Assembly: GCA_963617265.1 (NCBI GenBank)
Contig: CAVEOB010000002.1
Location: forward strand, 5,215 to 69,214
Source: Mediterraneibacter gnavus
GTDB taxonomy: Bacteria > Pseudomonadota > Alphaproteobacteria > RF32 > CAG-239
DNA length: 64,000 bases
Direction: 5' to 3'
The notes under the pieces: generated by a model
Told to the model about the DNA's origin: nothing
The model's input: only the letters and a program-made list of their open reading frames with translations
Databases searched by the model: none
Program-made: the position numbers and the translations under genes
In this document: piece by piece, positions 1-64,000 of the stretch
Layout of the letters: every line of letters begins with the position of its first letter
Numbering within the stretch: position 1 is the stretch's first letter

Positions 1-369
1 ATCGGCGGAGCTGCTGCGTCTGCCGCAACTTCTATCGGCAAAGGTGCAGCCAAAATCGGCGGCAAAGTTGTTTCTTCGGCTGCCGGATATGCTGCGGACA
101 AAACCGGTATTACAAATTTAGCCAACAAAGCCGGCAATGCCATTTCCGGAGCAGCGCTAGCTGCAGCTTCTAAAGGCGGCAAAGCCATTGGTTTAGGTCG
201 ATTCCAGCCGAAAGCACAGCGCGGTATGCCGCCACAACAGACTAAGTCTGACGGCAAAGATACAACTCCTAAGCCAACGCCAGCTTCGCCGTCCGACAAA
301 GACGCAGAAACTCCAAAGGTAGAAAATACCGAACAGCCGGAAGAAAATAAGGATAAACCGATTTCTTAA
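1..369 (+). CDS. 3' fragment of a putative VirB6/TrbL-like membrane protein (start lies upstream of the window)
   Basis: Frame 1 is open from base 1 to TAA at 367-369. It is absent from the ORF track because no start codon lies in the window. The tail IGKGAAKIGGKVVSSAAGY...KGGKAIGLGRF, followed by a Pro/Thr/Glu/Lys-rich end, resembles the Gly/Ala/Lys-rich tails after the membrane cores of the downstream VirB6-like ORFs. Confidence 0.4.
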   Translation: MGGAAASAATSIGKGAAKIGGKVVSSAAGYAADKTGITNLANKAGNAISGAALAAASKGGKAIGLGRFQPKAQRGMPPQQTKSDGKDTTPKPTPASPSDKDAETPKVENTEQPEENKDKPIS

Positions 370-478
370 TTGGCGGAACAGCGGGTAAAAATGCAAATCT
401 TAATCATATTGTAACACATTTTGCATAAAAATTATGATATAGTGGTAAAGTAAGGTATAACGGAAAAGGACTATAAAT

Positions 479-1861
479 ATGAAAGCACCAAAGCTGCATA
501 ATATCTTAAAGGTATTGTTTATTGCCTTTTCCCTGCTGTTTTTGCTGACAGCCTGCAGCACCGAAGAAGGCGGAAACGGTGTTGGACAGGAAGATCAACG
601 CAAAGCGGCAGAAATGCAGAGCACTTGCTGGCAAACCGGCTTTCTGAAACTTTTTTACAAAAATATCGGCACTCAAACCCTGAATGTTTACAGCAACCTG
701 ACTAAAGAAAATCTGCTCAATATTGTTTTGCTGGGTTTCACTATTTGGATGGCGTATCAAATTCTGCGCCACATCAGCACGCCTACTCCCGAATCTTTGG
801 GCGAATTTTGGACCAAGATTGTCCGCAAAGCCTTTTTATGTGCGTTTTGCGGTATTTTAGCCTCTTCTACCGAGCAAATTTACTACGTGATAAATAACTT
901 TATATTTCCTATATACATCACCATTTTAGAGTTTACGTCCGAAATTATGCAAAGGCTGGCAAAAGACCCCGATGCACAAGTAAAGTTCGTTGCTTTGACA
1001 TCAACATTCAGCGATGATAAAGCAGAAGGAATTATGTGCGAAGATTACGGCAACGCCAACTGGGGACAAAGCGGCTGCAAGTTCAACCCTAAAAGCATGA
1101 CGGACTTTTCGGCAAAATCTTTTCCGGAAGAACCGCTTAATATGCTGAGCTGCATGGCATGCGCCGTCAGCGCTAGACTTTCTATCGGCTATGACATTGC
1201 CATACGCTTAATGAAGATTGTCAGCCTGACCAGTTTTATCTGCGGCTGTTTCTTAATTGTTTGGTTCACCATTGCCAAGCTCTGTTTTGTGCTCTATTTA
1301 GCCGACAGTATTTTCCGTTTGAATATGATAATGATTATTTTGCCGTTCCTGATAATGGCATATCCGTTTGAACAAATCCGCAAATGGAGCGTGACCGGTT
1401 TCAAAATAATTCTCAATTCTTCGGCTATTATGTTTTGTTTGGGCATCATTGTTTCCATGACCATTCTCGCCATGCAGAAATTATTGACGCAGGACGGTAT
1501 CGGACTGGCGGAACAAAGCAAATATGAAAATTTCGGCACCACCGCCATGGCGCTTATCTTTATGGGCTTTTTAATTGTCAAGGCAACCGGTATGTCTGTG
1601 GAGCTTTCCAACAAAATCACCGGAGGCGGCGGCAAAGCCGGCATGCAGCGCAAAATTCAGCAGCTAGTTGCTATGGCGGCAAAATGGGGATTTCACATTG
1701 TTTCCGGCGGCGCAGGCAAAATTGCCACTTCCGTCATAGACCATGTGGAATCTTTGCGTAAAGCCCGCGCCAAGGTACAAAAAGCAACAGCAAAAATCAA
1801 AGCTGTTCAGCAAAAAATGGATAAGTTAAGGGGGATAAACCGCAATGAAAAAGATAGTTAG
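479..1861 (+). CDS. VirB6/TrbL-like polytopic membrane lipoprotein (paralogue)
   Basis: 460 aa with a lipobox (LLLTA-C) and many hydrophobic helices. Motif A (LGFTIWMAYQILRHISTPTPESLGEFW) and motif B (ILPFLIMAYPFEQIRKW) are shared with the next ORFs and resemble the VirB6 core as I remember it. The tail is Gly/Lys-rich (GGGGKAGMQRK). The family call is made by eye, not by HMM. Confidence 0.6.
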   Translation: MKAPKLHNILKVLFIAFSLLFLLTACSTEEGGNGVGQEDQRKAAEMQSTCWQTGFLKLFYKNIGTQTLNVYSNLTKENLLNIVLLGFTIWMAYQILRHISTPTPESLGEFWTKIVRKAFLCAFCGILASSTEQIYYVINNFIFPIYITILEFTSEIMQRLAKDPDAQVKFVALTSTFSDDKAEGIMCEDYGNANWGQSGCKFNPKSMTDFSAKSFPEEPLNMLSCMACAVSARLSIGYDIAIRLMKIVSLTSFICGCFLIVWFTIAKLCFVLYLADSIFRLNMIMIILPFLIMAYPFEQIRKWSVTGFKIILNSSAIMFCLGIIVSMTILAMQKLLTQDGIGLAEQSKYENFGTTAMALIFMGFLIVKATGMSVELSNKITGGGGKAGMQRKIQQLVAMAAKWGFHIVSGGAGKIATSVIDHVESLRKARAKVQKATAKIKAVQQKMDKLRGINRNEKDS

Positions 1862-2387
1862 TCTCTCTAAAAGTTTTTTATATTTGCTTATTTTTACGCT
1901 GTGCTTCAGCTTTGCCGGCGCAAGTTTAAGCTATGCCGATGATGTAGAAAAAACTGCCGACAATAAAGAAGTTGCGGGAACTTGCACCAAAGCAGCCATG
2001 GATTCGATGTATAATGCCAAAGATGCGCAAAACTGCTGGTATTGCCGCATTGTTACTTTGATGACCGATGCTTTTTTGCAGGCAGCAGAAAGTTCAATTC
2101 CCACCACGCAGAGTTTAGGCAAGATCATTCTCAAATGGGGCTTTTTAATTTGGCTGGGAATTTTTCTTTTGCAGCAACTTAGTTCCATGGGCGGAATAAC
2201 CCCCGGAAAAATGCTGCAAGAAATTTTTATGATGGGATTTAAGTGTGCGTTTGCCTATTACGCGCTGGAAATGGGCACAGATTTTATCACCAACTACATT
2301 TTGAACCCGATTGTTTCAACCGGTACCGGAATTGGCAAATCAATTTTAACGGAAATGTTGGCGCAAAACGGAGCGGTAAGTGGTTAA
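1845..2387 (+). CDS. N-terminal half of a VirB6/TrbL-like core (possible gene fission product)
   Basis: 180 aa with a signal peptide (..LSYA-DD). It contains only motif A (WGFLIWLGIFLLQQLSSMGGITPGKML), preceded by a CWYC motif as in 4776-8024 (CTTC). It overlaps the upstream ORF by 17 nt and ends 14 nt before the next start. Confidence 0.55.
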   Translation: MKKIVSLSKSFLYLLIFTLCFSFAGASLSYADDVEKTADNKEVAGTCTKAAMDSMYNAKDAQNCWYCRIVTLMTDAFLQAAESSIPTTQSLGKIILKWGFLIWLGIFLLQQLSSMGGITPGKMLQEIFMMGFKCAFAYYALEMGTDFITNYILNPIVSTGTGIGKSILTEMLAQNGAVSG

Positions 2388-2400
2388 AAAGGCGGTTATC

Positions 2401-4755
2401 ATGAAAAAGTTTAAGAAATACATACTTATAACCATCGCAAGTTTGCTGCTTTGCACAAGCACTGCTTTTACTTTGTCCTATGAAGAAGCGTATTTAACCG
2501 CCACCTTGTTCGGCGAAGCTGGCGGCGAAGGTGTCACCGGCATGCAAACCGTTGCCAGCGTGATTATGAACCGCCGCAACTATTATCAGGCTCACGCTAA
2601 AGGCGGACAAACGGTAAAACTATCTGACGTCTGCTTGGCAAGATACCAATTTTCATTTTGGAATGATAAAAGAAACTGGACTGTTCAAAACATAGAAAGC
2701 TGGGCAAGCAAACTAAACAGCGCTAATGCTCGGGCTTGGAACAAATGCTTGGAAATAGCGCGGCAAGCCATTGCCGGAAGCCTGAAAGATGTTACCAACG
2801 GCGCCACTTTTTATTATGCAACCTGGATGGATAAAAAAGGTAAAGCTCCGGCTTGGGCAAGAGGCAGAAACTATAAAGTTGTCGGAAACCATAAAATTGT
2901 CTACGGTGTTGGTTTAAGCGCGCTTAAAACCTGGCATAGCGGCACTTCCCTTGCTGGCGGCGGAGGCGGCAGCAGCTGGAACGGCACTCTTAGCGGAGGC
3001 GGAACTGGCGGCTCCAGCAACTATGATTTAGCCAACGATCCGGAAAATGAGTATGTTTTACCGCCTGAGTGCAAAGGCGCTGCGGAGAAAAACGGGCAAA
3101 TTGTCAACAATGAAATAATGAAACACCGCCTGTTTGCCGAAGATATTTTAATAGACCTAAAAGATATGATGGCGCTGATTTATCAGTCTCTTAGCGTGCT
3201 GTTTGCCCGCGGACACGCTTTGATGTGCTTTTCAACCAAAGTTTCGTTTATCTGTTTGGACGGCGGGGCTGGTCTTTCCGCCGCAATCAAATCATTAGTC
3301 AGCTGCACGGTAGTTGTACCGCTGCTTAACTACTTTATTTCCGGTCTCTTAATTTACCTCACCGGCTTCTTTATGTGCATGTCAATTGGTATGTATTTTA
3401 TAGACATTTCTTTCAAGCTTGGTTTTGCTACTTTGCTTTTACCGCTGTCTATTTCGCTTTGGCCGTTTCCGCCAACCCAAAGCAAATTGTCCGAAAACAT
3501 TGCTATTGTCATCTATAATGCTATGCTGTTTGCCTTTGTTTCAATCGGTACTGCCTATGCGGTAAAATTAGTTGACGCCAGCCTTGGCATGGTAAAAGAT
3601 GCTGAATTTTGGATGATTATGGGTGCGGCAGATAATGGTTTAGGCGACGGTTTGGCAAACACCTTCGCAACTTGGCAAACTCTTAACTCTAAAGACTATG
3701 CGGACAGCATGGAAAAATTCAGTGAATCCTACGATTTAAGCTCGGTTAACATTCTAATCATTCTGTTCGCGTTGATTTTTGGTTTCAAAATCTTATCGTC
3801 CAGCATTCAAAATTATCTTTCAACTTTCTTTGGCGACGGCGCGCTTGGCTCTGCCGACACCGCTATGCACCACCTCGGCACTCAAGCCGTCGGCAAAATA
3901 AAGCAAAGCATTGTAAATCCTACTGCGCGTGTTGCTAGAGATATTGCCTTAAATCAAGGCGGTAAAGGCATAGAAAAACTGGGAAACAAATTGGCTAACA
4001 AAAAATTTGGCGGTGCTGCTGCTCCTGCGCAAGGCGGAACCAATCCGCAACCTTCGCCTTCCGGCGGAGCGAACCCGTCTCCGGCAAGCAATGCCGACGA
4101 CGCTGCCGATAATAACGATACACCTGATAACACTAACGATACGCCGGATACCCCTATAAATAACGATTCGGATAACAGCGGTCAGCCGACAGCTGATAGC
4201 AGCGAAACTCCGCAAACAACAGATAGTGGCTCTCCGCAAACTACAGACAACGGAGCAACCAGCTCTGAAAATTCCAACACCAGAGGAGCACAGTCTGAAA
4301 ATACTCAATCTGCAGAATTACCGCAAACCAAATGGCAGCAATTCAAAAACTACTCCCGCCCTACCGGTCACAGCTTGACAATCGGCAACGCGTTTAAGGC
4401 TGTACACCACCCGCAGCAAGCCTACAGAACCCTTAAACAGCTGGCGCGGCAAGGCTCTCAAGATTGGAAAAATGCGGAAACTCTAAAGGATAAAGGTTCG
4501 CTGGTTTTGAAAAAGAGCGGTCAAGTGGTTATCCGCAGTATCCGCGGCAATGCTAACGAGGCTGCCAACGCCGGAATGGGCATAGCCGGAGGTTTTCTGC
4601 AAAGCCTTGGCAAGAGCATGCAAAAGAAACCACAGCACTACTATAGAGAACGCCAAAAACAGAAAAACAACCGCAGCTCTGACGACAGCGAATATCAACG
4701 CCAGCTAGATGCAGAATATCAAAGCGAGCAAGAAAGAAACAACAGTTCTAACTAA
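2401..4755 (+). CDS. SleB/CwlJ-type cell-wall hydrolase fused to the C-terminal half of a VirB6/TrbL-like core
   Basis: The ORF track starts at GTG 2380. I prefer ATG 2401 (MKKFKKYILITIASLLL signal peptide; AAGGCGG 6 nt upstream). The Hydrolase_2-like block (about nt 2479-2910) reads ATLFGEAGGEG..VASVIMNRRN..YQFSFWND..GATFYYATW. It is followed by a Gly-rich linker, then TM helices with motif B (LLLPLSISLWPFPPTQSK), then a Pro/Thr/Asp/Asn low-complexity tail. Confidence 0.65.
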   Translation: MKKFKKYILITIASLLLCTSTAFTLSYEEAYLTATLFGEAGGEGVTGMQTVASVIMNRRNYYQAHAKGGQTVKLSDVCLARYQFSFWNDKRNWTVQNIESWASKLNSANARAWNKCLEIARQAIAGSLKDVTNGATFYYATWMDKKGKAPAWARGRNYKVVGNHKIVYGVGLSALKTWHSGTSLAGGGGGSSWNGTLSGGGTGGSSNYDLANDPENEYVLPPECKGAAEKNGQIVNNEIMKHRLFAEDILIDLKDMMALIYQSLSVLFARGHALMCFSTKVSFICLDGGAGLSAAIKSLVSCTVVVPLLNYFISGLLIYLTGFFMCMSIGMYFIDISFKLGFATLLLPLSISLWPFPPTQSKLSENIAIVIYNAMLFAFVSIGTAYAVKLVDASLGMVKDAEFWMIMGAADNGLGDGLANTFATWQTLNSKDYADSMEKFSESYDLSSVNILIILFALIFGFKILSSSIQNYLSTFFGDGALGSADTAMHHLGTQAVGKIKQSIVNPTARVARDIALNQGGKGIEKLGNKLANKKFGGAAAPAQGGTNPQPSPSGGANPSPASNADDAADNNDTPDNTNDTPDTPINNDSDNSGQPTADSSETPQTTDSGSPQTTDNGATSSENSNTRGAQSENTQSAELPQTKWQQFKNYSRPTGHSLTIGNAFKAVHHPQQAYRTLKQLARQGSQDWKNAETLKDKGSLVLKKSGQVVIRSIRGNANEAANAGMGIAGGFLQSLGKSMQKKPQHYYRERQKQKNNRSSDDSEYQRQLDAEYQSEQERNNSSN

Positions 4756-4775
4756 TGGCAGAAAAAGAGGAATAA

Positions 4776-7700
4776 ATGAGAAAGCGGCAAACATTTTTAC
4801 AAAAACTTTCAACAAAACTGCTGATACTTTGTTTAAGTGCAGGCTGCTTTGCTTTGTCTGCTGCTCCGGCTTTTTCCAGCTGCAACGGCGTTACTCCTAA
4901 ATGCAGCGCCGCCACCAACAGTGAATCGCAGGGCGGCTGCTCGCCAAACAAAACTTCAAGCGGTTCCTTAGTCGGCAGCGCTTCTCAACAAGTTAAAGCA
5001 AAATGTGTTGCCGACAAAACCAGCGGCGGGTGTTTTAACTCCGTTCCGGTCAGCAGTGTTGGCTCATACAACCGCGAAGGCGCCCGCTCCTCCACTCGAA
5101 ACCACTACGGCAGCGATTTGGGCACTGGCAAAAAAACTAACGTGCTTGCCTATGCTGCAGCTGACGGCGTTGTTATGGGCTGTTCCATATCCACTGGCGG
5201 CGGACGTACCACCGTTATCCGCCACACCAAACACTGTGACGGCGCCAGCAAAAACGGACAATATTATTCCACCATTTACCGCCATTTATTCAAACAAACA
5301 AAATGTAGCGGCGAAGTAAAAAAAGACCAAGCGATTGGTATTGTCGGCGGTTCTAACGCTTCCAGCCGCTCCGGTCCGGTCTGCGATAACCCTCTTCAAG
5401 CTAAAAATTGTTCTCATTACTATGCAATCCACCTGCACTTTGAAGTTGTTAACAGCGCTATGTCTGCAAGTTCAACTTATGTGGGCGGCAGTCAAACCAT
5501 GCAAGCGTCTTGCGGTAACCTGCAAGCCCTTTGCGGCGGCTGTCCTACCAGCACAAAGTCTTGTTTGGGCGGCATGCAAAGCTTCAGTGACGGCAATTCG
5601 GCTTCCGGCAGCGAGGTTGACGATGCCAGTATGCCTGTTGGAGCAGGCGCTCCGAACGGTGAAGAATTTGTTGACGGCAGCGGCGAGTCTTCTTGCATAC
5701 TTTCCGATTATTTGGATAAGCAAACCTGCACCACCTGCGGTATTTTCAAAACCATTTTCAACGCCGCCAGCAACCTTGCGCAAACTGCTATCAGCAAATT
5801 AGCGGTTCCCAGCAAGAATCTTGTGCTTATCGGCTTTTTAATTTGGCTTGCCATTTATGTTTTGAAACAAATTTCCTCTTTCCAAGGCGCCTCCCCTGGG
5901 GATTTGCTGAAAGGCATATTCCTGCAGGGCGCCCGCGTCGCCATTGTTGTATATATTTTATCCGGCGCGCTTTATCAGGTAATGGACATAACTTTAACCC
6001 CTGTAATGCAAACTGGCTTAACCTTTGCCAACATGCTCAACCCTAACTCCAACTGCGACAGTTCCGCCGACTATATGGGTGGTATCGTCGGCTATGACAC
6101 CGACAAGGGCATGCAGGAAACTTCTCAAGGCGGCTTGCCTCGCAACCTTGGACAATCCATTATCTGCACCATCAAAAATTTGGAAGACAGCGTCGGCGTT
6201 CTCTTGGCACTCGGCAACTATTCCACCTGCTACGCTTTTCATGACAAGGCTTTATGGGACGGCGTTATCCCGCACCTAGGCTACTTCTTGTCCGGCATGG
6301 GATTATGGCTGGTCGGCGTCTTTTTGCTCTTTGCCTTTCCATGGTGCCTGATAGACTGCATTTTGCAGCTGTGCATTGCCGCGGCGATGATTCCATGTTC
6401 TATAGCCGCTTTTGCCTTTAAATCAACGGCTAAATACCTTGGCATTATCTGGAACTTCTTTATGAACGCCATGTTCAACCTGATATTCTTAGCCGTATTG
6501 ATGTTTATTTTAACCTCTATGTTCAAAGAATGGATAGGTCTGACCGATGAATCGCTTTCCACTTTTGACCCCGTATTGCTAATCACCGCCAAAGCAAACG
6601 GGCTTGCGTGGTGGGGTGTCGGATTTTTCAAAATCTTTGCCTTTGTCTTCTTGTTTGTATGCTTTATTGATGAAGTTCCGTCTATGGCAAGCAAATTTGC
6701 AACCGGAGCCGACTTTGGTCGCCAAGGCATCGGGCGTATGGTCGGTGGTGCGGTCGCTTCAGCCGCTAAGCCGATAGCCAAAGGCGCTGGTCACATGGCT
6801 AAAAGAGGCGCGCAATCTGTTGGTGAAGCCACAAACTCGCTTGCCGGCAACTGGGTTCGCAGCAAAAAGAACCAGCTGAAAGGCATGGCTTTAGTTGCTC
6901 TCGGCGGACGCAAACTCCGCGACGCCGATGGCAATGTGGTCGGCTATCAGGCTCGTTTCAAAGGTATCCCAGGGTTTACGCAAACCCGCACCGTTACCAA
7001 AGACGCTAACGGCGTGTGGACGCAAACCAAAGAAACGCATCAAAAAACTGTTGCCGATAAAGCCTTTAAGCCAATGACCGACGCTAACGGCGAAACTACA
7101 TTTGCTGTCAGAACCAGCGGCAAAAGCGCGTTTGCCCAATATGAGCAAATGACCAAATCCGTTCAGGAAGACGGCACCGTTAAATATACCTCAAAAGACG
7201 GCAGCAGCGTTTTAGTTACCGACCCAAACGGTAATATACTTAAATATAAGCGCGCTAAAGATACGGATATGGTAACTGAAAGCCACAAAGGCAGCGTGCA
7301 AACCACCAATGACGCCTTCATGAGCAAGCGCACCATGGTTGACGCCAATGGCAAAGTAATCGGCAGCGATGTGCAGTTCAAAAACGTAAGCTCAAAATAC
7401 TTAATTAACAAAGACGGTTCAACCAATATGCACGCCTATAATCAAATTATGAACGGCGTCAGCGCCGAAAATAAAACCGACGCTATGGCGGCAATGACGG
7501 CAATGCACATAAAAGCGCGCGGTCAAAACCTCGACAGCCGTTTCAAAGACCGTAAAGTTACAATGAATAAGGACGGCAGCGTTACTATTCATCAAGTCAA
7601 CAATGACGGCAGCAAGCAAGAAATACGCGCCTCTAGGGTCAACGGTCAAATGATTATAGAAAACAAAACCACTAGCAGCAACGGCAGCATCACCCTGCAA

Positions 7701-8024
7701 AAGAGCAACGGCATGCAAAACAAAACCACATCTTTTGCTAAACAGGCTGATGGAACTTTTATTAAAACCGTAAAATACAGCTTTACCGATGAAGTCCACA
7801 GCCGCAGCCGAATTTCTCAGCCTTTAGATGAAAACGGCGCTTGGGGCTATGGTGTGGACGCGCAAAAAGCCATGGCAGGCTTTAACTCTCAAGAGTTCCA
7901 AGAACACCTTGACCAGCTGCAAGATGAAAAACTGAAGAATGGTTTGCGCAAGACCGTACTTACGGCTGAAGAACTGAAAGATATGTTAGCAGGTAAAGAT
8001 GTTAAAGGCATAGCTTCTAAATAG
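4776..8024 (+). CDS. M23/LytM peptidase domain fused to a complete VirB6/TrbL-like core with a long C-terminal extension
   Basis: 1082 aa with an AGAGGA RBS and a signal peptide. The M23 motifs HYGSDLG (HxxxD) and HLHFEV (HxH) lie at about nt 5100-5450. Motif A is IGFLIWLAIYVLKQISSFQGASPGDLL and motif B is AAMIPCSIAAFAFKSTAKY, followed by several TM helices. The last 380 aa or so are hydrophilic with recurring D-x-(N/D)-G-x turns. Confidence 0.7.
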   Translation: MRKRQTFLQKLSTKLLILCLSAGCFALSAAPAFSSCNGVTPKCSAATNSESQGGCSPNKTSSGSLVGSASQQVKAKCVADKTSGGCFNSVPVSSVGSYNREGARSSTRNHYGSDLGTGKKTNVLAYAAADGVVMGCSISTGGGRTTVIRHTKHCDGASKNGQYYSTIYRHLFKQTKCSGEVKKDQAIGIVGGSNASSRSGPVCDNPLQAKNCSHYYAIHLHFEVVNSAMSASSTYVGGSQTMQASCGNLQALCGGCPTSTKSCLGGMQSFSDGNSASGSEVDDASMPVGAGAPNGEEFVDGSGESSCILSDYLDKQTCTTCGIFKTIFNAASNLAQTAISKLAVPSKNLVLIGFLIWLAIYVLKQISSFQGASPGDLLKGIFLQGARVAIVVYILSGALYQVMDITLTPVMQTGLTFANMLNPNSNCDSSADYMGGIVGYDTDKGMQETSQGGLPRNLGQSIICTIKNLEDSVGVLLALGNYSTCYAFHDKALWDGVIPHLGYFLSGMGLWLVGVFLLFAFPWCLIDCILQLCIAAAMIPCSIAAFAFKSTAKYLGIIWNFFMNAMFNLIFLAVLMFILTSMFKEWIGLTDESLSTFDPVLLITAKANGLAWWGVGFFKIFAFVFLFVCFIDEVPSMASKFATGADFGRQGIGRMVGGAVASAAKPIAKGAGHMAKRGAQSVGEATNSLAGNWVRSKKNQLKGMALVALGGRKLRDADGNVVGYQARFKGIPGFTQTRTVTKDANGVWTQTKETHQKTVADKAFKPMTDANGETTFAVRTSGKSAFAQYEQMTKSVQEDGTVKYTSKDGSSVLVTDPNGNILKYKRAKDTDMVTESHKGSVQTTNDAFMSKRTMVDANGKVIGSDVQFKNVSSKYLINKDGSTNMHAYNQIMNGVSAENKTDAMAAMTAMHIKARGQNLDSRFKDRKVTMNKDGSVTIHQVNNDGSKQEIRASRVNGQMIIENKTTSSNGSITLQKSNGMQNKTTSFAKQADGTFIKTVKYSFTDEVHSRSRISQPLDENGAWGYGVDAQKAMAGFNSQEFQEHLDQLQDEKLKNGLRKTVLTAEELKDMLAGKDVKGIASK

Positions 8025-8025
8025 T

Positions 8026-8087
8026 TTCGGCAAATATCGCTAAAAATTTTACAAAAATTTAGACATTTGCCGAAGTGTTTTTGTGTT
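8026..8087 (+). terminator. Putative rho-independent terminator closing the VirB6-like operon
   Basis: A 10-bp perfect inverted repeat, TTCGGCAAAT (8026-8035) / ATTTGCCGAA (8065-8074), is followed by the T-rich stretch gtgtttttgtgtt. The loop is long (about 29 nt) and internally A/T self-complementary. Confidence 0.45.
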
Positions 8088-8206
8088 ACCGAGACCAGCC
8101 AGAACAAGGTGTTTAACTTTGTTTTTCCAAAAGTGACTGTACATAACTATTTTTTTTGTCTTGCTTTTTTCAAACTTAACCATATTATGAGCAATAGCTA
8201 TTATTT

Positions 8207-9196
8207 ATGGAGAAAGATGATATGGAAGAAATTATTTTCCCTAATCAAATCAGAATGCACAGAAGATTGCGCGGTATGTCTATGCAGGAATTGGCTGATC
8301 ATTTGGGAGTCAGCTTGTCGGCGATTTCTAAAATTGAAAAAGGTTACCGCCGTCTCAATCAAGAACAGCTGATTCAGGTTGCCGAACTTATTGACTGTTC
8401 GCTGCAAGATTTATACGTTAATGAGCAAAATTCGCAGCAAGATGTTGTCCAAGCTTGGAAACGCGAACAGGAAAGACGCTGCAAAATCAACCAAAATGCC
8501 GGTTTGAAAACTTTGGGCGCAGGTTTGCGCCACATTCGCACCGACAAAGGCTTGACTTTAATTGAAGTTGCCGAAAGCGCCGATATGACTCTGTCGGTTT
8601 ATCACCGTATAGAAATGGGACAAAGAGAAGTTTCTGACAAAGAATATCAAAATATCGCCAAAGCTTTTTCTATGCCTCTCGACAAATTGAAAGCCGAAAT
8701 CAAAAAGCTGGAAAATGAAGGCGTTTTAGAAGATATTATCGAACACAATGAAACACGCTATAAACTTTTGAACAACTCTAGATATTCTAATGTTGCTGCG
8801 CAAACCGCCAATGACGATGAAACGGCTATGCTGCCTGTTTTTGGCACCAGCAACGCCGAAGGCAATATTGTCATTGACCGCGCCAACGCCGTAAAAGAAG
8901 TTGCTTGTCCGGTGCAGCTGCAAAACAAACCGGAAGCTTATGCCGTAAATTTGTGCACCCGCCGTTTGGGTTCGCTTTTGCCAAGCCGCGCTATTTTGTT
9001 TATAGATAAAACAGAAGTTGTCAGCGCTGGCGACATTGCCTTATATTACATCAGCGAAACCGAAGCTATGCTAATCAGCGTCCGCGAAGATGAAAACGGT
9101 CAGCTTTACGGCTTGCGTTGGAATCCTGATGAACGAACAAATTTCAGCAACAGCGATTTAACAAAAATTCATAAGGTTGTGGCTATCAACTTATAA
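8207..9196 (+). CDS. XRE-family regulator with two HTH domains and a degenerate S24/LexA-like C-terminal domain
   Basis: 329 aa. HTH 1 is IRMHRRLRGMSMQELADHLGVSLSAISKIEKG and HTH 2 is LRHIRTDKGLTLIEVAESADMTLSVYHRIEMG. The C-terminus (LPVFGTSNAEGN...GDIALYY...KIHKVVAINL) aligns by eye with the LexA/CI S24 domain, but the GDSM-type Ser position reads CTRRL. An alternative start at ATG 8222 lies 9 nt after GGAG. Confidence 0.7.
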   Translation: MEKDDMEEIIFPNQIRMHRRLRGMSMQELADHLGVSLSAISKIEKGYRRLNQEQLIQVAELIDCSLQDLYVNEQNSQQDVVQAWKREQERRCKINQNAGLKTLGAGLRHIRTDKGLTLIEVAESADMTLSVYHRIEMGQREVSDKEYQNIAKAFSMPLDKLKAEIKKLENEGVLEDIIEHNETRYKLLNNSRYSNVAAQTANDDETAMLPVFGTSNAEGNIVIDRANAVKEVACPVQLQNKPEAYAVNLCTRRLGSLLPSRAILFIDKTEVVSAGDIALYYISETEAMLISVREDENGQLYGLRWNPDERTNFSNSDLTKIHKVVAINL

Positions 9197-9228
9197 TTTT
9201 TTTGAATATTTGTTATATTTTAATAAAG

Positions 9229-9270
9229 AATTTACTCTCTCGTTTTTATAAAGCGGGAGTAAATTTTTTT
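9229..9270 (+). terminator. Rho-independent terminator
   Basis: Stem AATTTACTC(TC) 9229-9239 pairs with (GG)GAGTAAATT 9255-9265, followed by a T7 run. Confidence 0.6.
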
Positions 9271-9284
9271 AAACAGGTTTTATA

Positions 9285-10103
9285 GTGTCAGACGTAATAA
9301 GAGAAAATGATGTTGCCAGCGAAAAAGATGAAGAATATCCGATTCTTGATGCTCAGCGCTATCTAAATATTTTTCATCAAATTCACATTTTCAACGCCGA
9401 AAAAAGAGCTGAATTTGACCAATCCCTTTTGCAGATGAATGACAAAATTAAAAAGCTGCTGGTCAATATGCCGGGCGGAAAAGTTCTGCTGGAACATATA
9501 AAAGAACTTGAAGATGATGAAGAAGTTTCGGACGAAACGCTTAATCTGATTACTAAAAACATTGAAGAAGAAAAAAAATCAGCAGAAACGCATCACAAAA
9601 AACACAACATAAACGTAACCGTCGGCGAGCTGGCTATTGGCAATGAATTTGCTGAAAAGTTGGCAAACTCTTTGGTTGACGCACTCAAAAGCGCAAATCT
9701 GGCAACAAATTCCGACCTGACGCATACCATCAGCACAATTCCGCTTTTTGGTTCAACCTCGGCTGACGGCAGCCTGCTTATCAGCAAATCCACAATCCTT
9801 AGATTGGTATCCTGCCCCATTGCCTTGCAAAACAAACATTCGGTTTATGCCGTTAAACTTAACACTAATTGCGTTGGGCTGGATTTATCTGACAAAGCCA
9901 TACTTTATATTGACAAATCCGAGCTTATCGGCTCGGGTGATTTAGCGCTCTATTTTTTCAACAGAGCTGAAGCCAAACTGGTCCGGCTCTATACGGACGA
10001 ACGCGGACAATTATATGGTTTGCGCAGCAATCCCGAAGAAAAAATACTGTTTACTATCAGCAATATTGCAAAAATCCACAAAGTAGTGCTTATTGGACTA
10101 TAA
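9285..10103 (+). CDS. Hypothetical protein: unknown N-terminal domain plus S24/LexA-like domain, with no HTH
   Basis: 272 aa with a GTG start. The C-terminal ~120 aa (IPLFGSTSADGS...GDLALYF...KIHKVVLIGL) are a paralogue of the C-terminus of 8207-9196. The N-terminal ~135 aa (PILDAQRYLNIFHQIHIFNAEKRAEFDQSLL..PGGKVLLEHIKE..NIEEEKKS..FAEKLANSL) are a paralogue of the N-terminus of 10202-11296. Confidence 0.65.
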   Translation: MSDVIRENDVASEKDEEYPILDAQRYLNIFHQIHIFNAEKRAEFDQSLLQMNDKIKKLLVNMPGGKVLLEHIKELEDDEEVSDETLNLITKNIEEEKKSAETHHKKHNINVTVGELAIGNEFAEKLANSLVDALKSANLATNSDLTHTISTIPLFGSTSADGSLLISKSTILRLVSCPIALQNKHSVYAVKLNTNCVGLDLSDKAILYIDKSELIGSGDLALYFFNRAEAKLVRLYTDERGQLYGLRSNPEEKILFTISNIAKIHKVVLIGL

Positions 10104-10135
10104 TTTTTCGCTCTTACCGCCTATATTTTAACAAG

Positions 10136-10182
10136 AAATTTACTCTCTTGCTTATATATTGAAAAAGAATAAGTTGTTTTTT
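10136..10182 (+). terminator. Degenerate copy of the 9229-9270 terminator
   Basis: AAATTTACTCTCTTG is homologous to the 9229 arm. The 3' arm AGAATAAGTT pairs imperfectly (8 of 10 plus a wobble), followed by gTTTTTT. Confidence 0.35.
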
Positions 10183-10201
10183 ATGGAGTGAGGCATAACA
10201 G

Positions 10202-11296
10202 GTGGCAGAAGACTTAATTGATGATGATGTAGAATATTCCAGCAATCAGGAAGAGGAAGACCCGATTCTGGTTGCCCAGCGTTATTTAAATATTTTCCAC
10301 CAAATTCATATTTTCAATCAGGCAAAAAAAGATGAATTTGACGAGTCTCTGCTTAATATCTCGGAAAAAACCAAAGAATTGCTGGCAACACTGCCGGGCG
10401 GACGCGTTTTTTTGGAACACGTTAAAGAAGTCGAAGAAAAACAAGGTAAAAATTCCGGCGGCACCAGTGAACTAATCGCTCAAAACATCGAAGAAGAAAA
10501 AAAATCAATCGACAGCCTGAAACAACACTCCGGAAACGGCGGCGAACTTACTTTAGGTGCTGATTTTGCCGAAAGTTTAGCAAATTCTTTGGCGGCGGCG
10601 CTGCAAAGCAGCAATGCTGCGTCTAATAACAATATGACCGACTTGGCTATTTTGCTGAACAAATCGTTCAATGCCTATGCTGCCAGTATGCAAACTTTAA
10701 CCAACCGTCTTGCCGGTCAGGTTAATACCACAGCAGCGACACAGCAGCAAACCTTTTCTGCGGCGCCGGTGCAGCCTGCAGGAATGACAGCCCAGCAGCA
10801 AAACAATTCTTCGACCACTGTTAACAACATCAATATGGATACTTCCTACTTTAGTAGCATAAATCAAACGCTTATGCAAAATGATGCCCGCCGCCATGAA
10901 GATATGATGCAAATTATCGCTGCTTTGAATAAAAATATTCTGAACGGCATCTCCCCGTCAGAAAACAGCGATGGACTTGCCGCGGCATTAAATTACGGAA
11001 TACCAGCAACGGCTCTTGCCGAAGCATTGCGTCAAAACAACTCGCAGCAGCTTGAAGCCATAAAATCTTTCGGTAAAATGCTTGTGCAGGCAATCACCCA
11101 ATCACAGCAGGAATTAGCGCAGACCTTGACGCAGTCCGCACCGCGCTCTACCGTAAAAGTCGTGGTTTCGCAAGACGTTGATGTAGAAGACCAAACCGGC
11201 GGCAGTGCAGTTGTTTCTAAACAAAATACTTCTAATGCTCAGCAGCCGAAAAAGAATGAAAATAACAACGCAAAAAAAACTGAACCGATAAGTTAA
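10202..11296 (+). CDS. Hypothetical protein: the same unknown N-terminal domain plus a Gln/Asn/Ala-rich C-terminal region
   Basis: 364 aa with a GTG start 8 nt after GGAGTGAGG. The N-terminus (PILVAQRYLNIFHQIHIFNQAKKDEFDESLL..PGGRVFLEHVKE..NIEEEKKS..FAESLANSL) is paralogous to 9285-10103. There is no TM segment or signal peptide. Confidence 0.6.
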   Translation: MAEDLIDDDVEYSSNQEEEDPILVAQRYLNIFHQIHIFNQAKKDEFDESLLNISEKTKELLATLPGGRVFLEHVKEVEEKQGKNSGGTSELIAQNIEEEKKSIDSLKQHSGNGGELTLGADFAESLANSLAAALQSSNAASNNNMTDLAILLNKSFNAYAASMQTLTNRLAGQVNTTAATQQQTFSAAPVQPAGMTAQQQNNSSTTVNNINMDTSYFSSINQTLMQNDARRHEDMMQIIAALNKNILNGISPSENSDGLAAALNYGIPATALAEALRQNNSQQLEAIKSFGKMLVQAITQSQQELAQTLTQSAPRSTVKVVVSQDVDVEDQTGGSAVVSKQNTSNAQQPKKNENNNAKKTEPIS

Positions 11297-11337
11297 CTCA
11301 AAATTTCAGCAACGAGGCAAAAAACTCTTCTGACACT

Positions 11338-12654
11338 TTGCTTAGCCGCATAAATAAAAGCTTAAACAAAATTAACGACCTGAAAAATCAGAATAAAAAC
11401 GACCAGCAGCCAAACAAAAAAATTGATGAAAAAGACTCTAAAAAAGACAATTCGGCAAATGAGCATAAAAATAACGAGCCTTTAACTGCTAATCTTAAAG
11501 ACAAAGAAAAACAACCAATTGCCCCTGTTCAGCAGCCGAAACCTGCTCCCAAACCTGAACTGGTTAAAGAACAGCCGAAACCTGCTCCTAAACCTGAACC
11601 AGTTAAGGAACAACCGAAACCTGCTCCTAAACCTGAACCTGTTAAAGAGCAGCCGAAACCTGCGCCAAAGCTGGAACCGATTAAAGAGCAACCGAAACCT
11701 GCTACTAAACCTGAACCAGTTAAAGAGCAGCCAAAGCCTGCTCCCAAAGATGAACCTGTTAAAGAGCAGCCAAAACCTGCTCCTAAACCTGAACCGGTTA
11801 AAGAGCAGCCGAAACCTGCGCCAAAGCCTGAACCGATTAAAGAGCAGCCGAAACCTGCTCCAAAATCTGAACCTGTTAAGGAACAGCCGAAACCTGCTCC
11901 AAAATCTGAACCGGTTAAAGAGCAGCCTAAACCTGCGCCAAAGCCTGAACCGGTTAAAGAGCAACCGAAGCCGGCTCCCAAAGATGAAAACCTTAGTATA
12001 GAAGATATATTGGCAGCCATTCCTTCCGAAGATGACAATCCTTCTGAACCGGATATTTTCTCTGCTGATTCTTTCACCGCACCGGCTGCAGTTCAAAAAT
12101 CTGAACCAGCAAAACCTGTTGAAGCAAAAGCACCGCCTGTCAGCAAGCCTGCTGCAAATTTGCCGAAAGAACCTGAACCGCAAAACCCTGAGTATAAAAA
12201 GTCACAGCTGCATTCGTACGAAGATGCTTTGCTGAAAATCAAAAATGCGCTAAGCTCAGATGATGATATTTCCTTGGACAATATAAAGCCTATATCTTTG
12301 GGCGGTGACGATGAATTGCCGAAACCGCAAGCTCCGGCAGCGAATGCACAGCAAACTCAATCTGCCTCCGCAAAAGAAAACAATTCTACGGCAGACGACG
12401 GCGATTGGGAATATGTCGATGAAAACGGCAATCCGGTTTCCGGCGATGACGGCGATTGGGAATATGTTGACGAAAACGGCAATCCGGTTTCCGGCGATGA
12501 CGGCGATTGGGAATATGTCGATGAGAACGGCAATCCAATTTCCGGCGATGACGGCGATTGGGAATATGTCGACGAAAACGGTAATCCGGTTTCTGGTGAT
12601 GACGGCGATTGGGAATATGTCGATGAAAACGGCAATCCTATACCGCAAAATTAA
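11338..12654 (+). CDS. Tandem-repeat protein: Lys-rich N-terminus, 13-aa Pro/Lys/Glu repeats, and 17-aa acidic DGDWEYVDENGNP repeats
   Basis: 438 aa. The only candidate start is TTG 11338, because the frame opens at 11284 and contains no ATG or GTG. No convincing SD is present, so the start is uncertain. No signal peptide or TM segment is visible. Confidence 0.55.
   Translation: MLSRINKSLNKINDLKNQNKNDQQPNKKIDEKDSKKDNSANEHKNNEPLTANLKDKEKQPIAPVQQPKPAPKPELVKEQPKPAPKPEPVKEQPKPAPKPEPVKEQPKPAPKLEPIKEQPKPATKPEPVKEQPKPAPKDEPVKEQPKPAPKPEPVKEQPKPAPKPEPIKEQPKPAPKSEPVKEQPKPAPKSEPVKEQPKPAPKPEPVKEQPKPAPKDENLSIEDILAAIPSEDDNPSEPDIFSADSFTAPAAVQKSEPAKPVEAKAPPVSKPAANLPKEPEPQNPEYKKSQLHSYEDALLKIKNALSSDDDISLDNIKPISLGGDDELPKPQAPAANAQQTQSASAKENNSTADDGDWEYVDENGNPVSGDDGDWEYVDENGNPVSGDDGDWEYVDENGNPISGDDGDWEYVDENGNPVSGDDGDWEYVDENGNPIPQN
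11533..11988 (+). repeat. 39-bp coding tandem repeat, about 11.7 copies (QPKPAPKPEPVKE)
   Basis: I counted 11 full units plus a partial one directly in the sequence. The units differ mostly at synonymous third positions. Confidence 0.9.
12394..12648 (+). repeat. 51-bp coding tandem repeat, 5 copies (DDGDWEYVDENGNP[VI]SG)
   Basis: Five consecutive 51-bp units were read directly. The differences between units are mostly synonymous. Confidence 0.9.
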
Positions 12655-12723
12655 CAATAAAAAGGTATTTACAAACCAACAGAGCGCTAGTAAAATAGGA
12701 ACAAATTTGAGAGGATTAAAAAT

Positions 12724-13230
12724 ATGGCAGAAGAAAATCTCGCACCAATTACCAAGGAATCTCTCTGGTATGTGGACAACTACATTGTTCTGATAGATTA
12801 TTACGACCGCACGATTTCCCGCATTGCGGCGCGTTGTATCCGCAGCGGCAATATTGCGCTTGAAGAATATAAATTTTATCCTTATGTGCTTGATGTTTTA
12901 GAAGAAATTTGTGAAACCGGCAACTATATTCTAGAACATAAAGAACTCTATCCATATATAGAAAAGAAAATCGCCGGCGGTGTTGAAGCTCTGCGTAAAA
13001 ATCTCTCTATTTATCAAGAAGAGCTGACCAGCAACCAATCGCCGGAAATGCTGCGCTCCGACCCTAACGAAGTGCAAAAAATGAATGAAGTTATGAGTAA
13101 TTTTGATAAATCGGTTGATCCAACCTCTGGTGCCGGTATGAATATAGATGATTTAATGAACAAACTTATGGCAGAAAACAACATCAGCCAACATTCTGAT
13201 AACACCGATGACGATAATCAGCAGCAATAG
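12724..13230 (+). CDS. Hypothetical acidic protein
   Basis: 168 aa with a GAGAGGA RBS. The C-terminus is acidic (DNTDDDNQQQ), there is no TM segment, and I recognise no motif. Confidence 0.5.
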   Translation: MAEENLAPITKESLWYVDNYIVLIDYYDRTISRIAARCIRSGNIALEEYKFYPYVLDVLEEICETGNYILEHKELYPYIEKKIAGGVEALRKNLSIYQEELTSNQSPEMLRSDPNEVQKMNEVMSNFDKSVDPTSGAGMNIDDLMNKLMAENNISQHSDNTDDDNQQQ

Positions 13231-13242
13231 GAACACCATAAA

Positions 13243-14580
13243 ATGAAAAAACACTTTAACACTTTCAGTTTAGTTTTAGGATTGTCCGCGCTTTTATCCG
13301 GACTTTCAGCCTGCATTGCCCGCGATGATATTGATTTTGGCGAAGACAACACCGCTGCCATAAGCGCGCAAGTTCCAGCAGAAACCGTAAATCAGCCAAC
13401 TTCAGATATAAACATTATGAAGTTTTCCAAAGAAGAGATTGTGTTTAAAGACCCTGAAGAACCGGCGATTGTACGTACTCCGGAAGGAGCCAATGCTTTG
13501 GATTTGGAAACTCCGCTGCGCTGCAATGTGAACTGGAAAACCCAGCAGATGGTGCTGACTTTGCCATATATAAACTCCGCTTTCAAACTTGAGCGAAACG
13601 GTCGCAACGACCCGCTGCCGCGCTTTGAAGTAACCGGCTACACTTTTGATATGATGCCGGCAGAGCAAGCATTGGTAAAACTCACCAAAGAAGCAGGCAT
13701 ACGCGTTTCTTCTGCCGATGGTCCATATACCAGCATTTCTGCCGAAGATTTAAAAGGCGAATTTTCGGAAGTGGTTAAAATGATTGCCGATTCGGCGGAC
13801 ATTTACACCACCTACAACGCCAAAGATAAAATTTTAACTTTAAGCCGCCGCATTAATATGACGCTATATACGCCGCCGTCTCGCCCAATTATTTTAGGCT
13901 TGCTTGACGTTATCCGCGGTGCCGGAATAACCAATATTGTAACCAACTGGGCGGATTATTCCATTACATTTGACGCCGACATTGAAACCCGCAACAAAAT
14001 TCAGGAGCTGATAAAATCATTTGAAAACAGCCCTACCCTGATAGCTTATGACGTCAGCGTATTCCGTCTTTACCCGTATATTCAGCAAGATATTGAATGG
14101 AAAGATTTGCTGAACGCCTTTGACTTTGGCTCCATCACCACAGCGCAAACCGGCGTTATTGGTCGCGTATTAACCACCACAAACGACATTTCAATAGAAA
14201 AACTGCAGCAGTTCTTAGGCAACCAAGCTCAAATTGAAATAGTTTCCGAAGGTAAATTTATTGTGCCAAACTTATGGCTTTCGCGCTTTGATATAGGCAA
14301 ATGCAGCAAACCGGAAAGCAACGCTTACGGTATGTCGGTTTTGGCTAAAGCTTCAGTCGAAAAGAAAAATGAAATCTTTTCGGATATTACCTTAGAAGAA
14401 ACCGAAGGTCAGGTTACGCAATTTAAAATCCGCAGCAAGCTTGGCGAGAACTTCTTAATTATTGGCTTGCCAAATGAACTATTCGGCATTCAAAGCCCTA
14501 AGTCTGAAACCATCATCTTTATGGTTCCGCGCCTTGTCCGCACGCTAAAAACTAACGAAACCTTGAAAAACAGAATTTAA
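13243..14580 (+). CDS. Outer-membrane lipoprotein with a secretin-like C-terminal domain (tentative)
   Basis: 445 aa with a lipobox (LSGLSA-C). The C-terminus reads IEIVSEGKFIVPNLWLSRFDIG ... GMSVLAKASVEKKNEIFSDITLEE ... FKIRSKLGENFLIIGLPNE ... SETIIFMVPRLV. By eye this follows the secretin-domain pattern (..GG.i......lvifitPrii). The lipoprotein form recalls the type IVb pilus secretins (BfpB/TcpC/PilN). No HMM confirmation. Confidence 0.4.
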   Translation: MKKHFNTFSLVLGLSALLSGLSACIARDDIDFGEDNTAAISAQVPAETVNQPTSDINIMKFSKEEIVFKDPEEPAIVRTPEGANALDLETPLRCNVNWKTQQMVLTLPYINSAFKLERNGRNDPLPRFEVTGYTFDMMPAEQALVKLTKEAGIRVSSADGPYTSISAEDLKGEFSEVVKMIADSADIYTTYNAKDKILTLSRRINMTLYTPPSRPIILGLLDVIRGAGITNIVTNWADYSITFDADIETRNKIQELIKSFENSPTLIAYDVSVFRLYPYIQQDIEWKDLLNAFDFGSITTAQTGVIGRVLTTTNDISIEKLQQFLGNQAQIEIVSEGKFIVPNLWLSRFDIGKCSKPESNAYGMSVLAKASVEKKNEIFSDITLEETEGQVTQFKIRSKLGENFLIIGLPNELFGIQSPKSETIIFMVPRLVRTLKTNETLKNRI

Positions 14581-14591
14581 CGGAGAGAAAA

Positions 14592-15194
14592 ATGGAAGAA
14601 AATCAGTTTAAAAATGCGCCTCGAAAAATCAGAAAAATCAAACGTCCGCGCGCACCTGAAAATCAGCCGGCAACCTATGGAGTTCCCGAAAAAATTTCTG
14701 TACCGCAAAATAGCCTGCAAAGCGAAACCGCCGAAAATTATTACGATGACAACGGCGATGCCGAGAATATTCATTTTATCACAGATGAAGAGTTAATGCC
14801 GCAAGAGCCGGAAACCGTAACATATTTTTTGAAAAACAAAACTGTCCTGCTAATGCTGGTATTGGCAGCGCTTTTCGGTGTTGTTTTAGGCTCTACACTG
14901 TTTTCCACCCAAGAAACGGCTAAAAAAGGTCTTGACGGCGTTGTCGTAAACTCTGATGTGCCGGTAGGACGCAGCCGCTGCGGCTTAGTTGAGCCTCACC
15001 AAGGCTGCGTGCTCTATATTATGAACCCGCGCAACCAAGAAGTAACCGGCAAAGACTTTTTTGCAACTGCTGCACAATGGACGCGCCGTGAACGCTACTT
15101 GATAGAAACCGGAAATATGCACTACAGCAGCAAGCGGATTCGCCCAGGGTATATTGCCCAAATCAACATTCCGCCTCTTTCTAACAATAACTAA
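14592..15194 (+). CDS. Bitopic membrane protein, function unknown
   Basis: 200 aa with a GGAGAG RBS. It has a basic/acidic N-terminal region, a single TM helix (VLLMLVLAALFGVVLGSTLF) and a C-terminal domain of about 100 aa. It is the last gene before a strong terminator. Confidence 0.5.
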   Translation: MEENQFKNAPRKIRKIKRPRAPENQPATYGVPEKISVPQNSLQSETAENYYDDNGDAENIHFITDEELMPQEPETVTYFLKNKTVLLMLVLAALFGVVLGSTLFSTQETAKKGLDGVVVNSDVPVGRSRCGLVEPHQGCVLYIMNPRNQEVTGKDFFATAAQWTRRERYLIETGNMHYSSKRIRPGYIAQINIPPLSNNN

Positions 15195-15204
15195 CCTAAG
15201 AACC

Positions 15205-15233
15205 AAAAGCCTCCCTTTTCGGAGGCTTTTTTT
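15205..15233. terminator. Strong rho-independent terminator
   Basis: AAAAGCCTCC-CTTTTC-GGAGGCTTTTTTT: a GC-rich 6-bp stem (15209-14 / 15221-26) flanked by an A-run and a T-run. Confidence 0.8.
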
Positions 15234-15447
15234 ACTAGTTTTCGCCGCTCTCTTAAAATACCTAAAACGTGCAGATATTTTTAGTTTAACTTTTTTAGTT
15301 TAGCTTAGATATAAATAAAAAGCCTTGTGCTGCAACTACTTGGCTTTTCCCAACCGCTCAACAGAGCTGAAAGGATAAGAAATGAGCACCACTATCAAAA
15401 TGCTAAGTATAATAATTCACTTATTTTCTCCGCCCTTTGATATTTTT

Positions 15448-16320
15448 CTATTTAACTGCTTCGGCGCCGGAAATAACATCTATCAGCTCATCGGTAATAT
15501 TTTCCTGCCGCTCCTGCTGATATTCCAAATTCATCTGTTCCAAGCTTTCATCAATATTTTTTTCAGCGTTTTGCATATTGGTCATACGCGTATAATGCTC
15601 CGCCGCCAGCGAATAATTAAGCTGACTTGCCAAAGCAATAGTTAAATATTCATTCAGCAGGGCGGCAAACATCTGCTTGCGTTCAATCGGTATCAACGGA
15701 AGATTATTTGTTCCCCATGGCTTTTCTTTCAACTTTTGATAAGCGGCAAAATCAAACGGAATAATCTGCTGTTTCTGCACGCTGACCGGTTCATTTTTAT
15801 TACGCTTATGATACCAAACGCAAACATTTGTAATCTGTTCCCTGCGCGTTGCCTCATCAATTTTCATTATCACGGTTTCGGCTATGGTATTCACCATTTT
15901 CACCGAATTTGCAACAGCGTACTTGGCATAAAGTTTTAAGTTGCTTTGCGCCGCCAAGCCGCCGATTCTTTTACCGATAGTCAAAAACAATGTATTTTTA
16001 AGCGAAACGCCTTGTTTTTTTAAATCAGCCTTGGCTTTATCCAAAATCTCTTTGTTAAACTTACCGACCATACCGTTATCGGTGCCGATTAAAATCACCA
16101 GCTGCCGGTTTGGAGCTGCTTTTATTTTATTATTCGGCAGTCCACCTTGTTTAATCAAAGCCTGAAAAGCGTCCTGCAGATTGCGGCGATATTGCGCCAG
16201 CGCCGTATTTGCCTGTTCATACTGCAAAATACTTACTGAAGACAGCGCTTTCATTGTGCCGACTATCTCCCGCAAATCCTCCGTAACCTTAATCCGCTTT
16301 TTCAACGCTTCAATCGTCAT
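15448..16320 (-). CDS. atpG: ATP synthase gamma subunit (N-type operon)
   Basis: 290 aa. The N-terminus [22 protein letters not shown] and C-terminus [15 protein letters not shown] are typical of F1 gamma. It is the last gene of the atpDCQRBEFAG order. Confidence 0.85.
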
Positions 16321-17830
16321 CAGACTTTATCCCCTCACGCTGCAAGGCTGATTTGAAAACCGAAAGCATTTTTTCCTGTGTTTCAGTCGACAGCTTCTTA
16401 CGGGCTAAAATATCGGCTACTTCTGCTGAAAATTGCGTTTGCAAAACCTCGCACACAGCTTTTTGCGCTTTCTTATTGTCTTCAGTTGCCAAACCATCAA
16501 ATAAACCAGCGTTAGTCGCCATAAACACGGCAATCTGCTCCGGCGCTGTCAGCGGCTCAAAGCGGCTTTGCTCCAGCACAGCACGAATAGCCCGCCCGCG
16601 GTTGATACGCTTTTTAGTTTCCTTATCCAGCTGGGTGCCGAATTTAGTAAACGATTCCAACTCTTCAAACTGCGAATAAAACAGTTTCAGCGGACCAATC
16701 AAAGTCTTATACGCCGGCAGCTGAGCATCTCCGCCCACGCGGGAAACCGAACGTCCGGTGTCTATCGCCGGCATAATGCCTTTTTGATACAAATTAGCCG
16801 CCAAATAAATCTGTCCGTCGGTAATAGAAATAATATTGGTCGGAATATAAGCCGATATATTTCCGGCTTCAGTCGACACTATCGGCAGCGAAGTCAGCGA
16901 ACCGCCGCCCAATTCTTCGCGCAGATGAGTCGAACGCTCCAGCAAGCGGGAATGAATGTAGAATATATCCCCCGGAAAAGCTTCTCGTCCAGGCGGACGG
17001 CGCAGCAGCAGCGACATTTCACGATAAGCACGGGCGTGGTTGGTCAAATCGTCATAAACCACCAGCACATCTTTGCCTTGCGCCATAAAATATTCGCCGA
17101 TAGATGTCGCCGCATATGGAGCTGCATATTGCATACCCGCCGTATCGTTTGCCGCAGCCGCCACCACGATTGTTTGGTTCATCACGCCGTATTTTTCCAA
17201 GTCGGCGATAACCGAAGCCACTGCGGAGTTACGCTGTCCGATAGCGCAATAAATGCAGATAACGCCGGTTTGCTTTTGATTTATAATCGTATCAACGGCA
17301 ATGGCTGTTTTACCAGTCTGCCTGTCGCCTAAAATAAGCTCGCGCTGTCCACGTCCGATAGGCGTAAACGCGTCAACCGCTTTAATCCCCGTCTGCAATG
17401 GAGTTTGCACCGGCGCTCTATCCATAATCGGATAGGCTTCCATTTCCAAAGCCCGACGCTCGCTGTAGGCTATCGGTCCTTTGCCGTCTAAAGGCTTGCC
17501 CAGCGGATTTATCACCCTGCCCAGCAATCCCTCGCCGACCGGAACGTCCAAAACACGCCCGCTGCGGCGCACTCTGTCGCCTGCTTTCAAACTATCCGGA
17601 CTGTCTAAAAACACCACGCCGACCGCATCTTTTGCCAAAGTCTGCACCATTCCCCACACGCCGTTAGGAAATTCCAGCAGTTCTTCCATTTGTGCCTTAG
17701 CCAAACCTTTTACAATCGCCGTACCGGCAGAAATAGAATGAATAACACTGACTTCCTCTGTTTTTAGCTCCGCTTTGGTTTGAGCAATTCCCTGCTCTAT
17801 GGCGGCAAATGTTTTGTCTGTTTTAATCAT
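16310..17830 (-). CDS. atpA: ATP synthase alpha subunit
   Basis: 506 aa with Walker A GDRQTGKT. Alpha-subunit-like along its whole length. Confidence 0.95.
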
Positions 17831-17833
17831 TTT

Positions 17834-18610
17834 CTATCCCCTGTTTATTAACTGCTGTACATCATTTTGCATATTCTTTTGAAACTCGTTCATATATCCC
17901 GCTAGGTTCCAGTCTATCAGCTGCTCATCAGCCTGCAAAGCCACGCCGCAAACCAGCTTTTTATCAACTTCAAATTTGAATTTTGTTTCTTCCGGCAATT
18001 CCAACTGCACCCGCAGAAAATCTTTTATTTTTTGCTTTTGTTCTGCCGAAATTTTTTGCGCCGAACGGACAAACAGCTGTTTTTTATTTTGATAAGCTGC
18101 AGCAAACTCTTGTTTTTTACGAACCGACAAAGCACTTATTTTTTCTTTGAGCTTGTCTATCATCAAATCATTCAGCGAAACATCTGCCATTTGTTTCAAC
18201 GCACCATCAGCAAGCTTGTTGAAATGTTCCAAAATCAAGTTTTGCATAGCCAGTTCAAATGTTTTCTGCTCGCCGGCTAAACGCTGTTTCCATTGGCTTT
18301 TATCAGTTTCAAACTGCGCTTTTGCCTCGTTTGCCAATTTTTCTGCCAAAACAGCGGCTTCCGCACGGGTTTGACTCAAAATATTTTGTTTCTGCGCATC
18401 AATTTCCGCCATTTTCTGCTTGCATTCCGCCTCCAAGCGCAAAGCCTCTTTATGTGAAGAAGCCGTTTTTTTCAGCTCGCGTTCAATAAACTTCTGCCGC
18501 TCGTCAACTGCTTTCAGCACCGGCAAATATAAAAAACGGCGCAGCAAATACAACAGCAGCAGCAGATTAAACATCTGAGCAAAAAATGTAAACAAATCAA
18601 TACTCATCAA
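17834..18610 (-). CDS. atpF: ATP synthase b subunit (long form; no separate delta gene in the operon)
   Basis: 258 aa with one N-terminal TM helix followed by a long charged coiled coil. Its position between atpE and atpA supports the call. Confidence 0.7.
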   Translation of the reverse strand: MMSIDLFTFFAQMFNLLLLLYLLRRFLYLPVLKAVDERQKFIERELKKTASSHKEALRLEAECKQKMAEIDAQKQNILSQTRAEAAVLAEKLANEAKAQFETDKSQWKQRLAGEQKTFELAMQNLILEHFNKLADGALKQMADVSLNDLMIDKLKEKISALSVRKKQEFAAAYQNKKQLFVRSAQKISAEQKQKIKDFLRVQLELPEETKFKFEVDKKLVCGVALQADEQLIDWNLAGYMNEFQKNMQNDVQQLINRG

Positions 18611-18627
18611 CTTTTCCTAAAATATAA

Positions 18628-18903
18628 CTATTGAGCCTGTGCAATTGCATAATTCCAAAACGGATTGGCATACAGCACCAAAAACGCAATCAGCAAAGCA
18701 TACAAAGCCGTGGTTTCCACCATGGCAATTGCCACAAACATTGTGCTGCGGATACGGCTTGCCTCGTCCGGCTGCTGCGCCATTGCCTGCAACGCCGAAG
18801 CCGCCACATGACCTTCGCCCATAGCCGAACCGATACTGCCGATACCCATACACAGGCAAGCACCCAAAACCGAAAACGCCCCAATTAAAGAAATTGCATC
18901 CAT
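18628..18903 (-). CDS. atpE: ATP synthase c subunit with Na+-type ligand set plus an extra helix-1 Glu
   Basis: 91 aa. The helix-1 motif is GEG. The helix-2 motif AMVETTALY aligns with AVAESTGIY of the I. tartaricus Na+ c-ring (E65, S/T66, T67, Y70). Confidence 0.9.
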   Translation of the reverse strand: MDAISLIGAFSVLGACLCMGIGSIGSAMGEGHVAASALQAMAQQPDEASRIRSTMFVAIAMVETTALYALLIAFLVLYANPFWNYAIAQAQ

Positions 18904-19673
18904 TATTGTTCTCCTTTTTCTAAATTTGATAAATTATTTTCCGGCACAATTTCGCCCTGCACGCTCGATGAATAAACCACCGCCAGCAAAGCAAAAATAT
19001 ATGCCTGAATTGAACCGGTTAAAAGTCCCAAACCCTGCATGCTCAGCGGAGCAATCAGCGGAATAAAAGCGCTTAAAATGCTCACAAACATAACCCCGCT
19101 CAGCATATTGCCGAACAAACGCAGACCCATGGCAAAGCTCGAGAAAAACTCACTAAAAATATTCATCGGCAGCATCAGCGGTATTGGGTCGATAAATTTC
19201 TTCAAATATCCCTTTAAGCCGGCGTTTTTAACCGAAAAATACGGTATTGCCAAAAATACAACCGCTGCCAAAGCCATAGTGGTGCTGATAGACGCCGTCG
19301 GTGCGCGGAACCACGGAATAACCGTCAGCAAATTGCAGACCAAAATAAAGCAGAACAGCCCCATGGCTAGACCTAAATATTGATTCGTTTTTGAGCCGCT
19401 TATTTCATTTGCCTCTTTTTGCAGCCACAGCACCAGCGCTTCCAGCGCCACTTGCAGCCGCGAAGCCTTACGCTCGTATGACAGATTGCGGGTGGCTAAA
19501 CGGCAGCATAAAACTATCAAAGCAATCACCAGCCAGCTGTTGAAAATTGTCACATTTATTCCGATATCGCCGATTTTAAACAGGATTATTTTGTCATAGC
19601 TATCCAGCCCGATTTGCCGTCCGGCAAGCGGAAGATCCCACCAACGCGAAAAGTCAAAATCAAACAGCGCCAT
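18903..19673 (-). CDS. atpB: ATP synthase a subunit
   Basis: Polytopic membrane protein containing the LRLFGNM motif. The ORF track starts at TTG 19703. I prefer ATG 19673 (MALFDFDF), which lies about 10 nt after GAGGAG. Confidence 0.85.
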   Translation of the reverse strand: MALFDFDFSRWWDLPLAGRQIGLDSYDKIILFKIGDIGINVTIFNSWLVIALIVLCCRLATRNLSYERKASRLQVALEALVLWLQKEANEISGSKTNQYLGLAMGLFCFILVCNLLTVIPWFRAPTASISTTMALAAVVFLAIPYFSVKNAGLKGYLKKFIDPIPLMLPMNIFSEFFSSFAMGLRLFGNMLSGVMFVSILSAFIPLIAPLSMQGLGLLTGSIQAYIFALLAVVYSSSVQGEIVPENNLSNLEKGEQ

Positions 19674-20007
19674 TGTTTTTTTGCTCCTCGTCAAATTTAA
19701 CAATCCGTCCTTTTTCGTGTATCACTATTATCATTTTAGTAACGAAAAAAACTAAAACATATAGCAAAACCACCACCGGATTGCGCTGCGCTATCAGCAC
19801 CAACACGCCGAAAAACAGCAAAATACGCATCAAAGCCACGCTTGCAAATAAACGCACTTTATGCTTGACGGCGCTTAAATGATTCAAACTCCAGCGCAGG
19901 CTCTGAAAATAAACCACGCCGACCAACGCTCCGCAAATCGGCGCCGCCAGCATCTGCCACAGCGCCATTTGCCGCCACATCTGCCACAAATAAGAATCAG
20001 CGTCCAT
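19660..20007 (-). CDS. atpR: N-ATPase accessory membrane protein AtpR
   Basis: 115 aa with three hydrophobic helices. Its position between atpQ and atpB is as in N-type ATPase operons. Confidence 0.6.
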   Translation of the reverse strand: MDADSYLWQMWRQMALWQMLAAPICGALVGVVYFQSLRWSLNHLSAVKHKVRLFASVALMRILLFFGVLVLIAQRNPVVVLLYVLVFFVTKMIIVIHEKGRIVKFDEEQKNNGAV

Positions 20008-20347
20008 TTTTTTCTCCTTGTTTTAAGCTTTCGACTGTTCTTTGCTCATTCTTTTCTATTTTCGCCTCTTCATTTTTTATCCAATAACAAGCGTTGACCA
20101 AACCCCAAACAAAGCCTAAAAACAACAAACTCAAACGCCAAGAAAAATCAGCCGGAAAATGCTCGTCCAGCCAACCGCCGCAGAAAACTCCCAGCAAAAT
20201 CGGCACAATAATCACCCCGCCCAGCGAAGCTATCATGCCAAAATTAGCATTCCAGCGCTGTTGTCTGCGGTTTTTAAGTTGCTGAGCCTTTTTAATTAGC
20301 GTGTTGCGGATTTCTTTTTCTGCCGTATCGTCAAAATCATCAGCCAT
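19997..20347 (-). CDS. atpQ: N-ATPase accessory membrane protein AtpQ (AtpZ/AtpI-like)
   Basis: A start at ATG 20347 (MADDFDD), 6 nt after AAGGAG, gives about 116 aa with two TM helices. The track ORF starting at 20389 overlaps atpC by 50 nt. Confidence 0.6.
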   Translation of the reverse strand: MADDFDDTAEKEIRNTLIKKAQQLKNRRQQRWNANFGMIASLGGVIIVPILLGVFCGGWLDEHFPADFSWRLSLLFLGFVWGLVNACYWIKNEEAKIEKNEQRTVESLKQGEKNGR

Positions 20348-20734
20348 TTTCATCTCCTTTGAGTTTGCCGAACCCGCGCACCAAGCCAAGCTCCAAACGA
20401 GCCATTGCTAAATTAAGCTCTTTGCGGCGCTCTTCATTTTCTTTAAAATCATTTCTGATAACCAGCGAAAGAGTGTCCAGCGATTTGCTGATTACGGCAT
20501 TTTGCACGCTCATAGTCACGTTCTGTCCTTTTTTGACCACAATTCCGCGGTGACAAGCCACATAACTTTCAGCATTATTTTCATCGGTATATCGCACTAT
20601 ATTCGGTTTCATCGCCGCCACAAAATCCACATGTTTCGGCATCAGTGTATAAAAGCCGTTCAACGTTTCAAACGTGACTTTCAGCGCTTTTGTCTGCAAA
20701 ACCGTCCCCAAAGGCGAACAAACCGTCAGCTGCA

Positions 20735-20735
<1 letters not shown>
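20340..20735 (-). CDS. atpC: ATP synthase epsilon subunit
   Basis: 131 aa. Size, beta-sandwich-like N-terminus and position directly after atpD support the call. Confidence 0.8.
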
Positions 20736-22198
<1,463 letters not shown>

Positions 22199-22286
22199 TT
22201 ACAGGCATTTCATCTTTTCAAAATAGCAAAATAAAGATTAACTTTGTCTTAATCCAAAGTCTATACATACCAAAGTTATAAAAAAT

Positions 22287-23705
22287 CTATTTATCGCGGC
22301 GTCTAAACAAAGTGTCATACACTTCCTGACGGTACATAGAGAATAAAATCTGCGGCATAATAGCATATTGCGGACGATTCTCTTTTTTCTTCTTTTTAAA
22401 TTCCTCATAATACACATATTTCGGTTTTGTTTTGATTATGATTTTGTTTATATCAAAAGGTTCTGCATAGTGAAAATATTTTTCGTCCAGCCGTCCCATA
22501 TAACTCCATGAGAACCAATAATAGTGCGCGTCTTTATTGAAAACGCCGAAAGGAATACCTGAAATACCCAAAACCACATCATCTGAAGTAGTGTTTTGAG
22601 AAATATGCGTTACTATTCCGAGTACGGAAAATGTATCAATTTCATCAGGTTCAATCCCTTCAAACAGCCAAAATTTGCCGCATCCCAGCAGCATAAACAG
22701 CATAATAATCCACGCCGTCCATTTTTTCACTTCATAAAACTTGGCGCAAACCAATGCTATCAGCACGGCATTATACAGAATCAAAATCTTAAAGTAGTAC
22801 ATCCAAATCGAAATGTAGGTAGTGCGCAGCAGCAGCTCCACACCATACATCACCAGCAGGCACAGCACATACTTATTCTGCTTGTTCATCAGCAAATAAA
22901 TAGCCGAAGCAACGCCAAAGCAAAGTATTCCGTACAAATCGCTGAAATCCTTTATACGCGTATCCCATATATCTTCTAAAATATGCGAATTAAGCAGCCA
23001 GTTTGTTTCAAAATAACGCTGTGCATTGCCGCAAATCAGCAAATATACGCCAAACAGCACCAGCGGCACCAAACCAAAAGGCAGCGCCTTTAAAATATTT
23101 TTCCAGCCGATTTGCTTTTTAACCAGCAGATAAATTCCGCATAAGCCTAGCGGGAAAAGCAAAAAGATAATAGTTTGCAAAAACAAAAAACCTACGCCCC
23201 AGCTCAAAAATGCCAAATTCAAATACTTTTGTTTGTTATTTTTCCAAAACGCAAAAAACAAATACAATCCAACAAAAAAGAACAAATGCATAAAAGTATC
23301 CGGCTTAAATTGCACCATAGCATCAAGCGCAATATTGCTGAAACAAAACAGATTAACGGCAATCAATGCGGCAATTTTATTGCCCCAAAAATCTTTTACT
23401 AAACGATAAACCGCATAAAGCACTGCCAGCGAAACCAACGCCATAACACAGCGAATAACTAAAAATACTAAAACATTGCCGCTGAAAAGTCCGGTTAACG
23501 GCGCAAAAAGATACCACATCAAAGGGTGATGATGTTCAAAAAAATCAGTATAAGGAATTAAGCCCTGCCAAACCAGCCAAGAAGCGTGAATGTGCTCCAA
23601 ATCATCGCCGACGGCGCGGCGGCTGATAAAAATAGACGCAAACAAATATATAACATTTATGGCTATAAATACCCATAGCACACGGCTTAATGTTTTTTCT
23701 TTCAT
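22287..23705 (-). CDS. Polytopic membrane glycosyltransferase-like protein (ArnT/PMT-like, tentative)
   Basis: About 472 aa from ATG 23705, which forms an ATGA overlap with the lnt stop. It has at least 10 hydrophobic helices and an N-terminal loop with DDLEHIHASW as in GT39/GT83-type enzymes. The family is not verified. Confidence 0.45.
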   Translation of the reverse strand: MKEKTLSRVLWVFIAINVIYLFASIFISRRAVGDDLEHIHASWLVWQGLIPYTDFFEHHHPLMWYLFAPLTGLFSGNVLVFLVIRCVMALVSLAVLYAVYRLVKDFWGNKIAALIAVNLFCFSNIALDAMVQFKPDTFMHLFFFVGLYLFFAFWKNNKQKYLNLAFLSWGVGFLFLQTIIFLLFPLGLCGIYLLVKKQIGWKNILKALPFGLVPLVLFGVYLLICGNAQRYFETNWLLNSHILEDIWDTRIKDFSDLYGILCFGVASAIYLLMNKQNKYVLCLLVMYGVELLLRTTYISIWMYYFKILILYNAVLIALVCAKFYEVKKWTAWIIMLFMLLGCGKFWLFEGIEPDEIDTFSVLGIVTHISQNTTSDDVVLGISGIPFGVFNKDAHYYWFSWSYMGRLDEKYFHYAEPFDINKIIIKTKPKYVYYEEFKKKKKENRPQYAIMPQILFSMYRQEVYDTLFRRRDK

Positions 23706-25282
23706 ACCTGATTCCTTTTTACAATTCCCCAATATTTATTTATAACGGCAGCCAGCAGCACCAGCAAACCAGCTAAGCAAAGCGGCGCTAAGTTGCCGTA
23801 TTTTCCAAACAGCGTGTCATGCGACATACTGATTTTAACCGTATCATCAATATAGCCACGTTCCGACAAACCGATTTGCGAAGTGATTATTCCATACGGA
23901 TTTATTACAGCGCTGATACCGCTGTTGGCGCTGCGGACAATCGAAATTCCTTCTTCCACCGCCCGCATCTGCGCGGCAACCAAATGCTGATATGGTCCGG
24001 CGCTGATACCGTACCAGCCGTCATTAGTCAGCACCACCGCCCATTTCGGCTTATTATGTTTACGTACAATTTGACCGGAAAAAATAACTTCATAGCAAAT
24101 CAGCGGCGCAAATTCCGCATAGCCGTCCAGCTTTATGGTCTGATACTTTTCCCCTTTGGCAAACTGTCCCACCATATTAGTCAGCGGCTTCACCCATTTT
24201 GGAAGATACTGCCGAAGCGGGATATATTCGCCGAACGGAACTAAATGGTTTTTACTGTAAATACCATGAATTTGCCCAAAATAATCCATTGCCGCCAAAG
24301 AGTTATATAATAAATAGTCGCCAGTGTTTTGCTCATATCCGTCCTGCAGCATTCCCGCCAGCAAATAACCTTTGGGCGGCACCGCTTCCTGCGCCATGAC
24401 CCGATGTTCTAAATCATAAGCCAAGTTAAACGGCGAGGCGGTTTCTCCCCAAATTACAAAATCAATATTTTCCAACCCCTCGGCGCGGCTTAAATCCACA
24501 TATTGAGCAAAATTTTTTTCTACCGCATCTCGGCTCCATTTCATAGTTTGCGGAATGCTCGGCTGTACCAAACGCACCTGGATTTGCTCTCCAACGTTTA
24601 ATTTACCCCATTGCACTAAAGCAAAATCGCCGTATATATATAGCCCCAAAAACAGCAGCAAAGAACAAAACGGCGCCCAGATATTGCGCTTGTTTGGATT
24701 CAGCAGCCAAACCGCCGGTAACGCTGCCATAATTACAATCAGCATTGATAAGCCGTAAGTTCCCCACCAAACCAAAGTTTGCAGCCATAAGGGATTGAAA
24801 GCCAATACCGAACTGAGCGGATTCCACGGAAAGCCGGTTAAAAACACACTGCGCAGCCATTCGGTGCTTAAAAACCAGCCGGCAGCCAGCAATAAAATTT
24901 TGCTGAACATAGTTTTGCCGAATTTCATTACCGCAAACGGGAAAATTGTAAACAAGCCGAAAAATCCGCCGCCCAAAAGCAATACAAAAGGATAGAGCCA
25001 GCCGGTTTTCGCCGCGTCTATCAAAAGCGCGTTTCCGACCCAATAAAATCCGGCGGAAAAATACCCGAAACCAAACCAATACCCAATAGCCGACAAACGT
25101 TTCACGGAGCTTTGTTTTTGACTCAATGCGAACACGCCGCAAAAAGCAGCATACACCGCCCAAGTATGATAAAACGGAGGCAAAGCGGCAACCAGCAGCA
25201 AACCAAACAGCAGCGCCGAGGTTTTATATCTCCGCGCTGCCGTTTCGCAAATTTTCTGCCATATTGCCTTTAATTTTGCCAC
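23702..25282 (-). CDS. lnt: Apolipoprotein N-acyltransferase
   Basis: 526 aa with an N-terminal polytopic domain and a C-terminal CN-hydrolase domain (ICYEVIF). It sits downstream of ybeY as in many proteobacteria. Confidence 0.9.
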   Translation of the reverse strand: MAKLKAIWQKICETAARRYKTSALLFGLLLVAALPPFYHTWAVYAAFCGVFALSQKQSSVKRLSAIGYWFGFGYFSAGFYWVGNALLIDAAKTGWLYPFVLLLGGGFFGLFTIFPFAVMKFGKTMFSKILLLAAGWFLSTEWLRSVFLTGFPWNPLSSVLAFNPLWLQTLVWWGTYGLSMLIVIMAALPAVWLLNPNKRNIWAPFCSLLLFLGLYIYGDFALVQWGKLNVGEQIQVRLVQPSIPQTMKWSRDAVEKNFAQYVDLSRAEGLENIDFVIWGETASPFNLAYDLEHRVMAQEAVPPKGYLLAGMLQDGYEQNTGDYLLYNSLAAMDYFGQIHGIYSKNHLVPFGEYIPLRQYLPKWVKPLTNMVGQFAKGEKYQTIKLDGYAEFAPLICYEVIFSGQIVRKHNKPKWAVVLTNDGWYGISAGPYQHLVAAQMRAVEEGISIVRSANSGISAVINPYGIITSQIGLSERGYIDDTVKISMSHDTLFGKYGNLAPLCLAGLLVLLAAVINKYWGIVKRNQV

Positions 25283-25804
25283 TTAGTCTTCCTTATATGG
25301 ATTCACAATGCCCATAGACTGCAAAATATCAATTTCAAAGCCTTCCATATATTCGGCTTCTTCATCTGTTTGATGGTCAAAACCCAGCAAATGCAGCAAA
25401 CCGTGCGCCAACAAATGGCAATAATGGTCATGCAGTGAAATCCCTTCAATATCAGCTTCTTTCTGCATAGTTTCAAAAGCAATAATGATATCACCGAGTT
25501 CAATTTCCTGATACAAATCCCGCTCTTGCGCAAAGCCTTCAAAATCCACATTGGCAAAAGACAAAACGTTTGTCGGCTTATCCATACCGCGAAACTCTTT
25601 ATTGAGAGCATGCACACGCTCATCATTGCTCAGGCACACATTAACGATAATCGGTAAACCTGCATGCAAAACTTCAGATTCGGTATGTTCCGCCACATAG
25701 TCGAACACAGCGTTTTTTACTTCTTCCGACACTTTTTCTATTTGAGAAACCGCCGAACTCCAGCGACTATCTTCAACATCAAGATTTAAAAAACTGTCAA
25801 TCAT
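25283..25804 (-). CDS. ybeY: rRNA maturation endoribonuclease YbeY
   Basis: Contains the HLLAHGLLHLLGFDH zinc motif. I prefer the start at ATG 25804 (MIDSF), which overlaps the phoH stop (CATGATTGA). The longer track ORF runs into phoH. Confidence 0.9.
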   Translation of the reverse strand: MIDSFLNLDVEDSRWSSAVSQIEKVSEEVKNAVFDYVAEHTESEVLHAGLPIIVNVCLSNDERVHALNKEFRGMDKPTNVLSFANVDFEGFAQERDLYQEIELGDIIIAFETMQKEADIEGISLHDHYCHLLAHGLLHLLGFDHQTDEEAEYMEGFEIDILQSMGIVNPYKED

Positions 25805-26765
25805 GTTCTTCTTGCATCTTTTTGCTTTTTTCTTCATACGCCTGAACGATTTTAGCCACCAAGCCATGACGCACCACATCGTTGGAACTGAATGTCACTG
25901 ATGAAATGTTCGGAACATTGCGCAAAGTATCCAAAGCGTCGCGCAAACCGGAAATCACGCCGCGCGGCAAGTCTACCTGACTCAAGTCGCCGTTAACAAC
26001 CATGCGGGAGTTTTCACCCAAACGGGTTAAAAACATTTTCATTTGCATCGGCGTGGTATTTTGCGCCTCGTCCAAAATCACAAATGAATTAGCCAAAGTA
26101 CGCCCGCGCATAAATGCCAGCGGAGCGATTTCAATTTCGCCGAGAGCCAATTTTTTATCCACCTGCTCAGCCGGCAGCATTTCATACAAAGCGTCATACA
26201 GCGGGCGCAGATACGGATCCACTTTTTCTTTCAAATCCCCAGGTAAGAAGCCCAAGTTTTCGCCAGCTTCCACTGCCGGACGCGACAAAATGATTTTATC
26301 TATTGTTCCTTCCAGCATCATAGAAACCGCCAGCGCCACCGCCAAATAAGTTTTACCAGTACCAGCAGGACCCAATCCGAATACCAGCTCGTTTTTCATC
26401 ATTTCCTGAATATATTTAGCTTGGGTAGCCGAACGCGGATAAATATAGCGTTTTTTAGTTTTCAAAACAATATCGTTTAAGTTCTGCTTATCATCTTCGG
26501 TATGGCATTCTCCGCTCATACGCACTGCAGCTTTAACTTCCTGCTCGCCAATTTCAACACCGCGGCTTACCTTATTATAAAGCAGCTCAATCGCATTTTT
26601 GGCGCTTTCCACATCACTGGCAGCTCCTTTAACCGTAATTTGATTGCCAAAGCTCAAAATTTCGACATTCAGCATTTTTTCAATCAGACGCAGATTAGAA
26701 TCTGCCGCCCCCACCAGCTGTTGCACAAGTTGATTGTTAAACAGTTCAAAACAAATCTCAGCCAT
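25797..26765 (-). CDS. phoH: PhoH-like ATPase (YbeZ)
   Basis: 322 aa with Walker A GPAGTGKT. The miaB-phoH-ybeY synteny supports the call. Confidence 0.9.
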   Translation of the reverse strand: MAEICFELFNNQLVQQLVGAADSNLRLIEKMLNVEILSFGNQITVKGAASDVESAKNAIELLYNKVSRGVEIGEQEVKAAVRMSGECHTEDDKQNLNDIVLKTKKRYIYPRSATQAKYIQEMMKNELVFGLGPAGTGKTYLAVALAVSMMLEGTIDKIILSRPAVEAGENLGFLPGDLKEKVDPYLRPLYDALYEMLPAEQVDKKLALGEIEIAPLAFMRGRTLANSFVILDEAQNTTPMQMKMFLTRLGENSRMVVNGDLSQVDLPRGVISGLRDALDTLRNVPNISSVTFSSNDVVRHGLVAKIVQAYEEKSKKMQEEHD

Positions 26766-26767
26766 GG

Positions 26768-28102
26768 TTAAATCTCCTTTCCGCTTAAAGAGTTTGTGGT
26801 AGCTTCTGTAACTTCCACATCTATAATTTTGTTTATATTATCACTTTCCGTTTCAATATGCAAGTTCTGCATATACGGAGTGCGCCCTATCAGCTGCCCT
26901 TTATGGCGACCTTTTTGCTCAAACAACACCGGCATAACTTTGCCGACGCAGGATTTATTAAACGCCTCTTGATAAGAAAACAGCAAGGTCTGTAAAATAT
27001 TCAAACGTTCTTTTTTAACTTTTTCTTCTACCTGATTAGGCATAATCGCCGCCGGAGTTCCGGCTCTGCGGCTGTATTTGAAAGAAAACGCCTGAATATA
27101 CTTCACTTTGTTTACCACATCTAAAGTTGCCTGAAAGTCCTCATCTGTTTCCCCTGGAAAACCGACAATAAAATCAGATGACATCCGCAAGTCCGGATTA
27201 GCTTCCTGCAATTTTTCTACGATTAGCAAATAGTCGCCGGAAGTGTGGCGGCGGTTCATCGCTTTCAAAATTTTATCCGAACCGGATTGAATCGGCAAAT
27301 GCAGATACGGCATCAAAACTTTCAAATCACGGTGGCAGGCAATCAAGTCATCATTCACATCAGCCGGATATGAAGTGGTATAGCGCAAACGCTTTAAGCC
27401 GTCCAGTTCAGCCACGCGCCGCAGCAAATACGCCAAATCACGCTCTTTGCCGTTTTCATCTTCGCCGTGGTAAGAGTTTACGTTCTGTCCCAGCAAATTC
27501 AATTCCAAAGTACCAGTGGAAATCAAACGCTTTGCCTCTTTTAAAATTTCGGCAACCGGACGGGAATATTCGGCGCCGCGGGTATACGGCACCACACAAT
27601 ATGTGCAAAAATTGTTACAGCCTTCCTGCACTGCCAAATATGAGCAGACGCCTTGCGCTTTATTTTCCGGTAAAAAGTCAAACTTGCTGTCGGCAGAAAA
27701 TTCGGTATCCACCAAACCGGCGTGACCTTTTTTCCGTTCAATATCTTTCAGCATCTGCGGAATTTTATAATACATCTGCGGACCAACAGCAAAATCCACA
27801 AACGGCGCGCGTTTTACAATTTGCTCGTCTTCTGCCTGCACCACGCAGCCGGCAACGCCGATAACGGTCTTTTTGCCGCTTTCCAAGCGCTCTTCGGCAA
27901 TTTCGCGGGCGCGCCCCAAATCCGAAAATAATTTTTCGGCAGCTTTTTCGCGGATATGGCAGGTATTGAACAGCACTAAATCGGCGTCTTCTTGCTTTTT
28001 AGCCTCTTCATAGCCTTCATTTTTCAGCATATCGGCAATCCGTGATGAATCATACACGTTCATTTGGCAGCCGAAAGTTTTTATAAAATATTTCTTAGAC
28101 AC
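26768..28102 (-). CDS. miaB: tRNA-i6A37 methylthiotransferase
   Basis: 444 aa. The N-terminus is FIKTFGCQMNVYDS, the radical-SAM motif is CNNFCTYC, and the C-terminus is TRAM-like. Confidence 0.95.
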   Translation of the reverse strand: MSKKYFIKTFGCQMNVYDSSRIADMLKNEGYEEAKKQEDADLVLFNTCHIREKAAEKLFSDLGRAREIAEERLESGKKTVIGVAGCVVQAEDEQIVKRAPFVDFAVGPQMYYKIPQMLKDIERKKGHAGLVDTEFSADSKFDFLPENKAQGVCSYLAVQEGCNNFCTYCVVPYTRGAEYSRPVAEILKEAKRLISTGTLELNLLGQNVNSYHGEDENGKERDLAYLLRRVAELDGLKRLRYTTSYPADVNDDLIACHRDLKVLMPYLHLPIQSGSDKILKAMNRRHTSGDYLLIVEKLQEANPDLRMSSDFIVGFPGETDEDFQATLDVVNKVKYIQAFSFKYSRRAGTPAAIMPNQVEEKVKKERLNILQTLLFSYQEAFNKSCVGKVMPVLFEQKGRHKGQLIGRTPYMQNLHIETESDNINKIIDVEVTEATTNSLSGKEI

Positions 28103-28235
28103 ATCGTCTCCGTAAATTTGTTATAACATAGCCCTATTATGTACGCCAAAGTTTAATTTTTTACAAATACTTTTTTATTGAAAAATTAAGAGATTTTCGC
28201 TAAAATACGGTTCAGTTTAATAAAGGAGAGCCCTT

Positions 28236-28676
28236 ATGGACGGCATTAGAGATATTTTACCATCATATTTAGATTCCGCTTCCATGGAAGAAAAGCGCAT
28301 ATTTTTTGAAGCGCTGGTCGCAGTAGCCTGCGCCGATGACAACTTTAACAGCGATGAATTAAAATTCATCACCGAAGCTGCCGTTTCTCACGGAATTGAA
28401 AATATATCAGAAATAATTGACGGTCAGGACACCGAAAAAGTTATAAAAGACGCGGCTAAAATCAAAAATCGTCATTTAGCTTTGGAATTAGTGCGTGAAA
28501 TGTGTATGCTTTCGCATGTTGACAATGTGCTGTCCGACAACGAAACTCTGATAATCGGTAAAATCGGCTTGGCTATGGGAGTTGAGCTTGAAAAAATCGA
28601 GCAGATAAGCAACTGGATTATTGACCATATTATTTGGCTGGAACAAGCTAAAATAATTTTTGAGGAAAAAGACTAA
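28236..28676 (+). CDS. TerB-like domain protein (tentative)
   Basis: 146 aa. The block FFEALVAVACADDNFNSDELKFI, plus a second helix pair (MCMLSHVDNVLSDNETLII), fits the TerB/DjlA-N helical repeat pattern. Confidence 0.45.
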   Translation: MDGIRDILPSYLDSASMEEKRIFFEALVAVACADDNFNSDELKFITEAAVSHGIENISEIIDGQDTEKVIKDAAKIKNRHLALELVREMCMLSHVDNVLSDNETLIIGKIGLAMGVELEKIEQISNWIIDHIIWLEQAKIIFEEKD

Positions 28677-29572
28677 TGTTTCCTTATCAGGACGGAAAAT
28701 ATTTTGATAGCTTATATCAAGTGGTGCAAAGCTGCTATCCGCAGCTGGATAAGGCGTCAGCCCGCGATGTTTTGCGCGAACTGATTTTAGCCCCAAAATC
28801 CGATGCTCTGACTATCGGCAATGCTCAATATGCCCGCTCTGAGGTAATTAAAACCCTGCAATATCAGCTTAATGGCGAAAATGAAGAAAAGCCGTTTGAC
28901 GAACGCTATCATGATTTGCTGGAAGCCGCACTAAAAACCATAAAGCACATGAATGACGGCTACATCACCGAAGAAGATTATGAAGAACGCAAAAAGTTTT
29001 TAGACGTCATCAATAAAAAGGAATTTCAGGTTTTTGTGCTGCTGGCACTGCTTAAATCCTGCCGTTCGCTAGATAATCCCGAACTTGTGGGGCAGCTTAT
29101 TTATAAAGTCCGCAGCCTGCGTGAACTGAACGACCTTATCCGCAAATATACCAAAGACGCCTTTGCTGTGAACACCGATGAGCAGGATTTTGAGCGCGCC
29201 AAACTTATTTATAAAATGCTTAAATCACTGCAAGGACTTGGTTACGGCTACACAATAAGCCCCAAAGAAAAAGAAAATTTGGGCATAAGCCATGATGAAG
29301 ATGAAGACTTGTCAGAAGATTATGCCTTTGATAACTGGCTGCGCCGTTTAATGCTTTTGCAGCTGCGCCGAGAAACCCGCGGCGATAACAACCTAAATTC
29401 TAACAACTTAGCGGAAATGTTTAACACTAATCTTGGCAAAAGCACCACTCTTTTTGACGACATCGGCGGTCGCATTGCCGAATTACGCGGAGCATTGCGA
29501 AAAAGAAGGTTTGACAGCAGCCGTTTTAATATGCTAGAAGAAAATTATGAAAGCGGTAAAACAAACCGCTGA
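28676..29572 (+). CDS. Hypothetical protein
   Basis: 298 aa. It is TAATG-coupled to the upstream TerB-like gene and appears helical and charged. I recognise no motif. Confidence 0.5.
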   Translation: MFPYQDGKYFDSLYQVVQSCYPQLDKASARDVLRELILAPKSDALTIGNAQYARSEVIKTLQYQLNGENEEKPFDERYHDLLEAALKTIKHMNDGYITEEDYEERKKFLDVINKKEFQVFVLLALLKSCRSLDNPELVGQLIYKVRSLRELNDLIRKYTKDAFAVNTDEQDFERAKLIYKMLKSLQGLGYGYTISPKEKENLGISHDEDEDLSEDYAFDNWLRRLMLLQLRRETRGDNNLNSNNLAEMFNTNLGKSTTLFDDIGGRIAELRGALRKRRFDSSRFNMLEENYESGKTNR

Positions 29573-29598
29573 CCCCAACCATAAAGGAGAAAATACAA

Positions 29599-29919
29599 AT
29601 GGGAATTATTGGACTTTTTCTTATGCCGGTGCTGGATATTTTAAGTGCGGTCATCGGAATTTATTTTAAAATTGTAGCAGTAGATATAATTTTATATTGG
29701 ATGCTACACTACAAAATTATGACCGTGCATAACAAATATGCCGAAAAATTTATGAGTATTCTGAAACTGTTGACCGAACCTGCCTACAAATATATCCGAT
29801 CAAAAGTTCCGCCGTTTTCCGGTTATGACGTTGCGCCGTATGTTTTGCTTTTGTGCATAGCATTCATCGGTTCGTTTGTTAACCACTTCAGCCGCTGGAT
29901 TGACCAATATATGCAATGA
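29599..29919 (+). CDS. yggT: YggT-family membrane protein
   Basis: 106 aa with two TM helices flanking YIRSKVPPFSGYDVAPYV (the YggT signature ..P..gG.D.SP.). Confidence 0.75.
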   Translation: MGIIGLFLMPVLDILSAVIGIYFKIVAVDIILYWMLHYKIMTVHNKYAEKFMSILKLLTEPAYKYIRSKVPPFSGYDVAPYVLLLCIAFIGSFVNHFSRWIDQYMQ

Positions 29920-30230
29920 GCTTTTTTGTAATTGAAAATAATGCATATCTTCTGCGCTTAAAACTAACCCCCGGAGCGTCTTTTAACGGTTTTAAGGGGT
30001 TATTTTTTGATGAAAGCAATCAAGCATTTTTGAAAGCCGCCGTCACGGTTGTTCCGGAAAAAGGCAAAGCCAATAAGGCTCTGATTGAATTATTGGCTAA
30101 AAAGCTCAAAATCGGCAAAAGTTTGATTTCTTTGGTCAGCGGAGAAACCGACCATTTGAAAAAACTGCGCCTTAATCTGATGCCGACGGAAGAATTTACG
30201 GCAAAATTAAATGGCTTAATAAAGGAATAA
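29916..30230 (+). CDS. DUF167/YggU-family protein
   Basis: 104 aa containing VVPEKGKANKALIELLAKKLKI..S.I.LVSGE....K, which is typical of YggU. It is adjacent to yggT as in many genomes. Confidence 0.75.
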   Translation: MSFFVIENNAYLLRLKLTPGASFNGFKGLFFDESNQAFLKAAVTVVPEKGKANKALIELLAKKLKIGKSLISLVSGETDHLKKLRLNLMPTEEFTAKLNGLIKE

Positions 30231-30232
30231 AA

Positions 30233-31081
30233 ATGACCGCACAAATTATAGATGGTAAAAAAATCGCCGCAGAAATCAGAGATAATTTAAAAGAAAAAAT
30301 TGCTCTGCTGCCTTCTGCTCCTCAGCTGGCTATTGTTTTGGTCGGCAACGATGAACCGAGCCTGATTTATGTGCGCAACAAACAAAAGGCGGCGGCGCAA
30401 ATCGGTCTTTTATCCCAGCTTTATCACTTAGATGAAAATATTTCCGAAGAAAAACTGCTGGAAATTATTGCCCAGCTTAACAACGATTCTGAAATAAACG
30501 GAATTATCGTGCAGCTGCCGCTGCCTAAGCACCTTAACACCAACCGCATCATTAACGCCATTTCGCCGCTTAAAGATGTTGACGGTTTTCACCCTTATAA
30601 TACCGGAATGCTGCAAAACAATGAAAAGCCCTACTTTGTTGCCGCTACTCCGCTGGGAGTTATGCAGCTTATAAAAAGCGTGCTGCCTGATTTAAGCGGC
30701 AAAAATGTTGTTTTAATCGGTGCTTCTCTGATTGTCGGACGCCCGCTTGCCACTTTGCTGCTGAACCAAGAGTGCACCGTAACCATTACCCACGCGCAAA
30801 CCAAAAACATTAAAGAGCTGACTGCAAAAGCCGATATTCTTGTTGCCGCCTGCGGTGTGGCAAAGCTTGTTAAAGCTGATTGGATAAAAGAAAACGCCGT
30901 GATGATTGACGTTGGCATAAACCGCGATAATGGAAAAATCTGCGGCGACATAGATTTTGAAGATGTTAAAGAAAAAGCTTTGGCAATTACTCCTGTCCCA
31001 GGGGGCGTTGGTCCAATGACTATTGCAATGCTGCTGTCTAACACCGTTGATGCCTATCTTTTGCAGCACCCGTCCCTTTAA
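30233..31081 (+). CDS. folD: Bifunctional methylenetetrahydrofolate dehydrogenase/cyclohydrolase
   Basis: 282 aa containing IIDGKKIA, VQLPLPKH and PVPGGVGPMT. Confidence 0.95.
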   Translation: MTAQIIDGKKIAAEIRDNLKEKIALLPSAPQLAIVLVGNDEPSLIYVRNKQKAAAQIGLLSQLYHLDENISEEKLLEIIAQLNNDSEINGIIVQLPLPKHLNTNRIINAISPLKDVDGFHPYNTGMLQNNEKPYFVAATPLGVMQLIKSVLPDLSGKNVVLIGASLIVGRPLATLLLNQECTVTITHAQTKNIKELTAKADILVAACGVAKLVKADWIKENAVMIDVGINRDNGKICGDIDFEDVKEKALAITPVPGGVGPMTIAMLLSNTVDAYLLQHPSL

Positions 31082-31125
31082 AACTGCCGAACATTGATTA
31101 TATTTTTCCGCACGGGAGAAATATA

Positions 31126-31752
31126 ATGAAACAAACATCGCACGGATATATTGTAGCGTTTGACCGCAGCCGCCTGAATCTAAGAATTTTGCAGAATGCT
31201 TTGAACAAACGCCACATAAAAATGTTTGGCACCGACAATTTATTTCGCTTGCTAAACTATATTAAAGAGCTGAAAATTGACGCGCTTTTAATCACAGTTC
31301 ATCACAACGACAAACCGGCTAATGCGCTTTTAGAGGAGTTAAGCAAGCATAACCTCCGCTTTCCGCTTATTCTTTTAAAACCGCAAAAGCTGGCTCTATC
31401 TCAAAACATTCAAGCGGCGCACTATCTTAGCGAAGCCGATTCGGCAAAACGTTTGCTGAATATTTTAGAAAGCTACAGTCTCGGCAGCAAACGGCACCGC
31501 GTTATGCTCTTAAATAAATATTCACCGAACACGGCAAGCTTTTGCACTCTTATACCGGAACTTAACGATTCCAACTGCTTTGAGGTGCACAACCAAAACG
31601 CCGCCCGCCAATATTTGGAAAAGAACTCGCCTGATGTTATTTGCGTTGAATACGGTCAGCATTTTACACCAGTGCCGCGCCTGATGAACCGCCCGCATAT
31701 TTTTTATGTGGATAGACAACAGGATATTGCTGAAATTAGAAAATTTTTATAG
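31126..31752 (+). CDS. Hypothetical protein with a pseudo-receiver-like layout
   Basis: 208 aa. It shows the beta-alpha alternation of a REC domain (YIVAFDRS ... IDALLITVHH), but no Asp at the phospho-acceptor position. Confidence 0.4.
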   Translation: MKQTSHGYIVAFDRSRLNLRILQNALNKRHIKMFGTDNLFRLLNYIKELKIDALLITVHHNDKPANALLEELSKHNLRFPLILLKPQKLALSQNIQAAHYLSEADSAKRLLNILESYSLGSKRHRVMLLNKYSPNTASFCTLIPELNDSNCFEVHNQNAARQYLEKNSPDVICVEYGQHFTPVPRLMNRPHIFYVDRQQDIAEIRKFL

Positions 31753-31794
31753 TAAATTCTCTGGTAGATTTTTTAATTTATCAAAGGAACTTTT

Positions 31795-32391
31795 ATGTGG
31801 TTTAGCAAATTTGTGCGTCAAATTTATGATGCGGTCTTTCATCTGTCCAAAGAAAACGGCGCCGTATATTGGCTCTTTGCCGTTTCTTTTATAGAAAGTT
31901 CCTTTTTCCCGATTCCACCTGATGTAATGCTTATTCCAATGATTTTGGCTGCTCCTAAAAAAGCATGGAATCTTGCTGGAATTGCCACTGCCGGAAGCGT
32001 TATCGGTGCTTATTTAGGCTATGCCATCGGTTTTTATTTTTTCCAGCTGATAGCCGAACCGCTCTTAAATTTTTACGGCTACCTCGAAAAATTCAACTCG
32101 TTTAAAGACCTCTATAATCAATACGGCGCTTGGATAGTTTTCGGCGCAGGCATAACTCCGTTTCCGTATAAAATCATCACCATTGCCAGCGGCGTTGTGC
32201 ATATGAATTTGCTGGTATTCACAGTTGCTTCGGTCATTGCTCGCGGCATGAGATTCTTCCTAGTCGCTTGGCTCTTGAAAAAATACGGCGAAACCATGCG
32301 CGTGTTTATTGAAAAAAATCTCGGTTGGCTTTCTGTTGTGTTCTTGATATTGTTAATAGGCGGATTCGCCGCAGTTAAATACATAAACTAA
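31795..32391 (+). CDS. YqaA/DedA-type membrane protein
   Basis: 198 aa containing FIESSFFPIPPDVMLIPM, which is typical of the YqaA (SNARE-associated/DedA-like) family. Confidence 0.7.
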   Translation: MWFSKFVRQIYDAVFHLSKENGAVYWLFAVSFIESSFFPIPPDVMLIPMILAAPKKAWNLAGIATAGSVIGAYLGYAIGFYFFQLIAEPLLNFYGYLEKFNSFKDLYNQYGAWIVFGAGITPFPYKIITIASGVVHMNLLVFTVASVIARGMRFFLVAWLLKKYGETMRVFIEKNLGWLSVVFLILLIGGFAAVKYIN

Positions 32392-32915
32392 AGACGTTTT
32401 TTCAAACGCACCATATAGTCAATAACCTTAGGATTGCTCCATTGCACGGCACCGGTAACCTGCCCGACTTCCAATCCCTCTTTGTTAATAAGCAAAGCCG
32501 TCGGCGTAACCATAATGCCCATACCATTCATAAAACCAGCTTTTTTATCTAAATAGCTGACCAAATTCTGTGCTCCGAACTTTTTTAAGAACAAACGTTT
32601 TTCATCAACGCTGCGCCATTCACCGTCAGGAGAAATTAAAATTACTCTAATTCCCTGATCTGCCGTCGCCAGTGCAAACTCATTCAGCTGTTTCAAATCT
32701 GCCAAACACGGACCGCAGCGTCTGGACCAAACTACGGCAATCAGCAAATCGGCGCCAAAGTTTTTCAATTTATACGCTTTTCCGCTGTCGCCGTAAAAGC
32801 TTAAATCAGGAACATAGCGCGGCTGCGGAAACATATTTAATTTTGCCTGCGCCTCATTGTTTGCACAAAAAATAACCGTCAACAAAAACCAGCATATTCT
32901 TAAAATTTTATTCAT
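32388..32915 (-). CDS. Periplasmic thioredoxin-like thiol:disulfide oxidoreductase (TlpA/ResA family)
   Basis: 175 aa with a signal peptide and a WSRRCGPC CxxC motif. Confidence 0.8.
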   Translation of the reverse strand: MNKILRICWFLLTVIFCANNEAQAKLNMFPQPRYVPDLSFYGDSGKAYKLKNFGADLLIAVVWSRRCGPCLADLKQLNEFALATADQGIRVILISPDGEWRSVDEKRLFLKKFGAQNLVSYLDKKAGFMNGMGIMVTPTALLINKEGLEVGQVTGAVQWSNPKVIDYMVRLKKRL

Positions 32916-33012
32916 TCCTTAACAACTTTCTGTTAAAAAACTAAATTAGTTTTCCAATTTAGCTACACTTGTGCTAAATATATCCTAAATACATCAAAAA
33001 AAAGGTTAAAAA

Positions 33013-33147
33013 ATGAAATCTTTGCAAAAAATATTGTTAATTCTCTGTATACTTGCCGGTTTCTACGCTCTGTCAGGCTGCGGACGCTATTCACTGCCGT
33101 CGCCGATTGAAGGCAGCGGCTATCCGCACAATTATCCGAATCAATAA
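33013..33147 (+). CDS. Small putative lipoprotein (44 aa)
   Basis: Below the ORF-track size cutoff. It translates as MKSLQKILLILCILAGFYALSG-CGRYSLPSPIEGSGYPHNYPNQ with a classic lipobox (LSGC). The RBS is weak (AAGG). It ends 11 nt before the vWA gene. Confidence 0.45.
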   Translation: MKSLQKILLILCILAGFYALSGCGRYSLPSPIEGSGYPHNYPNQ

Positions 33148-33158
33148 AAGGTGAAAAA

Positions 33159-33842
33159 ATGACCGAAAAAAGCAATAACACAATTCCTTATGTTGAATTT
33201 GCCGACAACGCTAATGAAAGAACTCCCTGCGTGTTGGTTTTGGATTGTTCCGGCTCTATGCGCGGCGAACCGATAAAGCAGCTTAACGCCGGATTAAGTG
33301 CGCTGGAAAAAGAATTAAAAGACGATATTGACGCCAGTTCGCGCGTACAATTGCTCATTATCAAAGCTTTCGGCAAAGATGAGGTGCAAATAACTTCGGA
33401 TTGGATCGACGCCATGAATTTCAGCGCTCCAACCATGGAAGCCGGAGGCTTGACGCCACTCGGCAAAGCCATGGAATTGGCATTGCAAAAAATAGAAGAA
33501 CAAAAATGCCTGTATGACAGCTGCGGCATTACTTCCAAACGTCCGTGGATTTTTTTAATCAGCGACGGCGAACCAACCGATTACGGCTGGGAAGAATCTG
33601 CTGAAATCTGCCGCTATGCGCAAAAAAATAAAAAAGTGGTGATTCACGCCATTGGCACGCAGGACGCTAATTTAGAAAAATTGGCTAAATTTTCCATTTT
33701 GCCGCCTAAACGCTTAACCGGCTTAAAGTTCACAGAATTTTTCTTATGGCTGAGCCGCAGCGTTTCCTGCATCTCTAAAGCAGCTCCAAACGCCAATCAC
33801 TATTTGGACGACATCAACGACTGGAATGAAAAGAAAAACTAG
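33159..33842 (+). CDS. von Willebrand factor A domain protein (TerY-like)
   Basis: 227 aa with the MIDAS motif LDCSGSM (DxSxS) and later SDGEPTD. It is the first gene of the vWA-PP2C-kinase triad. Confidence 0.8.
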   Translation: MTEKSNNTIPYVEFADNANERTPCVLVLDCSGSMRGEPIKQLNAGLSALEKELKDDIDASSRVQLLIIKAFGKDEVQITSDWIDAMNFSAPTMEAGGLTPLGKAMELALQKIEEQKCLYDSCGITSKRPWIFLISDGEPTDYGWEESAEICRYAQKNKKVVIHAIGTQDANLEKLAKFSILPPKRLTGLKFTEFFLWLSRSVSCISKAAPNANHYLDDINDWNEKKN

Positions 33843-34589
33843 ATGAAACAACACGAGCGTATACACGTACTATCCACCAGTATCCGCGGCAGCCTACACA
33901 AGTCGCTGGGTTTGCCGTGTCAGGATTACAGCCGTGCCCGCTCTGCCAAAAATAAACTGGTTGCCGTGGTTTCCGACGGAGCCGGCTCGGCAAAATACAG
34001 CAAAATCGGCGCCAAAATAATTTGCGACACTTTATGCGATTTACTGATAAAGTCTGATATTTCTTCGATTCGCGATGATGTAGCCAATGCCATAAACATT
34101 GCCCGCCGAAAACTTATACTGCACAAAAACAATAACAGCAAAAACAGCGCCGGATTAGTTAATTTTTCGGCAACGATTGTCGGCGTGTTCTATCAAAAAA
34201 ATAAAGGCGTGTTTTTCCACATCGGCGACGGCGCGGGCATTGCGTTCAAAAACGGCGAATACGGCAATTTTGTTATATCCGAGCCGGAAAACGGCGCTTT
34301 TTCTTGCGAAACCTACTTTTACACCATGGACGACTGGCAAGACAGCCTGCGTTTTACCGACTTTGAAAACGCCAACCGTATTTTGCTGATGACCGACGGT
34401 GTTACCGGCTTTGCTTTTTCCGGCGATTTCTATAAAATCCACCGCAATTTTTTAATTCCGGTTATTGAATATTTGGAAAACGAACCGCGCAAGACCCATG
34501 CCGTTGAAGCTCTGCGCAACACTTTAAGCAATAACCGCGCCCAGCGCATCAACTCTGACGATAAAACAATTTTGTGGGCAAAACTGTAA
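33843..34589 (+). CDS. PP2C-family protein phosphatase
   Basis: 248 aa containing CQDY..., VVSDGAGSAKYS and LLMTDGV, which are typical of bacterial PP2C_2 phosphatases. The start directly abuts the vWA stop (TAGATG). Confidence 0.75.
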   Translation: MKQHERIHVLSTSIRGSLHKSLGLPCQDYSRARSAKNKLVAVVSDGAGSAKYSKIGAKIICDTLCDLLIKSDISSIRDDVANAINIARRKLILHKNNNSKNSAGLVNFSATIVGVFYQKNKGVFFHIGDGAGIAFKNGEYGNFVISEPENGAFSCETYFYTMDDWQDSLRFTDFENANRILLMTDGVTGFAFSGDFYKIHRNFLIPVIEYLENEPRKTHAVEALRNTLSNNRAQRINSDDKTILWAKL

Positions 34590-36049
34590 TGACGGAAGAT
34601 TTAACATATTTAGCCTTATATCCTGACGGAAAGCATGAAGAAATCACGTTAAGCAAAATGCTTAATAAAGGCGGAGCCGCCGGCAAAATATTTGAAGTTG
34701 CTGGTCAACCTAAGATTGTGGCAAAAATCTTTCACGAACGCAGTAAAAGCGAAAGCAACCGCAAAAAGCTGGAAGCTATGCTGCACAACAAGCCGGATAT
34801 TCCAACCATCAAAGACAAGGGCGTGGAATATATCCAAATTGCTTGGCCTATTGCTTTGCTTGAAGATAAGCAGGGCTACTGCATGGGCTATTTAATGCCG
34901 CTGATAGACACTGAGCAAGCGGTTTCTTTGGACTATTTAATTCAAAAAGCAGTGCGCCGCAAGCTGGGTTTGACCGAACTTTATATTAACCGCGTGTTTG
35001 CCGCATTTAACATCACTTCGGTAGTGGCGGCACTGCACGCCTGCGGACACTATATCATAGACCTAAAGCCTTCTAATGTTTCTATTTATAAAGAAAATAT
35101 GCTGGTTGCCATGTTTGACTGCGACGGCTTTTCCATTAAAGGAGAAAACGGAGCGCGCTATCCGGCAGAATATGTCAGCGAAGAATACATTTATCCTGAA
35201 GGCTTGAATGAAACTTGTGAGAATATGGGCGAAGAGCAAGATAAATTTGCCTTAGCCGTTATCATTTTCAAATTATTAAACGACGGTATTCACCCATTTT
35301 CCGGTACTCCGCGCAACAAAAAAGAAGCAATGCTTTCCATTCAGGAGCGTATTGCCGGCTATCACTACGCCTATGGAATTTGGCCCGATACCTATCAGGC
35401 GCCCCACCCTTACAGTATGCACGACTATTTTGACAAAGCAACCATGACTTTGTTTGAGCGTGCTTTCACCAAGGGCAATGAGCGTCCTACCGCTTTGGAA
35501 TGGCAGGACCGCTTAGCCTATCTGTTGCAAAAAGAACATCATTATCAATGCAAAAAAGACCACAATCACATATATTTTACGCCTAAAGGCTGCGGGCTTT
35601 GTATGATAAATGAAAAACTTAAAGCCAACCTGAATAATTTAAAAAAGCAGCAAACCGAACCGCAGACGATTCGCGGAGTTGATGTTTCAGAGCTTACTTC
35701 CGACAAAATTAAAGCCAAGCAGCTGCATCAAGAAAACCTAAAATTGCTCATGCACAAAGGGTATTACATATTTTTAGCCCTCTATCTGTTGTTTTTTACT
35801 TTTTTGTTCAAATTGATAACTCCTTTTGCCGCTGCCTTAAAAGAACTGGGAATTTTTATTCAGATAATCATAATTCTGTTTGCCGCGGCAGGAATTAAAA
35901 AGCTGCTTGCCCACATACCGCAATACATTTCCGAAACCAAAAATCAAAATATTTTAAGTATGCTGCAAATTTATGCGTTTATCTGCCTTATAATCGCCTT
36001 TTTGTCGCTCAATAATTTGACTTTTGATTTATTTAAATTGGCTGAATAG
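34589..36049 (+). CDS. Ser/Thr protein kinase with a C-terminal Cys cluster and three TM helices
   Basis: The Gly loop is GGAAGKIFEV, the VAIK-like motif is IVAKIF, the catalytic loop is IIDLKPSN and the DFG-like motif is FDCDGF. These are followed by CKKDHNH..GCGLC and three hydrophobic helices. I prefer the start at ATG 34589 (TAATG overlap with the PP2C stop); the track gives GTG 34574. Confidence 0.8.
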   Translation: MTEDLTYLALYPDGKHEEITLSKMLNKGGAAGKIFEVAGQPKIVAKIFHERSKSESNRKKLEAMLHNKPDIPTIKDKGVEYIQIAWPIALLEDKQGYCMGYLMPLIDTEQAVSLDYLIQKAVRRKLGLTELYINRVFAAFNITSVVAALHACGHYIIDLKPSNVSIYKENMLVAMFDCDGFSIKGENGARYPAEYVSEEYIYPEGLNETCENMGEEQDKFALAVIIFKLLNDGIHPFSGTPRNKKEAMLSIQERIAGYHYAYGIWPDTYQAPHPYSMHDYFDKATMTLFERAFTKGNERPTALEWQDRLAYLLQKEHHYQCKKDHNHIYFTPKGCGLCMINEKLKANLNNLKKQQTEPQTIRGVDVSELTSDKIKAKQLHQENLKLLMHKGYYIFLALYLLFFTFLFKLITPFAAALKELGIFIQIIIILFAAAGIKKLLAHIPQYISETKNQNILSMLQIYAFICLIIAFLSLNNLTFDLFKLAE

Positions 36050-36156
36050 TCCGTTCGTTTCCTTTAAGAAACTATACCACTTAAAAGTGCCTACTTTATT
36101 TTTTTCGCAAACAGTCTTATATTTTCATCAGTTAAATTTTAGAAATAGAGGAACTG

Positions 36157-37548
36157 ATGAAAGAACTCCATAAAATAAAAATATCCGGCGCTGAAGTTTT
36201 CCCGCTTGTTGAAGGCGGAAAAGGCATTAACGGCACCGACGGCAAAAGTTCGGGTGCTTGGGCAAAAGAAGGCGGAGTCGGCACCATTTCTATGGTCAGC
36301 CCAACAGCTTTGGATAAAAACGGCAATGAAATTCCTGAATTGTTTAATGAGAAGATTCGGGAAAAACGCCACCGTGAAATGGTGGAATATGCCGTAAAAG
36401 GAGGTATTTCACAGGCACAGATTGCCCACGAAATTGCCGGCGGCAACGGCAGAATTCACATCAATATGCTGTGGGAAATGGCAGACTCCGAAGAAGTTAT
36501 CACTCGTGTTTTAGAAGGTGCGAAAGGCCTTATCCACGGTGTGACTTGCGGTGCCGGTCTGCCCTACAATCTGGGCGCAATAGCTTCGGCGCACGGCGTA
36601 TATTATTATCCGATTGTCTCCTCAGCAAGAGCTATGCAGATTTTGTGGAAACGCTCGTTTAAAAACTACGCCGAATTTTTAGGCGGTGTGGTTTATGAAG
36701 ACCCGTGGCTAGCGGGCGGACATAACGGATTGTCAAATGCCGAAAATCCGTTGGAACCGCAGCGTCCTTACGAAAGACTTGTTGCTTTGCGTCAAGCTTT
36801 AACCGAATTAGGTTTGACTGAACTTCCGATAATCATCGCCGGCGGCGTATGGAGTTTGGCTGATTGGCAAGAATATATAAATAATCCGGAATTGGGAAAT
36901 GTGGCTTTTCAATTTGGCACCCGTCCAATGATTACCCAAGAGAGCCCGATTAGCGATGCTTGGAAACAGTTAATGCTAAACACTAAAAAAGGCGATGTTA
37001 TTTTGCAAAAATTCAGTCCGACCGGCTTTTATTCTTCGGCTATAAAAAACAACTTTTTAGCCAACTTAATGCGCCGTAAAGCTGCCGAAATTCAGTATAG
37101 TTTGCAAGCAACGGACGAACTCAATTCACCTGTGACTGTTTCAGACTTCAAAACTGTTTATGTGACCTCAACCGCGCAAAAACACATAAAAGAGCAGCAG
37201 CAAGCCGGCTATACCATTATAAAAGAAACTCCGGATTCGACTTTGGTCTTTTTAACTCCGAGCGAATGGCAGGAAATGCAGCAGCAACGCGCGCATTGCG
37301 TCGGCTGCCTGTCGCAATGTCAATTCTCCTGCTGGTCGCGTGCTAACGGCACAACCGGCAAAATCCCCGACCCGCGCACCTATTGCATTCATCATACTTT
37401 AATGGAAATCGGGCACAACGGAGATGTGCAAAATAATTTGGCCTTTGCCGGTCACAATGTGTATCGTTTTGGCAGCGATCCGCTTTATGCCGGCGGACAT
37501 ATTCCAACAGTACACGAACTCTTCAGCAATATTCTTGTCGGTAAATAA
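36157..37548 (+). CDS. Nitronate monooxygenase / FabK-like flavin oxidoreductase family protein (tentative)
   Basis: 463 aa. TIM-barrel-like motifs (GGKGINGT.., GVTCGAGLPY, IIAGGVWS) resemble the NMO/2-nitropropane dioxygenase family. The C-terminus has a Cys cluster (CVGCLSQCQFSC). Confidence 0.5.
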   Translation: MKELHKIKISGAEVFPLVEGGKGINGTDGKSSGAWAKEGGVGTISMVSPTALDKNGNEIPELFNEKIREKRHREMVEYAVKGGISQAQIAHEIAGGNGRIHINMLWEMADSEEVITRVLEGAKGLIHGVTCGAGLPYNLGAIASAHGVYYYPIVSSARAMQILWKRSFKNYAEFLGGVVYEDPWLAGGHNGLSNAENPLEPQRPYERLVALRQALTELGLTELPIIIAGGVWSLADWQEYINNPELGNVAFQFGTRPMITQESPISDAWKQLMLNTKKGDVILQKFSPTGFYSSAIKNNFLANLMRRKAAEIQYSLQATDELNSPVTVSDFKTVYVTSTAQKHIKEQQQAGYTIIKETPDSTLVFLTPSEWQEMQQQRAHCVGCLSQCQFSCWSRANGTTGKIPDPRTYCIHHTLMEIGHNGDVQNNLAFAGHNVYRFGSDPLYAGGHIPTVHELFSNILVGK

Positions 37549-37554
37549 AGTAAC

Positions 37555-37584
37555 TTGACAAAAAATACCGTTAAAGTGTATTAT
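37555..37584 (+). promoter_or_regulatory. Sigma70-like promoter of orphan cassette A
   Basis: TTGACA (37555-60), an 18-nt spacer, then TATTAT (37579-84). This sequence is conserved in cassette B at 57792-57820. Confidence 0.5.
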
Positions 37585-37630
37585 TGGGACATAGTATTTA
37601 CATTTATGTCTTATTTAAAATTATTCTGTT

Positions 37631-38053
37631 ATGAAAAATGAAATTATTGAAAAACTCTTGCCTAAAGTCAAGTCAGTTTGTCCTCCAAATTTGGAGTTGT
37701 CTGTCAAAGAGCTTCCGCTGAGCCAAACTCGCGTTTTATATTTGCTCATTATCAAATACGATAAAGAATTTGCCGATGCTGACGAATGGGCTATTCGCGA
37801 GGTTTATAAGCTTTTTCATGCCATTTATCATATGGTTGAAAACGAGAAGTTAAACGGTAAAGTACGTTTTCTGTTTTATAACAAAAACGAGTTTGTGCTT
37901 TACACTCCTGTCAACCCTTCTGTACTCTACAAGTTTGACGGGCTTATTTACCAGGAGTGCTTTGGTTATGAATACTATTTGCATCTTGTCGGGAAAGTCT
38001 ATGACATTAATGAGTTAATCGACTATCTTATTAACCAACGCAAGAACTTCTGA
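37631..38053 (+). CDS. Hypothetical protein, orphan cassette A (paralogue of 57867-58292)
   Basis: 140 aa, AT-rich, with no SD. The N-terminus EKLLPKVKSV.PP.LE.SVKE.PL.QTR and the central motif NEKLN.KVRF are shared with the paralogue. Confidence 0.6.
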   Translation: MKNEIIEKLLPKVKSVCPPNLELSVKELPLSQTRVLYLLIIKYDKEFADADEWAIREVYKLFHAIYHMVENEKLNGKVRFLFYNKNEFVLYTPVNPSVLYKFDGLIYQECFGYEYYLHLVGKVYDINELIDYLINQRKNF

Positions 38054-38059
38054 TTATTC

Positions 38060-38113
38060 AATATCCCTTAATAAAGCCCAGCTTGTTAAGGGATATTTTG
38101 TTAAGGGATATTG
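38060..38113 (+). terminator. Hairpin of the ATCCCTT family, with its 3' arm tandemly duplicated
   Basis: AATATCCCTTAA (38060-71) pairs with TTAAGGGATATT (38086-97). A second copy, TTAAGGGATATTG, lies at 38101-13. Confidence 0.55.
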
Positions 38114-38150
38114 CTTTTAAATTTCCCTCAATCTAAATGCCGTATAAATG

Positions 38151-38179
38151 AAAAAGCCCGCTTAAAAGCGAGCTTTTTT
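38151..38179. terminator. Bidirectional terminator (serves tRNA-His on the minus strand)
   Basis: AAAAAGCCCGCTTAAAAGCGAGCTTTTTT: an 8-bp stem with one mismatch, an A-run on one side and a T-run on the other. Confidence 0.6.
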
Positions 38180-38182
38180 AAT

Positions 38183-38260
38183 TGGGGCGGATGAAGGGAT
38201 TTGAACTCTCGACATCTGGTACCACAAACCAGCGCTCTAACCAACTGAGCTACATCCGCC
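38183..38260 (-). tRNA. tRNA-His (anticodon GTG)
   Basis: The reverse complement is GGCGGATGTAGCTCAGTTGGTTAGAGCGCTGGTTTGTGGTACCAGATGTCGAGAGTTCAAATCCCTTCATCCGCCCCA. It has an 8-bp acceptor stem including G-1 (a His hallmark), the anticodon loop TTGTGGT, a TTCAAAT T-loop (T stem has one A-C mismatch) and an encoded CCA. Confidence 0.9.
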
Positions 38261-38277
38261 ATTGGGTGACAAAGTTG

Positions 38278-38306
38278 TTAATACAATTAAACCTGCCAAA
38301 AGTCAA
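38278..38306 (-). promoter_or_regulatory. Putative promoter of tRNA-His
   Basis: On the minus strand: TTGACT (38306-01), a 17-nt spacer, then TATTAA (38283-78), about 17 nt upstream of the tRNA 5' end. Confidence 0.4.
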
Positions 38307-38421
38307 TATCAAAGTTTCAAAAAATGAAAAAATCTTTCTGCCAAATACTTTTCAATCTTAACTATTTTTTACCTTTTAACGAATATTGTATATGTAATAA
38401 AAAAATCCAGAGGGTAAAATA

Positions 38422-39669
38422 GTGAAAAAATTTGCGTTTTTATGTATTTTGTTTTCAGCAATGCTGCACACAATTGCGGCAAATGCTTCGGTTTCTTCAA
38501 TTATGATAGATGCTCAAAATGGCGATGTTATGTATGAAATGAACGCTGATGAACGCCGTTATCCGGCATCATTAACCAAGTTGATGACCTTGTACATTAC
38601 CTTTAACGCGCTAGAAAACAACCACATAAAACTAACCGACAAACTGAAAGTTTCACGCACCGCGGCAAACCGCTCTCCTTCACGACTTGGCTTGCACGCT
38701 GGTGAAACCATTACCGTAAAAGACGCAATTATGGCAGTTATTGTAAAATCGGCAAACGACTGCGCCACTGTTTTAGCCGAACATTTTTCTGCCAGCGAGG
38801 CTGATTTTGCCGTGTTAATGACCAATACTGCACACAAATTGGGAATGAACCACACCACATTTAAAAACGCTTCCGGCTTGCCAAACAAACAGCAAAAAAC
38901 CACTGCTCGCGATATGGCGGTTTTAGCAATGGCGGTATATCACCATTTTCCGCAATACTATAAATGGTTTTCAGCCAAAAGCTTTCAATACAAAGGAAAA
39001 ACCATCGGCGGACACAATTATATTCTCAAAACATTTGCCGGCGCAGACGGTATGAAAACCGGCTATACTGCAGCATCAGGATACAATATTATAACCTCGG
39101 CAAAACGTTCGGGCAAACGCGTAATTGCCGTAACCATGGGCCACAACAGCGTTGGCGAACGCGATAAAAAAGTTGCTAAGATGATGGACAAAGGTCTGAC
39201 CCGCATGCAGCAGGAAGGCGAAATTAATGTGGCTATGCTGACTAATGAAATCAACGGCAAAACCGTTGCCGCGCCAAAACAGCAGCGCACCGCCGCCGTG
39301 CAAAAGAAAACTCCGGAAAAAACCCAAACTGCACGTATAGCCAAAGCTTCGGCTAACCCGTCGGCAAAAGCCGTACAAACCGCTGCCGCAATTACTAACG
39401 GTCGTTTTGCCGTTCAAGTCGGTTCTTTTTCCGACTATCAGCGTGCCCGCAACTATGCTTTAACCGTTAAAAACAAATTGGCTAAAAAATATGCGGTTCA
39501 TGACATTAAAGTTGAAAAAGTACAGTCTGAAAACCGGACGATTTACCGCTCTAAAGTTATCGGTTTGGCTAAAAACGATGCCAATGCCATTTGCAAAACA
39601 ATGAAACGCAGTAAGCAGTCTTGCTTAGTCACCTCTGACAGCGGTTCTATGAAAATGGCGCGGCGTTAA
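38422..39669 (+). CDS. D-alanyl-D-alanine carboxypeptidase (S11, PBP5/6-like) with a C-terminal SPOR domain
   Basis: 415 aa with a GTG start after GAGGG and a signal peptide. The SxxK motif is PASLTKLMT, SxN is present and KTG is MKTGYT. The C-terminus FAVQVGSFSDYQRARNYA...YRSKVIGL is SPOR-like. Confidence 0.85.
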   Translation: MKKFAFLCILFSAMLHTIAANASVSSIMIDAQNGDVMYEMNADERRYPASLTKLMTLYITFNALENNHIKLTDKLKVSRTAANRSPSRLGLHAGETITVKDAIMAVIVKSANDCATVLAEHFSASEADFAVLMTNTAHKLGMNHTTFKNASGLPNKQQKTTARDMAVLAMAVYHHFPQYYKWFSAKSFQYKGKTIGGHNYILKTFAGADGMKTGYTAASGYNIITSAKRSGKRVIAVTMGHNSVGERDKKVAKMMDKGLTRMQQEGEINVAMLTNEINGKTVAAPKQQRTAAVQKKTPEKTQTARIAKASANPSAKAVQTAAAITNGRFAVQVGSFSDYQRARNYALTVKNKLAKKYAVHDIKVEKVQSENRTIYRSKVIGLAKNDANAICKTMKRSKQSCLVTSDSGSMKMARR

Positions 39670-40340
39670 TGACTATTCCTCTAATTGTCATCAGCAGTCC
39701 TAAATCCGGCGCCGGTAAAACCACATTGGCATTTAACCTTGCCTCTGCTCTGCTGCATGACGGTTATAATGTCGGCATCTACTCTGACTTTGCTCCGGAA
39801 TTTTTACAAAAACGCGCAGAATTGCAAAAGTCGGAAACAGCCTTAAAAATTCCGCAAAACATCAGCAAAGAAGCTTTATTTGCAGGAAACTTCAGCAATT
39901 GCAATGCGGTAATTGTTGATGTGCCGTCAGAACAAAATTCAGTTTTTACCCCGATTCTCGCCCAAGCGCACACTCTAATCACCTTAATAAAAGGCGAAAA
40001 TGATTTGAGCTGGCAGCCTCAAGATGCTTATTTAAACATCATATGGAATGTAAAAAAACAGCAGGCGGCGCAGGGAATAAAATACCTGAACTGGTCTGTC
40101 GCAAAAAGCTTAATAGACACCCCGTCAGATTCCTTATCTCAACAGCTTGAACAGCAAAGCCGGCGTTTTGGTTTCAGGTTTGCTCCGGCTTTGTACAAAC
40201 GCGAAGCCTATACCCATATAAAAGACGGCTACGGTGCTGCGGATTTAATCAGTACCGGCAATTTGAAAATGTCCATGTCCGATGTTTATGCCCGCCGCGA
40301 GCTGTTAATTTTAGCCGATTTTATTTGGCAGCATAAATAA
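39669..40340 (+). CDS. ParA/MinD-superfamily P-loop ATPase-like protein
   Basis: 223 aa with the deviant Walker A SSPKSGAGKTTLAFNLA. It is TAATG-coupled to the carboxypeptidase gene. It is shorter than typical ParA or MipZ proteins. Confidence 0.5.
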   Translation: MTIPLIVISSPKSGAGKTTLAFNLASALLHDGYNVGIYSDFAPEFLQKRAELQKSETALKIPQNISKEALFAGNFSNCNAVIVDVPSEQNSVFTPILAQAHTLITLIKGENDLSWQPQDAYLNIIWNVKKQQAAQGIKYLNWSVAKSLIDTPSDSLSQQLEQQSRRFGFRFAPALYKREAYTHIKDGYGAADLISTGNLKMSMSDVYARRELLILADFIWQHK

Positions 40341-40434
40341 ATGTGCCTAGCTTAATAAAAAAACTTTACCTGTTCTTTTTTTTAATGATACATATATATA
40401 AAAGAGTTTTAATTATTAACGAAAGGGGCTGTAT

Positions 40435-42054
40435 ATGCTTAAAGTTGTTAAAACAACCGCCTATTCCGATATGAAAATGGGTACGGCAGGTTTACGCAAA
40501 AAATCAAAAATCGTCTTACAAGAAAACTATTTGGAAAATTTTGTACAAAGTGTTTTCAATGCCATTGGCGGCGTTAAGGGCTTGACCTTTATTTTGGGCG
40601 GCGACGGACGCTATTATAACAAAATCGCTATCCAAAAAATTATGAAAATGGCAGCAGCTAACGGCATGAAAAAGATGATTGTCGGTCAAAACGGCTTTAT
40701 TTCCACCCCAGCATCGTCTCATGTGCTGCTGATGAACAAAGCCGACGGCGGATTCGTGCTTTCAGCTTCGCATAACCCGGGAGGAATTAACGGCGACTTC
40801 GGTATAAAATATGCCATTGCTTCCGGCGGACAATGCCCGACCTCTATCAGCGATAAAATCTATGAAATATCCAAAACTATCCGCGAATACAAAACTCTTG
40901 ACGCTCCTGATGTAGACTTGAGCAAATTAGGTTCACAAAAGCTCGGCGAGATGGAAATTGAAGTAATTGATCCAGTCAAAGATTATGTTGATATGATGGA
41001 ACAAATTTTTGATTTTGCCGCCATCAAAAAACTGTTTGCCCATGGTTTTACTATGGTATTTGACGCCATGAACGCCGTAACCGGTCCTTATGCCCGCAAA
41101 ATTTTTGAAGAAATTTTGGGCGCCAAAGCAGGTTCGGTTTTGAACTATGTGCCTTTGGAAGACTTTGGCGGCTTGCACCCTGACCCGAATTTAATCTATG
41201 CTAAAAAGCTGGTTGATTTAATGTATTCGGACAAAGCTCCTGATTTTGGCGCTGCCAATGACGGAGACGGCGACCGCAATATGATTTTAGGTAAAAATTT
41301 TTTTGTTACGCCTAGCGACAGTTTGGCAATTTTAACCGATAACTACAAGCTGATTCCGGCTTATAAAAACGGCATTTACGGCGTGGCAAAATCTGCTGCT
41401 ACCTCAACAGCTGTCAGCCGCGTAGCAAAAGCGCTGAATATCGGCTACTATGAAGTTCCGACCGGCTGGAAATATTTTTGCAACCTGATGGACAGCAACC
41501 GCATCACCTTCTGCGGAGAAGAAAGCTTCGGCACTGGTTCCAGCCATATCCGCGAAAAAGACGGAATTTGGGCGGTTCTGTTTTGGCTGAGCATTATTGC
41601 CGCTACTGGTAAATCAGTTCAGGAAATTACTGAGGAACATTGGAAAAAATACGGACGCAGCTACTATATGCGTAACGACTACGAAGGATTGGATACTGAT
41701 GTTGCCAACAAGCTGATGGCTGTTTTGGAAAACCGTTTGCCGACTTTAGCTGGTAAAACTTTCGGCGCTTACACCGTGTCTGAAGCCAAACCGTTTATTT
41801 ATAACGATCCTGTCGACGGCAGCTCCACCAAAAACGGCTTGATTGTTTACTTTACCGATAACTCCCGCATTGTTTACCGTTTATCCGGAACTGGTACGAA
41901 CGCTGCGACTTTGCGTGTTTATTTAGAGCGTTACGAAACCAAAGATTTGGACGAGAATGTTGAAGCCATGCTGGAAAGCTTGGCAGACGTCTCTCGGCAA
42001 ATCGGCGAAATAACTAAACGCACAGGCAAAGTTAAAGCCGACGTGCTGACATAA
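40435..42054 (+). CDS. pgm: Phosphoglucomutase (alpha-D-glucose phosphate-specific)
   Basis: 539 aa with the active-site motif SASHNPGG, the metal loop DGDGDRN, and GEESFG. Confidence 0.9.
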   Translation: MLKVVKTTAYSDMKMGTAGLRKKSKIVLQENYLENFVQSVFNAIGGVKGLTFILGGDGRYYNKIAIQKIMKMAAANGMKKMIVGQNGFISTPASSHVLLMNKADGGFVLSASHNPGGINGDFGIKYAIASGGQCPTSISDKIYEISKTIREYKTLDAPDVDLSKLGSQKLGEMEIEVIDPVKDYVDMMEQIFDFAAIKKLFAHGFTMVFDAMNAVTGPYARKIFEEILGAKAGSVLNYVPLEDFGGLHPDPNLIYAKKLVDLMYSDKAPDFGAANDGDGDRNMILGKNFFVTPSDSLAILTDNYKLIPAYKNGIYGVAKSAATSTAVSRVAKALNIGYYEVPTGWKYFCNLMDSNRITFCGEESFGTGSSHIREKDGIWAVLFWLSIIAATGKSVQEITEEHWKKYGRSYYMRNDYEGLDTDVANKLMAVLENRLPTLAGKTFGAYTVSEAKPFIYNDPVDGSSTKNGLIVYFTDNSRIVYRLSGTGTNAATLRVYLERYETKDLDENVEAMLESLADVSRQIGEITKRTGKVKADVLT

Positions 42055-42071
42055 AAATATAAGGTGCGGCA

Positions 42072-44720
42072 ATGCTCAAAGATATAAACAAACGGAGACC
42101 TGACCGACAGCTGGAAAGAAACTTGGTCTTTTTAGCTTATTCGATTATGTTTATGTCTTTGAGCTTGTTCGCCCTGTTTTTATATCCGCAATACACATTA
42201 TATATTATTATATCCATTGTGATTTGGAATATTATTTGTATTTTAATCACTATCCGCATTTTAAAAGTCAGTGAAAACGCCATTGGCTTTGGAACTTTAG
42301 CTGCCGAAATTTTAAACGATAACAGCAAATATCACCGTATTGATAACTCTACCGGCTTGCCGATTTTAACCAACCGCGCTGCTTTGGAATATTTCAAAAA
42401 TGAATCGGTTTTAGACTTTTTGGAACACAATATAATTGATTCCGCCGCCAATAAATTGGATTTGCAAAAACTGTCGTCAGCCGTCAATAAATTGCAGGAA
42501 ACCACCGTCATGCTTTCCATAAATCCGCACCAAAACAGCGTATTTGTTGCCGAAGAATGGCTGAGAGTCCACATTAAACCAATCTATTTGAACAAAGCCG
42601 ATATTTTTGAAGATGAATTTTCATTAAAGAAAATACGCAAAGAAACCTATATTTTTTGGACGGTGGAAAATATTACTTCCTATAAAAATATGGAGCAAGT
42701 TTACCAAAATGAAATGTCGTCTCTGCATAACTTTGTCGACTTTCTGCCGGTTGGTTTATACACCTGCAACAGCGATGGAAATTTGGAATATATCAACAAC
42801 ACGCTTGCCGACTATTTAACAACGGATAAAAATGATGCCAATGGCAAAAAAATTGATGATTTTGTCGCCTATAAAGCCGAACAGCTACATGACGCTTCCG
42901 GCGCATTTAACGGCAATATAATTTTCAAAACCGAACAAGGCAACATTGAAGCCTTTGTAAAACAACAGAATGTTCGGGAAAACAATGAAATAAAAACCCG
43001 CGGCGTTGTTATTTGGAATTTACCGAACGATACAGCCTTAAAGCAAAAGCTGAATGAAGTTACAGATAAATTTGAATGGCTGTTCAATACTGCGCCAATC
43101 GGCATTGCTTTGGTTGATAAGCATCAAAGAATTTTAGAAACAAACCGTCACTTTGCCGAAATTTTTGAAAAATCTCCGCAAGAGATAGAGCATCAAAAAA
43201 TCGGCGAATACTTTAATGATGAAGTAAAGCAAAAAATAAAAGACGCCTTGCGCGAATATGCTAAAAACAATTCCGAAGAATATAATTTTGAAACGGTTTT
43301 GAACTTTAATGATGAAGAAAAAAATGTTCAAATACACATCAGCCCGATGACCATGCATTATACCGATTTATCAGGTGAAATTAACGGAATGCTCATCTAT
43401 ATCACCGATATCACAAACAAAAGAAACTTAGAAATGCAAGTGGCTCAAGCCCAAAAAATGCAGGCTTTCGGACAGCTTGCCGGCGGTGTGGCGCACGACT
43501 TTAACAACCTGCTGACAGCAGTTATCGGCTACTGCGATTTGCTGATTCAGCGCCACGGCGTCGGCGATCCGTCATTTTCTGATTTGGTGCAGCTCAAACA
43601 AAATGCTAACCGCGCGGCAGGCGTGGCACGGCAGCTTTTGGCAATTTCCCGTAAGCAGCCTCTGAATCCAAAACTGATAGATGTTACTGAAGCATTCACA
43701 GAAATAGACCATCTGCTTTCACGGCTTATCGGCGAGCAAATTCATTTCCAAATAAACTATGGCTCAGATTTAGGCTATATCCGCGTAGATCCGGTGCAAT
43801 TCTCACAAGTTATGATAAACTTGGTAATCAACGCCAAAGACGCTATGAACGGCAAAGGAACATTGACCATTGCCACCCGCGGCGAACGTTTAAGCGAACC
43901 GTATCATTTCGGCACCGACATCATTAAACCGGGAGATTTTGTTGTTGTCAGTGTTACCGATACCGGCTGCGGTATACCGCCGGAAAATATCAACCGCATT
44001 TTTGAGCCGTTTTTCTCAACCAAAAAGAACGTGGTCGGCTCCGGCACCGGTTTGGGATTAGCCATGGTTTATGGTATTGTGCGCCAAACTGAAGGATTTA
44101 TCAAGGTGCATAGTGAAGTCGGCAAAGGCACTACTTTTGAAATTTATCTGCCGGCATACGAAAATGATCAGGGAGAAGTTGCCGCCGAAACAACTCAAGA
44201 AGAAATTATCCGCGATAAAGCTGGCAACACCGCACTTGAAACCGTTACAGCCCCAATGGTGAATATGGGACAAAACCAAAAGATGATTTTAGGACTAAAT
44301 GTTTCAGCCTTTGACAGTCAGCGCCGCCTGAAAAACGAAACCGAAAGCATAAAGATTCTGTTTGTGGAAGATGAAGACGCAGTACGGACTGTCGGCGTCC
44401 GCGGTCTGAAACAAAAAGGCTTTGAAGTTGTTGACTGCATTTCCGCCGAAAATGCGCTTGAGCATATTGAAAAAGGCGAAAAATTTGATATGATGATTAC
44501 GGATATGATGATGCCGGGGTTAAGCGGAGCTGATTTAGCAAAAATTATGCATAAAGACAATCCGCAGACCCAAATTATTTTGGCATCAGGATATTCGGAA
44601 GAAATTGCCCGCAAAGAACTTGCTGGCTCCTCAGATTTTTATTTTATGAGCAAGCCGTATAGTTTGGGAGATTTATATAAAAAAGTACAGGAAGTGTTGG
44701 CAAAAAATGACAATGGTTGA
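42072..44720 (+). CDS. Hybrid sensor histidine kinase/response regulator with PAS domains
   Basis: 882 aa with two N-terminal TM helices and PAS-like regions. The H-box is GGVAHDFNNLL. HATPase_c motifs are NLVINAKDAM and GTGLGLA. The C-terminal REC domain reads ILFVEDEDAVR ... MMITDMMMPGLSG. Confidence 0.9.
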   Translation: MLKDINKRRPDRQLERNLVFLAYSIMFMSLSLFALFLYPQYTLYIIISIVIWNIICILITIRILKVSENAIGFGTLAAEILNDNSKYHRIDNSTGLPILTNRAALEYFKNESVLDFLEHNIIDSAANKLDLQKLSSAVNKLQETTVMLSINPHQNSVFVAEEWLRVHIKPIYLNKADIFEDEFSLKKIRKETYIFWTVENITSYKNMEQVYQNEMSSLHNFVDFLPVGLYTCNSDGNLEYINNTLADYLTTDKNDANGKKIDDFVAYKAEQLHDASGAFNGNIIFKTEQGNIEAFVKQQNVRENNEIKTRGVVIWNLPNDTALKQKLNEVTDKFEWLFNTAPIGIALVDKHQRILETNRHFAEIFEKSPQEIEHQKIGEYFNDEVKQKIKDALREYAKNNSEEYNFETVLNFNDEEKNVQIHISPMTMHYTDLSGEINGMLIYITDITNKRNLEMQVAQAQKMQAFGQLAGGVAHDFNNLLTAVIGYCDLLIQRHGVGDPSFSDLVQLKQNANRAAGVARQLLAISRKQPLNPKLIDVTEAFTEIDHLLSRLIGEQIHFQINYGSDLGYIRVDPVQFSQVMINLVINAKDAMNGKGTLTIATRGERLSEPYHFGTDIIKPGDFVVVSVTDTGCGIPPENINRIFEPFFSTKKNVVGSGTGLGLAMVYGIVRQTEGFIKVHSEVGKGTTFEIYLPAYENDQGEVAAETTQEEIIRDKAGNTALETVTAPMVNMGQNQKMILGLNVSAFDSQRRLKNETESIKILFVEDEDAVRTVGVRGLKQKGFEVVDCISAENALEHIEKGEKFDMMITDMMMPGLSGADLAKIMHKDNPQTQIILASGYSEEIARKELAGSSDFYFMSKPYSLGDLYKKVQEVLAKNDNG

Positions 44721-45459
44721 AGATGAAGAACTAAAACAAATACCGTTTAATTTTGTGCCGCGAACCTATATGGGGCGCGAAGATTTTATGGTTGCTCCAT
44801 GTAATTGCGAGGCGTTTCATTTGGTCGATTCTTGGCCTAAATGGCTGGCGCAGGGAATGATTATTTACGGTCCGAAAGGCTGCGGTAAATCGCATTTAGC
44901 CCAACTTTTCGCCGATAAGGTAAAAATATTTTTCGACAAGCCGATTAAAGTTTCGCTGATTGATGCCGTACGTATAAATTTGCGCAATGTCAACAAAATA
45001 GCTTCCGAAAATCAAAGCATTGTTATTGAAAATCTAACACCCAAAGCCAATGCCGAGGCGCTGTTTCATCTGTTTAATATATTCAATACAGAAGGACGGT
45101 ATATGCTATGGACGGCAGAAACTGCTCCAAGCCGTATGTCCTTTGCCCTAAAAGATTTGCAGTCGCGGCTGAATATGCTGCCCAGCGTAGAAATCAAAGA
45201 ACCGGATGATTTAATGCTGCAAACGCTGATTGTAAAACTTTTCAACGACCGGCAGATTTTAATCAGCCCCGAGATATTGAATTTTATTGTAGCCAACGCC
45301 CCACGCTCATTTGAATATATCGGCAAATTGGTTGAGGAATGTGACAACATATCGCTTGCTTATCAATGCGCCGTAAATTACAATGTAGTCAAAAAAGCTA
45401 TGGAACTTTTGGCGCAGACAGATAGCCGTCAGCCAGATTTATTTGACGGTTTGTTTTAA
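44707..45459 (+). CDS. hdaA: DnaA-related regulatory inactivator (HdaA-like)
   Basis: 250 aa with an AAA+ Walker A (YGPKGCGKSHL). Size and layout match alphaproteobacterial HdaA. Confidence 0.7.
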   Translation: MTMVEDEELKQIPFNFVPRTYMGREDFMVAPCNCEAFHLVDSWPKWLAQGMIIYGPKGCGKSHLAQLFADKVKIFFDKPIKVSLIDAVRINLRNVNKIASENQSIVIENLTPKANAEALFHLFNIFNTEGRYMLWTAETAPSRMSFALKDLQSRLNMLPSVEIKEPDDLMLQTLIVKLFNDRQILISPEILNFIVANAPRSFEYIGKLVEECDNISLAYQCAVNYNVVKKAMELLAQTDSRQPDLFDGLF

Positions 45460-45477
45460 CTTTACAAGGAGAAAAAC

Positions 45478-46209
45478 ATGAAAGATTTAAAATTTTTACT
45501 AACTAAAAAATGGCTAGGCGCCTTGACTTTTATTTTGTTTTGCCTGCTGTATTCACTATATCTGACAAATTCGGTAAATGACGCCGTATCGCTTTATATG
45601 CCGACCTTAAAGAGCAATATATCCGACTTTTTGCCGATTACAATTGAAGACGGAATGATTAGCAAACCGGAAAATACCGTAATTGAACGCAACTACGGCG
45701 ATGATGATTACAAATTTAAGGTAGTTTTGGATACTCGTACTGAAGAATTTGAAACATCGCTTTTGCAAGACAGCGGTATTTACATCAGCCGTGCGGCAAT
45801 TTATACCGTAAACGGCAACAAAAATGAAGTTCGTATTAACAGCCTGCACAATACCCCTAATATGGTCATTGATAATGACGTAGTAAATGTTATTGCCGAT
45901 TCTATAGAAAACTATATCAGACCGGTTATTTTCAGCTGCCTTATGCTTTGGTTTATCTTGAGCGGATTAGTTATTATGGGATTGTATTCACTTGTTTTGC
46001 ATTGGATTATGTCGGCAATCTATAAAGCTCCGTATCGTCAAACGTTACGCCTGACAACTTACAGCTACGTAATTTTTAGTATTTTGTATGTGTTTGTTGC
46101 TTTTAGCAACACCTTCATAATAGGATTTGTTTGGGCTTTAGTTGTTAACTTTGCCGCAAATATATTGCTGAAGAATCAATCTCAAACTGAAACCGAACCT
46201 GCAAAATAA
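45478..46209 (+). CDS. Hypothetical membrane protein
   Basis: 243 aa with one N-terminal and about three C-terminal TM helices. No motif is recognised with confidence. Confidence 0.5.
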   Translation: MKDLKFLLTKKWLGALTFILFCLLYSLYLTNSVNDAVSLYMPTLKSNISDFLPITIEDGMISKPENTVIERNYGDDDYKFKVVLDTRTEEFETSLLQDSGIYISRAAIYTVNGNKNEVRINSLHNTPNMVIDNDVVNVIADSIENYIRPVIFSCLMLWFILSGLVIMGLYSLVLHWIMSAIYKAPYRQTLRLTTYSYVIFSILYVFVAFSNTFIIGFVWALVVNFAANILLKNQSQTETEPAK

Positions 46210-46232
46210 ATAAGCAGTAAATATAAAAAACC

Positions 46233-46265
46233 AAAGCCTGATTGAATTAACAATCAGGCTTTTTG
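46233..46265 (+). terminator. Rho-independent terminator
   Basis: AAAGCCTGATTG-AATTAA-CAATCAGGCTTTTT: a perfect 12-bp stem plus a T-run. Confidence 0.8.
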
Positions 46266-46380
46266 CTTGTTCTTTAAGCGGATATGCCATACTGGATTCT
46301 TTACGAATGAGCTGACGCTCAAAGCAAAGAATGACAATCCCCAATACTCTCAGAAATTCGGATAATGAGGCTAATACGCA

Positions 46381-46430
46381 TTAACTTTTTTGCGCCGTGT
46401 ACAAACTAGTACACAAGCACAAAAAGTTAA
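46381..46430. repeat. 50-bp palindromic element (copy 1)
   Basis: The outer stem is TTAACTTTTT/AAAAAGTTAA and the inner stem is GTGTAC-N6-GTACAC. It is related to 60025-60074. Confidence 0.5.
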
Positions 46431-46456
46431 AAGTAGTAGACCATTAGACGAGTTTC

Positions 46457-47230
46457 CTACTTAATGTATGGAAGAGCGTTTGCTAAATCTTCCTCAGTAT
46501 TTATATCCGCTGGAGCTTCGGGAACAAGCTTAATGTTATCAACCAGCATAGCGCGTACTTCCATACCATTTTCCAATGCGCGTAGTTGTTCAAGAGCCTC
46601 ACGCTTTTCCAATACGCCAGTCGGAAGTGAAACCATTTTATGCAATGAAGCTGCTTTGAATACATAAATGCCGATGTGATAATACAAATCTTGCTTCGGG
46701 CATTTTTCCGGATTGCGGGTATACGGAGCCGTCGCACGGGTAAAATACAGACAGCGGGCTTCTTTTTCGCCGTCTTTCAAGCCCATAATGATTTTTACCA
46801 CATTCGGATTGTTCTTGTCTTCTTCAGATTTAATCAGCATACCGCAAGTGGCAATATCACAGCCGGTGCGCTCAACCATTTCTATCAAAGGCAATGTAAC
46901 TTTTGGATCTACATTGATATTATCGCCCTGAAAGTCAACCACAATATCATATTTGCTGCCGTCCGGATCAAGCACTTTTAAAGCGGCCGCGATTCTATCC
47001 GTACCGCTTGGCAAGTTAGGATCCGTCAAAATCGCAGTGGCGCCAAACTTGTTGCATTCGTCCACAATAGCCTGATCGCCGGCGGCAATGGCAATATCCG
47101 TATGCAAAGCCTTTTTCACGTTTTCATAAACACGCTGCACCATTGTTTTGCCGTTAATCACGCGCAAAGGCTTGTTAGGCAATCTAGTTGCTGCCAGTCT
47201 GACCGGCATTAAAGTAATTACTCTACTCAT
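46457..47230 (-). CDS. kdsB: 3-deoxy-manno-octulosonate cytidylyltransferase
   Basis: 257 aa. The N-terminus MPVRLAATRLPNKPL is typical of KdsB. Confidence 0.9.
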   Translation of the reverse strand: MSRVITLMPVRLAATRLPNKPLRVINGKTMVQRVYENVKKALHTDIAIAAGDQAIVDECNKFGATAILTDPNLPSGTDRIAAALKVLDPDGSKYDIVVDFQGDNINVDPKVTLPLIEMVERTGCDIATCGMLIKSEEDKNNPNVVKIIMGLKDGEKEARCLYFTRATAPYTRNPEKCPKQDLYYHIGIYVFKAASLHKMVSLPTGVLEKREALEQLRALENGMEVRAMLVDNIKLVPEAPADINTEEDLANALPYIK

Positions 47231-47243
47231 TTTTTATGTCCTT

Positions 47244-47678
47244 TTATTTAGAAATTTGATAAATTGGATTTTGCATTTCTTCGCTTATGGCTTGGCGGAT
47301 TTTTGCAATAATTTTTTCTTTTTCCGCCGGTTCATATTTGGCAGTTGCGGAGTTCCACACTGTACCAGGCCAATCCGGATCGCCTTTTTTACGGCAAACC
47401 ACATGCACATGCAGCTGCGGCGTCATATTGCCAATCATCGCCACATTATCTTGATCGCAAGGAAACAGTGACATCATAACTTTTTCTGCCAGCGCAATTT
47501 CACGCATCAGCTGAAAACGCTCTTCCATGGTTAAATTTGTCATATTTTTAGTGTTTTCTTTCATCGGCACCAAAAAAATCCACGGATAATATTTGTTATC
47601 TTCAAACAAAACGCGGCATAATTTTAAGTCTGTCACATAATCTTTTGCGACCAATCCTGACACTAATTCAAACGCCAT
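47244..47678 (-). CDS. HIT-family hydrolase
   Basis: 144 aa with the histidine-triad motif QLHVHVV. Confidence 0.8.
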   Translation of the reverse strand: MAFELVSGLVAKDYVTDLKLCRVLFEDNKYYPWIFLVPMKENTKNMTNLTMEERFQLMREIALAEKVMMSLFPCDQDNVAMIGNMTPQLHVHVVCRKKGDPDWPGTVWNSATAKYEPAEKEKIIAKIRQAISEEMQNPIYQISK

Positions 47679-48676
47679 TATTTCCCTCCGACGCTGTTAA
47701 TCTCTATCACTTGTTGTACATCAATATTTTCGTTTTCGCAAAGGTTTTTAACCGTATTTCCTTTAGAAAGTTCCAAGGCTGTCACTCCGGTTTCAACACA
47801 AAGGACCGGAACAATACCGGAATTAACTGCGCCTTTAACATCTGTCCGCACCGTATCACCAATCATACAGATTTTTGATTTTGCGCACATTTTTCCCAGT
47901 TCTTTCAACTTTTCAAACACATAATCATATACGTTGGCATGCGGTTTGCCATATTCTAAAACTTCTGCCCCGCGCTGCCGCAGCATTTTTGCCAAAGTTC
48001 CGTTGCGCACCACAAAATGCGATGATTTGTCTTTTGCCAGCGGGTGACCTTCCTGCGCCAAATAGTCAGGATTTGCATTAAGTGCCGGCAGCCCCAGCGA
48101 AACTACACGATCAACAATTTTTTCAAAAGGTTTTTCAATCACGCTGTCCCATAAAATTATCTTGCCGTTTTCATCAGCCTTAACCGGTAAAAAATCAGCT
48201 GCACATTGCGGATATTCTGCAGCCTCTTCGGCGCTTAAAAAAGGTACCCCGCAATATGCAAAATCAGCTTCTTCCGGAGTTTCAACCGGCTGATAAACCG
48301 TTCCGGCAAACATTTTTTCATTTTTTGCGCCGATAGTATAGACTTTACGCGGCTGCAAACAACCGGCAAAACTAAGTTTTTCGGCTTTCAAATCACCATG
48401 CAGCACTTCGCCGGAACTAACCATTAGCATATAGTCTCGATTTTCTAGCAAATCCTTGCGTTGATAAGAAGCAATCATATCCTCATGCATCAGCGTTGCG
48501 TTATTAGAAAGCACCGCCACCGTTTTGCCTGCCGCCATCAATTTTTGCATAGTCTCTTTACTATTTGGAAAAAATCCGTTTCCGCCCCAAAAAACTCCAT
48601 AAGCATCAAATAAAAACACTTCAAAATTATCTGAGATTTCCAACAAGTTATCATAGACCATTTTCTTTTGCTCCAA
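47678..48676 (-). CDS. HAD-superfamily hydrolase (subfamily IIA-like)
   Basis: 332 aa with motif I FLFDAYGVFW and a C-terminal IGDTVRTD motif. Confidence 0.65.
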   Translation of the reverse strand: MEQKKMVYDNLLEISDNFEVFLFDAYGVFWGGNGFFPNSKETMQKLMAAGKTVAVLSNNATLMHEDMIASYQRKDLLENRDYMLMVSSGEVLHGDLKAEKLSFAGCLQPRKVYTIGAKNEKMFAGTVYQPVETPEEADFAYCGVPFLSAEEAAEYPQCAADFLPVKADENGKIILWDSVIEKPFEKIVDRVVSLGLPALNANPDYLAQEGHPLAKDKSSHFVVRNGTLAKMLRQRGAEVLEYGKPHANVYDYVFEKLKELGKMCAKSKICMIGDTVRTDVKGAVNSGIVPVLCVETGVTALELSKGNTVKNLCENENIDVQQVIEINSVGGK

Positions 48677-49733
48677 CTTTATTTAAAATAGCCAGCTTAG
48701 CTTTATACGGCATTTTCACATTTTTATACAGCGGATGCTGCTTTACAAATTCTACCCATTGCTTGCGGGTTTCCACCCTTTTAGAGTTTTGTTCCGGCAC
48801 TACCCACACAAACCCATACGCCAAAATAAATTCTTTTCCGCCCAGCGTAGCTCCGCTAAACGGCAGCACATTCAAAGCTTCGCGCAGCTGCATAACGCTT
48901 TCGGCACGCGGAATATAATCGCGGCGGCACAAACGCGCCAACACCCGAAATTTCATTTCTTTATGCCAACCCAAATATTTGGTATATTCAAAACGGCAAA
49001 CCGTATCAAAATCCAATAAAACTTCATTAGCCAGCAACAAATTAAGCTGCTGTTCAATATAATCTTCGGCGCTTTGCAAATTATTTACAGCCGTGCCGAT
49101 TTTTGCCGTGTCAATTCCGGTTTGCATCGCCAGTTCCGGTAAAAATTTTCTGATTCTTCCACGCAGAAATTTAGTATCGGTATTAGATTCATCTTCAACC
49201 CATTCAATTTTGCGCACCTTCAAATAATTGCGCAGCTCTTCAGGGGCTGTATTCAGTAGCGGGCGTAAAATAACCAATCCGCCGCGCACGCTGTATTCAC
49301 GAATGCCGCAAAGTCCTTCCAATCCGCTACCGCGCTGCAGACGCATCAAAAAAGTTTCGGCTTGGTCTTTGGCATGATGTGCCGTCAGCAAAACCCGCAC
49401 TCCGTTTTGCAAACACCACTCTGCTATCAGCGCATACCTTGCTTGTCTTGCCGCTTCTTCCACACCGGTTTGCGGTTTTTCGCCCTGCCAGCTCAAAATA
49501 TGATGCTCAATGCCGTACTTTTGCATTAAACCCGCGACATATTCCGCTTCCATATGCGAAGTCGGGCGCAAGCCATGGTCAACAGTCAACGCCACCACTT
49601 TCCGCCCGAACACAGCCAGTTCTTCCGCCGCTTGCAAAACCAAAGCTAAAGAATCGGCTCCGCCGGAAACTCCGACGGCAACAACCTCATCCTTTATTCC
49701 GTATTTAGCAAAAAGCTCTTCCACTATTTGCAC
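48651..49733 (-). CDS. tilS: tRNA(Ile)-lysidine synthase
   Basis: 360 aa with the PP-loop VGVSGGADS. It lies downstream of cpoB as in alphaproteobacteria. Confidence 0.9.
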   Translation of the reverse strand: MQIVEELFAKYGIKDEVVAVGVSGGADSLALVLQAAEELAVFGRKVVALTVDHGLRPTSHMEAEYVAGLMQKYGIEHHILSWQGEKPQTGVEEAARQARYALIAEWCLQNGVRVLLTAHHAKDQAETFLMRLQRGSGLEGLCGIREYSVRGGLVILRPLLNTAPEELRNYLKVRKIEWVEDESNTDTKFLRGRIRKFLPELAMQTGIDTAKIGTAVNNLQSAEDYIEQQLNLLLANEVLLDFDTVCRFEYTKYLGWHKEMKFRVLARLCRRDYIPRAESVMQLREALNVLPFSGATLGGKEFILAYGFVWVVPEQNSKRVETRKQWVEFVKQHPLYKNVKMPYKAKLAILNKVGAKENGL

Positions 49734-50722
49734 CCAAGCTTAGATGCTTCTGCCTGCACTCTCTTAGCTAAATCTGCGTTAGCTTTAGGAAATTCTGCAC
49801 CAAAGCTGGAAAGCACAATACAAGCGTTTTTATTTTCTTTATTAGCCTTAAAAGTCAGCCCCAGCTTAAACAAGCTGTCAGGCGCCTTATTGCCATTGTG
49901 ATATTTTTCATAGCCGTTTTTAAACGCCACTTTAGCTTTGTTATAATTTCCCTGCTTAAAATATACTTCACCAATCCAATACTGCGCATTGCCGGCTAAT
50001 TTATCATTTGGATATTGCGTTAAAATTTGCTGGAAAGCCATTTCTGCTTCATCATACAAGCTGCTGTTCAGCGCCTCCATACCGTTGGAATAAATTTCTT
50101 CAGCGGACTTTGGTTGAGCGGTTACCACCGGTTTTGCCTCTGTATCATCAGCAATCAACTGTTGCGGAGCTCCGTCAGCACTGCCGGCAGTAGTATTTTT
50201 TGGAGCAGCCACATTTGAACCGGCTATCGGCGCTAAATCATCGCCCTGAATACCGTCTCCGGTCACGGCTTTAGAGGCGCTGGAAGCAACTTTGGCTTCA
50301 TAGGTAGTCGGAATTGCCGGAGTCGGAGAACTTAAATTGTCTGGCACCGGACGTCCCTCTAAAATTTTAAAACGAATTTCCATATCGCGGTTTATTTTAT
50401 CCAGCTTGCTTTCAAGTTGCTTTACCTGATATTCCAAAGTATCCATGCGTCCGTTAACTTTGCGGATTACTTCATCATATTCACCGATTTTTACCTGCAC
50501 GTTTCCAGCGGCGGCTTGTTCCTGCGACACAGCTGCTGATTTTGATACTTCGCCGGAACTACCTGCTCCGCGGTAAATTTGGCGCTGCAGAACCATCAAA
50601 TCTTCACGCAAATCATCTATTTCTTTTTGCATGTCAGAATTTGCTTTTGCCGGCATTGCCGCCAGCAACAAACTTCCCGACAATAAAAAACAAGCTGCTA
50701 ATTTCATAAAACGCCTCCTCAA
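49724..50722 (-). CDS. cpoB: Cell-division coordinator CpoB (YbgF), coiled coil plus TPR
   Basis: 332 aa with a signal peptide and a coiled coil. The C-terminus YPNDKLAGNAQYWIGEVYFKQGNYNKA is typical of YbgF. Confidence 0.8.
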   Translation of the reverse strand: MRRRFMKLAACFLLSGSLLLAAMPAKANSDMQKEIDDLREDLMVLQRQIYRGAGSSGEVSKSAAVSQEQAAAGNVQVKIGEYDEVIRKVNGRMDTLEYQVKQLESKLDKINRDMEIRFKILEGRPVPDNLSSPTPAIPTTYEAKVASSASKAVTGDGIQGDDLAPIAGSNVAAPKNTTAGSADGAPQQLIADDTEAKPVVTAQPKSAEEIYSNGMEALNSSLYDEAEMAFQQILTQYPNDKLAGNAQYWIGEVYFKQGNYNKAKVAFKNGYEKYHNGNKAPDSLFKLGLTFKANKENKNACIVLSSFGAEFPKANADLAKRVQAEASKLGCK

Positions 50723-50774
50723 AATTCTAAACCTAGCCTATTTATAAAATATTTTTTGCCTTAGTACAAGCACA

Positions 50775-50805
50775 AAAAAAGACTGCTTAAAAGCAGTCTT
50801 TTTTA
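50775..50805. terminator. Bidirectional hairpin terminator
   Basis: AAAAAAAGACTGCTT-AA-AAGCAGTCTTTTTT. Confidence 0.65.
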
Positions 50806-51101
50806 AACAATCGGCAAACCGACATCTACCCTTTCAGCTCGCACCAATTCTGTTTGAGCGGGAACTGACGATGCCAAAACACCGCGGAACATCTGCCACA
50901 ATGTGTCAAAATCAGCATAAACGCTGTGCTCGTCATTGTTCCACAGCCTCATGTCCTTCAATACGGCATCTTTGGGAAGAGCTAAAACTTGTGTTTCCAT
51001 AATAAATAAATTTAATTAGTGTATCAATAATTGTTAATTACCCAAATAATAAGCAAATCAACAAACTTTGTAAAGATTGTTTCTAATATATAAAATAGCA
51101 C

Positions 51102-51135
51102 AAAAAAACGCCGCCGATTCGGCAGCGCTTTTTTT
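51102..51135 (-). terminator. Terminator downstream of pal
   Basis: CGCCGCCG-ATT-CGGCAGCG (one mismatch), flanked by A7 and T7 runs. Confidence 0.7.
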
Positions 51136-51153
51136 GGTAATAAAACTGTCTGA

Positions 51154-51618
51154 TTATTCAGCTGCGCTAACAACTGTAATCGCACGACGGTTCTGAGCCC
51201 AAGCAGCTTCGTTGTTACCCAAAACAGCTGGTCTTTCTTTACCGTAAGAAATTGTAGAAATTCTGCTTTCTTCAATGCCTTGAGATACCAAGTATTGTTT
51301 TACAGCATTGGCACGGCGTTCACCCAAAGCCATGTTGTATTCACGAGTACCTCTGTCATCGCAGTGACCTTGAACAATAACGTTTACATCGTCATGTTTC
51401 TTCAACCAAGCAACTTGAGTGTCCAAAGCAGATTGAGCTTCTGCAGACAAAGCAGAGCTATCAAAAGCAAAGAATACAGTATCGGTTGTGTTCTCTACGA
51501 AATCACGAGCCAATCTAGATTCACAGTCAGCACCGCTAAACAAGCCGCCGTCAGCACCAAAAGTAGAGCAGCCTGACAAAGCAACAAGAGCGCAGAACAA
51601 ACTTAAAAGTTTTTTCAT
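51154..51618 (-). CDS. pal: Peptidoglycan-associated lipoprotein
   Basis: 154 aa with a lipobox (LSG-C) and an OmpA-like domain (VQGHCDDRGTREYNMALGERRA). Confidence 0.9.
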   Translation of the reverse strand: MKKLLSLFCALVALSGCSTFGADGGLFSGADCESRLARDFVENTTDTVFFAFDSSALSAEAQSALDTQVAWLKKHDDVNVIVQGHCDDRGTREYNMALGERRANAVKQYLVSQGIEESRISTISYGKERPAVLGNNEAAWAQNRRAITVVSAAE

Positions 51619-51827
51619 TTTATTTTCTCCATATGGTTTTTTACAATTTGTCTGTATTGCTACAGAACAGTTTATTTAATTGCATAACAACTAATACAGT
51701 TGGTAATTTAAGAAATATTTGTAAATTTTTCAATAAGAAAAATAAAAAAAATGCGAATATTTGCAAAATTTGTGCATTATTTTTGGAAACAAAGCGGCAA
51801 AGCGATGACTTTTATCAGTGAAAAACC

Positions 51828-53597
51828 TTAATTTTTCTTTTTATAGGCAGCATCGACAATGTTTTTTTGCTTTTCCAAATCAAAATCTGCCTTAATATTA
51901 AGCTGCGGAGCCACCGCGGTGATAATATTTTTCGCTGTCGGCACGGCGTTCCAGCCGGCTTCGGTATGATTCCAAGTTTCTTTCAAACCTTTCGGGTCGT
52001 CAAACACTACCAATAACGCATATTTCGGATCGGATTCAGGAAAACCTGAAATAAAGGTAGATATACTTTTTTTATGGTCATATCTGCCGTTAACCAACTT
52101 GTCGGCAGTACCGGTTTTGCCAAACACCTGATAGCCTTCGACATTGGCGCGCCGACCAGTTCCGCGGACAACAACAGCCCGCAGCAGCGAACGCATTTTT
52201 TCTGATGTTTCATTTGAAACAATCCGGCGCCCCGTGTCTTTTGGCTCGGCTAAAAGAGTCGGCTCATGATAAATTCCGCCGTTTACCACCGCTGAAAACG
52301 CAGTAATAATATGCAAAGGCGTTGTTGAAATACCATATCCATAGCTGATGGTTGCCATAGAATGGTCTGTCCAGCGTTTTTCTGACAAGAACAAAGGCTT
52401 TGCCGTTTCCGTAACTTCAAAATCGCTCAGTGCCTTATCCATATTTATTTTTTGGAAAAAAGAACGTTGATATTGCTTGCCGACCTGCATAACTTCCAAA
52501 GTTGAGCCGATATTTGACGACTCCACCAAAATATCTTCCGGCGTCAGCATTTTATGCGAGCCGTGCGGGTCAGAAACCCGATAGCGCCCAAAGTATATCG
52601 GCTTAGAAGTATCAAAGCGGCTGTTAACATCTATTTTGCCGCTGTCCAAACACATTGCCGTGTTAAACACTTTGAACACAGAACCAGCTTCATACACCCC
52701 CTTGGTGGCAAAGTTAAACATTGCTCTGTCCGATACTTTTATATTGTCGTTCGGATTAAAATCCGGCACGGAAATCATTGCTATAATCTGTCCGGTATTA
52801 ACATTCATCAAAATCGCCGCTGCGCCTTCTGCCATAAAATATTTCATACCGGCAATCAATTCCTCGCGAATCGTATTTTGAATTCCCATATCCACCGAAA
52901 GTTTTACCGGTTTTGTCGAGGTGGTCAAACGCTCGTCCATAAAGCTTTCCAATCCGGCAATACCCTGATTGTCCACATTTGTATTGCCCAAAATATGCGC
53001 AAACAAATTATTATGCGGATAGATTCGTTTTTCACAATTTTCAAATTCCAGCCCTGGGATTCCCAACGCATTTACCGAATTTTGCTGCGCCGGAGACAGA
53101 TTGCGTTTCAAATACACAAATTTTTTATGCCGGCTCAGCAAATCCAAAAAACGTTCATAAGTAACATCAGGAAAAATCACGCTTAATTTTTCAGCCACTT
53201 CTTCAGGATTTTTAATCAGCTCCGGCTTTGCCGAAAGATTTGCCGTCGGCAGCGAAGTGGCAATAATCTCGCCGTTTCTGTCCATCACATCGGCGCGCTT
53301 AACCGGATTCTTTAAATGCAGGACTTCTTGTTCTTCTGCCCCGTCTTCAACAATTGCCGTGTCAATATTGATGCCGTTGCCCAAACAAACATATGTCACC
53401 CGCAAGCCTAAAATACAATAAAATAAAGCAAACGCCGCCATTGTCCACCAAATGCGGTTGCGGCACATAGAAACGCTGTCGCCTTCGGCGCTAAAGTTTT
53501 TCTGCGAAATAAAGCCATGCGAAAATTTTATCTCCTGCCCTGGGAGATAAAACTGCTCGGTCTTCTTCCGCTTAGAAAAACTTACATTAAACTGCAT
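51828..53597 (-). CDS. ftsI: Peptidoglycan D,D-transpeptidase FtsI (PBP3)
   Basis: 589 aa with an N-terminal TM helix, the SxxK motif GSVFK, SSN, and KTGT (FGKTGTA). It follows ftsL. Confidence 0.9.
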   Translation of the reverse strand: MQFNVSFSKRKKTEQFYLPGQEIKFSHGFISQKNFSAEGDSVSMCRNRIWWTMAAFALFYCILGLRVTYVCLGNGINIDTAIVEDGAEEQEVLHLKNPVKRADVMDRNGEIIATSLPTANLSAKPELIKNPEEVAEKLSVIFPDVTYERFLDLLSRHKKFVYLKRNLSPAQQNSVNALGIPGLEFENCEKRIYPHNNLFAHILGNTNVDNQGIAGLESFMDERLTTSTKPVKLSVDMGIQNTIREELIAGMKYFMAEGAAAILMNVNTGQIIAMISVPDFNPNDNIKVSDRAMFNFATKGVYEAGSVFKVFNTAMCLDSGKIDVNSRFDTSKPIYFGRYRVSDPHGSHKMLTPEDILVESSNIGSTLEVMQVGKQYQRSFFQKINMDKALSDFEVTETAKPLFLSEKRWTDHSMATISYGYGISTTPLHIITAFSAVVNGGIYHEPTLLAEPKDTGRRIVSNETSEKMRSLLRAVVVRGTGRRANVEGYQVFGKTGTADKLVNGRYDHKKSISTFISGFPESDPKYALLVVFDDPKGLKETWNHTEAGWNAVPTAKNIITAVAPQLNIKADFDLEKQKNIVDAAYKKKN

Positions 53598-53599
53598 AG

Positions 53600-53971
53600 C
53601 TATTTCTTTTTAACCTCTGCTTTAACCAGTGTTGTCAAACCTTTTCTGTTTGGCGCAGCGCGGGCGCCTGCCTGCGTATCATCTTCATAGTTAAAGTGTA
53701 AAGCAGAATAGTTAATAATTTGTTCAGGTTTGGCTTTTTCTAAAGATAATTGTTCGTATGCCAATTTTTTCAAGCGTTCCGGCGAATTGTTCAAGCTCCA
53801 TTCAGCCTTCAGAATATGAATATCGCGGATATCTTTTTGGATATTTTCGTTAATGGTGTCCAAACGGCGTTCCAGCCCCTGCACTCTGTTTTTCAGCACC
53901 GACTGCGCCACTGCCACAAATAAAGTCAATGTCAACCATAAAACAACCATTGCCGTTTTGATACTACCCAT
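53600..53971 (-). CDS. ftsL: Cell division protein FtsL
   Basis: 123 aa with a single TM helix followed by a coiled coil. Its position between rsmH and ftsI supports the call. Confidence 0.7.
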   Translation of the reverse strand: MGSIKTAMVVLWLTLTLFVAVAQSVLKNRVQGLERRLDTINENIQKDIRDIHILKAEWSLNNSPERLKKLAYEQLSLEKAKPEQIINYSALHFNYEDDTQAGARAAPNRKGLTTLVKAEVKKK

Positions 53972-53973
53972 TG

Positions 53974-54888
53974 CTATCCCCTTATTGCATATCTTAATTT
54001 AGCCGAACGCGCCCGCGGATTTTGCTCGCATTCCGCAGCGGTCGGCATAATAACTTTAGAAACTTCAGCAAACAAATGCTTTTCCTGCACCAATTCCGGC
54101 GCATATTTAGAAACCCGAACTTTACGCCCGCCGTTTTCTTTAAAAAACATTTTTACGATTCGGTCTTCCAGCGAATGAAAATCCACCACAACCAAACGCC
54201 CACCTTTCAGCAAACGGGACGCAGCTCCGTTCAGCCCGCGCGAAAGTTCGCCCAGCTCATCGTTAACCGCTATGCGCAAAGCCTGAAAAGTACGGGTTGC
54301 CGGATCAATTTCGCCAAATTTTTTATGAATTACCTTATATATAATCTCCGCCAATTCCGTTGTGGTTTCAATTTCTTTGGCGTGGCGATATTCCGCAATT
54401 TGCTTGGCGATTTGCCGTGACTTGCGCTCTTCGCCGTATTGATAAATCAAATCCGCCAGCTCTTCTTCGCCGTATGTGTTGACAATATCTTTAGCCGACA
54501 CGCCGCTTTGCGACATACGCATATCAAGAGCGCCTTCTTTGCTGAACGAAAAACCGCGTTCCGCCTCGTCAAGCTGCATAGAAGAAACGCCGATATCAAA
54601 AACGGCGCCGTTAATTTTTTCCGGCACTAAATCTGCAAAATCTCCGAATTGACCTGCTCTGAACTCAAAGCGTTCGCCATACATATTTTTCATTTCATTA
54701 GCACGGATTTTCACAGTCGGATCTCTGTCCAACGCAATCACTTTGCAATTTGCCGCCTCTAAAATTGCTCTAGTATATCCGCCGTTGCCAAAAGTTGCAT
54801 CAACATAAACTTCGCCCTTTTGCGGTTTCAAAGCCGCCAAAACTTCTTGCAGCATCACAGGAATGTGCTTTTGCTTAGCTTCTGCCAT
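53974..54888 (-). CDS. rsmH: 16S rRNA (cytosine1402-N4)-methyltransferase
   Basis: Contains HIPVMLQEVL and DATFGNGGYT. I prefer the start at ATG 54888 (TAATG overlap with the mraZ stop). The longer track ORF runs into mraZ. Confidence 0.9.
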   Translation of the reverse strand: MAEAKQKHIPVMLQEVLAALKPQKGEVYVDATFGNGGYTRAILEAANCKVIALDRDPTVKIRANEMKNMYGERFEFRAGQFGDFADLVPEKINGAVFDIGVSSMQLDEAERGFSFSKEGALDMRMSQSGVSAKDIVNTYGEEELADLIYQYGEERKSRQIAKQIAEYRHAKEIETTTELAEIIYKVIHKKFGEIDPATRTFQALRIAVNDELGELSRGLNGAASRLLKGGRLVVVDFHSLEDRIVKMFFKENGGRKVRVSKYAPELVQEKHLFAEVSKVIMPTAAECEQNPRARSAKLRYAIRG

Positions 54889-55355
54889 TATTCTGCCTCC
54901 CTGTTTTGTTTCAAAACCGGACGGTTCTTTATTACTTCGGCGCGGATACGGGCTTCTTCTTTTGCCCAATTTTCCGGATTCCAAATTTGAAATTTGCGAC
55001 CTTTGCCCACAAATACCGCCGTATCGATAATGCCAGCATGCTTCAAAAGTTTTTCGGTTAAAACGATTCGCCCCGTGCTGTCAAACGGAAAACGTTTGGC
55101 ATCGCCGAAAATCAAATTAGTTAAATTATCTTGTGTTTCCGAAAAGAAATCCGTGGAATTTTCAATTTCCGTAGCCAGCTTATCCAAAGTGTCTTCCAAA
55201 CAGCCTTCAATGCAAGGAGCGCTCAAACTGCGGTAACAAACAATCTCTGTTGATAAATCTTTAACTATTGCGCGATAATCTGACGGCAAAGAAACGCGAC
55301 CTTTTGCGTCTACTTTGTTAATAATGGTATCCATAAAGAGAAAAACTTTTCTCAT
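54888..55355 (-). CDS. mraZ: Transcriptional regulator MraZ
   Basis: 155 aa with two DxxGR motifs (VDAKGRVSLP and FDSTGRIVL). AAAGGA lies 8 nt upstream of ATG 55355. Confidence 0.9.
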   Translation of the reverse strand: MRKVFLFMDTIINKVDAKGRVSLPSDYRAIVKDLSTEIVCYRSLSAPCIEGCLEDTLDKLATEIENSTDFFSETQDNLTNLIFGDAKRFPFDSTGRIVLTEKLLKHAGIIDTAVFVGKGRKFQIWNPENWAKEEARIRAEVIKNRPVLKQNREAE

Positions 55356-55385
55356 GTCAGATTCCTTTCGGGTTAACTTCTATTT

Positions 55386-55420
55386 ATGGTATAACATGGT
55401 AATTTATGGGTTTCAATGGG
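55386..55420. promoter_or_regulatory. Four direct ATGG(T/G) repeats at exact 10-bp spacing upstream of mraZ (candidate MraZ operator)
   Basis: ATGG occurs at 55386, 55396, 55406 and 55416 (ATGGT, ATGGT, ATGGG, ATGGG). The repeats lie 31-65 nt upstream of the mraZ ATG and overlap a possible minus-strand TTGAAA-17-TATACC promoter. Confidence 0.45.
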
Positions 55421-55570
55421 ATTTTTTAGTATTTTGTTAACTGTTCTATTTTTGTTCGCATAAAATATGCATAAGATTAAAAATCGCCCTATAAAAACAG
55501 TGGGATAGAGCATAAAATTTTTCTTTAAATAATTCACAATGTAATGTTTTGTTAAGATTTCAGATTCTAA

Positions 55571-55619
55571 TTAAATAAAATCCCTTGTTTCATTTTCAGA
55601 AACAAGGGATTTTATTTAA
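55571..55619 (-). terminator. Perfect 21-bp-stem hairpin (ATCCCTT family) abutting the stop of 55620-56312
   Basis: TTAAATAAAATCCCTTGTTTC - 7-nt loop - GAAACAAGGGATTTTATTTAA. Confidence 0.65.
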
Positions 55620-56312
55620 TTAGCGCAAGCTATAGTTTTCAAAAAACTCGGTAAGCTCTTCCAACTCCAAGTCATTAGTGAAAAATAAGCTTCTTACGGT
55701 CAGAAGTTTATATTTATTCCAACTTTGCTTATAAAGCTGCTCATCGCAAATTGTGGAATTACCACGCACGGAATAAAACTTCTGCACATCTTGAGCATAC
55801 AAAGCAACCAACTGCATAACTTTCTTCACAAAGTAGTCAGATATTGTCGCTTTCACGTTGCAGTTCATAAGCTTGTTATGCTTCACGTCAAACAAGACCT
55901 CTTTGTAATAAGGATCGTTGTCTATAACAGAATCCAACTTAAACGTGTTGGTCTGCTGTCTTACACCCAAATTCTCAACCAGCCGCTTTACCTTTGTGTT
56001 GTCAAAACGGTCAGTTCCGATAAAGCGGTTATAAGCGCCATACAACGCATGGCGTTCATATATGCGCACCGCTGTTTGGAATAAAGATACCAGCAGCACA
56101 AAGCGATGATGCGCAACAGAACCGTCTTCCACAATTCCTCGCACTCTAGTAAAGTACAAGCTTAGAAGAGGAGCTCTAGCACAAATCGGCAATTGCAGAA
56201 TAACATCTTCTGCGTCGCTTATCTTCAGCGATGTGCCGTTAATGCACTCGCTAATCATAGACTTCAGCTTATCATCAGCGTTAGTCTCGGCAAAATGGTT
56301 AATCTGTACCAT
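55620..56312 (-). CDS. Hypothetical protein (AT-rich orphan)
   Basis: 230 aa. The upstream minus-strand promoter is TTGCTA-16-TATAAT, and no SD precedes the ATG. I recognise no motif. Confidence 0.5.
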   Translation of the reverse strand: MVQINHFAETNADDKLKSMISECINGTSLKISDAEDVILQLPICARAPLLSLYFTRVRGIVEDGSVAHHRFVLLVSLFQTAVRIYERHALYGAYNRFIGTDRFDNTKVKRLVENLGVRQQTNTFKLDSVIDNDPYYKEVLFDVKHNKLMNCNVKATISDYFVKKVMQLVALYAQDVQKFYSVRGNSTICDEQLYKQSWNKYKLLTVRSLFFTNDLELEELTEFFENYSLR

Positions 56313-56401
56313 AAAAAAATAATTTAAAAATGAATAATATAAAAGATGGTATGATTATATAACATATTTGCCAAATAGCAAGATTTTTTGTACAAAAAAA
56401 T

Positions 56402-57148
56402 CTATCTGCCGCTTAAACTCATCAGCTTATTAAAAAAGGCTTGGCGGACGATTTCCTTTTCTTTTAGCTTTTGCACTATATTTGACTGTGCCGCCGATTT
56501 TTCTAACACGGCACCCCTATCTTCATAATGCACGCCGGAAAGAAGCACCTTGCCTTTGCCGTAAGGCTGCAAAACCACCGCAGGCTTAAATCCGGATAAA
56601 TTATAACGCGCTAAAATTTCTGTACCTCTGGAATCATTTAACTCAAAATATGGACCGCCGTGGTAATGCACAACCAAAATATCGCCGTTTTCATCAAAAA
56701 GCTCAACTGCAGCCGCCGATGCCGTATTTTTGGCAAACGGCTCTATTTTTAATTCCTTATATAAAGAACCTATCGCTTTAGCATCTAACAAATCTAATTC
56801 ATATTCTTCCACAATGCGCGATTGCGGCAAATCCTTTTCAAATTCGGTTTGTTTGCAGGCATAATAGGCTCCAGCGCAAATACCATAATATACGCCGCCT
56901 TCCCGCACAAACGAACGGATTTTTTCATTGCCCTGCACTTTAAGTTTGTGGCGATACGGCGTGCTTGCTCCCCCCGGCATAAACAAAGCAATAACTTTAT
57001 CATTCAGCCGACCGCGGTAAATAATATCGTTGGCATCGGCAAAACCGACTTTGCAGCCGCGCGGTTCAAAATAGGCGCAAAGCTCATCTGCCAGCGCATT
57101 AACATCAGCACAGCCGTAATCACGATATATCAAAACTTCATTTCTCAT
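56402..57148 (-). CDS. Class I glutamine amidotransferase-like protein (BPL_N-type domain, tentative)
   Basis: 248 aa. The stretch VLIYRDYGC..., ALFMPGGASTPY ... GGVYYGICAGAYYAC resembles the biotin-protein-ligase N-terminal / GATase1-like fold. Confidence 0.5.
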   Translation of the reverse strand: MRNEVLIYRDYGCADVNALADELCAYFEPRGCKVGFADANDIIYRGRLNDKVIALFMPGGASTPYRHKLKVQGNEKIRSFVREGGVYYGICAGAYYACKQTEFEKDLPQSRIVEEYELDLLDAKAIGSLYKELKIEPFAKNTASAAAVELFDENGDILVVHYHGGPYFELNDSRGTEILARYNLSGFKPAVVLQPYGKGKVLLSGVHYEDRGAVLEKSAAQSNIVQKLKEKEIVRQAFFNKLMSLSGR

Positions 57149-57212
57149 ACTTTATTTATAAACTTGACAAACAATTTTGACAACTGATATCTTGATAAAA
57201 ATGGAGGAAAAA

Positions 57213-57740
57213 ATGTTCTATTCGATCTATAGCGATTCACCGGTCGGACAGCTGTTAATGACCAGCGACGGGCAAAACCTGACCGGCTTGCAAATGAACA
57301 AACAGCGCTATGATCATATTGCTGAAAATTGGCTGCAAAATGATGATTTGCCGATATTTTTACAGACCAAACAATGGCTTGACGATTATTGGCAGGGCAA
57401 AAAGCCGAGCATTGCCGAACTAGCGCTAAAACCGCAAGGCAGTGAATTTCAGCAAAAAGTATGGCGGATTTTGCAGACCATTCCCTATGGCGAATATATA
57501 ACTTATGGATATATCGCCAAGCAAGTCGCACAAGAGTGCAGCAAAGCCAAAATGTCTGCACAAGCTGTGGGCGGCGCGGTCGGACGCAATCCTATTTGCA
57601 TTATAATCCCCTGCCATCGTGTCATCGGCGCCAACGGAAACTTAACCGGATATGACGGCGGAGTAGATAAAAAAGTGATACTGCTTCGGCATGAAGGTTT
57701 TGATATGTCCCAATTCACCCTGCCGAAACCAAGAGCTTAA
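57213..57740 (+). CDS. ogt: Methylated-DNA--protein-cysteine methyltransferase
   Basis: Has the active-site motif IIIPCHRVIG. I prefer the start at ATG 57213 (GGAGGAAAAA ATG). The track ORF begins at 57177. Confidence 0.9.
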   Translation: MFYSIYSDSPVGQLLMTSDGQNLTGLQMNKQRYDHIAENWLQNDDLPIFLQTKQWLDDYWQGKKPSIAELALKPQGSEFQQKVWRILQTIPYGEYITYGYIAKQVAQECSKAKMSAQAVGGAVGRNPICIIIPCHRVIGANGNLTGYDGGVDKKVILLRHEGFDMSQFTLPKPRA

Positions 57741-57744
57741 TCCT

Positions 57745-57773
57745 ATCCCTTAACAGCAACGTTTAAGGGATAT
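57745..57773 (+). terminator. Hairpin of the ATCCCTT family (after ogt, before cassette B)
   Basis: TATCCCTTAA - 9 nt - TTAAGGGATA. Confidence 0.5.
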
Positions 57774-57791
57774 TGTTTATGAATATTCGAC

Positions 57792-57820
57792 TTGACAAAA
57801 ATTCCATTAAAGTACATTAT
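57792..57820 (+). promoter_or_regulatory. Sigma70-like promoter of orphan cassette B
   Basis: TTGACA (57792-97), a 17-nt spacer, then CATTAT (57815-20). It is homologous to 37555-37584. Confidence 0.45.
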
Positions 57821-57866
57821 TCAAGGATAAAATCTATATTTATGTCTCATTTTAAATTATTCTGTT

Positions 57867-58292
57867 ATGACAAATGAAGTTATTGAAAAACTTTTGCCTA
57901 AAGTCAAGTCAGTTTATCCTCCAGATTTGGAAGTATCTGTTAAAGAGCATCCTTTGAACCAAACTCGTACCTTTTATTTGTTTATTATCAAATATAATGA
58001 AAAATTTGATGATATCTATAAATGGGATCTTGAGAAGGTTCATAAGCTCTACTTGAAAATTTGGTATGTAGTTAAAAACGAGAAATTAAACGACAAAGTA
58101 CGCTTTATATTTTGCTATAGAAACTACTTTGCACTTTATTACACGCCTACTAAGGATTCTGAACTCTATCAATTTGATGGGATTAGATTCCTAGATGATC
58201 TTGGTATTGGTGACTTTGAGCACTTTATCGGCAGAGTTTCTAACATTAACAAGCTAATCGACTATTTGATTACAAGACGTAATAGTATCTAA
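57867..58292 (+). CDS. Hypothetical protein, orphan cassette B (paralogue of 37631-38053)
   Basis: 141 aa. By eye, roughly half of the residues are identical to cassette A. The first ~25 codons and the 5' flank are much more conserved. Confidence 0.6.
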   Translation: MTNEVIEKLLPKVKSVYPPDLEVSVKEHPLNQTRTFYLFIIKYNEKFDDIYKWDLEKVHKLYLKIWYVVKNEKLNDKVRFIFCYRNYFALYYTPTKDSELYQFDGIRFLDDLGIGDFEHFIGRVSNINKLIDYLITRRNSI

Positions 58293-58301
58293 TTTGCATC
58301 T

Positions 58302-58343
58302 AAATCCCTTAATTTAAGCCTTGCTGGTTAAGGGATTTTTTTT
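58302..58343 (+). terminator. Hairpin terminator of the ATCCCTT family
   Basis: AAATCCCTTAA - 15 nt - TTAAGGGATTT followed by a T-run. The loop is homologous to the cassette A hairpin loop. Confidence 0.65.
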
Positions 58344-58589
58344 ATTTAACGGCACCTAAAAAATATCAAAGGGCGGAGCTTGAAAACTCCGCCTCACCAT
58401 ACTAGTTCTTTAAAAGAAGGATGATGATTTTAAGCAAATAAATAAGTATTCTTAAAACTTTGACTAAGTTTACCATCTTTCACCTTTCAGCCAATCTTGG
58501 CAGTTGTGAAAGGGATAAACCCCGCCTAAATTTGCCATGTTTTGACTTATAGTCTTGACATTTTAGCAAAAATAGGTTACATTTAACTC

Positions 58590-58762
58590 AGAAAGAAGTT
58601 AAAAGAGGGTTTAACCCTTTCGAAGTTAAAATAACGTCCAGTGCTCCTACACCGGACGTTAAATTTTATAACAGTATTGTTTTCTAAAATCAAGAAAACA
58701 AAATAAATTACACTTTTAGATTACAAACAAAAACAGAACTTTACAAAGTTCTTTACTTTTTT
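58590..58762 (+). ncRNA. Candidate small RNA (about 170 nt), unclassified
   Basis: The promoter is TTGACA (58555-60), 17 nt, TACATT (58578-83). No ATG-initiated ORF is present. Three internal hairpins are visible (GAGGG-TTTAA-CCCTT; AACGTCC..GGACGTT; GTTTTCT-AAAATCA-AGAAAAC). The terminator is AGAACTT-TACA-AAGTTCT plus a T-rich tail (58735-62). Confidence 0.3.
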
Positions 58763-59021
58763 ACATTTTCAAGCTACACAATTTATAGGTATAGAGATAT
58801 GCTGAGGGCGTCAAAAACCCTTTATTCAGATATACAGGCGCAACAAGCATATGCGACTTTAAACTTGTATGCCGACCTCTGTTTAACAATGGACGGATGT
58901 CGGTGAATAGGGCTATCAGCTTAATAAGCCGAGCCGTTTTTTGTATATCTGATACGGTTTTCGAACATCCGCCCGCCATTTTGATGGGTTTTATTTTGTG
59001 TTTTTTAGGAGGTTTGAAAAT

Positions 59022-59990
59022 ATGGATAAAAATTTGAAAAATAGAATATACTCCACTCTCAATATCATTTTTGCCACCACACCATGCTGGCTGTGGTCGG
59101 CGAGAATCCATAACGCCATTGCGACAGCAATGTCAATATTTAATAATACCCCTCACTCGGAGATAAAGCGCCACTCTCTCCCGCAGGGGACAAGATTAAA
59201 AAATATCTTACTAAAGGGTTTGAATGTCGTGTGTCAATACGTCTCAAAACTCTTTGAAACTGCGGAGAGTGGTGTAGATAAAGTGGTTTCTAGCTGCGAA
59301 AAAAATCCTAGTGTACATTTGAGGTACATGAATTTTTTGAGACAGCGTAAAACTGCTTTAGATGCGCCTCTACACGCAGTTTCTTCAGGAAGAAGTATGA
59401 TAGAAATGCTGGGCGTGCTGGCTATAATCGCTGTTTTGTCTGTCGGCGGTATTGCCGGTTACTCCAAAGCCATGCAAAAATGGAAAACAAATAAAGCAAC
59501 TGAAGAATATTCTACTATAATTTTTGGTATGCTGGAACATATTGATGATGTGCGAAAAATGAGTCCTCAAAGCGGATACACAGGACTTGCCGATTTAGCC
59601 ATAGCATTAAACCTTATTCCTAATAATTGGCACAAAGTAGGTGATAAGCATTTTAATGATACCTATGGCAACATGATACAAGTTCAAGCGCGAGCACAGA
59701 ATTTAGTTTTTGATATATTTATTGGTTATACTAAAGACAGCCAGTTCAATTCAGGTTGGTCTCCACAGTTATGTGAATCTTTAATTTCAAATTTAGCTCA
59801 GCCTTTGCATTCTGTGATAAACATTGTCAACACCTATCAATTTGGAAAGGGCGGAATATATTATCGCGGCGATGCTTATTGCGGAGGAGGTATACCGTGT
59901 GTCAATAACATGACTCTTAGCAATATTCATGATATGTGCAAATATTGTGATGATTCTAACAAATGGTGCTGCATAACCCTTGAATTTTAA
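59022..59990 (+). CDS. Type IV pilin-like protein (prepilin-type motif G-RSMIEMLGVLAIIAVL)
   Basis: ATG 59022 lies 9 nt after AGGAGG, giving 322 aa. An in-frame ATG at 59328 (after GAGG) would give a 21-aa leader (MNFLRQRKTALDAPLHAVSSG) before the cleavage-type motif, with Glu at +5 and a hydrophobic helix. The C-terminal domain has 7 Cys. The true start is unresolved. Confidence 0.55.
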   Translation: MDKNLKNRIYSTLNIIFATTPCWLWSARIHNAIATAMSIFNNTPHSEIKRHSLPQGTRLKNILLKGLNVVCQYVSKLFETAESGVDKVVSSCEKNPSVHLRYMNFLRQRKTALDAPLHAVSSGRSMIEMLGVLAIIAVLSVGGIAGYSKAMQKWKTNKATEEYSTIIFGMLEHIDDVRKMSPQSGYTGLADLAIALNLIPNNWHKVGDKHFNDTYGNMIQVQARAQNLVFDIFIGYTKDSQFNSGWSPQLCESLISNLAQPLHSVINIVNTYQFGKGGIYYRGDAYCGGGIPCVNNMTLSNIHDMCKYCDDSNKWCCITLEF

Positions 59991-60024
59991 CTAAAAAAAA
60001 CTCAGAGAATGATCTTAATGCGCC

Positions 60025-60074
60025 GTGCTTTTTAAGTGACGTGTACAAAAATGGTACACGAGCGCAAAAAGCAC
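60025..60074. repeat. 50-bp palindromic element (copy 2)
   Basis: The outer stem is GTGCTTTTT/AAAAAGCAC and the inner stem is GTGTAC-N7-GTACAC. It shares TGCGCCGTG and the inner stem with 46381-46430. Confidence 0.5.
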
Positions 60075-60087
60075 AAGCAGAAAGCCA

Positions 60088-61125
60088 TTATCTGAGCTTT
60101 CTAGCTGCGCTAGAAACACGCATAACACAATACGATGCCACCTGCTCTGCCGGCAGGTTGGTAGTTTTACAATCACGCTCACAGTCATAAAGCATAGACA
60201 ATGCACCTAACACACGTTCACGCGTCCAAATTCTTAGCTGCTGCATAAAAGTGGCTTTACGATAAAACATCAACGGCGGGCGCAATGATTTCAACGCTTC
60301 ATCAGCTGATTTTCCGCTTTCAATTTGTGCGGCGCAGCCCAAAAGTTTGTTAAAATGATAGGTCAGCTGCCGGATAATGATTGCCGGTTCTTCGCCTTCT
60401 TTCAGCAAACGTTCAAACATGGCGCAAGCTTTCATAACTTCGCCGCCGGCGGCGTAATAGCAAAAATCTTCATAATTGGCACCGGAAACATCGCTGACCG
60501 CCGCTTTTACATCGGCTATTGTCACATTTTTGCGCTCGCCCAAATACATCGCCAATTTTTCAATTTCGCTTTGGTTGACTTTTCTGTCTGGAGACAAACG
60601 CGCGCACAAAACCTGCAGAGTTGCCGTATCAAAAATCAGCCCCTGCGCCCGCAGCAGCGCTGCCGCAGATTCAGAAATATTTTCTTCTCTGTCGTCATAG
60701 CAGCCGACAATAATCACATCGGCTCGGTCTTTTGCCCAAGTAATCAGCGATGATTTGGTATTGAGCGATGATGAACAAACAATCAGCAAATTATCAGACT
60801 TTGTCTCAGGAATTATATTTTTCAGCACTGCCGCCAAATTATTATCGGCGTTTTTAACCACCACCGCACGCCGACCGCCCATTAGCGACTGCGCATAATA
60901 TTCGGCATAAATTTCCTGACCATCTTTAGAAACTTCGCTCATTTCCAGCGATGCGTAGCGAAAAGCGTCCTGCACATCTCCGCACACCGCCTCGGCGCAC
61001 TTTTTTTGCAGCATAGCGATTGTTCCCTCGTTACTGCCAAACAAAACCACGCACTTTACTTCGGGATTAGGATTTTTGCAAAAACTTTCCAGCTGCGCTT
61101 GCTTAAAATTCATTCGGATTACCAC
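60088..61125 (-). CDS. holA: DNA polymerase III delta subunit
   Basis: 345 aa (GTG 61125; alternative ATG 61113). Size and the conserved leuS-lptE-holA synteny support the call. Motif-level support is weak. Confidence 0.7.
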   Translation of the reverse strand: MVIRMNFKQAQLESFCKNPNPEVKCVVLFGSNEGTIAMLQKKCAEAVCGDVQDAFRYASLEMSEVSKDGQEIYAEYYAQSLMGGRRAVVVKNADNNLAAVLKNIIPETKSDNLLIVCSSSLNTKSSLITWAKDRADVIIVGCYDDREENISESAAALLRAQGLIFDTATLQVLCARLSPDRKVNQSEIEKLAMYLGERKNVTIADVKAAVSDVSGANYEDFCYYAAGGEVMKACAMFERLLKEGEEPAIIIRQLTYHFNKLLGCAAQIESGKSADEALKSLRPPLMFYRKATFMQQLRIWTRERVLGALSMLYDCERDCKTTNLPAEQVASYCVMRVSSAARKLR

Positions 61126-61669
61126 GCTTTGTTTTTACAGAATGGAAATAAGCGCCGATTCGCAAAGAAATATCATTAGCGATAATCTTAGCGCCGTCTT
61201 TTTCCACTTTCTTTTTATCCATGGTTGTTGAATACGGATTATCCAGCAAATCATAACTCAAATAAACCCAGCTTGAACCACTGACCAATTGCCCGTTATC
61301 TTTATCCCACAGCGAATATGACACCGTATATTTTACTTTTTCGCGGGTCGCGGTGATATCATCACGCAGCGCCTGCTGCACTGTTTCGGAATTAACCGGC
61401 TGAATTTTCAAAAAGTACTTAGCACATTTTGGAGTGCCGTACGGATTAAACGTATCCATCAGTTCATTTTTTATCATCTGACCGATACGGTCGGTTACGC
61501 TTTCCACTTTAATCTGCGCCATCTCATGCACAATATCGGTGTCAAATTTGTTATTATAATACCACAAATCATCACCCGATGTTTTTTCCACATACAACGG
61601 CTCAAACCCGCAGGCGGCAAGTCCGCAAACCGCCGCCATAACCATAGCTATTTTTGTTCTATACAACAA
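61103..61669 (-). CDS. lptE: LPS-assembly lipoprotein LptE
   Basis: 188 aa with a lipobox (LAA-C). Its position between leuS and holA supports the call. Confidence 0.7.
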   Translation of the reverse strand: MLYRTKIAMVMAAVCGLAACGFEPLYVEKTSGDDLWYYNNKFDTDIVHEMAQIKVESVTDRIGQMIKNELMDTFNPYGTPKCAKYFLKIQPVNSETVQQALRDDITATREKVKYTVSYSLWDKDNGQLVSGSSWVYLSYDLLDNPYSTTMDKKKVEKDGAKIIANDISLRIGAYFHSVKTKRGNPNEF

Positions 61670-64000
61670 TGTTCACAATCCTATTCGGTACAACAATAAC
61701 TTTTTTAACCTTTTGACCTTCAAGCTGGCGGGCTACATTTTCCATAGCCAAAGCAGTTTTTTCCACTTCTTCGCGCGGAGCGTCTTTTGCCACGGTGATA
61801 GTGCCGCGCATTTTGCCGTTCATCTGCACGCCCATAGTAACCATATTGTCTTCAGCTAACTTAGCATCGCCAACCGGCCAAGTTTCGGTAATAACCAAAG
61901 TATCATGCCCCAAGCGCGCCCACATTTCTTCCGCCAAATGCGGAGTAAACGGACTAAGCAGCTTAATCAAAGTTTCATACATTTCTGCCGGAATCTGCGC
62001 CATGTCGGACAAGTAGTTCACATAAATCATCAATGATGAAACCGCGGTATTAAATTTCATAGTGTCGATTCGCTCGGTCACTTCCAAAATGCACTTATGC
62101 ATAGCCCGCAAATCATCAGCCATCGGCTTAGCTTCTTTTGCCACTTTCTTAAACAAAGCATAAACCTTGCTGACAAAACGATATACACCGTTCAGGCTTT
62201 CTTCCGACCACATAGCCACTTGGTCAAACGGTCCAATAAACATTTCATACAAACGGAACGTATCGGCGCCGTAGGTGGAAACAATATCATCAGGGTTTAC
62301 GACATTACCGCGGGATTTAGACATTTTTTCGCCGTTGGCAGCCAAAATCATACCATGCGATGTACGTTTATGGTACGGTTCCGGCATCGGTACATAGCCG
62401 CAGTCATACAAGAATTTATGCCAAAAACGAGAATACAGCAGGTGCAGCGTGGTGTGTTCCATACCGCCGTTGTACCAGTCAACATTCATCCAATAATCCA
62501 AAGCTTCTTTAGAGGCAAATTCCTTATCGTTGTGCGGATCGCAATAGCGCAGGAAATACCAAGAAGAACCTGCCCAGTTCGGCATCACATCGGTTTCACG
62601 CCGAGCTGGACCGCCGCAGCATGGACAAGTGGTTTTAACCCACTCTGTCGCATTAGCCAGCGGAGAGTCGCCATTATCATTCGGGCGGTAATCCGGCACT
62701 TCCGGCAACTTCAGCGGAAGCTGATCTTCCGGAATCGGCTGCCAGCCGCAGTGTTCGCAATAAACCATCGGGATAGGTTCGCCCCAATAGCGCTGACGGG
62801 AGAATACCCAGTCACGCAGTTTGAAATTAACTTTAGCCTTGCCGAAACCTTTTTCTTCAGCATATTTAATGGCAGCTGCCATAGCTTCTTTTTTATCCAT
62901 ACCGTCCAAGAAACCGGAATTGATATGCTTGCCGTCTTCTTCCCAAGCCTTTTCGCTGATATCACCGCCGTCCAAAACTTGAATAATCGGTAGATTAAAG
63001 ACTTTGGCAAAATCATAGTCGCGCTGGTCGTGCGCCGGAACCGCCATAATAGCGCCGGTGCCGTAACCAGTTAAAACATAGTCGGAAATAAACACCGGAA
63101 TCAATTTGCCGGTAAACGGATTTCTTGCTTTAATGCCTTTTAGTTCCACACCGGTTTTGGTCGTATCTGCCGTACGCTGCAATTCGGATTTTTTAGCCGC
63201 TTCATCAATATAATTCTGCACTTCGACAGCGTTTTCAAAACGGTTCATCAGCTCTTTAACAAACTCATGCTCCGGCGCCATAACCGTATAGGTCACGCCG
63301 AAAGTCGTATCCGGACGAGTGGTGTAAACCACCATATTTTTACCAAGCGGATTGCCTTCGTTATCCGTCAGTTCAAAGCTCAGCTCTGCACCTTCGGAAC
63401 GACCAATCCAGTTAATTTGGGTTGAACGCACACGGTCGATAAAATCAACCTCTTTCAAATCATCAATAAGGCGGTCGGCATATTTGGTGATGGCCACCAT
63501 CCACTGCTCTTTGTCGCGGCGAACAACCGGAGCTCCGCAGCGCTCGCAACAGCCGTTAACAACTTCTTCATTTGCCAAGCCCACTTTGCAGGACGGGCAC
63601 CAGTTAATTGCCATTTTAGATTTATAGGCTAAACCATGCTTCCACAACTGAATAAACATCCACTGCGTCCATTTATAATATTCCGGATCGCAAGTAGCAA
63701 AACTTCTATCCCAATCAAAACTGAAACCGATTGATTTGAGCTGACGGGTGAAGTTTTCGATATTCTGTTTGGTTGAAATTGCCGGATGCACACCGGTTTT
63801 GATGGCATAGTTTTCTGCCGGTAAGCCAAAAGCGTCAAAACCCATTGGATACAAAACATTAAAGCCCTGCATTCTCTTTTTGCGGGAAACCACATCTAAC
63901 GCCGTATAAGAACGCGGGTGTCCCACATGCAAGCCGGCGCCGGACGGATAAGGAAACTCAACCAAAGCATAAAATTTTGGCTTAGAATGATCTATTTCAA
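61659..64000 (-). CDS. leuS: Leucine--tRNA ligase (5' end beyond the window)
   Basis: The HIGH motif is PYPSGAGLHVGHP and the KMSKS motif is EKMSKSRGN. The reading frame stays open to the window edge, so the true start lies past 64000. Confidence 0.95.
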   Translation of the reverse strand, partial: EIDHSKPKFYALVEFPYPSGAGLHVGHPRSYTALDVVSRKKRMQGFNVLYPMGFDAFGLPAENYAIKTGVHPAISTKQNIENFTRQLKSIGFSFDWDRSFATCDPEYYKWTQWMFIQLWKHGLAYKSKMAINWCPSCKVGLANEEVVNGCCERCGAPVVRRDKEQWMVAITKYADRLIDDLKEVDFIDRVRSTQINWIGRSEGAELSFELTDNEGNPLGKNMVVYTTRPDTTFGVTYTVMAPEHEFVKELMNRFENAVEVQNYIDEAAKKSELQRTADTTKTGVELKGIKARNPFTGKLIPVFISDYVLTGYGTGAIMAVPAHDQRDYDFAKVFNLPIIQVLDGGDISEKAWEEDGKHINSGFLDGMDKKEAMAAAIKYAEEKGFGKAKVNFKLRDWVFSRQRYWGEPIPMVYCEHCGWQPIPEDQLPLKLPEVPDYRPNDNGDSPLANATEWVKTTCPCCGGPARRETDVMPNWAGSSWYFLRYCDPHNDKEFASKEALDYWMNVDWYNGGMEHTTLHLLYSRFWHKFLYDCGYVPMPEPYHKRTSHGMILAANGEKMSKSRGNVVNPDDIVSTYGADTFRLYEMFIGPFDQVAMWSEESLNGVYRFVSKVYALFKKVAKEAKPMADDLRAMHKCILEVTERIDTMKFNTAVSSLMIYVNYLSDMAQIPAEMYETLIKLLSPFTPHLAEEMWARLGHDTLVITETWPVGDAKLAEDNMVTMGVQMNGKMRGTITVAKDAPREEVEKTALAMENVARQLEGQKVKKVIVVPNRIVNIVV

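What the first reader, a model, noticed from the sequence alone, without database searches (positions are those of the whole stretch)
1..8024. Operon of tandem VirB6/TrbL-like channel proteins, two with built-in peptidoglycan hydrolase domains
Seen: five consecutive + strand ORFs (1-369 partial, 479-1861, 1845-2387, 2401-4755, 4776-8024) are separated by overlaps or gaps of 20 nt or less. They repeat two motif blocks. Block A reads LGFTIWMAYQILRHISTPTPESLGEFW / WGFLIWLGIFLLQQLSSMGGITPGKML / IGFLIWLAIYVLKQISSFQGASPGDLL. Block B reads IMIILPFLIMAYPFEQIRKW / ATLLLPLSISLWPFPPTQSK / AAAMIPCSIAAFAFKSTAKY. Each block B is followed by further TM helices and a Gly/Ala/Lys-rich tail. 2401-4755 opens with a signal peptide plus a SleB/CwlJ-type (Hydrolase_2) block. 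4776-8024 opens with a signal peptide plus an M23/LytM block (HYGSD ... HLHFEV). Established: a Trp-containing helix followed by a short periplasmic turn, and later a Pro-containing helix followed by F..R...W, is how I remember the TrbL/VirB6 inner-membrane core of type IV secretion systems. Tandem virB6 paralogues with long extensions are typical of Rickettsiales rvh/virB loci. The wall-cutting enzyme of canonical T4SSs (VirB1) is a separate lytic transglycosylase. Inference: covalent VirB6-hydrolase fusions, one glycan-cleaving type and one endopeptidase type, would couple channel insertion to local murein remodelling. I do not know this architecture from described systems.
Basis: partly seen in the sequence, partly recalled or inferred. 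Interest (0 to 1): 0.75.

Follow-up and report, generated by a model that had tools for sequence, protein, structure and literature searches.

The report
VirB6 paralog array with fused wall-cutters
A conserved chromosomal operon in uncultured gut and rumen Alphaproteobacteria encodes four to five very divergent copies of the type IV secretion protein VirB6, and two of the copies carry their own cell-wall-cutting enzyme domains; I found no published description of that combination, and it may show how such machines get through the wall without a separate VirB1 enzyme.

Summary
**Observation.** Confirmed.

**Family.** The membrane cores belong to a divergent TrbL/VirB6 family.
- The full-length protein behind ORF1 passes Pfam's TrbL threshold.
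- 40 of 44 ORF2 orthologs hit TrbL.
- AlphaFold models of ORF2 and ORF5 both have R388 TrwI/VirB6 as their best PDB match.

**Hydrolase domains.**
- ORF4 carries a true Hydrolase_2 domain and ORF5 a true M23 domain.
- Their catalytic residues are conserved across species.
- Both domains follow signal peptides and lie in Cys-rich regions, so they are predicted to be periplasmic.

**New points.**
- ORF3 and ORF4 are the two halves of one paralog. It is unsplit in 13 deep lineages and split in 65.
- Three hydrolase types (M23, Hydrolase_2, VgrG3-like) occur at at least four positions on these cores. All the positions map to periplasmic parts of VirB6.
- The block is conserved in more than 100 species-level MAGs and is under purifying selection.
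- It travels with an HTH regulator, a small hairpin protein and an unknown lipoprotein.

**Closest known system.** The Rickettsiales rvhB6a-e array.

**Main gap.** No virB4, virB8-11 or virD4 lies within about 10 kb in roughly 85 loci, and whole genomes could not be searched.

**Verdict.** New variant of a known kind, of moderately high interest.

The parts
1..369 (+). C-terminal Gly/Ala/Lys-rich tail of VirB6-like paralog 'b'. The full-length protein is 653 aa and is seen on the identical contig L001 at 1766-3727.
   Evidence: Full-length protein hits Pfam TrbL at 31.5 bits (cut-off 25.9), E 1.9e-7, residues 246-471.
479..1861 (+). VirB6-like paralog 'c' (ORF2, 460 aa). It is core only and has a lipoprotein-type signal (LTAC; C26 is conserved in at least 90% of orthologs).
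   Evidence: 40/44 orthologs hit Pfam TrbL, best E 1.4e-8. AF2 model pLDDT 76.8; top PDB fold hits are TrwI/VirB6 8rt9_F, 8rtd_L and 7o3v_J, probability 1.0, TM (normalised to target) 0.56-0.59. dN/dS of the core 0.07-0.09.
1845..2387 (+). N-terminal half of split VirB6-like paralog 'd' (ORF3, 180 aa): signal peptide, Cys-containing segment and the block A helices.
   Evidence: hhalign to ORF2 family columns 55-172: 95.8%, E 7e-9. The same paralog is a single gene in 13 deep-branching loci.
2401..4755 (+). C-terminal half of split paralog 'd' (ORF4, 784 aa): its own signal peptide, a Hydrolase_2 domain, a Gly-rich linker, the block B core half and a long hydrophilic tail.
   Evidence: hhalign to ORF2 family 210-330: 91.7%, E 8e-7. 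The hydrolase-less ortholog in L005 hits Pfam TrbL at 27.3 bits on profile positions 95-184.
2524..2892 (+). SleB/CwlJ-type Hydrolase_2 domain of ORF4 (aa 42-164).
   Evidence: Pfam PF07486, 52.1 bits, E 1.1e-13. Candidate catalytic Glu39 conserved in 41/42 loci, N57 40/42, R58 38/42. dN/dS 0.13.
3118..3810 (+). VirB6-like core C-half of ORF4 (aa 240-470), containing block B (LPLSISLWPFPPTQSK).
   Evidence: invariant motif GMYFxDISFKLGFA...P...LWPF.
4776..8024 (+). VirB6-like paralog 'e' (ORF5, 1082 aa): signal peptide, M23 domain, Cys-rich linker, full VirB6-like core, and a beta-rich C-terminal domain.
   Evidence: AF2 model pLDDT 76.8 with four separate structured parts. The PDB fold search gives TrwI/VirB6 as top hit (8rt9_F E 8.5e-4; 7o3v_J TM normalised to target 0.69) and M23-like SpoIIQ at probability 1.0.
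5058..5480 (+). Peptidase M23 (LytM-type) domain of ORF5 (aa 95-235).
   Evidence: Pfam 26.2 bits in the window and 55-61 bits in orthologs. Family profile vs PDB M23 peptidases E 5e-8. H110/D114/H170/H219/H221 conserved in 55-62 of 62 loci. dN/dS 0.07-0.18.
5718..6704 (+). VirB6-like core of ORF5 (aa 315-643), with blocks A and B.
   Evidence: hhalign to the ORF2 family: 98.1%, E 7e-14. Helical bundle in the model.
6843..7895 (+). Beta-rich C-terminal domain of ORF5 (aa 690-1040). It is Cys-free and K/R-rich, and its function is unknown.
   Evidence: Model strands 712-1003. Only weak beta-propeller/lectin-like fold hits. Some orthologs carry RHS_repeat or MORN_2 hits. dN/dS 0.08-0.16.
8207..9196 (+). 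Double HTH_3 regulator with a conserved C-terminal domain. It is a constant neighbour of the array.
   Evidence: Pfam HTH_3, 86 bits, two stretches. Found next to the array in 70 loci. It stays adjacent, in divergent orientation, in the rearranged locus L091.
12724..13230 (+). Conserved 168-aa protein of the block, with no family assignment.
   Evidence: Syntenic in every locus that reaches that far, 22 in all. No Pfam or NCBIfam hit.
13243..14580 (+). Conserved 445-aa predicted lipoprotein of the block (LSAC lipobox), with no family assignment.
   Evidence: Homolog stays linked to the array in the rearranged L091 (E 1e-141) and in L089. No Pfam, NCBIfam or PDB hit.
14592..15194 (+). Conserved 200-aa single-TM protein at the end of the block.
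   Evidence: Homologs follow the lipoprotein in L089 and in the rearranged L091 (E 1e-38 to 1e-40).

Best explanation
**What it is.** The region is the 3' part of a conserved chromosomal block of uncultured gut and rumen Alphaproteobacteria. The block encodes an array of four to five very divergent 'extended VirB6' (TrbL/VirB6 family) paralogs, which I label a to e.
- The tail of b is ORF1.
- c is ORF2.
- d is ORF3 plus ORF4. This gene underwent fission within the clade.
- e is ORF5.

**Hydrolase modules.** Paralog e carries an N-terminal M23 endopeptidase. The C-half of paralog d carries an N-terminal SleB/CwlJ-type Hydrolase_2. Each follows its own Sec signal peptide.

**How it most likely works (inferred).**
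1. The paralogs co-assemble into the inner-membrane and periplasmic 'stalk' part of a type IV secretion-like envelope machine, as VirB6 does in R388.
2. The tethered hydrolases sit on the periplasmic side of that assembly.
3. They cut peptide cross-links (M23) and glycan or muramyl bonds (Hydrolase_2) only where the machine is inserted. This would do in cis the job that the separate lytic transglycosylase VirB1 does in canonical systems.

**Shown:** homology, domain content, conservation, purifying selection and predicted topology. **Inferred:** co-assembly, enzymatic activity, and the link to a complete T4SS.
For: **VirB6 membership.**
- Pfam TrbL above threshold for paralog b (31.5 bits), for the L005 d C-half (27.3 bits), and for L091 paralogs (36.6 and 32.3 bits).
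- 40/44 ORF2 orthologs hit TrbL.
- Two independent AF2 models both have R388 TrwI/VirB6 as their best PDB match, with TM (normalised to target) 0.56-0.69.
- NCBI names some paralogs of these MAGs 'type IV secretion system protein'.

**Hydrolases.**, with catalytic residues conserved in about 90-100% of loci.

**Periplasmic placement.**
- Signal peptides or a lipobox at the N-termini.
- 17 Cys in the ORF5 exported region against 0 in its 451-aa tail, and 5 against 0 in ORF4.
- The insertion points (N-terminus and central loop) are the periplasmic parts of the Agrobacterium VirB6 topology (PMC7648143; PMC4027160).

**Repeated, independent coupling of hydrolase and core.**
- M23 N-terminal on e in 61 of 72 loci.
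- M23 inserted in the central loop of an unsplit d in L091.
- Hydrolase_2 on the d C-half in 24 loci and on the d N-half in 16.
- M23 plus a VgrG3-like domain in L089.

**Selection.** dN/dS is 0.05-0.26 in every domain. The block is present in at least 106 species-level genomes.

**Analog.** Rickettsia and Anaplasma have 4-5 tandem extended VirB6 paralogs with signal peptides or lipoboxes, one of them split in R. bellii.
Against: - No virB3, virB4, virB8-11 or virD4 lies in the 64-kb window.
- None was seen within about 10 kb of the array in the roughly 85 related loci, judging from precomputed Pfam tables for some and from inspection of flanking ORFs for others.
- No ATPase is visible in the conserved block.
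- The window proteins themselves do not reach Pfam TrbL.
- Fold-match E-values are modest (1e-3).
- The number of paralogs varies between four and five, so a simple one-of-each pentamer does not fit all lineages.
- Hydrolase activity is untested.
- 25 split-d loci and 11 e paralogs lack the hydrolase domains, so those domains are not indispensable.
Confidence: 0.55

Rival explanations
1. Stand-alone envelope module. The VirB6-like paralogs, small hairpin protein, lipoprotein and other conserved neighbours form a T4SS-derived apparatus that no longer works with VirB4, VirB11 or VirD4. It would be an envelope scaffold for local wall remodelling, surface display of the C-terminal repeat domains, or cell-cell or host contact.
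For: No T4SS ATPase or outer-membrane core gene lies near the array in any locus examined. The block sits at a core-genome position between housekeeping genes and is conserved across a whole clade. The lipoprotein, the 200-aa protein and the HTH regulator stay linked to the array through a rearrangement. Bartonella Trw is a precedent for a T4SS that has lost its coupling protein and acts in adhesion (my own knowledge, not tested here).
Against: In Rickettsiales, T4SS genes are scattered in several islets, so local absence says little. No VirB6 family member is known to work outside a T4SS (my own knowledge). Whole genomes were not searchable.
Confidence: 0.27
2. Weapon reading. The hydrolase domains are antibacterial or anti-target toxins rather than assembly tools. 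They would be carried at the distal end of the VirB6 stalk, or released by cleavage, to attack the wall of neighbouring bacteria, like the effectors of bacteria-killing T4SSs and the T6SS spike protein VgrG3.
For: M23 and lysozyme-type domains are typical antibacterial effectors. One ortholog (L089) carries a T6SS_VgrG3-like_C domain at 30.5 bits, above the cut-off of 27. Basal Rickettsiales are proposed to use rvh for killing congeners (PMC11077975). The system lacks an evident VirB5, so something else may cap the stalk (inference).
Against: The domains are N-terminal, follow Sec signal peptides, and are covalently tied to a polytopic membrane core, which is unlike known T4SS effectors with C-terminal signals. 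No adjacent immunity-like small gene was seen directly after ORF4 or ORF5. The placement in the central loop in L091 fits a structural role better.
Confidence: 0.12
3. Decaying remnant or annotation artefact. The array would be a degenerating T4SS leftover, and the ORF3/ORF4 split a frameshift or assembly error.
For: ORF3 and ORF4 are halves of one ancestral gene. The window proteins score below Pfam thresholds.
Against: The split is present in 65 independent species-level assemblies, and the C-half has its own start codon and signal peptide. dN/dS is 0.05-0.26 in all parts. Catalytic residues are conserved. Identical sequence was found in independent assemblies.
Confidence: 0.03

Closest known systems
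Rickettsiales rvh T4SS VirB6 arrays (Rickettsia RvhB6a-e; Anaplasma and Ehrlichia VirB6-1 to -4)
   Same: Four to five tandem, highly divergent 'extended VirB6' paralogs of about 450-1400 aa on the chromosome. The TrbL/VirB6 core is flanked by large hydrophilic extensions. N-terminal signal peptides or lipoboxes are present. One paralog is split in some genomes. The host is an alphaproteobacterium.
   Different: In Rickettsiales the array directly follows virB3-virB4, whereas here no T4SS gene is adjacent. No hydrolase domains are reported in RvhB6 proteins, and RvhB1 is a separate lytic transglycosylase. The present clade is gut and rumen MAGs labelled Rhodospirillales-like, not Rickettsiales. 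Orthology to rvhB6 was not tested.
TrwI/VirB6 of plasmid R388 (PDB 7O3V, 8RT9, 8RTD) and Agrobacterium VirB6
   Same: Best structural match of both models. Pfam TrbL/VirB6 family. Conserved Trp-containing N-proximal helix. The periplasmic N-terminus and central loop are the places where the hydrolase domains are attached.
   Different: The canonical proteins are about 300 aa, single-copy, homopentameric, and have no enzymatic domain. Sequence identity is only 9-16%. No sequence-level PDB hit was found.
VirB1-type T4SS wall hydrolases (Gram-negative VirB1 and TrbN lytic transglycosylases; Gram-positive PrgK, TraG of pIP501, CwlT)
   Same: The proposed role is the same: local peptidoglycan opening for a T4SS. 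PrgK also combines a LytM (M23) domain with glycan-cleaving domains and has a membrane anchor (review PMC12857230).
   Different: Those are separate proteins, not fused to VirB6. The Gram-negative ones are SLT-family enzymes, not Hydrolase_2 or M23. Here the enzymes are covalent parts of the VirB6-like subunits.
Other extended VirB6 proteins (F-plasmid TraG, SXT TraG, MPF_FA VirB6 homologs)
   Same: A VirB6-like polytopic core plus a large extra hydrophilic domain. The review states that the role of such domains is mostly unknown.
   Different: Their extra domains are C-terminal and act in mating-pair stabilisation or entry exclusion. No peptidoglycan hydrolase domain is described.

Membership tests
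TrbL/VirB6 (Pfam PF04610) | Significant match to the family HMM (gathering score 25.9 bits) | tested here: met
   Not met by any of the five window proteins alone. Met by the full-length protein of ORF1 (31.5 bits), by orthologs of ORF4 (27.3 bits), and by L091 paralogs (36.6 and 32.3 bits). 40/44 ORF2 orthologs hit at E <= 0.01, best 1.4e-8. ORF2, ORF3, ORF4 and ORF5 are tied to each other by hhalign.
TrbL/VirB6 (Pfam PF04610) | VirB6 fold as in the solved T4SS stalk (TrwI) | tested here: met
   The top PDB hits of both AF2 models are TrwI/VirB6 chains: probability 1.0, TM (normalised to target) 0.56-0.69, E 8.5e-4 to 2e-2. Model confidence is moderate (pLDDT 77).
TrbL/VirB6 (Pfam PF04610) | Polytopic hydrophobic core with a conserved Trp in the N-proximal helix region | tested here: met
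   There are 4-6 hydrophobic segments per full core. Invariant W90/W111 in the ORF2 family, W357 in the ORF5 family and W103 in the ORF3 family.
TrbL/VirB6 (Pfam PF04610) | Encoded together with VirB4 and other T4SS core genes | tested here: not met
   None is in the 64-kb window or within about 10 kb in the related loci inspected. Genome-wide presence is not testable with these tools.
Rickettsiales rvh-type VirB6 array | Multicopy tandem extended VirB6 paralogs | tested here: met
   There are 4-5 paralogs per locus across about 83 loci. Compare PMC2653234.
Rickettsiales rvh-type VirB6 array | Array lies in an islet with virB3-virB4; the genome shows the rvh hallmarks (duplicated VirB4/8/9, no VirB5); the host is Rickettsiales | tested here: not met
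   The upstream genes are an alpha/beta-hydrolase-like gene and unrelated housekeeping genes. The MAGs are labelled Alphaproteobacteria, Rhodospirillaceae or 'Azospirillum'. The genome-wide hallmarks were not testable.
Peptidase M23 (PF01551) | HMM match above the gathering score of 28.7 bits | tested here: inconclusive
   The window ORF5 scores 26.2 bits, just under. Orthologs score 55.7, 57.3 and 61.5 bits. The family profile hits PDB M23 enzymes at E 5e-8.
Peptidase M23 (PF01551) | Zinc-binding and catalytic HxxxD ... H ... HxH residues | tested here: met
   H110, D114, H170, H219 and H221 are present in the window and in 55-62 of 62 loci. Assignment of the roles is by analogy with LytM (my own knowledge).
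Hydrolase_2 (SleB/CwlJ, PF07486) | HMM match above the gathering score of 27 bits | tested here: met
   52.1 bits, E 1.1e-13, ORF4 residues 42-164, covering profile positions 1-97 of 100. 23 of 26 homolog clusters carry PF07486.
Hydrolase_2 (SleB/CwlJ, PF07486) | Conserved catalytic Glu near the start of the domain | tested here: met
   E39 in GEAGGE is conserved in 41/42 loci. That this is the catalytic residue is inferred from my recollection of SleB. No PDB sequence hit was obtained to confirm the register.
VirB1 (SLT-type lytic transglycosylase) | SLT/lysozyme-like transglycosylase domain on a separate periplasmic protein | tested here: not met
   No SLT hit in any protein of the block. 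The claim is functional analogy only, not membership.

The most novel reading that the evidence does not exclude
The block may be a self-contained machine built from a hetero-oligomeric VirB6 stalk with built-in wall-cutting enzymes. It would comprise 4-5 VirB6 paralogs, a hairpin protein, a lipoprotein and their neighbours. It is conserved across the roughly 100 sampled species of gut and rumen Alphaproteobacteria. On this reading it works without the canonical VirB4, VirB11 and VirD4 motors, or it uses its hydrolase-tipped stalk directly against neighbouring cells. That would be a new class of envelope apparatus derived from a T4SS.
Probability: 0.2. Interest if true: 0.85.

Novelty: new variant of a known kind. 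Interest (0 to 1): 0.62.

Why it matters
**An open question in the field.** A recent T4SS review states that the role of the extra domains of 'extended VirB6' proteins is unknown (PMC12857230). Here those extra domains are recognisable enzymes. They give a concrete, testable function: cis-acting peptidoglycan opening at the site where the stalk is built.

**Evidence that the coupling is selected.** Hydrolase domains were acquired repeatedly at periplasmic positions of the core: N-terminus, central loop and fission boundary. This is comparative evidence for which parts of VirB6 face the wall. That is relevant to the current debate between the old polytopic-channel model and the R388 periplasmic-stalk model.

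**Wider reach of the multicopy array.** A multicopy VirB6 array has been treated as a signature of Rickettsiales. Here one occurs in widespread but uncultured gut and rumen Alphaproteobacteria, found in Hadza and Nepali people, ruminants and horses. This hints that these bacteria have a contact-dependent interaction system.

**Annotation.** The fused proteins themselves are labelled only 'hypothetical' or 'M23 peptidase'.

Tried and rejected
**Searches that returned nothing useful.**
- Sequence-only search of PDB with ORF2, the ORF2-family profile, the ORF4 N-terminus and the ORF4-family profile gave no VirB6 or SleB hit. Only fold comparison found VirB6.
- NCBIfam has no model for any protein of the block.
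- tblastn of paralog b against 72,556 plasmids gave no match, so there is no close plasmid TrbL relative.
- Pfam on the N-terminal inserts of the longer ORF3 orthologs in L004 and L005 gave no hit. Their Hydrolase_2 relationship rests on BLASTP (E 4e-6 and 1e-3) and on my own HMM (41-47 bits).
- Rfam at the ends of seven contigs that break just upstream of the block found no rRNA or other RNA. The cause of the recurrent assembly break is unexplained.
- Profile searches of the conserved 445-aa lipoprotein against Pfam and PDB gave nothing. My impression that its C-terminus looked secretin-like is unsupported and is dropped.
- Literature searches for the clade (RF32, CAG-239) together with secretion systems, and for VirB6 together with hydrolase or M23, found no relevant description.

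**Ideas considered and set aside.**
- A strict 'one of each paralog equals a pentamer' model. I kept it only as speculation, because deep lineages have four paralogs, not five.
- A frameshift artefact as the cause of the ORF3/ORF4 split. This is rejected: 65 independent genomes show the split, and the C-half has its own signal peptide.

Full report
**1. The observation**

The five + strand ORFs exist as described: 1-369 (a C-terminal fragment), 479-1861 (460 aa), 1845-2387 (180 aa), 2401-4755 (784 aa from the ATG that matches the orthologs) and 4776-8024 (1082 aa). The junctions are a 17-nt overlap and gaps of 13 and 20 nt. The ORF1-ORF2 gap is 109 nt.

The repetition is far beyond chance:
- ORF2 family vs ORF5 family: 98.1% hhalign probability, E 7e-14, over 321 columns.
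- ORF3 family vs the N-terminal half of the ORF2 core: 95.8%, E 7e-9.
- ORF4 family vs the C-terminal half of the ORF2 core: 91.7%, E 8e-7.

**2. Are the cores VirB6/TrbL?**

None of the five window proteins hits Pfam TrbL on its own, and NCBIfam names none of them. The family link is nevertheless solid.
- An identical public contig (L001) extends the window 3.8 kb upstream. It shows that ORF1 is the tail of a 653-aa protein that passes Pfam's TrbL threshold (31.5 bits against 25.9).
- 40 of 44 ORF2 orthologs hit TrbL, best E 1.4e-8.
- The hydrolase-less ortholog of ORF4 in L005 hits TrbL at 27.3 bits, on profile positions 95-184 only.
- Paralogs in L091 score 36.6 and 32.3 bits.
- AlphaFold2 models of ORF2 and ORF5 (both with mean pLDDT 76.8) each retrieve the TrwI/VirB6 chains of the R388 T4SS stalk as the best PDB match. 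Probability is 1.0 and TM normalised to the target is 0.56-0.69.
- NCBI labels some paralogs from these MAGs 'type IV secretion system protein'.
- An exhaustive profile search finds 1025 representative clusters of this core family at E <= 1e-3.

**3. The hydrolase domains**

*Hydrolase_2 in ORF4.* Residues 42-164 are a clear Hydrolase_2 (SleB/CwlJ) domain at 52.1 bits. The candidate catalytic Glu39 is conserved in 41 of 42 loci.

*M23 in ORF5.* Residues of about 95-235 are an M23 domain.
- The window copy scores 26.2 bits, just under Pfam's cut-off.
- Orthologs score 55-61 bits.
- The family profile matches solved M23 peptidases (2gu1, ShyA, LytM, lysostaphin) at E down to 5e-8.
- The model matches SpoIIQ.
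- The HxxxD...H...HxH residues are conserved in 55-62 of 62 loci.

*Selection.* Both domains, the cores and the tails are under purifying selection, with dN/dS 0.05-0.26.

*Topology.*
- Each hydrolase follows an N-terminal signal sequence.
- ORF2 has a lipobox.
- The exported regions are Cys-rich: 17 Cys in ORF5 residues 34-337 and 5 in ORF4 residues 27-287.
- The K/R-rich C-terminal tails have no Cys at all.
- This fits a periplasmic N-terminus and a cytoplasmic C-terminus, as in the topology reported for Agrobacterium VirB6 (quoted in PMC7648143).

**4.

ORF3 carries only block A and ORF4 only block B. I surveyed about 83 non-redundant related loci with HMMs built from my own alignments.
- This paralog, 'd', is a single gene with both halves in 13 deep-branching lineages.
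- It is split into two genes in 65.

ORF3 plus ORF4 is therefore a conserved gene fission. The hydrolase sits at the fission point, which corresponds to the large central periplasmic loop of VirB6.

The position of the hydrolase varies between lineages.

| Hydrolase arrangement | Where seen |
|---|---|
| Hydrolase_2 on the C-half of d | 24 loci, including the window |
| Hydrolase_2-like domain on the N-half of d | 16 loci |
| No Hydrolase_2 on a split d | 25 loci |
| M23 at the N-terminus of paralog e | 61 of 72 scorable loci |
| Strong M23 domain (57 bits) inserted between the two core halves of an unsplit d | L091 |
| M23 plus a T6SS VgrG3-like C domain ahead of the core of e | L089 |

In total there are three hydrolase types at at least four attachment points. 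All the points map to periplasmic parts of the core. This argues that the coupling is selected, not accidental.

**5. Context**

The window is chromosomal. The rest of it holds ATP synthase, LeuRS, a PBP, MraW, Lnt, MiaB, PhoH, FolD and a single tRNA. It holds no other T4SS gene.

*The conserved block.* In order, it runs:
1. an alpha/beta-hydrolase-like 285-aa gene;
2. paralog a;
3. a 66-102-aa two-helix hairpin protein (found in 75 loci, and fused to paralog b in L068);
4. paralogs b, c, d and e;
5. a double-HTH regulator;
6. repeat proteins;
7. a 168-aa protein;
8. a 445-aa lipoprotein;
9. a 200-aa membrane protein.

In the rearranged locus L091, the lipoprotein, the 200-aa protein and the regulator remain next to the array. 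That supports a functional link between them.

*Flanks.* The genes outside the block differ between lineages and are housekeeping genes. No virB3, virB4, virB8-11 or virD4 was seen within about 10 kb in any locus.

*Distribution.* The block occurs in at least 106 species-level MAGs. All are uncultured gut or rumen Alphaproteobacteria, from human Hadza and Nepal samples, ruminants and a horse, and they include 'Azospirillum sp. 51_20'. Whole genomes could not be searched here. Whether a complete T4SS exists elsewhere in these genomes remains the main open question.

**6. Comparison with what is known**

The closest system is the Rickettsiales rvh T4SS.
- Rickettsia has five tandem, very divergent extended VirB6 paralogs of 668-1154 aa, and virB6d is split in one strain.
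- Anaplasma has four, with signal peptides or lipoboxes.
- There the array follows virB3-virB4, and the wall enzyme (RvhB1) is a separate lytic transglycosylase.
- A multicopy VirB6 array is treated as an rvh hallmark.

A recent review states that the function of the extra domains of extended VirB6 proteins is unknown. It lists VirB1-like hydrolases only as separate proteins.

I found no paper describing a VirB6-hydrolase fusion. Public annotation calls the fused proteins 'hypothetical' or 'M23 peptidase'.

**7. Mechanism and verdict**

The most likely reading (about 0.55) has three parts.
1. The paralogs co-assemble into the VirB6 stalk and inner-membrane part of a T4SS-like machine.
2. The tethered M23 and Hydrolase_2 domains open the peptidoglycan locally.
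3. In this they replace a free VirB1.

Rival readings:
- A stand-alone T4SS-derived envelope module without the canonical ATPases (about 0.27).
- Hydrolase domains used as contact-dependent weapons (about 0.12).
- Decay or artefact (about 0.03), which is contradicted by the conservation and selection data.

The finding is a new variant of a known kind. The T4SS context is still to be shown.

Noticed in passing
window 11338-12654 (+): A 438-aa protein made largely of two tandem repeat arrays. One has 11.6 copies of a 39-nt unit (PKPAPKPEPVKEQ). The other has 4.9 copies of a 51-nt unit (DGDWEYVDENGNPVSGD, with weak MORN_2 and SSSPR-51-like hits). It lies in the conserved block downstream of the array.
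   Followed up: partly
window 8207-9196, 9285-10103 and 10202-11296 (+): The double-HTH_3 regulator has a C-terminal domain of about 140 aa with no Pfam hit. That domain is duplicated in the next gene (42% identity, E 7e-41). The second and third genes share an N-terminal motif (PIL.AQRYLNIFHQIHIFN). Together they look like a small regulator family tied to the array.
   Followed up: partly
window 13243-14580 (+); L091 1-1221; L089 12263-13555: A highly conserved 445-aa predicted lipoprotein (60% mean column identity across distant lineages) has no Pfam, NCBIfam or PDB match. It stays next to the VirB6 array even in a rearranged locus.
   Followed up: partly
L010-L088 (contig ends): In most of about 80 independent MAG assemblies the contig ends a few hundred to 2000 bases upstream of the first gene of the block. 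No rRNA or other Rfam family was found at seven such ends. The cause of the recurrent assembly break is unexplained.
   Followed up: partly
L068 1529-3133: The small two-helix hairpin protein that normally precedes paralog b as a separate, overlapping gene is fused in frame to the N-terminus of paralog b here, giving a 534-aa protein.
   Followed up: no
L089 4069-7971: An ortholog of ORF5 carries two wall-hydrolase-type domains ahead of the VirB6 core: M23 (61.5 bits) and T6SS_VgrG3-like_C (30.5 bits, cut-off 27).
   Followed up: no
window 17834-18610 (-): A single 257-aa ORF combines an ATP synthase B/B' domain (residues 7-118) with an OSCP/delta domain (residues 144-246). It appears to be a fused b-delta stator subunit in the ATP synthase operon.
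   Followed up: no
window 34574-36049 (+); L005 1-1619 (-): There are eukaryote-like signalling and interaction domains in these genomes. The window has a 491-aa protein with a Pkinase (Ser/Thr kinase) domain. In L005 a 952-aa ankyrin-repeat protein lies about 3 kb upstream of the array. Both are possible hints of host or protist interaction.
   Followed up: no
L002 408-1274; L008 394-1242; 67 loci in all: A conserved gene of about 285 aa heads the block. It has a weak alpha/beta-hydrolase match (20 bits, an HG motif), but the usual GxSxG nucleophile motif is not obvious.
   Followed up: no

What the first reader, a model, noticed from the sequence alone, without database searches (positions are those of the whole stretch)
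1..15233. Locus-level hypothesis: a 15-kb single-strand block encoding an uncharacterised envelope-spanning apparatus with its own regulators
Seen: all genes from base 1 to the terminator at 15205-15233 are on the + strand, and the next genes (the ATPase operon) are convergent. The block has three parts. The first is the VirB6-like/hydrolase operon, closed by a hairpin at 8026-8087. The second is three regulator or adaptor genes, each with its own terminator. The third is a tightly spaced five-gene operon (10202-15194, gaps 11-69 nt) encoding a domain-X protein, a Pro-rich/acidic repeat protein, a small acidic protein, a secretin-like lipoprotein and a bitopic membrane protein. Apart from the hydrolase domains and the HTH/S24 modules, I recognise no well-characterised family. 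No secretion ATPase is present in the visible part. Inference: the combination of inner-membrane channel paralogues, two murein hydrolases, a periplasm-length spacer protein and an outer-membrane lipoprotein pore covers every envelope layer. It looks like one functional system, either a secretion or DNA-transfer machine or a derivative, whose energising components may lie upstream of the window.
Basis: inference. Interest (0 to 1): 0.7.

Follow-up and report, generated by a model that had tools for sequence, protein, structure and literature searches.

The report
Secretin module beside T4SS VirB6 array
This 15-kb block from an uncultured gut alphaproteobacterium holds six tandem VirB6-type channel genes of a Rickettsia-like type IV secretion system, a regulator, and a conserved operon built around a very divergent secretin, a pairing not described for type IV secretion.

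Summary
All genes from base 1 to 15233 lie on the + strand and end at a canonical terminator.

Part 1 is the 3' two-thirds of an eight-gene operon. It encodes six tandem TrbL/VirB6 paralogues, two fused to murein-hydrolase domains (Hydrolase_2 and M23).

Part 3 encodes a divergent lipoprotein secretin. Its family aligns to bona fide secretins (hhalign E 3e-41), and the best 46 Foldseek matches are all secretins.

Corrections:
- Part 2 has two genes, not three. One is a recent chimera.
- The "five-gene" operon is four genes. A 58-bp deletion splits one gene.
- The Pro-rich protein has no export signal.
- No ATPase lies upstream.

In related genomes, virB8-B7-B8-B9-B10-B11 converges on the secretin operon, so the module lies between two T4SS gene sets. 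VirB6 genes lie upstream of the secretin in 58 of 63 loci (secretin identity 32-99%).

The link is not obligatory. A more distant lineage keeps only the small-protein/secretin pair beside lolCDE, and one relative has lost the module from this site.

Verdict: the block is part of an rvh-like T4SS locus, with a probably cooperating secretin module. It is a new variant of a known kind.

The parts
1..369 (+). 3' end of VirB6/TrbL paralogue no. 2 (653 aa; begins 1593 bp upstream of the window)
   Evidence: L001 overlaps the window exactly and extends it by 3358 bp. Pfam TrbL scores 31.5 bits against a gathering score of 25.9.
479..1861 (+). VirB6-like paralogue no. 3 (460 aa), with a lipoprotein signal (LTAC) and a polytopic membrane domain
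   Evidence: BLASTP to the upstream TrbL proteins gives E 1e-11 and 8e-5. Hydropathy shows TM segments and there is a lipobox. The protein itself has no Pfam hit.
1845..2387 (+). Short VirB6-like protein (180 aa), homologous to the first part of the VirB6 domain
   Evidence: BLASTP gives E 1e-14 to g1082 residues 314-414 and E 1.5e-9 to the 653-aa TrbL protein. Conserved as a 172-257-aa gene in most relatives.
2380..4755 (+). Fusion of an N-terminal SleB-type cell-wall hydrolase (Hydrolase_2, residues 49-171) to a VirB6-like membrane domain, followed by a low-complexity tail (791 aa)
   Evidence: Pfam PF07486 scores 52.1 bits against a gathering score of 27. BLASTP of residues 269-601 to the TrbL paralogues gives E 1e-14. 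The same fusion occurs in relatives.
4776..8024 (+). Fusion of an N-terminal LytM/M23-type peptidase domain to a VirB6-like membrane domain, followed by a roughly 440-aa C-terminal extension with DxNG-type repeats (1082 aa)
   Evidence: Pfam M23 scores 26.2 bits, below the gathering score of 28.7. The HYGSD and HLH motifs are present. Orthologues have precomputed M23 hits. BLASTP of residues 299-578 to the TrbL protein gives E 1e-26.
8026..8075 (+). Weak hairpin after the VirB6 operon; a possible terminator
   Evidence: RNA fold -15.1 kcal/mol, z -1.86; 12 of 200 shuffles fold as well. Not found by the terminator scan.
8207..9196 (+). Transcription regulator with two Xre-type HTH_3 domains and a conserved C-terminal domain of unassigned family (329 aa)
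   Evidence: Pfam HTH_3 scores 86 bits in two stretches. tblastn identity to relatives is 64-99% in the genome-collection loci and mostly 46-54% (as low as 34%) in the metagenome loci, always just upstream of the domain-X gene and directly after the VirB6 array where that array is present. S24 is not detected.
9225..9270 (+). Intrinsic terminator after the regulator gene
   Evidence: Found by the terminator scan at 9237-9259. Fold z -3.94; 0 of 200 shuffles fold as well.
9285..10103 (+). Recent chimeric paralogue (272 aa): the N-terminal domain X of the next gene joined to the C-terminal domain of the regulator
   Evidence: BLASTP: 53% identity to g364 residues 1-146 and 42% to g329 residues 187-329. 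Present as a separate gene only in the closest relatives L008, L009, L013 and L015. No significant terminator follows it.
10202..12654 (+). One ancestral gene (816-854 aa in same-species assemblies), split here into 10202-11296 (domain X plus a Q/N-rich region) and 11338-12654 (PKPAPKPEPVKEQ repeats plus five GDWEYVDENGNP repeats). It has no signal peptide or TM segment and is acidic
   Evidence: A 58-bp deletion at 11282/11283 relative to L008 and L009. A single ORF in the relatives that have it, fused to about 900-1500 aa in the intermediate clade. No TM segments. pI 4.7. The C-terminal repeats match the repeats of the VirB10-domain giants of relatives (phmmer 27 and 18 bits).
12724..13230 (+). 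Small acidic protein without export signal (168 aa); found directly upstream of the secretin gene in most loci
   Evidence: pI 4.4 with no signal peptide or TM segment. A homologue lies directly upstream of the secretin gene in most loci of all three clades; this cluster occurs in 137 loci, the secretin cluster in 158, many contigs being cut there.
13243..14580 (+). Divergent lipoprotein secretin (445 aa): lipobox LSAC (Cys24), N0/N1-type domains and a shortened secretin domain
   Evidence: AlphaFold2 mean pLDDT 85.7. The best 46 Foldseek PDB matches are all secretins (PilQ E 4.6e-9, BfpB E 7.5e-9). hhalign to bona fide Pfam-Secretin lipoproteins gives probability 100% and E 3.3e-41 over 335 columns. 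23 of 58 homologues carry PF00263. The protein itself has no Pfam or PDB sequence hit.
14592..15194 (+). Bitopic inner-membrane protein (200 aa): disordered N-terminus, TM at about 85-103, and a conserved C-terminal domain of about 90 aa with two invariant Cys
   Evidence: Hydropathy. Alignment with invariant GR.RCG...QGCVLY...PG motifs. In the AlphaFold2 model the C-terminal domain has pLDDT 72-91 and a beta-alpha-alpha-beta order. No significant fold match; several weak LysM matches.
15205..15233 (.). Canonical intrinsic terminator between the convergent secretin operon and the ATPase operon
   Evidence: A 10-bp GC-rich stem followed by a U-run; -15.1 kcal/mol, z -2.2.

Best explanation
The block is the chromosomal, vertically inherited distal part of a VirB-type type IV secretion locus. 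The organism is an uncultured gut alphaproteobacterium whose relatives are labelled 'Alphaproteobacteria bacterium', 'Azospirillum sp. 51_20' and 'Ca. Scatocola'. The system resembles the Rickettsiales vir homolog (rvh) system.

Shown:
- Bases 1-8024 are the last five genes of an eight-gene operon. Its order is a/b-hydrolase-like gene, VirB6, a 102-aa membrane protein, VirB6, VirB6, a short VirB6-like gene, Hydrolase_2-VirB6 and M23-VirB6.
- A conserved double-HTH regulator follows.
- Then comes an operon built around a divergent lipoprotein secretin and its small acidic partner.
- Relatives encode VirB8a, a 62-aa VirB7-like lipoprotein, VirB8b, VirB9, VirB10 and VirB11. In one clade this operon converges on the secretin operon.

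Inferred:
- The VirB6 paralogues form or gate the inner-membrane channel.
- Their fused hydrolase domains open the murein locally, doing the job of VirB1.
- The regulator controls the secretin operon and perhaps the VirB6 operon.
- The secretin multimerises in the outer membrane. Together with the bitopic protein it provides an accessory conduit or anchoring ring that works with the T4SS. One possibility is a type-IVb-like filament made of the scattered pilin-like genes, as the PilN secretin of plasmid R64 serves a thin pilus that aids a T4SS (own knowledge).
- The block is not a self-contained machine. Its ATPases are encoded elsewhere in this genome.
For: - TrbL assignment and paralogy.
- Operon structure and starts in four relatives, none with an ATPase upstream.
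- Hydrolase domains.
- Secretin homology by fold, by profile-profile alignment and by transitive Pfam hits.
- Synteny: VirB6-like genes lie upstream of the secretin in 58 of 63 loci and the HTH regulator in 60 of 63, across secretin identity 32-99%, while downstream neighbours differ (ATPase operon, pilin genes, VirB11, RNase J and others).
- VirB10 (TrbI, 115 bits) and VirB11 (T2SSE, 77 bits; NCBIfam VirB11, 140 bits) lie convergently within about 4 kb of the secretin operon (directly adjacent in many) in 16 loci. The full order virB8-B7-B8-B9-x-B10-B11 is seen in L171-L174.
- The VirB11-like protein has 1581 homologues, the best 120 at 86-100% identity.
- The rest of the window is housekeeping, so this is not an island.
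- The rvh hallmarks, multicopy VirB6 and duplicated VirB8, are taken from PMC11077975 and PMC2653234.
Against: - No VirB4, VirD4, VirB2 or VirB3 was identified in the sequence examined. The T4SS core is not in this window.
- In the window's own lineage the neighbour is an ATPase operon, not virB8-11.
- The secretin and its small partner occur alone beside lolCDE and ftsQ/ftsA in 23 of 23 distant-clade loci.
- L022, L086 and L110 have the module without an adjacent VirB6 gene. L004/L005 have the VirB6 operon with the module absent from that site.
- Synteny within one radiation can be inherited rather than selected.
- VirB7, VirB9 and VirB10 already suffice for an outer-membrane core in known T4SSs, so a secretin has no obvious role there.
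- No physical or expression data exist.
Confidence: 0.5

Rival explanations
1. There are two unrelated systems that are merely syntenic. The VirB6 array belongs to the rvh-like T4SS. The secretin operon is an independent, older module, for example the outer-membrane pore of a type IV filament built from the scattered pilin-like genes, or a secretin derivative with another envelope role.
For: - The small-protein/secretin pair stands alone beside lolCDE and ftsQ/ftsA in the distant clade.
- The secretin (55-99% identity), its partner and the regulator evolve far more slowly than the VirB6 paralogues (about 22-48%, beyond the closest assemblies) across the same genomes.
- Type IV pilin-like genes (motif GRSMIEMLGVLAIIGVL) lie directly downstream of the operon in several loci, and one lies in the window near 59.3 kb.
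- The nearest bona fide relatives are lipoprotein secretins, one of which carries a TcpQ domain.
- The module is missing next to the VirB6 operon in L004.
Against: - Adjacency to the VirB6 genes persists to 32% secretin identity while both outer flanks change.
- T4SS genes flank the module on both sides in a large clade.
- No PilB/GspE, PilC/GspF or prepilin peptidase gene was seen. Pfam scans of the window's larger ORFs show none. No locus holds a T2SSE-family ATPase detectable with the VirB11 query other than VirB11 orthologues. The precomputed Pfam tables of the looked-up loci show none.
Confidence: 0.35
2. One reading: the 15 kb encode one self-contained, previously unknown envelope-spanning apparatus. 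Its parts would be VirB6-like channels, hydrolases, a spacer protein, a secretin pore and a bitopic protein, energised by genes just upstream.
For: All the named part types are present and co-occur widely.
Against: - Upstream of the operon there is no ATPase in any of four relatives.
- The supposed spacer has no export signal and is half of a split gene.
- A conventional VirB7-B11 set exists in relatives.
- The modules separate in some genomes.
Confidence: 0.08
3. The block is a mobile element, such as an integrative conjugative element or its remnant.
For: VirB6 and cell-wall hydrolase genes are typical of conjugative elements (own knowledge).
Against: - No match to 72,556 plasmids by DNA or by the TrbL protein.
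- GC content is like the rest of the window.
- No integrase or relaxase appears in the scanned ORFs.
- The surroundings are housekeeping.
- The locus is conserved in most of the roughly 60 species-level genomes examined.
Confidence: 0.03

Closest known systems
[quoted passage not shown]
   Same: - Chromosomal, scattered virB genes.
- A tandem array of large VirB6 paralogues. Here they are 749 (in the 95%-identical relative L169), 653, 460, 180, 791 and 1082 aa; Rickettsia RvhB6a-e are 674-1154 aa (PMC2653234).
- Duplicated VirB8 with a small lipoprotein between the copies, followed by VirB9, VirB10 and VirB11.
   Different: - The host is not placed in Rickettsiales. NCBI puts Ca. Scatocola in Rhodospirillales incertae sedis.
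- The VirB6 operon is not preceded by virB3-virB4.
- Two VirB6 paralogues carry murein-hydrolase domains.
- VirB10 is a 1500-1750-aa giant with beta-flower repeats, and a 1138-aa YD-repeat protein sits inside the operon.
- A regulator and a secretin operon are embedded in the locus.
- Duplication of VirB4 and VirB9, and the presence of VirD4, were not seen.
Lipoprotein secretins of type IVb pili (BfpB, TcpC, PilN of plasmid R64)
   Same: - A lipobox, N0/N1-type domains and a C-terminal secretin domain.
- BfpB is the second-best fold match.
- The closest bona fide homologues are lipoproteins with Pfam Secretin, and one has a TcpQ domain.
- R64 PilN serves a thin pilus that assists a T4SS (own knowledge).
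   Different: - The secretin domain is shortened by three deletions and no longer matches PF00263.
- No pilus ATPase, platform protein or prepilin peptidase gene is nearby.
- The gene partners (small acidic protein, bitopic protein, domain-X protein) are unlike the bfp, tcp or pil operons.
T4SS outer-membrane lipoproteins with an N0 domain (Xanthomonas VirB7, Legionella DotD)
   Same: They are lipoproteins with a secretin-type N0 domain, encoded with T4SS genes (own knowledge). A chain of the Legionella Dot/Icm outer-membrane complex appears among the weaker fold matches (7mud, rank 47).
   Different: Those proteins lack the secretin beta-domain. A separate 62-aa VirB7-like lipoprotein already exists in relatives.
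VirB1-type lytic transglycosylases and the hydrolases of Gram-positive T4SSs (CwlT, PrgK)
   Same: Murein hydrolases dedicated to a T4SS. Some are membrane-anchored and carry two activities (own knowledge).
   Different: Here the SleB-type and LytM-type domains are fused to VirB6-like channel proteins. No SLT-type domain is present.

Membership tests
TrbL/VirB6 (PF04610) | Match to the family profile above the curated threshold | tested here: met
   The 653-aa protein whose last 122 codons are window 1-369 scores 31.5 bits against 25.9. Many homologues carry a precomputed PF04610 hit. The four paralogues that lie wholly in the window have no direct Pfam hit but match the TrbL proteins by BLASTP, best E 1e-26.
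TrbL/VirB6 (PF04610) | Polytopic inner-membrane protein with several TM segments | tested here: met
   A hydropathy scan gives about 5-7 TM segments in each long paralogue. This is a crude method.
TrbL/VirB6 (PF04610) | Encoded together with other VirB components | tested here: inconclusive
   Not met in this window. Met in relatives L171-L174, where VirB8, B9, B10 and B11 lie within 10 kb.
TrbL/VirB6 (PF04610) | Similarity to solved VirB6 structures | tested here: not met
   A profile of 32 homologues found no PDB chain with E below 0.1. A fold comparison was not run.
rvh-type T4SS | Multicopy VirB6 | tested here: met
   Six tandem paralogues.
rvh-type T4SS | Duplicated VirB8 | tested here: met
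   Two PF04335 genes (253 and 242 aa) with a 62-aa lipoprotein between them in relative L174. This was not seen in the window's own genome.
rvh-type T4SS | Duplicated VirB9 and VirB4; no VirB5 | not tested
   Only one VirB9 and no VirB4 lie within the DNA held. Whole genomes could not be scanned.
rvh-type T4SS | Host in the order Rickettsiales (rvh is described as a rickettsial signature, PMC11077975) | tested here: not met
   Related records are named Alphaproteobacteria, Rhodospirillaceae or Azospirillum. Ca. Scatocola is Rhodospirillales incertae sedis in NCBI taxonomy. No phylogeny was made.
Secretin (PF00263) | Match to the Pfam Secretin profile | tested here: not met
   No Pfam hit for g445 or for the five close-family members scanned individually.
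Secretin (PF00263) | Homology to bona fide secretins over the secretin domain | tested here: met
   hhalign of the family against 22 more distant relatives (the four checked individually pass Pfam Secretin at 46-57 bits; 23 of the 58 homologues scanned match it): probability 100%, E 3.3e-41, 335 columns reaching the C-terminus, with three deletions in the g445 family.
Secretin (PF00263) | Secretin fold | tested here: met
   Model pLDDT 85.7. The best 46 Foldseek matches are all secretins, with E as low as 4.6e-9. TM-scores are low (0.13-0.22), as expected for a monomer model compared with chains from assembled rings.
Secretin (PF00263) | Forms a multimeric outer-membrane pore | not testable with these tools
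   This needs multimer modelling or biochemistry.
Secretin (PF00263) | Partnered with a T2SS, T3SS or type IV pilus inner-membrane platform and ATPase | tested here: not met
   None was seen in the window's scanned ORFs, by tblastn of the loci with the VirB11 query, or in the precomputed Pfam tables of the looked-up loci. The only such ATPase nearby in relatives is VirB11.
Peptidase M23 (PF01551) | Profile match and the Zn-binding motifs HxxxD and HxH | tested here: inconclusive
   26.2 bits, below the 28.7 cut-off. HYGSD and HLH are present in the window protein but degenerate in L004. Orthologues have precomputed PF01551 hits.
Hydrolase_2 (SleB/CwlJ-type, PF07486) | Profile match above threshold | tested here: met
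   52.1 bits against 27, covering profile positions 1-97 of 100.
Peptidase S24 (LexA/CI C-terminal domain) | Profile match and the Ser/Lys dyad | tested here: not met
   No Pfam hit at E 0.01 or better. An eight-sequence profile finds no LexA or CI chain in the PDB. By eye, no GxSM or VKR motif is visible in the alignment.
Type IV pilus system | Prepilin-type pilins, an assembly ATPase, a platform protein, a prepilin peptidase and a secretin | tested here: inconclusive
   Pilin-like genes (G-RSMIE motif) and a secretin are present. The other three components were not found in the DNA held. Whole genomes were not scanned.
Integrative conjugative element or plasmid | Integrase, relaxase or coupling protein; patchy distribution; similarity to plasmids | tested here: not met
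   No plasmid match. Housekeeping flanks. Conserved across most of the roughly 60 species-level genomes examined.

The most novel reading that the evidence does not exclude
The secretin is a structural part of the type IV secretion machine itself. This lineage would then have a hybrid apparatus: a VirB-type inner-membrane and periplasmic assembly, with hydrolase-armed VirB6 channels, that uses or is ringed by a secretin pore in the outer membrane. No such architecture has been described for any T4SS.
Probability: 0.18. Interest if true: 0.9.

Novelty: new variant of a known kind. Interest (0 to 1): 0.62.

Why it matters
- These bacteria are common in human, ruminant and bird guts. The VirB11-like protein of one relative was seen on at least 1000 contigs, including near-complete chromosomes of about 1.9 Mb. 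They have never been cultured.
- The rvh system is described as a signature of Rickettsiales (PMC11077975). An rvh-like T4SS in a non-rickettsial gut lineage would bear on where that system arose and what it did before intracellular life.
- VirB6 proteins that carry their own wall-cutting enzymes are a new way of combining channel and murein hydrolase.
- A secretin operon kept next to T4SS genes over deep divergence raises a testable question: can type IV secretion recruit a secretin, either directly or through a helper pilus?
- The secretin family itself escapes Pfam, so it is currently annotated only as 'hypothetical protein'.

Tried and rejected
- **Gram-positive ICE (ICEBs1/Tn916-like).** This was my first guess from 'VirB6 + hydrolase' and 44% GC. 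I dropped it when Lnt, BamA and LpxD neighbours and lipoproteins showed a diderm, and homologues proved to be Alphaproteobacteria.
- **Plasmids.** A megablast of the block and a tblastn of the TrbL protein against plasmids found nothing.
- **PDB sequence searches.** Searches with g445, its family profile, the VirB6 profile, the g200 profile and the regulator's C-terminal profile gave no meaningful hit.
- **NCBIfam.** It gave nothing useful for the block's proteins.
- **The secretin as the VirB7 equivalent.** I dropped this idea because relatives have a separate 62-aa VirB7-like lipoprotein.
- **g200 as a PilP/GspC HR-domain or VirB8-like protein.** The model's C-terminal domain has a beta-alpha-alpha-beta order and no significant match. 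The best E was 0.13, with only weak LysM-like similarities.
- **A shared operator.** The AGATTCGT triplet upstream of the VirB6 operon in L169 is not repeated in the window's intergenic regions.
- **Literature.** Searches for RF32/CAG-239 with secretion systems, and for VirB6 with secretin, found nothing relevant.
- **Structure prediction with locus-derived homologues.** It was repeated with proteins obtained from the cluster look-up.

Full report
**Organism and setting**

The window is chromosomal DNA of an uncultured gut alphaproteobacterium. Homologues of its proteins come almost only from human, ruminant, horse and bird gut metagenome-assembled genomes. These are labelled 'Alphaproteobacteria bacterium', 'uncultured Rhodospirillaceae', 'Azospirillum sp. 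51_20' or 'Candidatus Scatocola'. NCBI places Ca. Scatocola in Rhodospirillales incertae sedis. From my own knowledge, GTDB calls this group order RF32.

A Hadza gut MAG contig of 413 kb (L008) is 99% identical in the secretin. The rest of the window is housekeeping:
- an N-type F-ATPase operon, Lnt, PhoH and MiaB-like genes;
- FolD, a Ser/Thr kinase with a PP2C phosphatase, PGM and a hybrid histidine kinase;
- TilS, FtsI, RsmH, HolA and LeuRS.

GC content is even across the window. Nothing matches plasmids. The block is therefore not an island.

**Checking the observation**

Confirmed:
- The + strand ORFs are at the stated places.
- The gaps in the last operon are 41, 69, 12 and 11 nt.
- The 15205-15233 element is a textbook terminator. 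The one at 9225-9270 is also strong (z -3.9).

Corrected:
- The hairpin at 8026-8075 is weak (z -1.9). Nothing significant follows gene 9285-10103.
- There are two genes between 8.2 and 10.1 kb, not three.
- Gene 9285-10103 is a chimera. Its first 146 residues are 53% identical to the next gene. Its last 143 are 42% identical to the C-terminus of the regulator. It exists as a separate gene only in the nearest relatives.
- Genes 10202-11296 and 11338-12654 are one gene of 816-854 aa in two same-species assemblies. The window lacks 58 bp at 11282/11283, which shifts the frame. The ancestral operon therefore has four genes.

**Part 1: the VirB6 array**

A Logan contig identical to the window extends it 3358 bp upstream. 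The gene running into base 1 is a 653-aa protein that passes the Pfam TrbL/VirB6 threshold. It is preceded by a 102-aa two-TM protein and another VirB6-like gene.

BLASTP links all the paralogues: the two upstream ones, g460, g180, the C-terminal part of g791 and the middle of g1082.
- g791 begins with a SleB-type Hydrolase_2 domain (52 bits).
- g1082 begins with an M23 domain just under threshold, with intact HxxxD and HxH motifs.

A 95%-identical relative shows the whole operon: a 288-aa alpha/beta-hydrolase-like protein, then genes of 749, 102, 653, 459, 192, 767 and 1083 aa, then the regulator. In other relatives the operon starts the same way. It is preceded by a divergent rRNA operon or by efflux-pump and ankyrin genes.

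**Part 3: the secretin**

The 445-aa lipoprotein has no Pfam or PDB sequence match. Three lines of evidence still identify it as a secretin homologue:
- An exhaustive search found 143 cluster representatives. The distant ones are bona fide secretins (PF00263 at 46-57 bits, with STN, TcpQ or SPOR domains).
- A profile-profile alignment of the close family against those secretins gives probability 100% and E 3.3e-41. It runs through the whole secretin domain, with three deletions in the new family.
- The AlphaFold2 model is confident (pLDDT 85.7). The best 46 PDB matches are all secretins, led by PilQ and the lipoprotein BfpB.

Other features of the operon:
- The bitopic 200-aa protein has a highly conserved C-terminal domain of about 90 aa with two invariant cysteines. 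Its model is moderately confident and has no significant structural match, only weak LysM-like similarities.
- The small acidic 168-aa protein and the large domain-X/Pro-rich protein have no export signal.
- The C-terminal GDWEYVDENGNP repeats of the Pro-rich protein resemble the repeats that decorate the VirB10 giants of relatives. This match is weak and may be biased by repeat composition.

**Gene-neighbourhood evidence**

I fetched 80 loci from species-representative genomes and 80 from metagenomes around secretin homologues. I then compared them by tblastn and by ORF clustering.

| Secretin identity to the window | Loci with at least 7 kb upstream | VirB6-like genes upstream | HTH regulator upstream |
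|---|---|---|---|
| 32% or more | 63 | 58 | 60 |
| Below 32% (distant clade) | 23 | 0 | 0 |

- The outer flanks vary among the loci that keep the association.
- The secretin, its partner and the regulator are well conserved (55-99% identity in the genome set). Beyond the closest assemblies the VirB6 paralogues fall to about 22-48%.
- In 16 loci of the Scatocola/'Azospirillum 51_20' clade, a VirB11-like ATPase and a giant VirB10 converge on the secretin operon, within about 4 kb of its end and directly adjacent in many.
- Look-ups around that ATPase show the order VirB8, a 62-aa lipoprotein, VirB8, VirB9, a 1138-aa YD-repeat protein, VirB10 and VirB11. This operon faces the bitopic gene, the secretin, the small protein, the domain-X gene, the HTH gene and the TrbL and M23-VirB6 genes.
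- That order, with duplicated VirB8 around a VirB7-like lipoprotein and multicopy VirB6, matches the rvh system of Rickettsiales (PMC2653234, PMC11077975).

**Evidence that limits the claim**

- In the distant clade, only the small protein and the secretin are kept. They lie between divergent ftsQ-ftsA and lolCE-lolD, with no VirB6 or HTH gene in 23 of 23 loci.
- Three loci have the module without an adjacent VirB6 gene.
- In L004/L005 the VirB6 operon runs straight into fabZ-lpxD-bamA. In relatives (L023, L024) the whole module plus five genes lies between them.
- Type IV pilin-like genes recur immediately downstream of the operon, and one lies at about 59.3 kb in the window. A pilus-related role for the secretin is therefore a live alternative. 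However, no pilus ATPase, platform protein or prepilin peptidase was seen.
- VirB4 and VirD4 were not found in any DNA I could reach.

**Conclusion**

The upstream-ATPase prediction, the spacer protein, the S24 call and the gene counts do not.

The best reading has two parts:
- The block is part of an rvh-like T4SS locus. I put this at about 0.85 for part 1.
- The embedded secretin module probably works with the T4SS. I put this at about 0.5. I put a single physical machine at about 0.2.

This is a new variant of a known kind: VirB6-hydrolase fusions, a Pfam-invisible secretin family, and a T4SS-secretin association in abundant gut commensals.

Noticed in passing
window 15448-22156 (- strand): An F-type ATPase operon in the N-ATPase gene order: beta, epsilon, AtpQ-like, AtpR-like, a, c, a b/delta fusion, alpha, gamma. 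It is convergent with the secretin operon. It is the downstream neighbour in only some related genomes.
   Followed up: partly
window about 59300-59990 (+ strand, within ORF 58998-59990): A type IV pilin-like gene with the motif SGRSMIEMLGVLAIIAVLSVGGIAGYSKAM and no Pfam hit. Paralogues (22 in 15 loci) are scattered as single genes. Several lie immediately downstream of the secretin operon (L013, L017, L054, L062, L064, L069), and L022 has five.
   Followed up: partly
window 11282/11283: A 58-bp deletion relative to two same-species assemblies splits an approximately 850-aa gene into two ORFs. It could be a real strain difference or an assembly error.
   Followed up: yes
window 9197-9284 and 10104-10201: The DNA after the chimeric gene 9285-10103 repeats the left arm of the terminator that follows the regulator gene (AATTTACTCTCT) but lacks the right arm. 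This is a trace of the duplication that made the chimera.
   Followed up: partly
L075 12942-21195 and L174 11702-19715: In relatives, VirB10 is a 1500-1750-aa protein with long arrays of beta-flower/DUF3659/RHS-like repeats ahead of the TrbI domain. A second repeat giant (about 1000-1140 aa, YD repeats) sits between virB9 and virB10.
   Followed up: partly
L169 303-1169; L004 6675-7640; L006 5610-6542: The first gene of the VirB6 operon encodes a 288-321-aa protein without export signal. It looks like an alpha/beta hydrolase (weak DUF7379 hit). It could be an effector or an accessory enzyme.
   Followed up: no
L126-L168 (for example L141 9017-13122): In a more distant lineage, the small protein and the secretin form a fixed pair. 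They lie between a divergent small lipoprotein/ftsQ/ftsA cluster and lolCE-lolD. This arrangement is conserved in most of the roughly 33 longer loci of that class.
   Followed up: partly
L004 1457-4932: Near the VirB6 operon of one relative lie a 980-aa ankyrin-repeat protein and a Rick_17kDa_Anti-type lipoprotein. Both features are often seen in host-associated bacteria.
   Followed up: no
window 33843-36049: A PP2C phosphatase gene directly followed by a eukaryote-type Ser/Thr protein kinase gene.
   Followed up: no
L169 250-300: Three direct AGATTCGT repeats immediately upstream of the first gene of the VirB6 operon. They are not found in the window's intergenic regions.
   Followed up: partly

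Follow-up and report, generated by a model that had tools for sequence, protein, structure and literature searches.

A chimeric gene, probably formed by tandem duplication, beside a double-HTH regulator with a LexA/cI-like domain in gut Alphaproteobacteria

Introduction

Three adjacent genes in the window, which is the whole stretch of 64,000 nucleotides analysed here, combine a few domains in different ways. Gene 1 has the order HTH-HTH-CTD, gene 2 is X-CTD and gene 3 is X-tail, where CTD is a C-terminal domain with a LexA/cI-like fold and X is an orphan domain. How gene 2 came to join parts of both of its neighbours, and what such a protein could do beside a regulator, are the questions raised by this locus. 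It is a textbook outcome that a duplication ending inside two adjacent co-oriented genes generates a chimera of this type, and the C-terminal beta domain of known S24-fold repressors mediates dimerisation or oligomerisation.

Results

Two domains are shared among three adjacent genes

The open reading frames and associated elements are as follows.
8207..9196, + strand: gene 1, two XRE-type HTH domains (residues ~15-69 and 102-163) and a C-terminal LexA/cI-like domain
8138..8188, + strand: gene 1 promoter-like region, with TGTACA (8138-8143), TTGCTT (8161-8166), a 16-nt spacer and TATTAT (8183-8188)
9285..10103, + strand: gene 2, chimera of X (9291-9713) and CTD (9720-10100); 272 aa, GTG start, junction at residues ~147-150
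10202..11296, + strand: gene 3, X domain (10205-10633) and a Q/N/S/T/A-rich region; 5' fragment of an X-protein gene, ended by a frameshift
11282..11283, + strand: position at which 58 bp present in the nearest relatives (L008 and L009) are deleted, shifting the frame and parting gene 3 from gene 4
11338..12654, + strand: gene 4, 3' part of the same ancestral X-protein gene; it contains PKPAPKPEPVKEQ repeats as well as five DGDWEYVDENGNP repeats

The CTDs of genes 1 and 2 share 42% identity over 143 aa (E=7e-41), with GQLYGLR and KIHKVV in common, and the N-termini of genes 2 and 3 share 53% over 149 aa (E=4e-45), with every string quoted in the original prediction among the shared residues. 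The mosaic of three ORFs sharing CTD and X proposed there is thus borne out. HMM-delimited boundaries (CTD at 8810-9193 and 9720-10100, X at 9291-9713 and 10205-10633) lie close to those first proposed.

The two HTH domains assigned to gene 1 were likewise confirmed by a Pfam match to HTH_3 (PF01381) in two stretches (86 bits against a cut-off of 23, E=1.7e-24), and PDB matches to ClgR and SinR (residues 102-163 and 13-79) cover both halves. The true start of gene 1 is probably ATG 8222 (MEEII, 324 aa) rather than 8207, as GGAG at 8209-8212 precedes this codon and all relatives start there. Gene 1 is 65-99% identical among the 73 genome loci, with a dN/dS of 0.03-0.06. The promoter-like region in front of it, the elements of which were read from the sequence, is conserved in an alignment of 16 species.

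Gene 3, with 23% Q+N in its tail, is a piece of an ~860-aa protein that was split in this strain by the 58-bp deletion; relatives carry an undivided X-protein ORF of ~720-860 aa, the first gene of an operon X-168-445-200. Domain X is modelled as a confident helical bundle. As predicted, it belongs to no known family: no family was found in Pfam or NCBIfam, and Foldseek against PDB and BFVD returned no structural relative. A profile search for X gave 358 cluster representatives, and in 150 of 150 among the matches listed X stands at the N-terminus of long, otherwise unannotated proteins.

The names given at first to the flanking operons did not hold. The upstream one had been called VirB6-like, but its 460-aa protein matches Pfam TrbL (PF04610) only at E=4.8 and 7.3 bits, and the 'secretin-like' downstream operon encodes a 445-aa lipoprotein with no Secretin (PF00263) match at E<=10.

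Gene 2 maps to the junction of a tandem duplication

Direct DNA repeats spaced 907-926 nt apart run through the three genes, giving two approximate copies.
8819..9725, + strand: copy 1, gene 1 CTD, intergenic region 1 and gene 2 X
9726..10643, + strand: copy 2, gene 2 CTD, intergenic region 2 and gene 3 X

The copies are 67-68% identical at the DNA level and their two intergenic regions can be aligned to each other. This sequence comparison indicates that one tandem duplication of ~0.91 kb in an ancestral gene 1-gene 3 pair made gene 2 at its junction. The ancestral order would have been gene 1 directly followed by the X-protein gene, an arrangement kept across the clade, which comprises uncultured Alphaproteobacteria from gut and rumen. 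The duplication would have taken place in the forebear of a single young subclade, with its ends just before the gene 1 CTD and just after the X domain, so that the doubled unit of CTD, intergenic promoter/hairpin and X would yield an in-frame X+CTD fusion at the junction, equipped with a duplicate of the promoter of the X gene. Shuffling of modules among three genes, as originally envisaged, is hence replaced by one event with one chimeric product. A duplication at the DNA level that includes the hairpin, which had also been proposed, agrees with the repeat spacing and the alignable intergenic regions, although the duplicated unit is larger than the 'S24 domain plus terminator' first suggested.

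Among the 73 genome loci, the only ones with gene 2 are the window, L001-3, L008-10, L012 and L017. It is confined to three lineages of one young subclade and is absent from ~70 related loci. In neighbour-joining trees, calculated without support values, the gene 2 X domains are monophyletic and sister to the gene 3 X of the same subclade. At least three apparent losses of gene 2 were found among close relatives, indicating that the gene is not essential.

A further X+CTD chimera (P0118) was found at locus L081. Its X-side breakpoint differs from that of gene 2 and both of its halves cluster with the genes of their own lineage. A single ancient event behind both chimeras was rejected on these two grounds, and the second appears, from its sequence, to have arisen independently. 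It is a singleton from one assembly, intact and old, with a dN/dS of 0.15-0.30. Recurrence alone is weak functional evidence, because tandem duplication across a co-oriented gene pair yields a chimera mechanically.

The intergenic regions carry a predicted promoter within a hairpin

Each intergenic region contains one copy of a composite element.
9220..9270, + strand: copy 1, motif TTAATAAAGAATTTAC (9220-9235), 11 nt and TATAAA (9247-9252), set in a hairpin whose arms are 9225-9244 and 9250-9269, with a T-run after it
10128..10182, + strand: copy 2, motif TTAACAAGAAATTTAC (10128-10143), 11 nt and TATATT (10155-10160)

The hairpin after gene 1 (9225-9269) is stable (-15.9 kcal/mol, z=-4.8) and has a T7 tail, which is the combination of stable hairpin and U-run of an intrinsic terminator. 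Across 29 species it retains 11 pairs; compensatory changes affect four of these, and G-U pairing is tolerated. The corresponding copy after gene 2 (10136-10182) does not fold (z=+0.3), since its right arm has decayed, leaving no stable terminator there. The motif TTAAnnnGAAATTTAC-N11-TAnAAT was detected upstream of the X gene in 84 of 87 regions, both window copies included. It is likely from these patterns that copy 1 combines a predicted gene 1 terminator with a predicted copy of the X promoter (P_X) driving gene 2. The element first annotated as a terminator can accordingly keep that name, but it is also the conserved promoter region of the X gene. A regulon-wide operator search located the inverted repeat plus promoter motif in only the two intergenic regions of this window. 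Because the only conserved control element found sits upstream of X genes, control of the upstream operon, one part of the original suggestion that the three genes may control both flanking operons, is unsupported.

The C-terminal domain has a LexA/cI-like fold and lacks the catalytic dyad

8810..9193, + strand: gene 1 CTD, LexA/cI-like beta domain with R252 at the Ser position and I290 at the Lys position

The fold was assigned using an AF2 model of gene 2 (CTD pLDDT 80-91), and that of gene 1 through its 42%-identical gene 2 CTD. A Foldseek search of the model against the PDB gave as top matches the lambda cI CTD (2hnf; E=1.1e-5, TM 0.66), LexA (3k2z), 186 cI (2fkd and 2fjr) and UmuD', with E values between 1e-5 and 5e-4 for the fold matches, which confirms the LexA/lambda-cI fold on this model. 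By sequence, Peptidase S24 (PF00717) was not matched by genes 1 or 2 in Pfam at E<=1, an NCBIfam search for S24 gave no match, and a CTD profile HMM hit no S24 protein among PDB sequences at E<=10. A comparison with LexA/UmuD/cI in hhalign was marginal (P=0.0024, probability 12%). The S24 likeness in the original prediction therefore stands by fold, not by sequence profiles.

The original reading of the Ser position as CTRR in gene 1 and NTNC in gene 2 was correct, and no intact Ser/Lys dyad emerged upon proper alignment. In the model, the spacing of strand, 14-residue loop and strand equals that of LexA and places S119 on R252 of gene 1 and N195 of gene 2, while hhalign pairs LexA K156 with I290 of gene 1; the matching loop lengths make a register shift unlikely. 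The Ser-equivalent column is Arg in 78 of 78 gene 1 orthologues and His, Asn or Lys in gene 2 orthologues, and the Lys-equivalent column is Ile, Leu or Val in all 78 gene 1 and all nine gene 2 sequences. At the position of the LexA Ala-Gly cleavage site, gene 1 reads NAEG and gene 2 SADG, both A-x-G instead of A-G. Given the loss of the dyad, autoproteolysis of the gene 1 CTD appears unlikely, and the domain most likely serves only oligomerisation or partner binding. All gene 1 orthologues share the CTRRLG loop; it has diverged in gene 2, which still keeps the CTD core motifs YAV, GD.AL, GQLYG, NP.E and HK.

Gene 2 evolves rapidly under purifying selection

Gene 2 is a real, selection-maintained yet dispensable accessory gene that evolves fast. 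Its ORFs of 272-277 aa are intact in three lineages separated by dS>1, its dN/dS of 0.04-0.24 reveals purifying selection (the paralogue dN/dS is 0.15-0.31), and it was found in many metagenomes, with up to 200 member sequences. It evolves 6-10 times as fast as its parents, with a CTD dN of 0.44-0.49 compared to 0.04-0.08 in gene 1, and between lineages its X half retains 61-69% amino acid identity versus 47-49% for its CTD. Gene 2 has the same invariant X core (AQRYLNIFHQIHIF, PGG..LEH) as every X-protein. No rate shift was seen in gene 1 where gene 2 exists (CTD 0.252 with and 0.251 without gene 2).

Discussion

A possible role for gene 2 and its relation to known systems

Gene 2 shares a homologous CTD with the adjacent repressor and has no HTH in Pfam or NCBIfam. 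Having no DNA-binding domain, while keeping the pairing domain and an X-operon-type promoter, it would most likely form mixed oligomers with gene 1, or it would compete for the partners of gene 1. Mixed oligomers would modulate DNA binding by gene 1, and the X domain of gene 2 would tie this modulation to whatever the X-protein N-terminus binds. In Bacillus subtilis, SinI is encoded beside the XRE-type repressor SinR, lacks a DNA-binding domain, shares an oligomerisation module with the repressor and forms an inactive heteromer with it (PMC3163267; PMC10688885). The Sin pair, like SlrA/SlrR, resembles the present one in that an antagonist gene lies beside an XRE repressor, and the heteromer is proposed for gene 2 by analogy. 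The Sin module is a helix pair, in contrast to the LexA-like beta domain of genes 1 and 2, and SinI consists of that one domain, while gene 2 adds the N-terminal domain of the downstream gene product. An antagonist role of the SinI/SinR type, in line with the heterodimerising anti-repressor first proposed, is plausible on this analogy; heteromerisation may nevertheless have been lost, because the gene 2 CTD is only 42-45% identical to that of gene 1 and its CTRRLG loop has diverged. The unchanged rate of gene 1 where gene 2 occurs and the apparent losses of gene 2 also weigh against this role. The explanation as a whole, a duplication origin plus a SinI-like modulator of gene 1, is accordingly put forward tentatively, at a little under even chances.

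Lambda cI, LexA and UmuD compare with gene 1 in combining an N-terminal HTH (of XRE type in cI) with a C-terminal beta domain that folds in the same way. Unlike them, gene 1 lacks the Ser/Lys dyad and a Pfam S24 signature, reads A-x-G where LexA has Ala-Gly, and carries a tandem pair of HTH domains rather than one. It is also a chromosomal gene present throughout the clade and tightly linked to a locus for envelope proteins, not to SOS or prophage genes. The cI repressor of coliphage 186 comprises an HTH and an oligomerising CTD and is inactivated by the antirepressor Tum, not by RecA-mediated cleavage. It thereby offers a parallel to the arrangement proposed here, a cI-type repressor under a protein antagonist instead of self-cleavage, although Tum bears no relation to its repressor and gene 2 is paralogous to the CTD of the repressor beside it. 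As in other chimeric tandem-duplication genes, an in-frame fusion joins the beginning of the downstream gene to the end of the upstream one, and the regulatory region is doubled; gene 2 differs from the usual cases in its breakpoints at domain boundaries, in purifying selection over dS>1 and in the occurrence of a similar fusion twice in the same pair. Searching the literature for similar chimeric anti-repressors in bacteria gave nothing relevant.

Alternative explanations

Gene 2 may instead act through X and not on gene 1. It would then be a short decoy or adaptor that forms homodimers through its CTD and either rivals or helps the full-length X-protein in binding a partner, such as the acidic 168-aa protein or one of the operon's envelope proteins. 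The invariant X core suggests that a binding function is preserved, and this explanation also draws on the stronger constraint on X than on the CTD, the disappearance from gene 2 of the CTRRLG loop conserved in every gene 1 orthologue, the indifference of the gene 1 rate to gene 2 and the X-type promoter. However, the retained CTD core motifs fit heteromerisation too, and Foldseek offered no structural relative of X to lean on, making this role possible yet rather unlikely. A bolder proposal is that the two X+CTD fusions are a 'Rosetta-stone' sign of binding between X and the gene 1 CTD. The former S24 cleft, with its CTRRLG loop, would then sense the free X-protein N-terminus, and gene 1 would gauge how much X-protein is unassembled or unexported and adjust the X operon in return, in an FlgM-like feedback that the chimeras, as tethered mimics, would rewire. 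We regard this version as speculative and quite improbable.

The patchy distribution with apparent repeated loss, the rapid evolution, the weak RBS and GTG start of gene 2 in the window and the singleton status of the second chimera could also be expected of a functionless duplication by-product in slow decay. Against this stand ORFs that stayed intact over dS>1 at a low dN/dS, the retention of the conserved cores of both X and CTD and the intactness of the second, old chimera, so slow decay is decidedly unlikely to account for gene 2. Continued self-cleavage of the CTD through non-canonical residues (e.g. T251 or a Ser neighbour, and H322/K323), with gene 1 inactivated like LexA/cI, might be read from the Thr/Ser conserved one residue before the Ser-equivalent position, the C-terminal His-Lys pair (>=95% conserved) and the A-x-G motif located where LexA has its Ala-Gly site. 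Yet 87 of 87 sequences have a hydrophobic residue in place of the Lys, the Ser position is Arg, His, Asn or Lys, the LexA-like loop lengths speak against a register shift and an S24 profile matched at no threshold, which renders this mechanism very improbable. Finally, the window and all its relatives come from metagenome assemblies, so that an assembly artefact had to be considered, but copies that are just 67-68% identical and the same architecture assembled independently at >=9 loci, from different studies and with divergent sequences, rule it out for practical purposes.

Implications

On the duplication origin, this locus, with both parents still in place, shows how a bacterial regulator can gain a DNA-binding-deficient paralogue, a single duplication across a gene boundary supplying at once a domain for pairing, a promoter and another domain. 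It presents a family-wide case of the LexA/cI fold persisting as a pseudo-protease on a double-HTH regulator, and it defines X as an orphan N-terminal domain with a 14-residue invariant motif. Because the fusion happened twice in the same pair and selection kept it, gene 1 and the X-protein are a candidate for a physical regulator-target interaction in a conserved, uncharacterised envelope locus of common gut Alphaproteobacteria.

Two domains shared among three adjacent genes

The three open reading frames described in the original prediction are present, and their shared domains were delimited with HMMs made from relatives; they are listed here with the next ORF, gene 4:

8207-9196: gene 1, encoding two helix-turn-helix (HTH) domains and a C-terminal domain (CTD, 8810-9193)
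9285-10103: gene 2, encoding domain X (9291-9713) followed by a CTD (9720-10100)
10202-11296: gene 3, encoding domain X (10205-10633) and a Q/N-rich tail
11338-12654: gene 4, the 3' part of the X-protein gene

Over its last ~130 residues, gene 1 shares 42% identity with the C-terminal half of gene 2 (E=7e-41), while the N-terminal ~147 residues of genes 2 and 3 share 53% (E=4e-45). Both matches confirm the domain sharing proposed earlier; no further copies of CTD or X were detected in the 64-kb window with these HMMs. In gene 1, which is 329 aa long when read from ATG 8207, Pfam identifies two HTH_3 domains (1.7e-24, in two stretches). Sequence comparison with PDB matched residues 13-79 and 102-163 to HTH proteins of the SinR and ClgR types. 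The gene 1 product starts with MEEII in all relatives, of which the equivalent in the window is ATG 8222, preceded 9 nt upstream by GGAG (8209-8212), suggesting that the annotated start is probably 15 nt too early. The recognition helices are unchanged across all clades.

Gene 3 and gene 4 form a single gene in relatives, encoding an X-protein of about 720-860 aa. In the window this gene (10202-12654) is split by a frameshift, owing to a 58-bp deletion at 11282-11283 that is absent from L008 and L009, its nearest relatives; this could be a real strain-level inactivation or else an assembly error. The X-protein tail (11500-12650) contains PKPAPKPEPVKEQ repeats with a 39-nt unit, whose copy number differs by 39 and 78 bp among close relatives, as well as five DGDWEYVDENGNP repeats weakly resembling WW_1, MORN_2 and SSSPR-51 repeats.

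The CTD has a predicted LexA/cI-like fold and no catalytic dyad

The CTD had been proposed to be a degenerate S24/LexA-like domain. No S24 domain was detected in it by Pfam (E<=1), NCBIfam or a CTD profile search against all PDB sequences (E<=10), and hhalign gave a weak match (P=0.0024 over 39 columns) to LexA and UmuD of E. coli aligned with lambda cI. However, the AF2 model of gene 2 (pLDDT 80-91 over residues 150-272) gave the lambda cI CTD (2hnf) as the best specific Foldseek match in PDB (E=1.1e-5, TM 0.66), followed by T. maritima LexA, a lambda-186 hybrid repressor, the 186 cI CTD, M. tuberculosis LexA CTD and UmuD', with probabilities of 0.98-1.00 for all top specific matches. The proposed relationship is therefore borne out by the modelled fold, which is clearly LexA/cI-like, and not by sequence profiles.

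In the hhalign segment, LexA K156 falls on I290 of gene 1 and V233 of gene 2. In the model, 14 loop residues separate the strands VYAVK and ILYID, the same spacing as in LexA (FLLRV-14-LLAVH), which places S119 at R252 of gene 1 and N195 of gene 2. The Ser-equivalent column is Arg in 78/78 gene 1 orthologues and His, Asn or Lys in nine gene 2 orthologues; the Lys-equivalent column is Ile, Leu or Val in all 78 of the former and Ile, Val or Leu in the latter. Alignment, model spacing and column counts thus agree with the earlier assignment, made by eye, of CTRRL (gene 1) and NTNCV (gene 2) to the GMSM position of LexA. With neither residue of the dyad in its place, canonical self-cleavage is very unlikely. 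The former active-site loop CTRRLG is invariant in gene 1 yet divergent in gene 2, suggesting that in gene 1 the loop has taken on another function, one dispensable to gene 2. By analogy with the same fold in LexA, cI and UmuD, the gene 1 product would be a local regulator that oligomerises via its CTD.

Domain X is an orphan

Among 1.84 billion cluster representatives, a profile of X matched 358 proteins at E<=1e-3. X was N-terminal in 150/150 of the representatives listed from these matches, and the 147 newly retrieved ones have a median length of 654 aa (maximum 1281 aa). Besides X, the one feature that could be recognised in these proteins was C-terminal repeats of the WEYVDENGNP type. In a model built on a deeper alignment, X has a helical-bundle core (residues 21-100, pLDDT >90); a variable linker comes next and then an amphipathic helix, which is conserved. 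Foldseek found no structural relative (best E=0.49 in PDB and 0.46 in BFVD); X did not prove to be a well-known family and is an orphan domain. AQRYLNIFHQIHIF is unchanged among X sequences otherwise 34-86% identical, and the nucleotide differences within it are synonymous, indicating that the constraint acts on the protein.

Gene 2 as the product of a tandem duplication

The region 3' of gene 1 can be aligned with that 3' of gene 2, the 5' half of gene 2 plus its upstream region is 68% identical over 507 nt to the corresponding part of gene 3, and the direct repeats are spaced 907-926 nt. Starting from an ancestral arrangement of gene 1, intergenic region and gene 3, a segment of CTD, intergenic region and X (~8819-9725) would have been copied in tandem to ~9726-10643, so that gene 2 would arise at the duplication junction, around residues 147-150, and the intergenic region would be doubled. 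This model predicts exactly the observed series of HTH-HTH-CTD, X-CTD and X-rest, and a single tandem duplication is very likely the origin of the trio.

The original prediction had described the repeated intergenic element as a duplicated terminator. It is indeed present after gene 1 and, in degenerate form, after gene 2, but it is not a terminator alone, being also a predicted promoter of X genes. A TTAAnnnGAAATTTAC-N11-TAnAAT motif, found in 84/87 X-gene upstream regions and, within the window, only at 9220-9252 and 10128-10160, reads as a sigma-70-like promoter with a -35 box (T/C/A)(T/A)GAAA, a 16-nt spacer and a -10 box TAnAAT. An invariant ATTTAC inside the spacer suggests a candidate regulator binding site. 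In distant clades a GC-rich terminator stands apart from this motif, on its upstream side; in the larger clade containing the window, a right arm, GAGAGAGTAAA, pairs with ATTTACTCTCTC of the promoter to form a hairpin that encloses the -10 box and usually has a T-run after it. Across 29 species, 11 pairs are kept, four of them with compensatory changes, and many are G-U pairs, a pattern that speaks for a hairpin in the + strand RNA, i.e. a putative gene 1 terminator. Copy 1 (9220-9270) is intact and probably both ends the gene 1 transcript and starts that of gene 2; copy 2 (10128-10182) has kept the promoter motif and lost the right arm (z=+0.3). No gene 1 operator was identified in the window. 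At 8026-8074, directly 3' of the 1082-aa gene's stop codon, there is an inverted repeat with 13-nt arms (TTCGGCAAATATC / GACATTTGCCGAA) separated by 23 nt, with a T-rich stretch beyond it; the left arm of this repeat is conserved in relatives without the right arm.

Distribution, selection and a second chimera

A scan with gene 1, one genome per species, gave 73 loci (65-99% identity), onto each of which the three domain HMMs were mapped. All relatives are metagenome-assembled Alphaproteobacteria, including Candidatus Scatocola, from human, ruminant, horse and chicken guts. As a rule, one X-protein gene comes directly after gene 1, at a distance of ~100-200 nt. The two have an X+CTD gene between them only in the window, L001-L003, L008-L010, L012 and L017, where gene 1 is >=90% identical to that of the window; L011, L013-L016, L040 and L077 are equally close and have none. 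In neighbour-joining trees, the X domains of gene 2 form one clade, whose sister group consists of the gene 3 X domains from the same young subclade; the CTDs of gene 2 are likewise monophyletic, with very long branches, and lineages with and without gene 2 are intermixed in the tree of three flanking proteins. These trees, which carry no support values, tentatively suggest one gain and at least three losses of gene 2.

Rates compared between three gene-2-bearing lineages gave dN/dS of 0.04-0.24 for gene 2, 0.03-0.06 for gene 1 and 0.04-0.15 for gene 3 X, with CTD dN of 0.44-0.49 in gene 2 (window versus L010 and L001) and 0.04-0.08 in gene 1; paralogue comparisons gave dN/dS of 0.15-0.31. The gene 2 ORF is intact (272-277 aa) in every locus bearing it, with clusters of up to 200 member sequences. 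With its low dN/dS, this shows that gene 2 is kept by selection, even as its rate of evolution is 6-10 times that of the parental CTD. The rate of gene 1 does not change with the presence of gene 2.

One further X+CTD protein, P0118 (317 aa, L081:8001-8954), was found among the X representatives, in a locus of the same synteny whose gene 1 is 79% identical to that of the window. Its X part reaches ~40 residues further into the X-protein than that of gene 2, and its CTD is 68% identical to that of L081 gene 1, after which its gene starts by 15 nt and with which it is probably co-transcribed. It is known from one assembly and is a singleton in a 5.8-billion-protein collection. The different breakpoint, together with the grouping of both halves in trees with genes of their own lineage (L081/L023) and not with the gene 2 clade, indicates that the same kind of fusion arose at least twice.

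Genomic setting

The window is chromosomal, and the whole locus, made up of nine functional units, is conserved among relatives, in the order of proteins of 460, 180, 791 (Hydrolase_2) and 1082 aa (M23 and transmembrane segments), gene 1, the X-protein, a 168-aa protein, a 445-aa lipoprotein and a 200-aa bitopic protein. The products of the four upstream genes (479-8024) all have polytopic membrane regions and N-termini that resemble signal or lipoprotein sequences, and two carry cell-wall hydrolase domains (Hydrolase_2, M23). They cross-match each other's homologues in phmmer, and the 180-aa unit is fused to a neighbour in some species. None significantly matched TrbL/VirB6; the VirB6-like and secretin-like labels given to the flanking operons are unsupported by Pfam, and nothing was found in support of the trio controlling the upstream operon. 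In L004 and L034 this four-gene operon does not adjoin gene 1, and in L004 type IVb pilin genes flank the locus (1-514 and 16320-16955; Bundlin/PilS Pfam matches). Downstream in the window lies an ATP synthase operon (15448-22156, - strand; beta ... a, b fused to an OSCP/delta-like domain, alpha, gamma), with a gene order resembling that of N-type ATPase operons.

Possible action of gene 2

Gene 2 is likely to be functional. Given its X-type promoter, its retention of core motifs in the CTD and its lack of a domain for DNA binding, its product would most likely join that of gene 1 in mixed oligomers or compete for its partners, following the logic of SinI/SinR (PMC3163267, PMC10688885). We put forward this action on gene 1 via the CTD tentatively, as a possibility somewhat short of even, and consider it less likely that gene 2 is mainly a dimeric X-domain decoy. 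The original prediction stands as an observation, and its interpretation in part.

The locus combines known kinds of element, namely a cI/LexA-fold pseudo-protease regulator, a candidate repressor-paralogue antagonist and a chimeric gene created where duplicated copies join. Its value, limited by the organisms being uncultured, lies mainly in a clean evolutionary reconstruction and the independent recurrence of the fusion.
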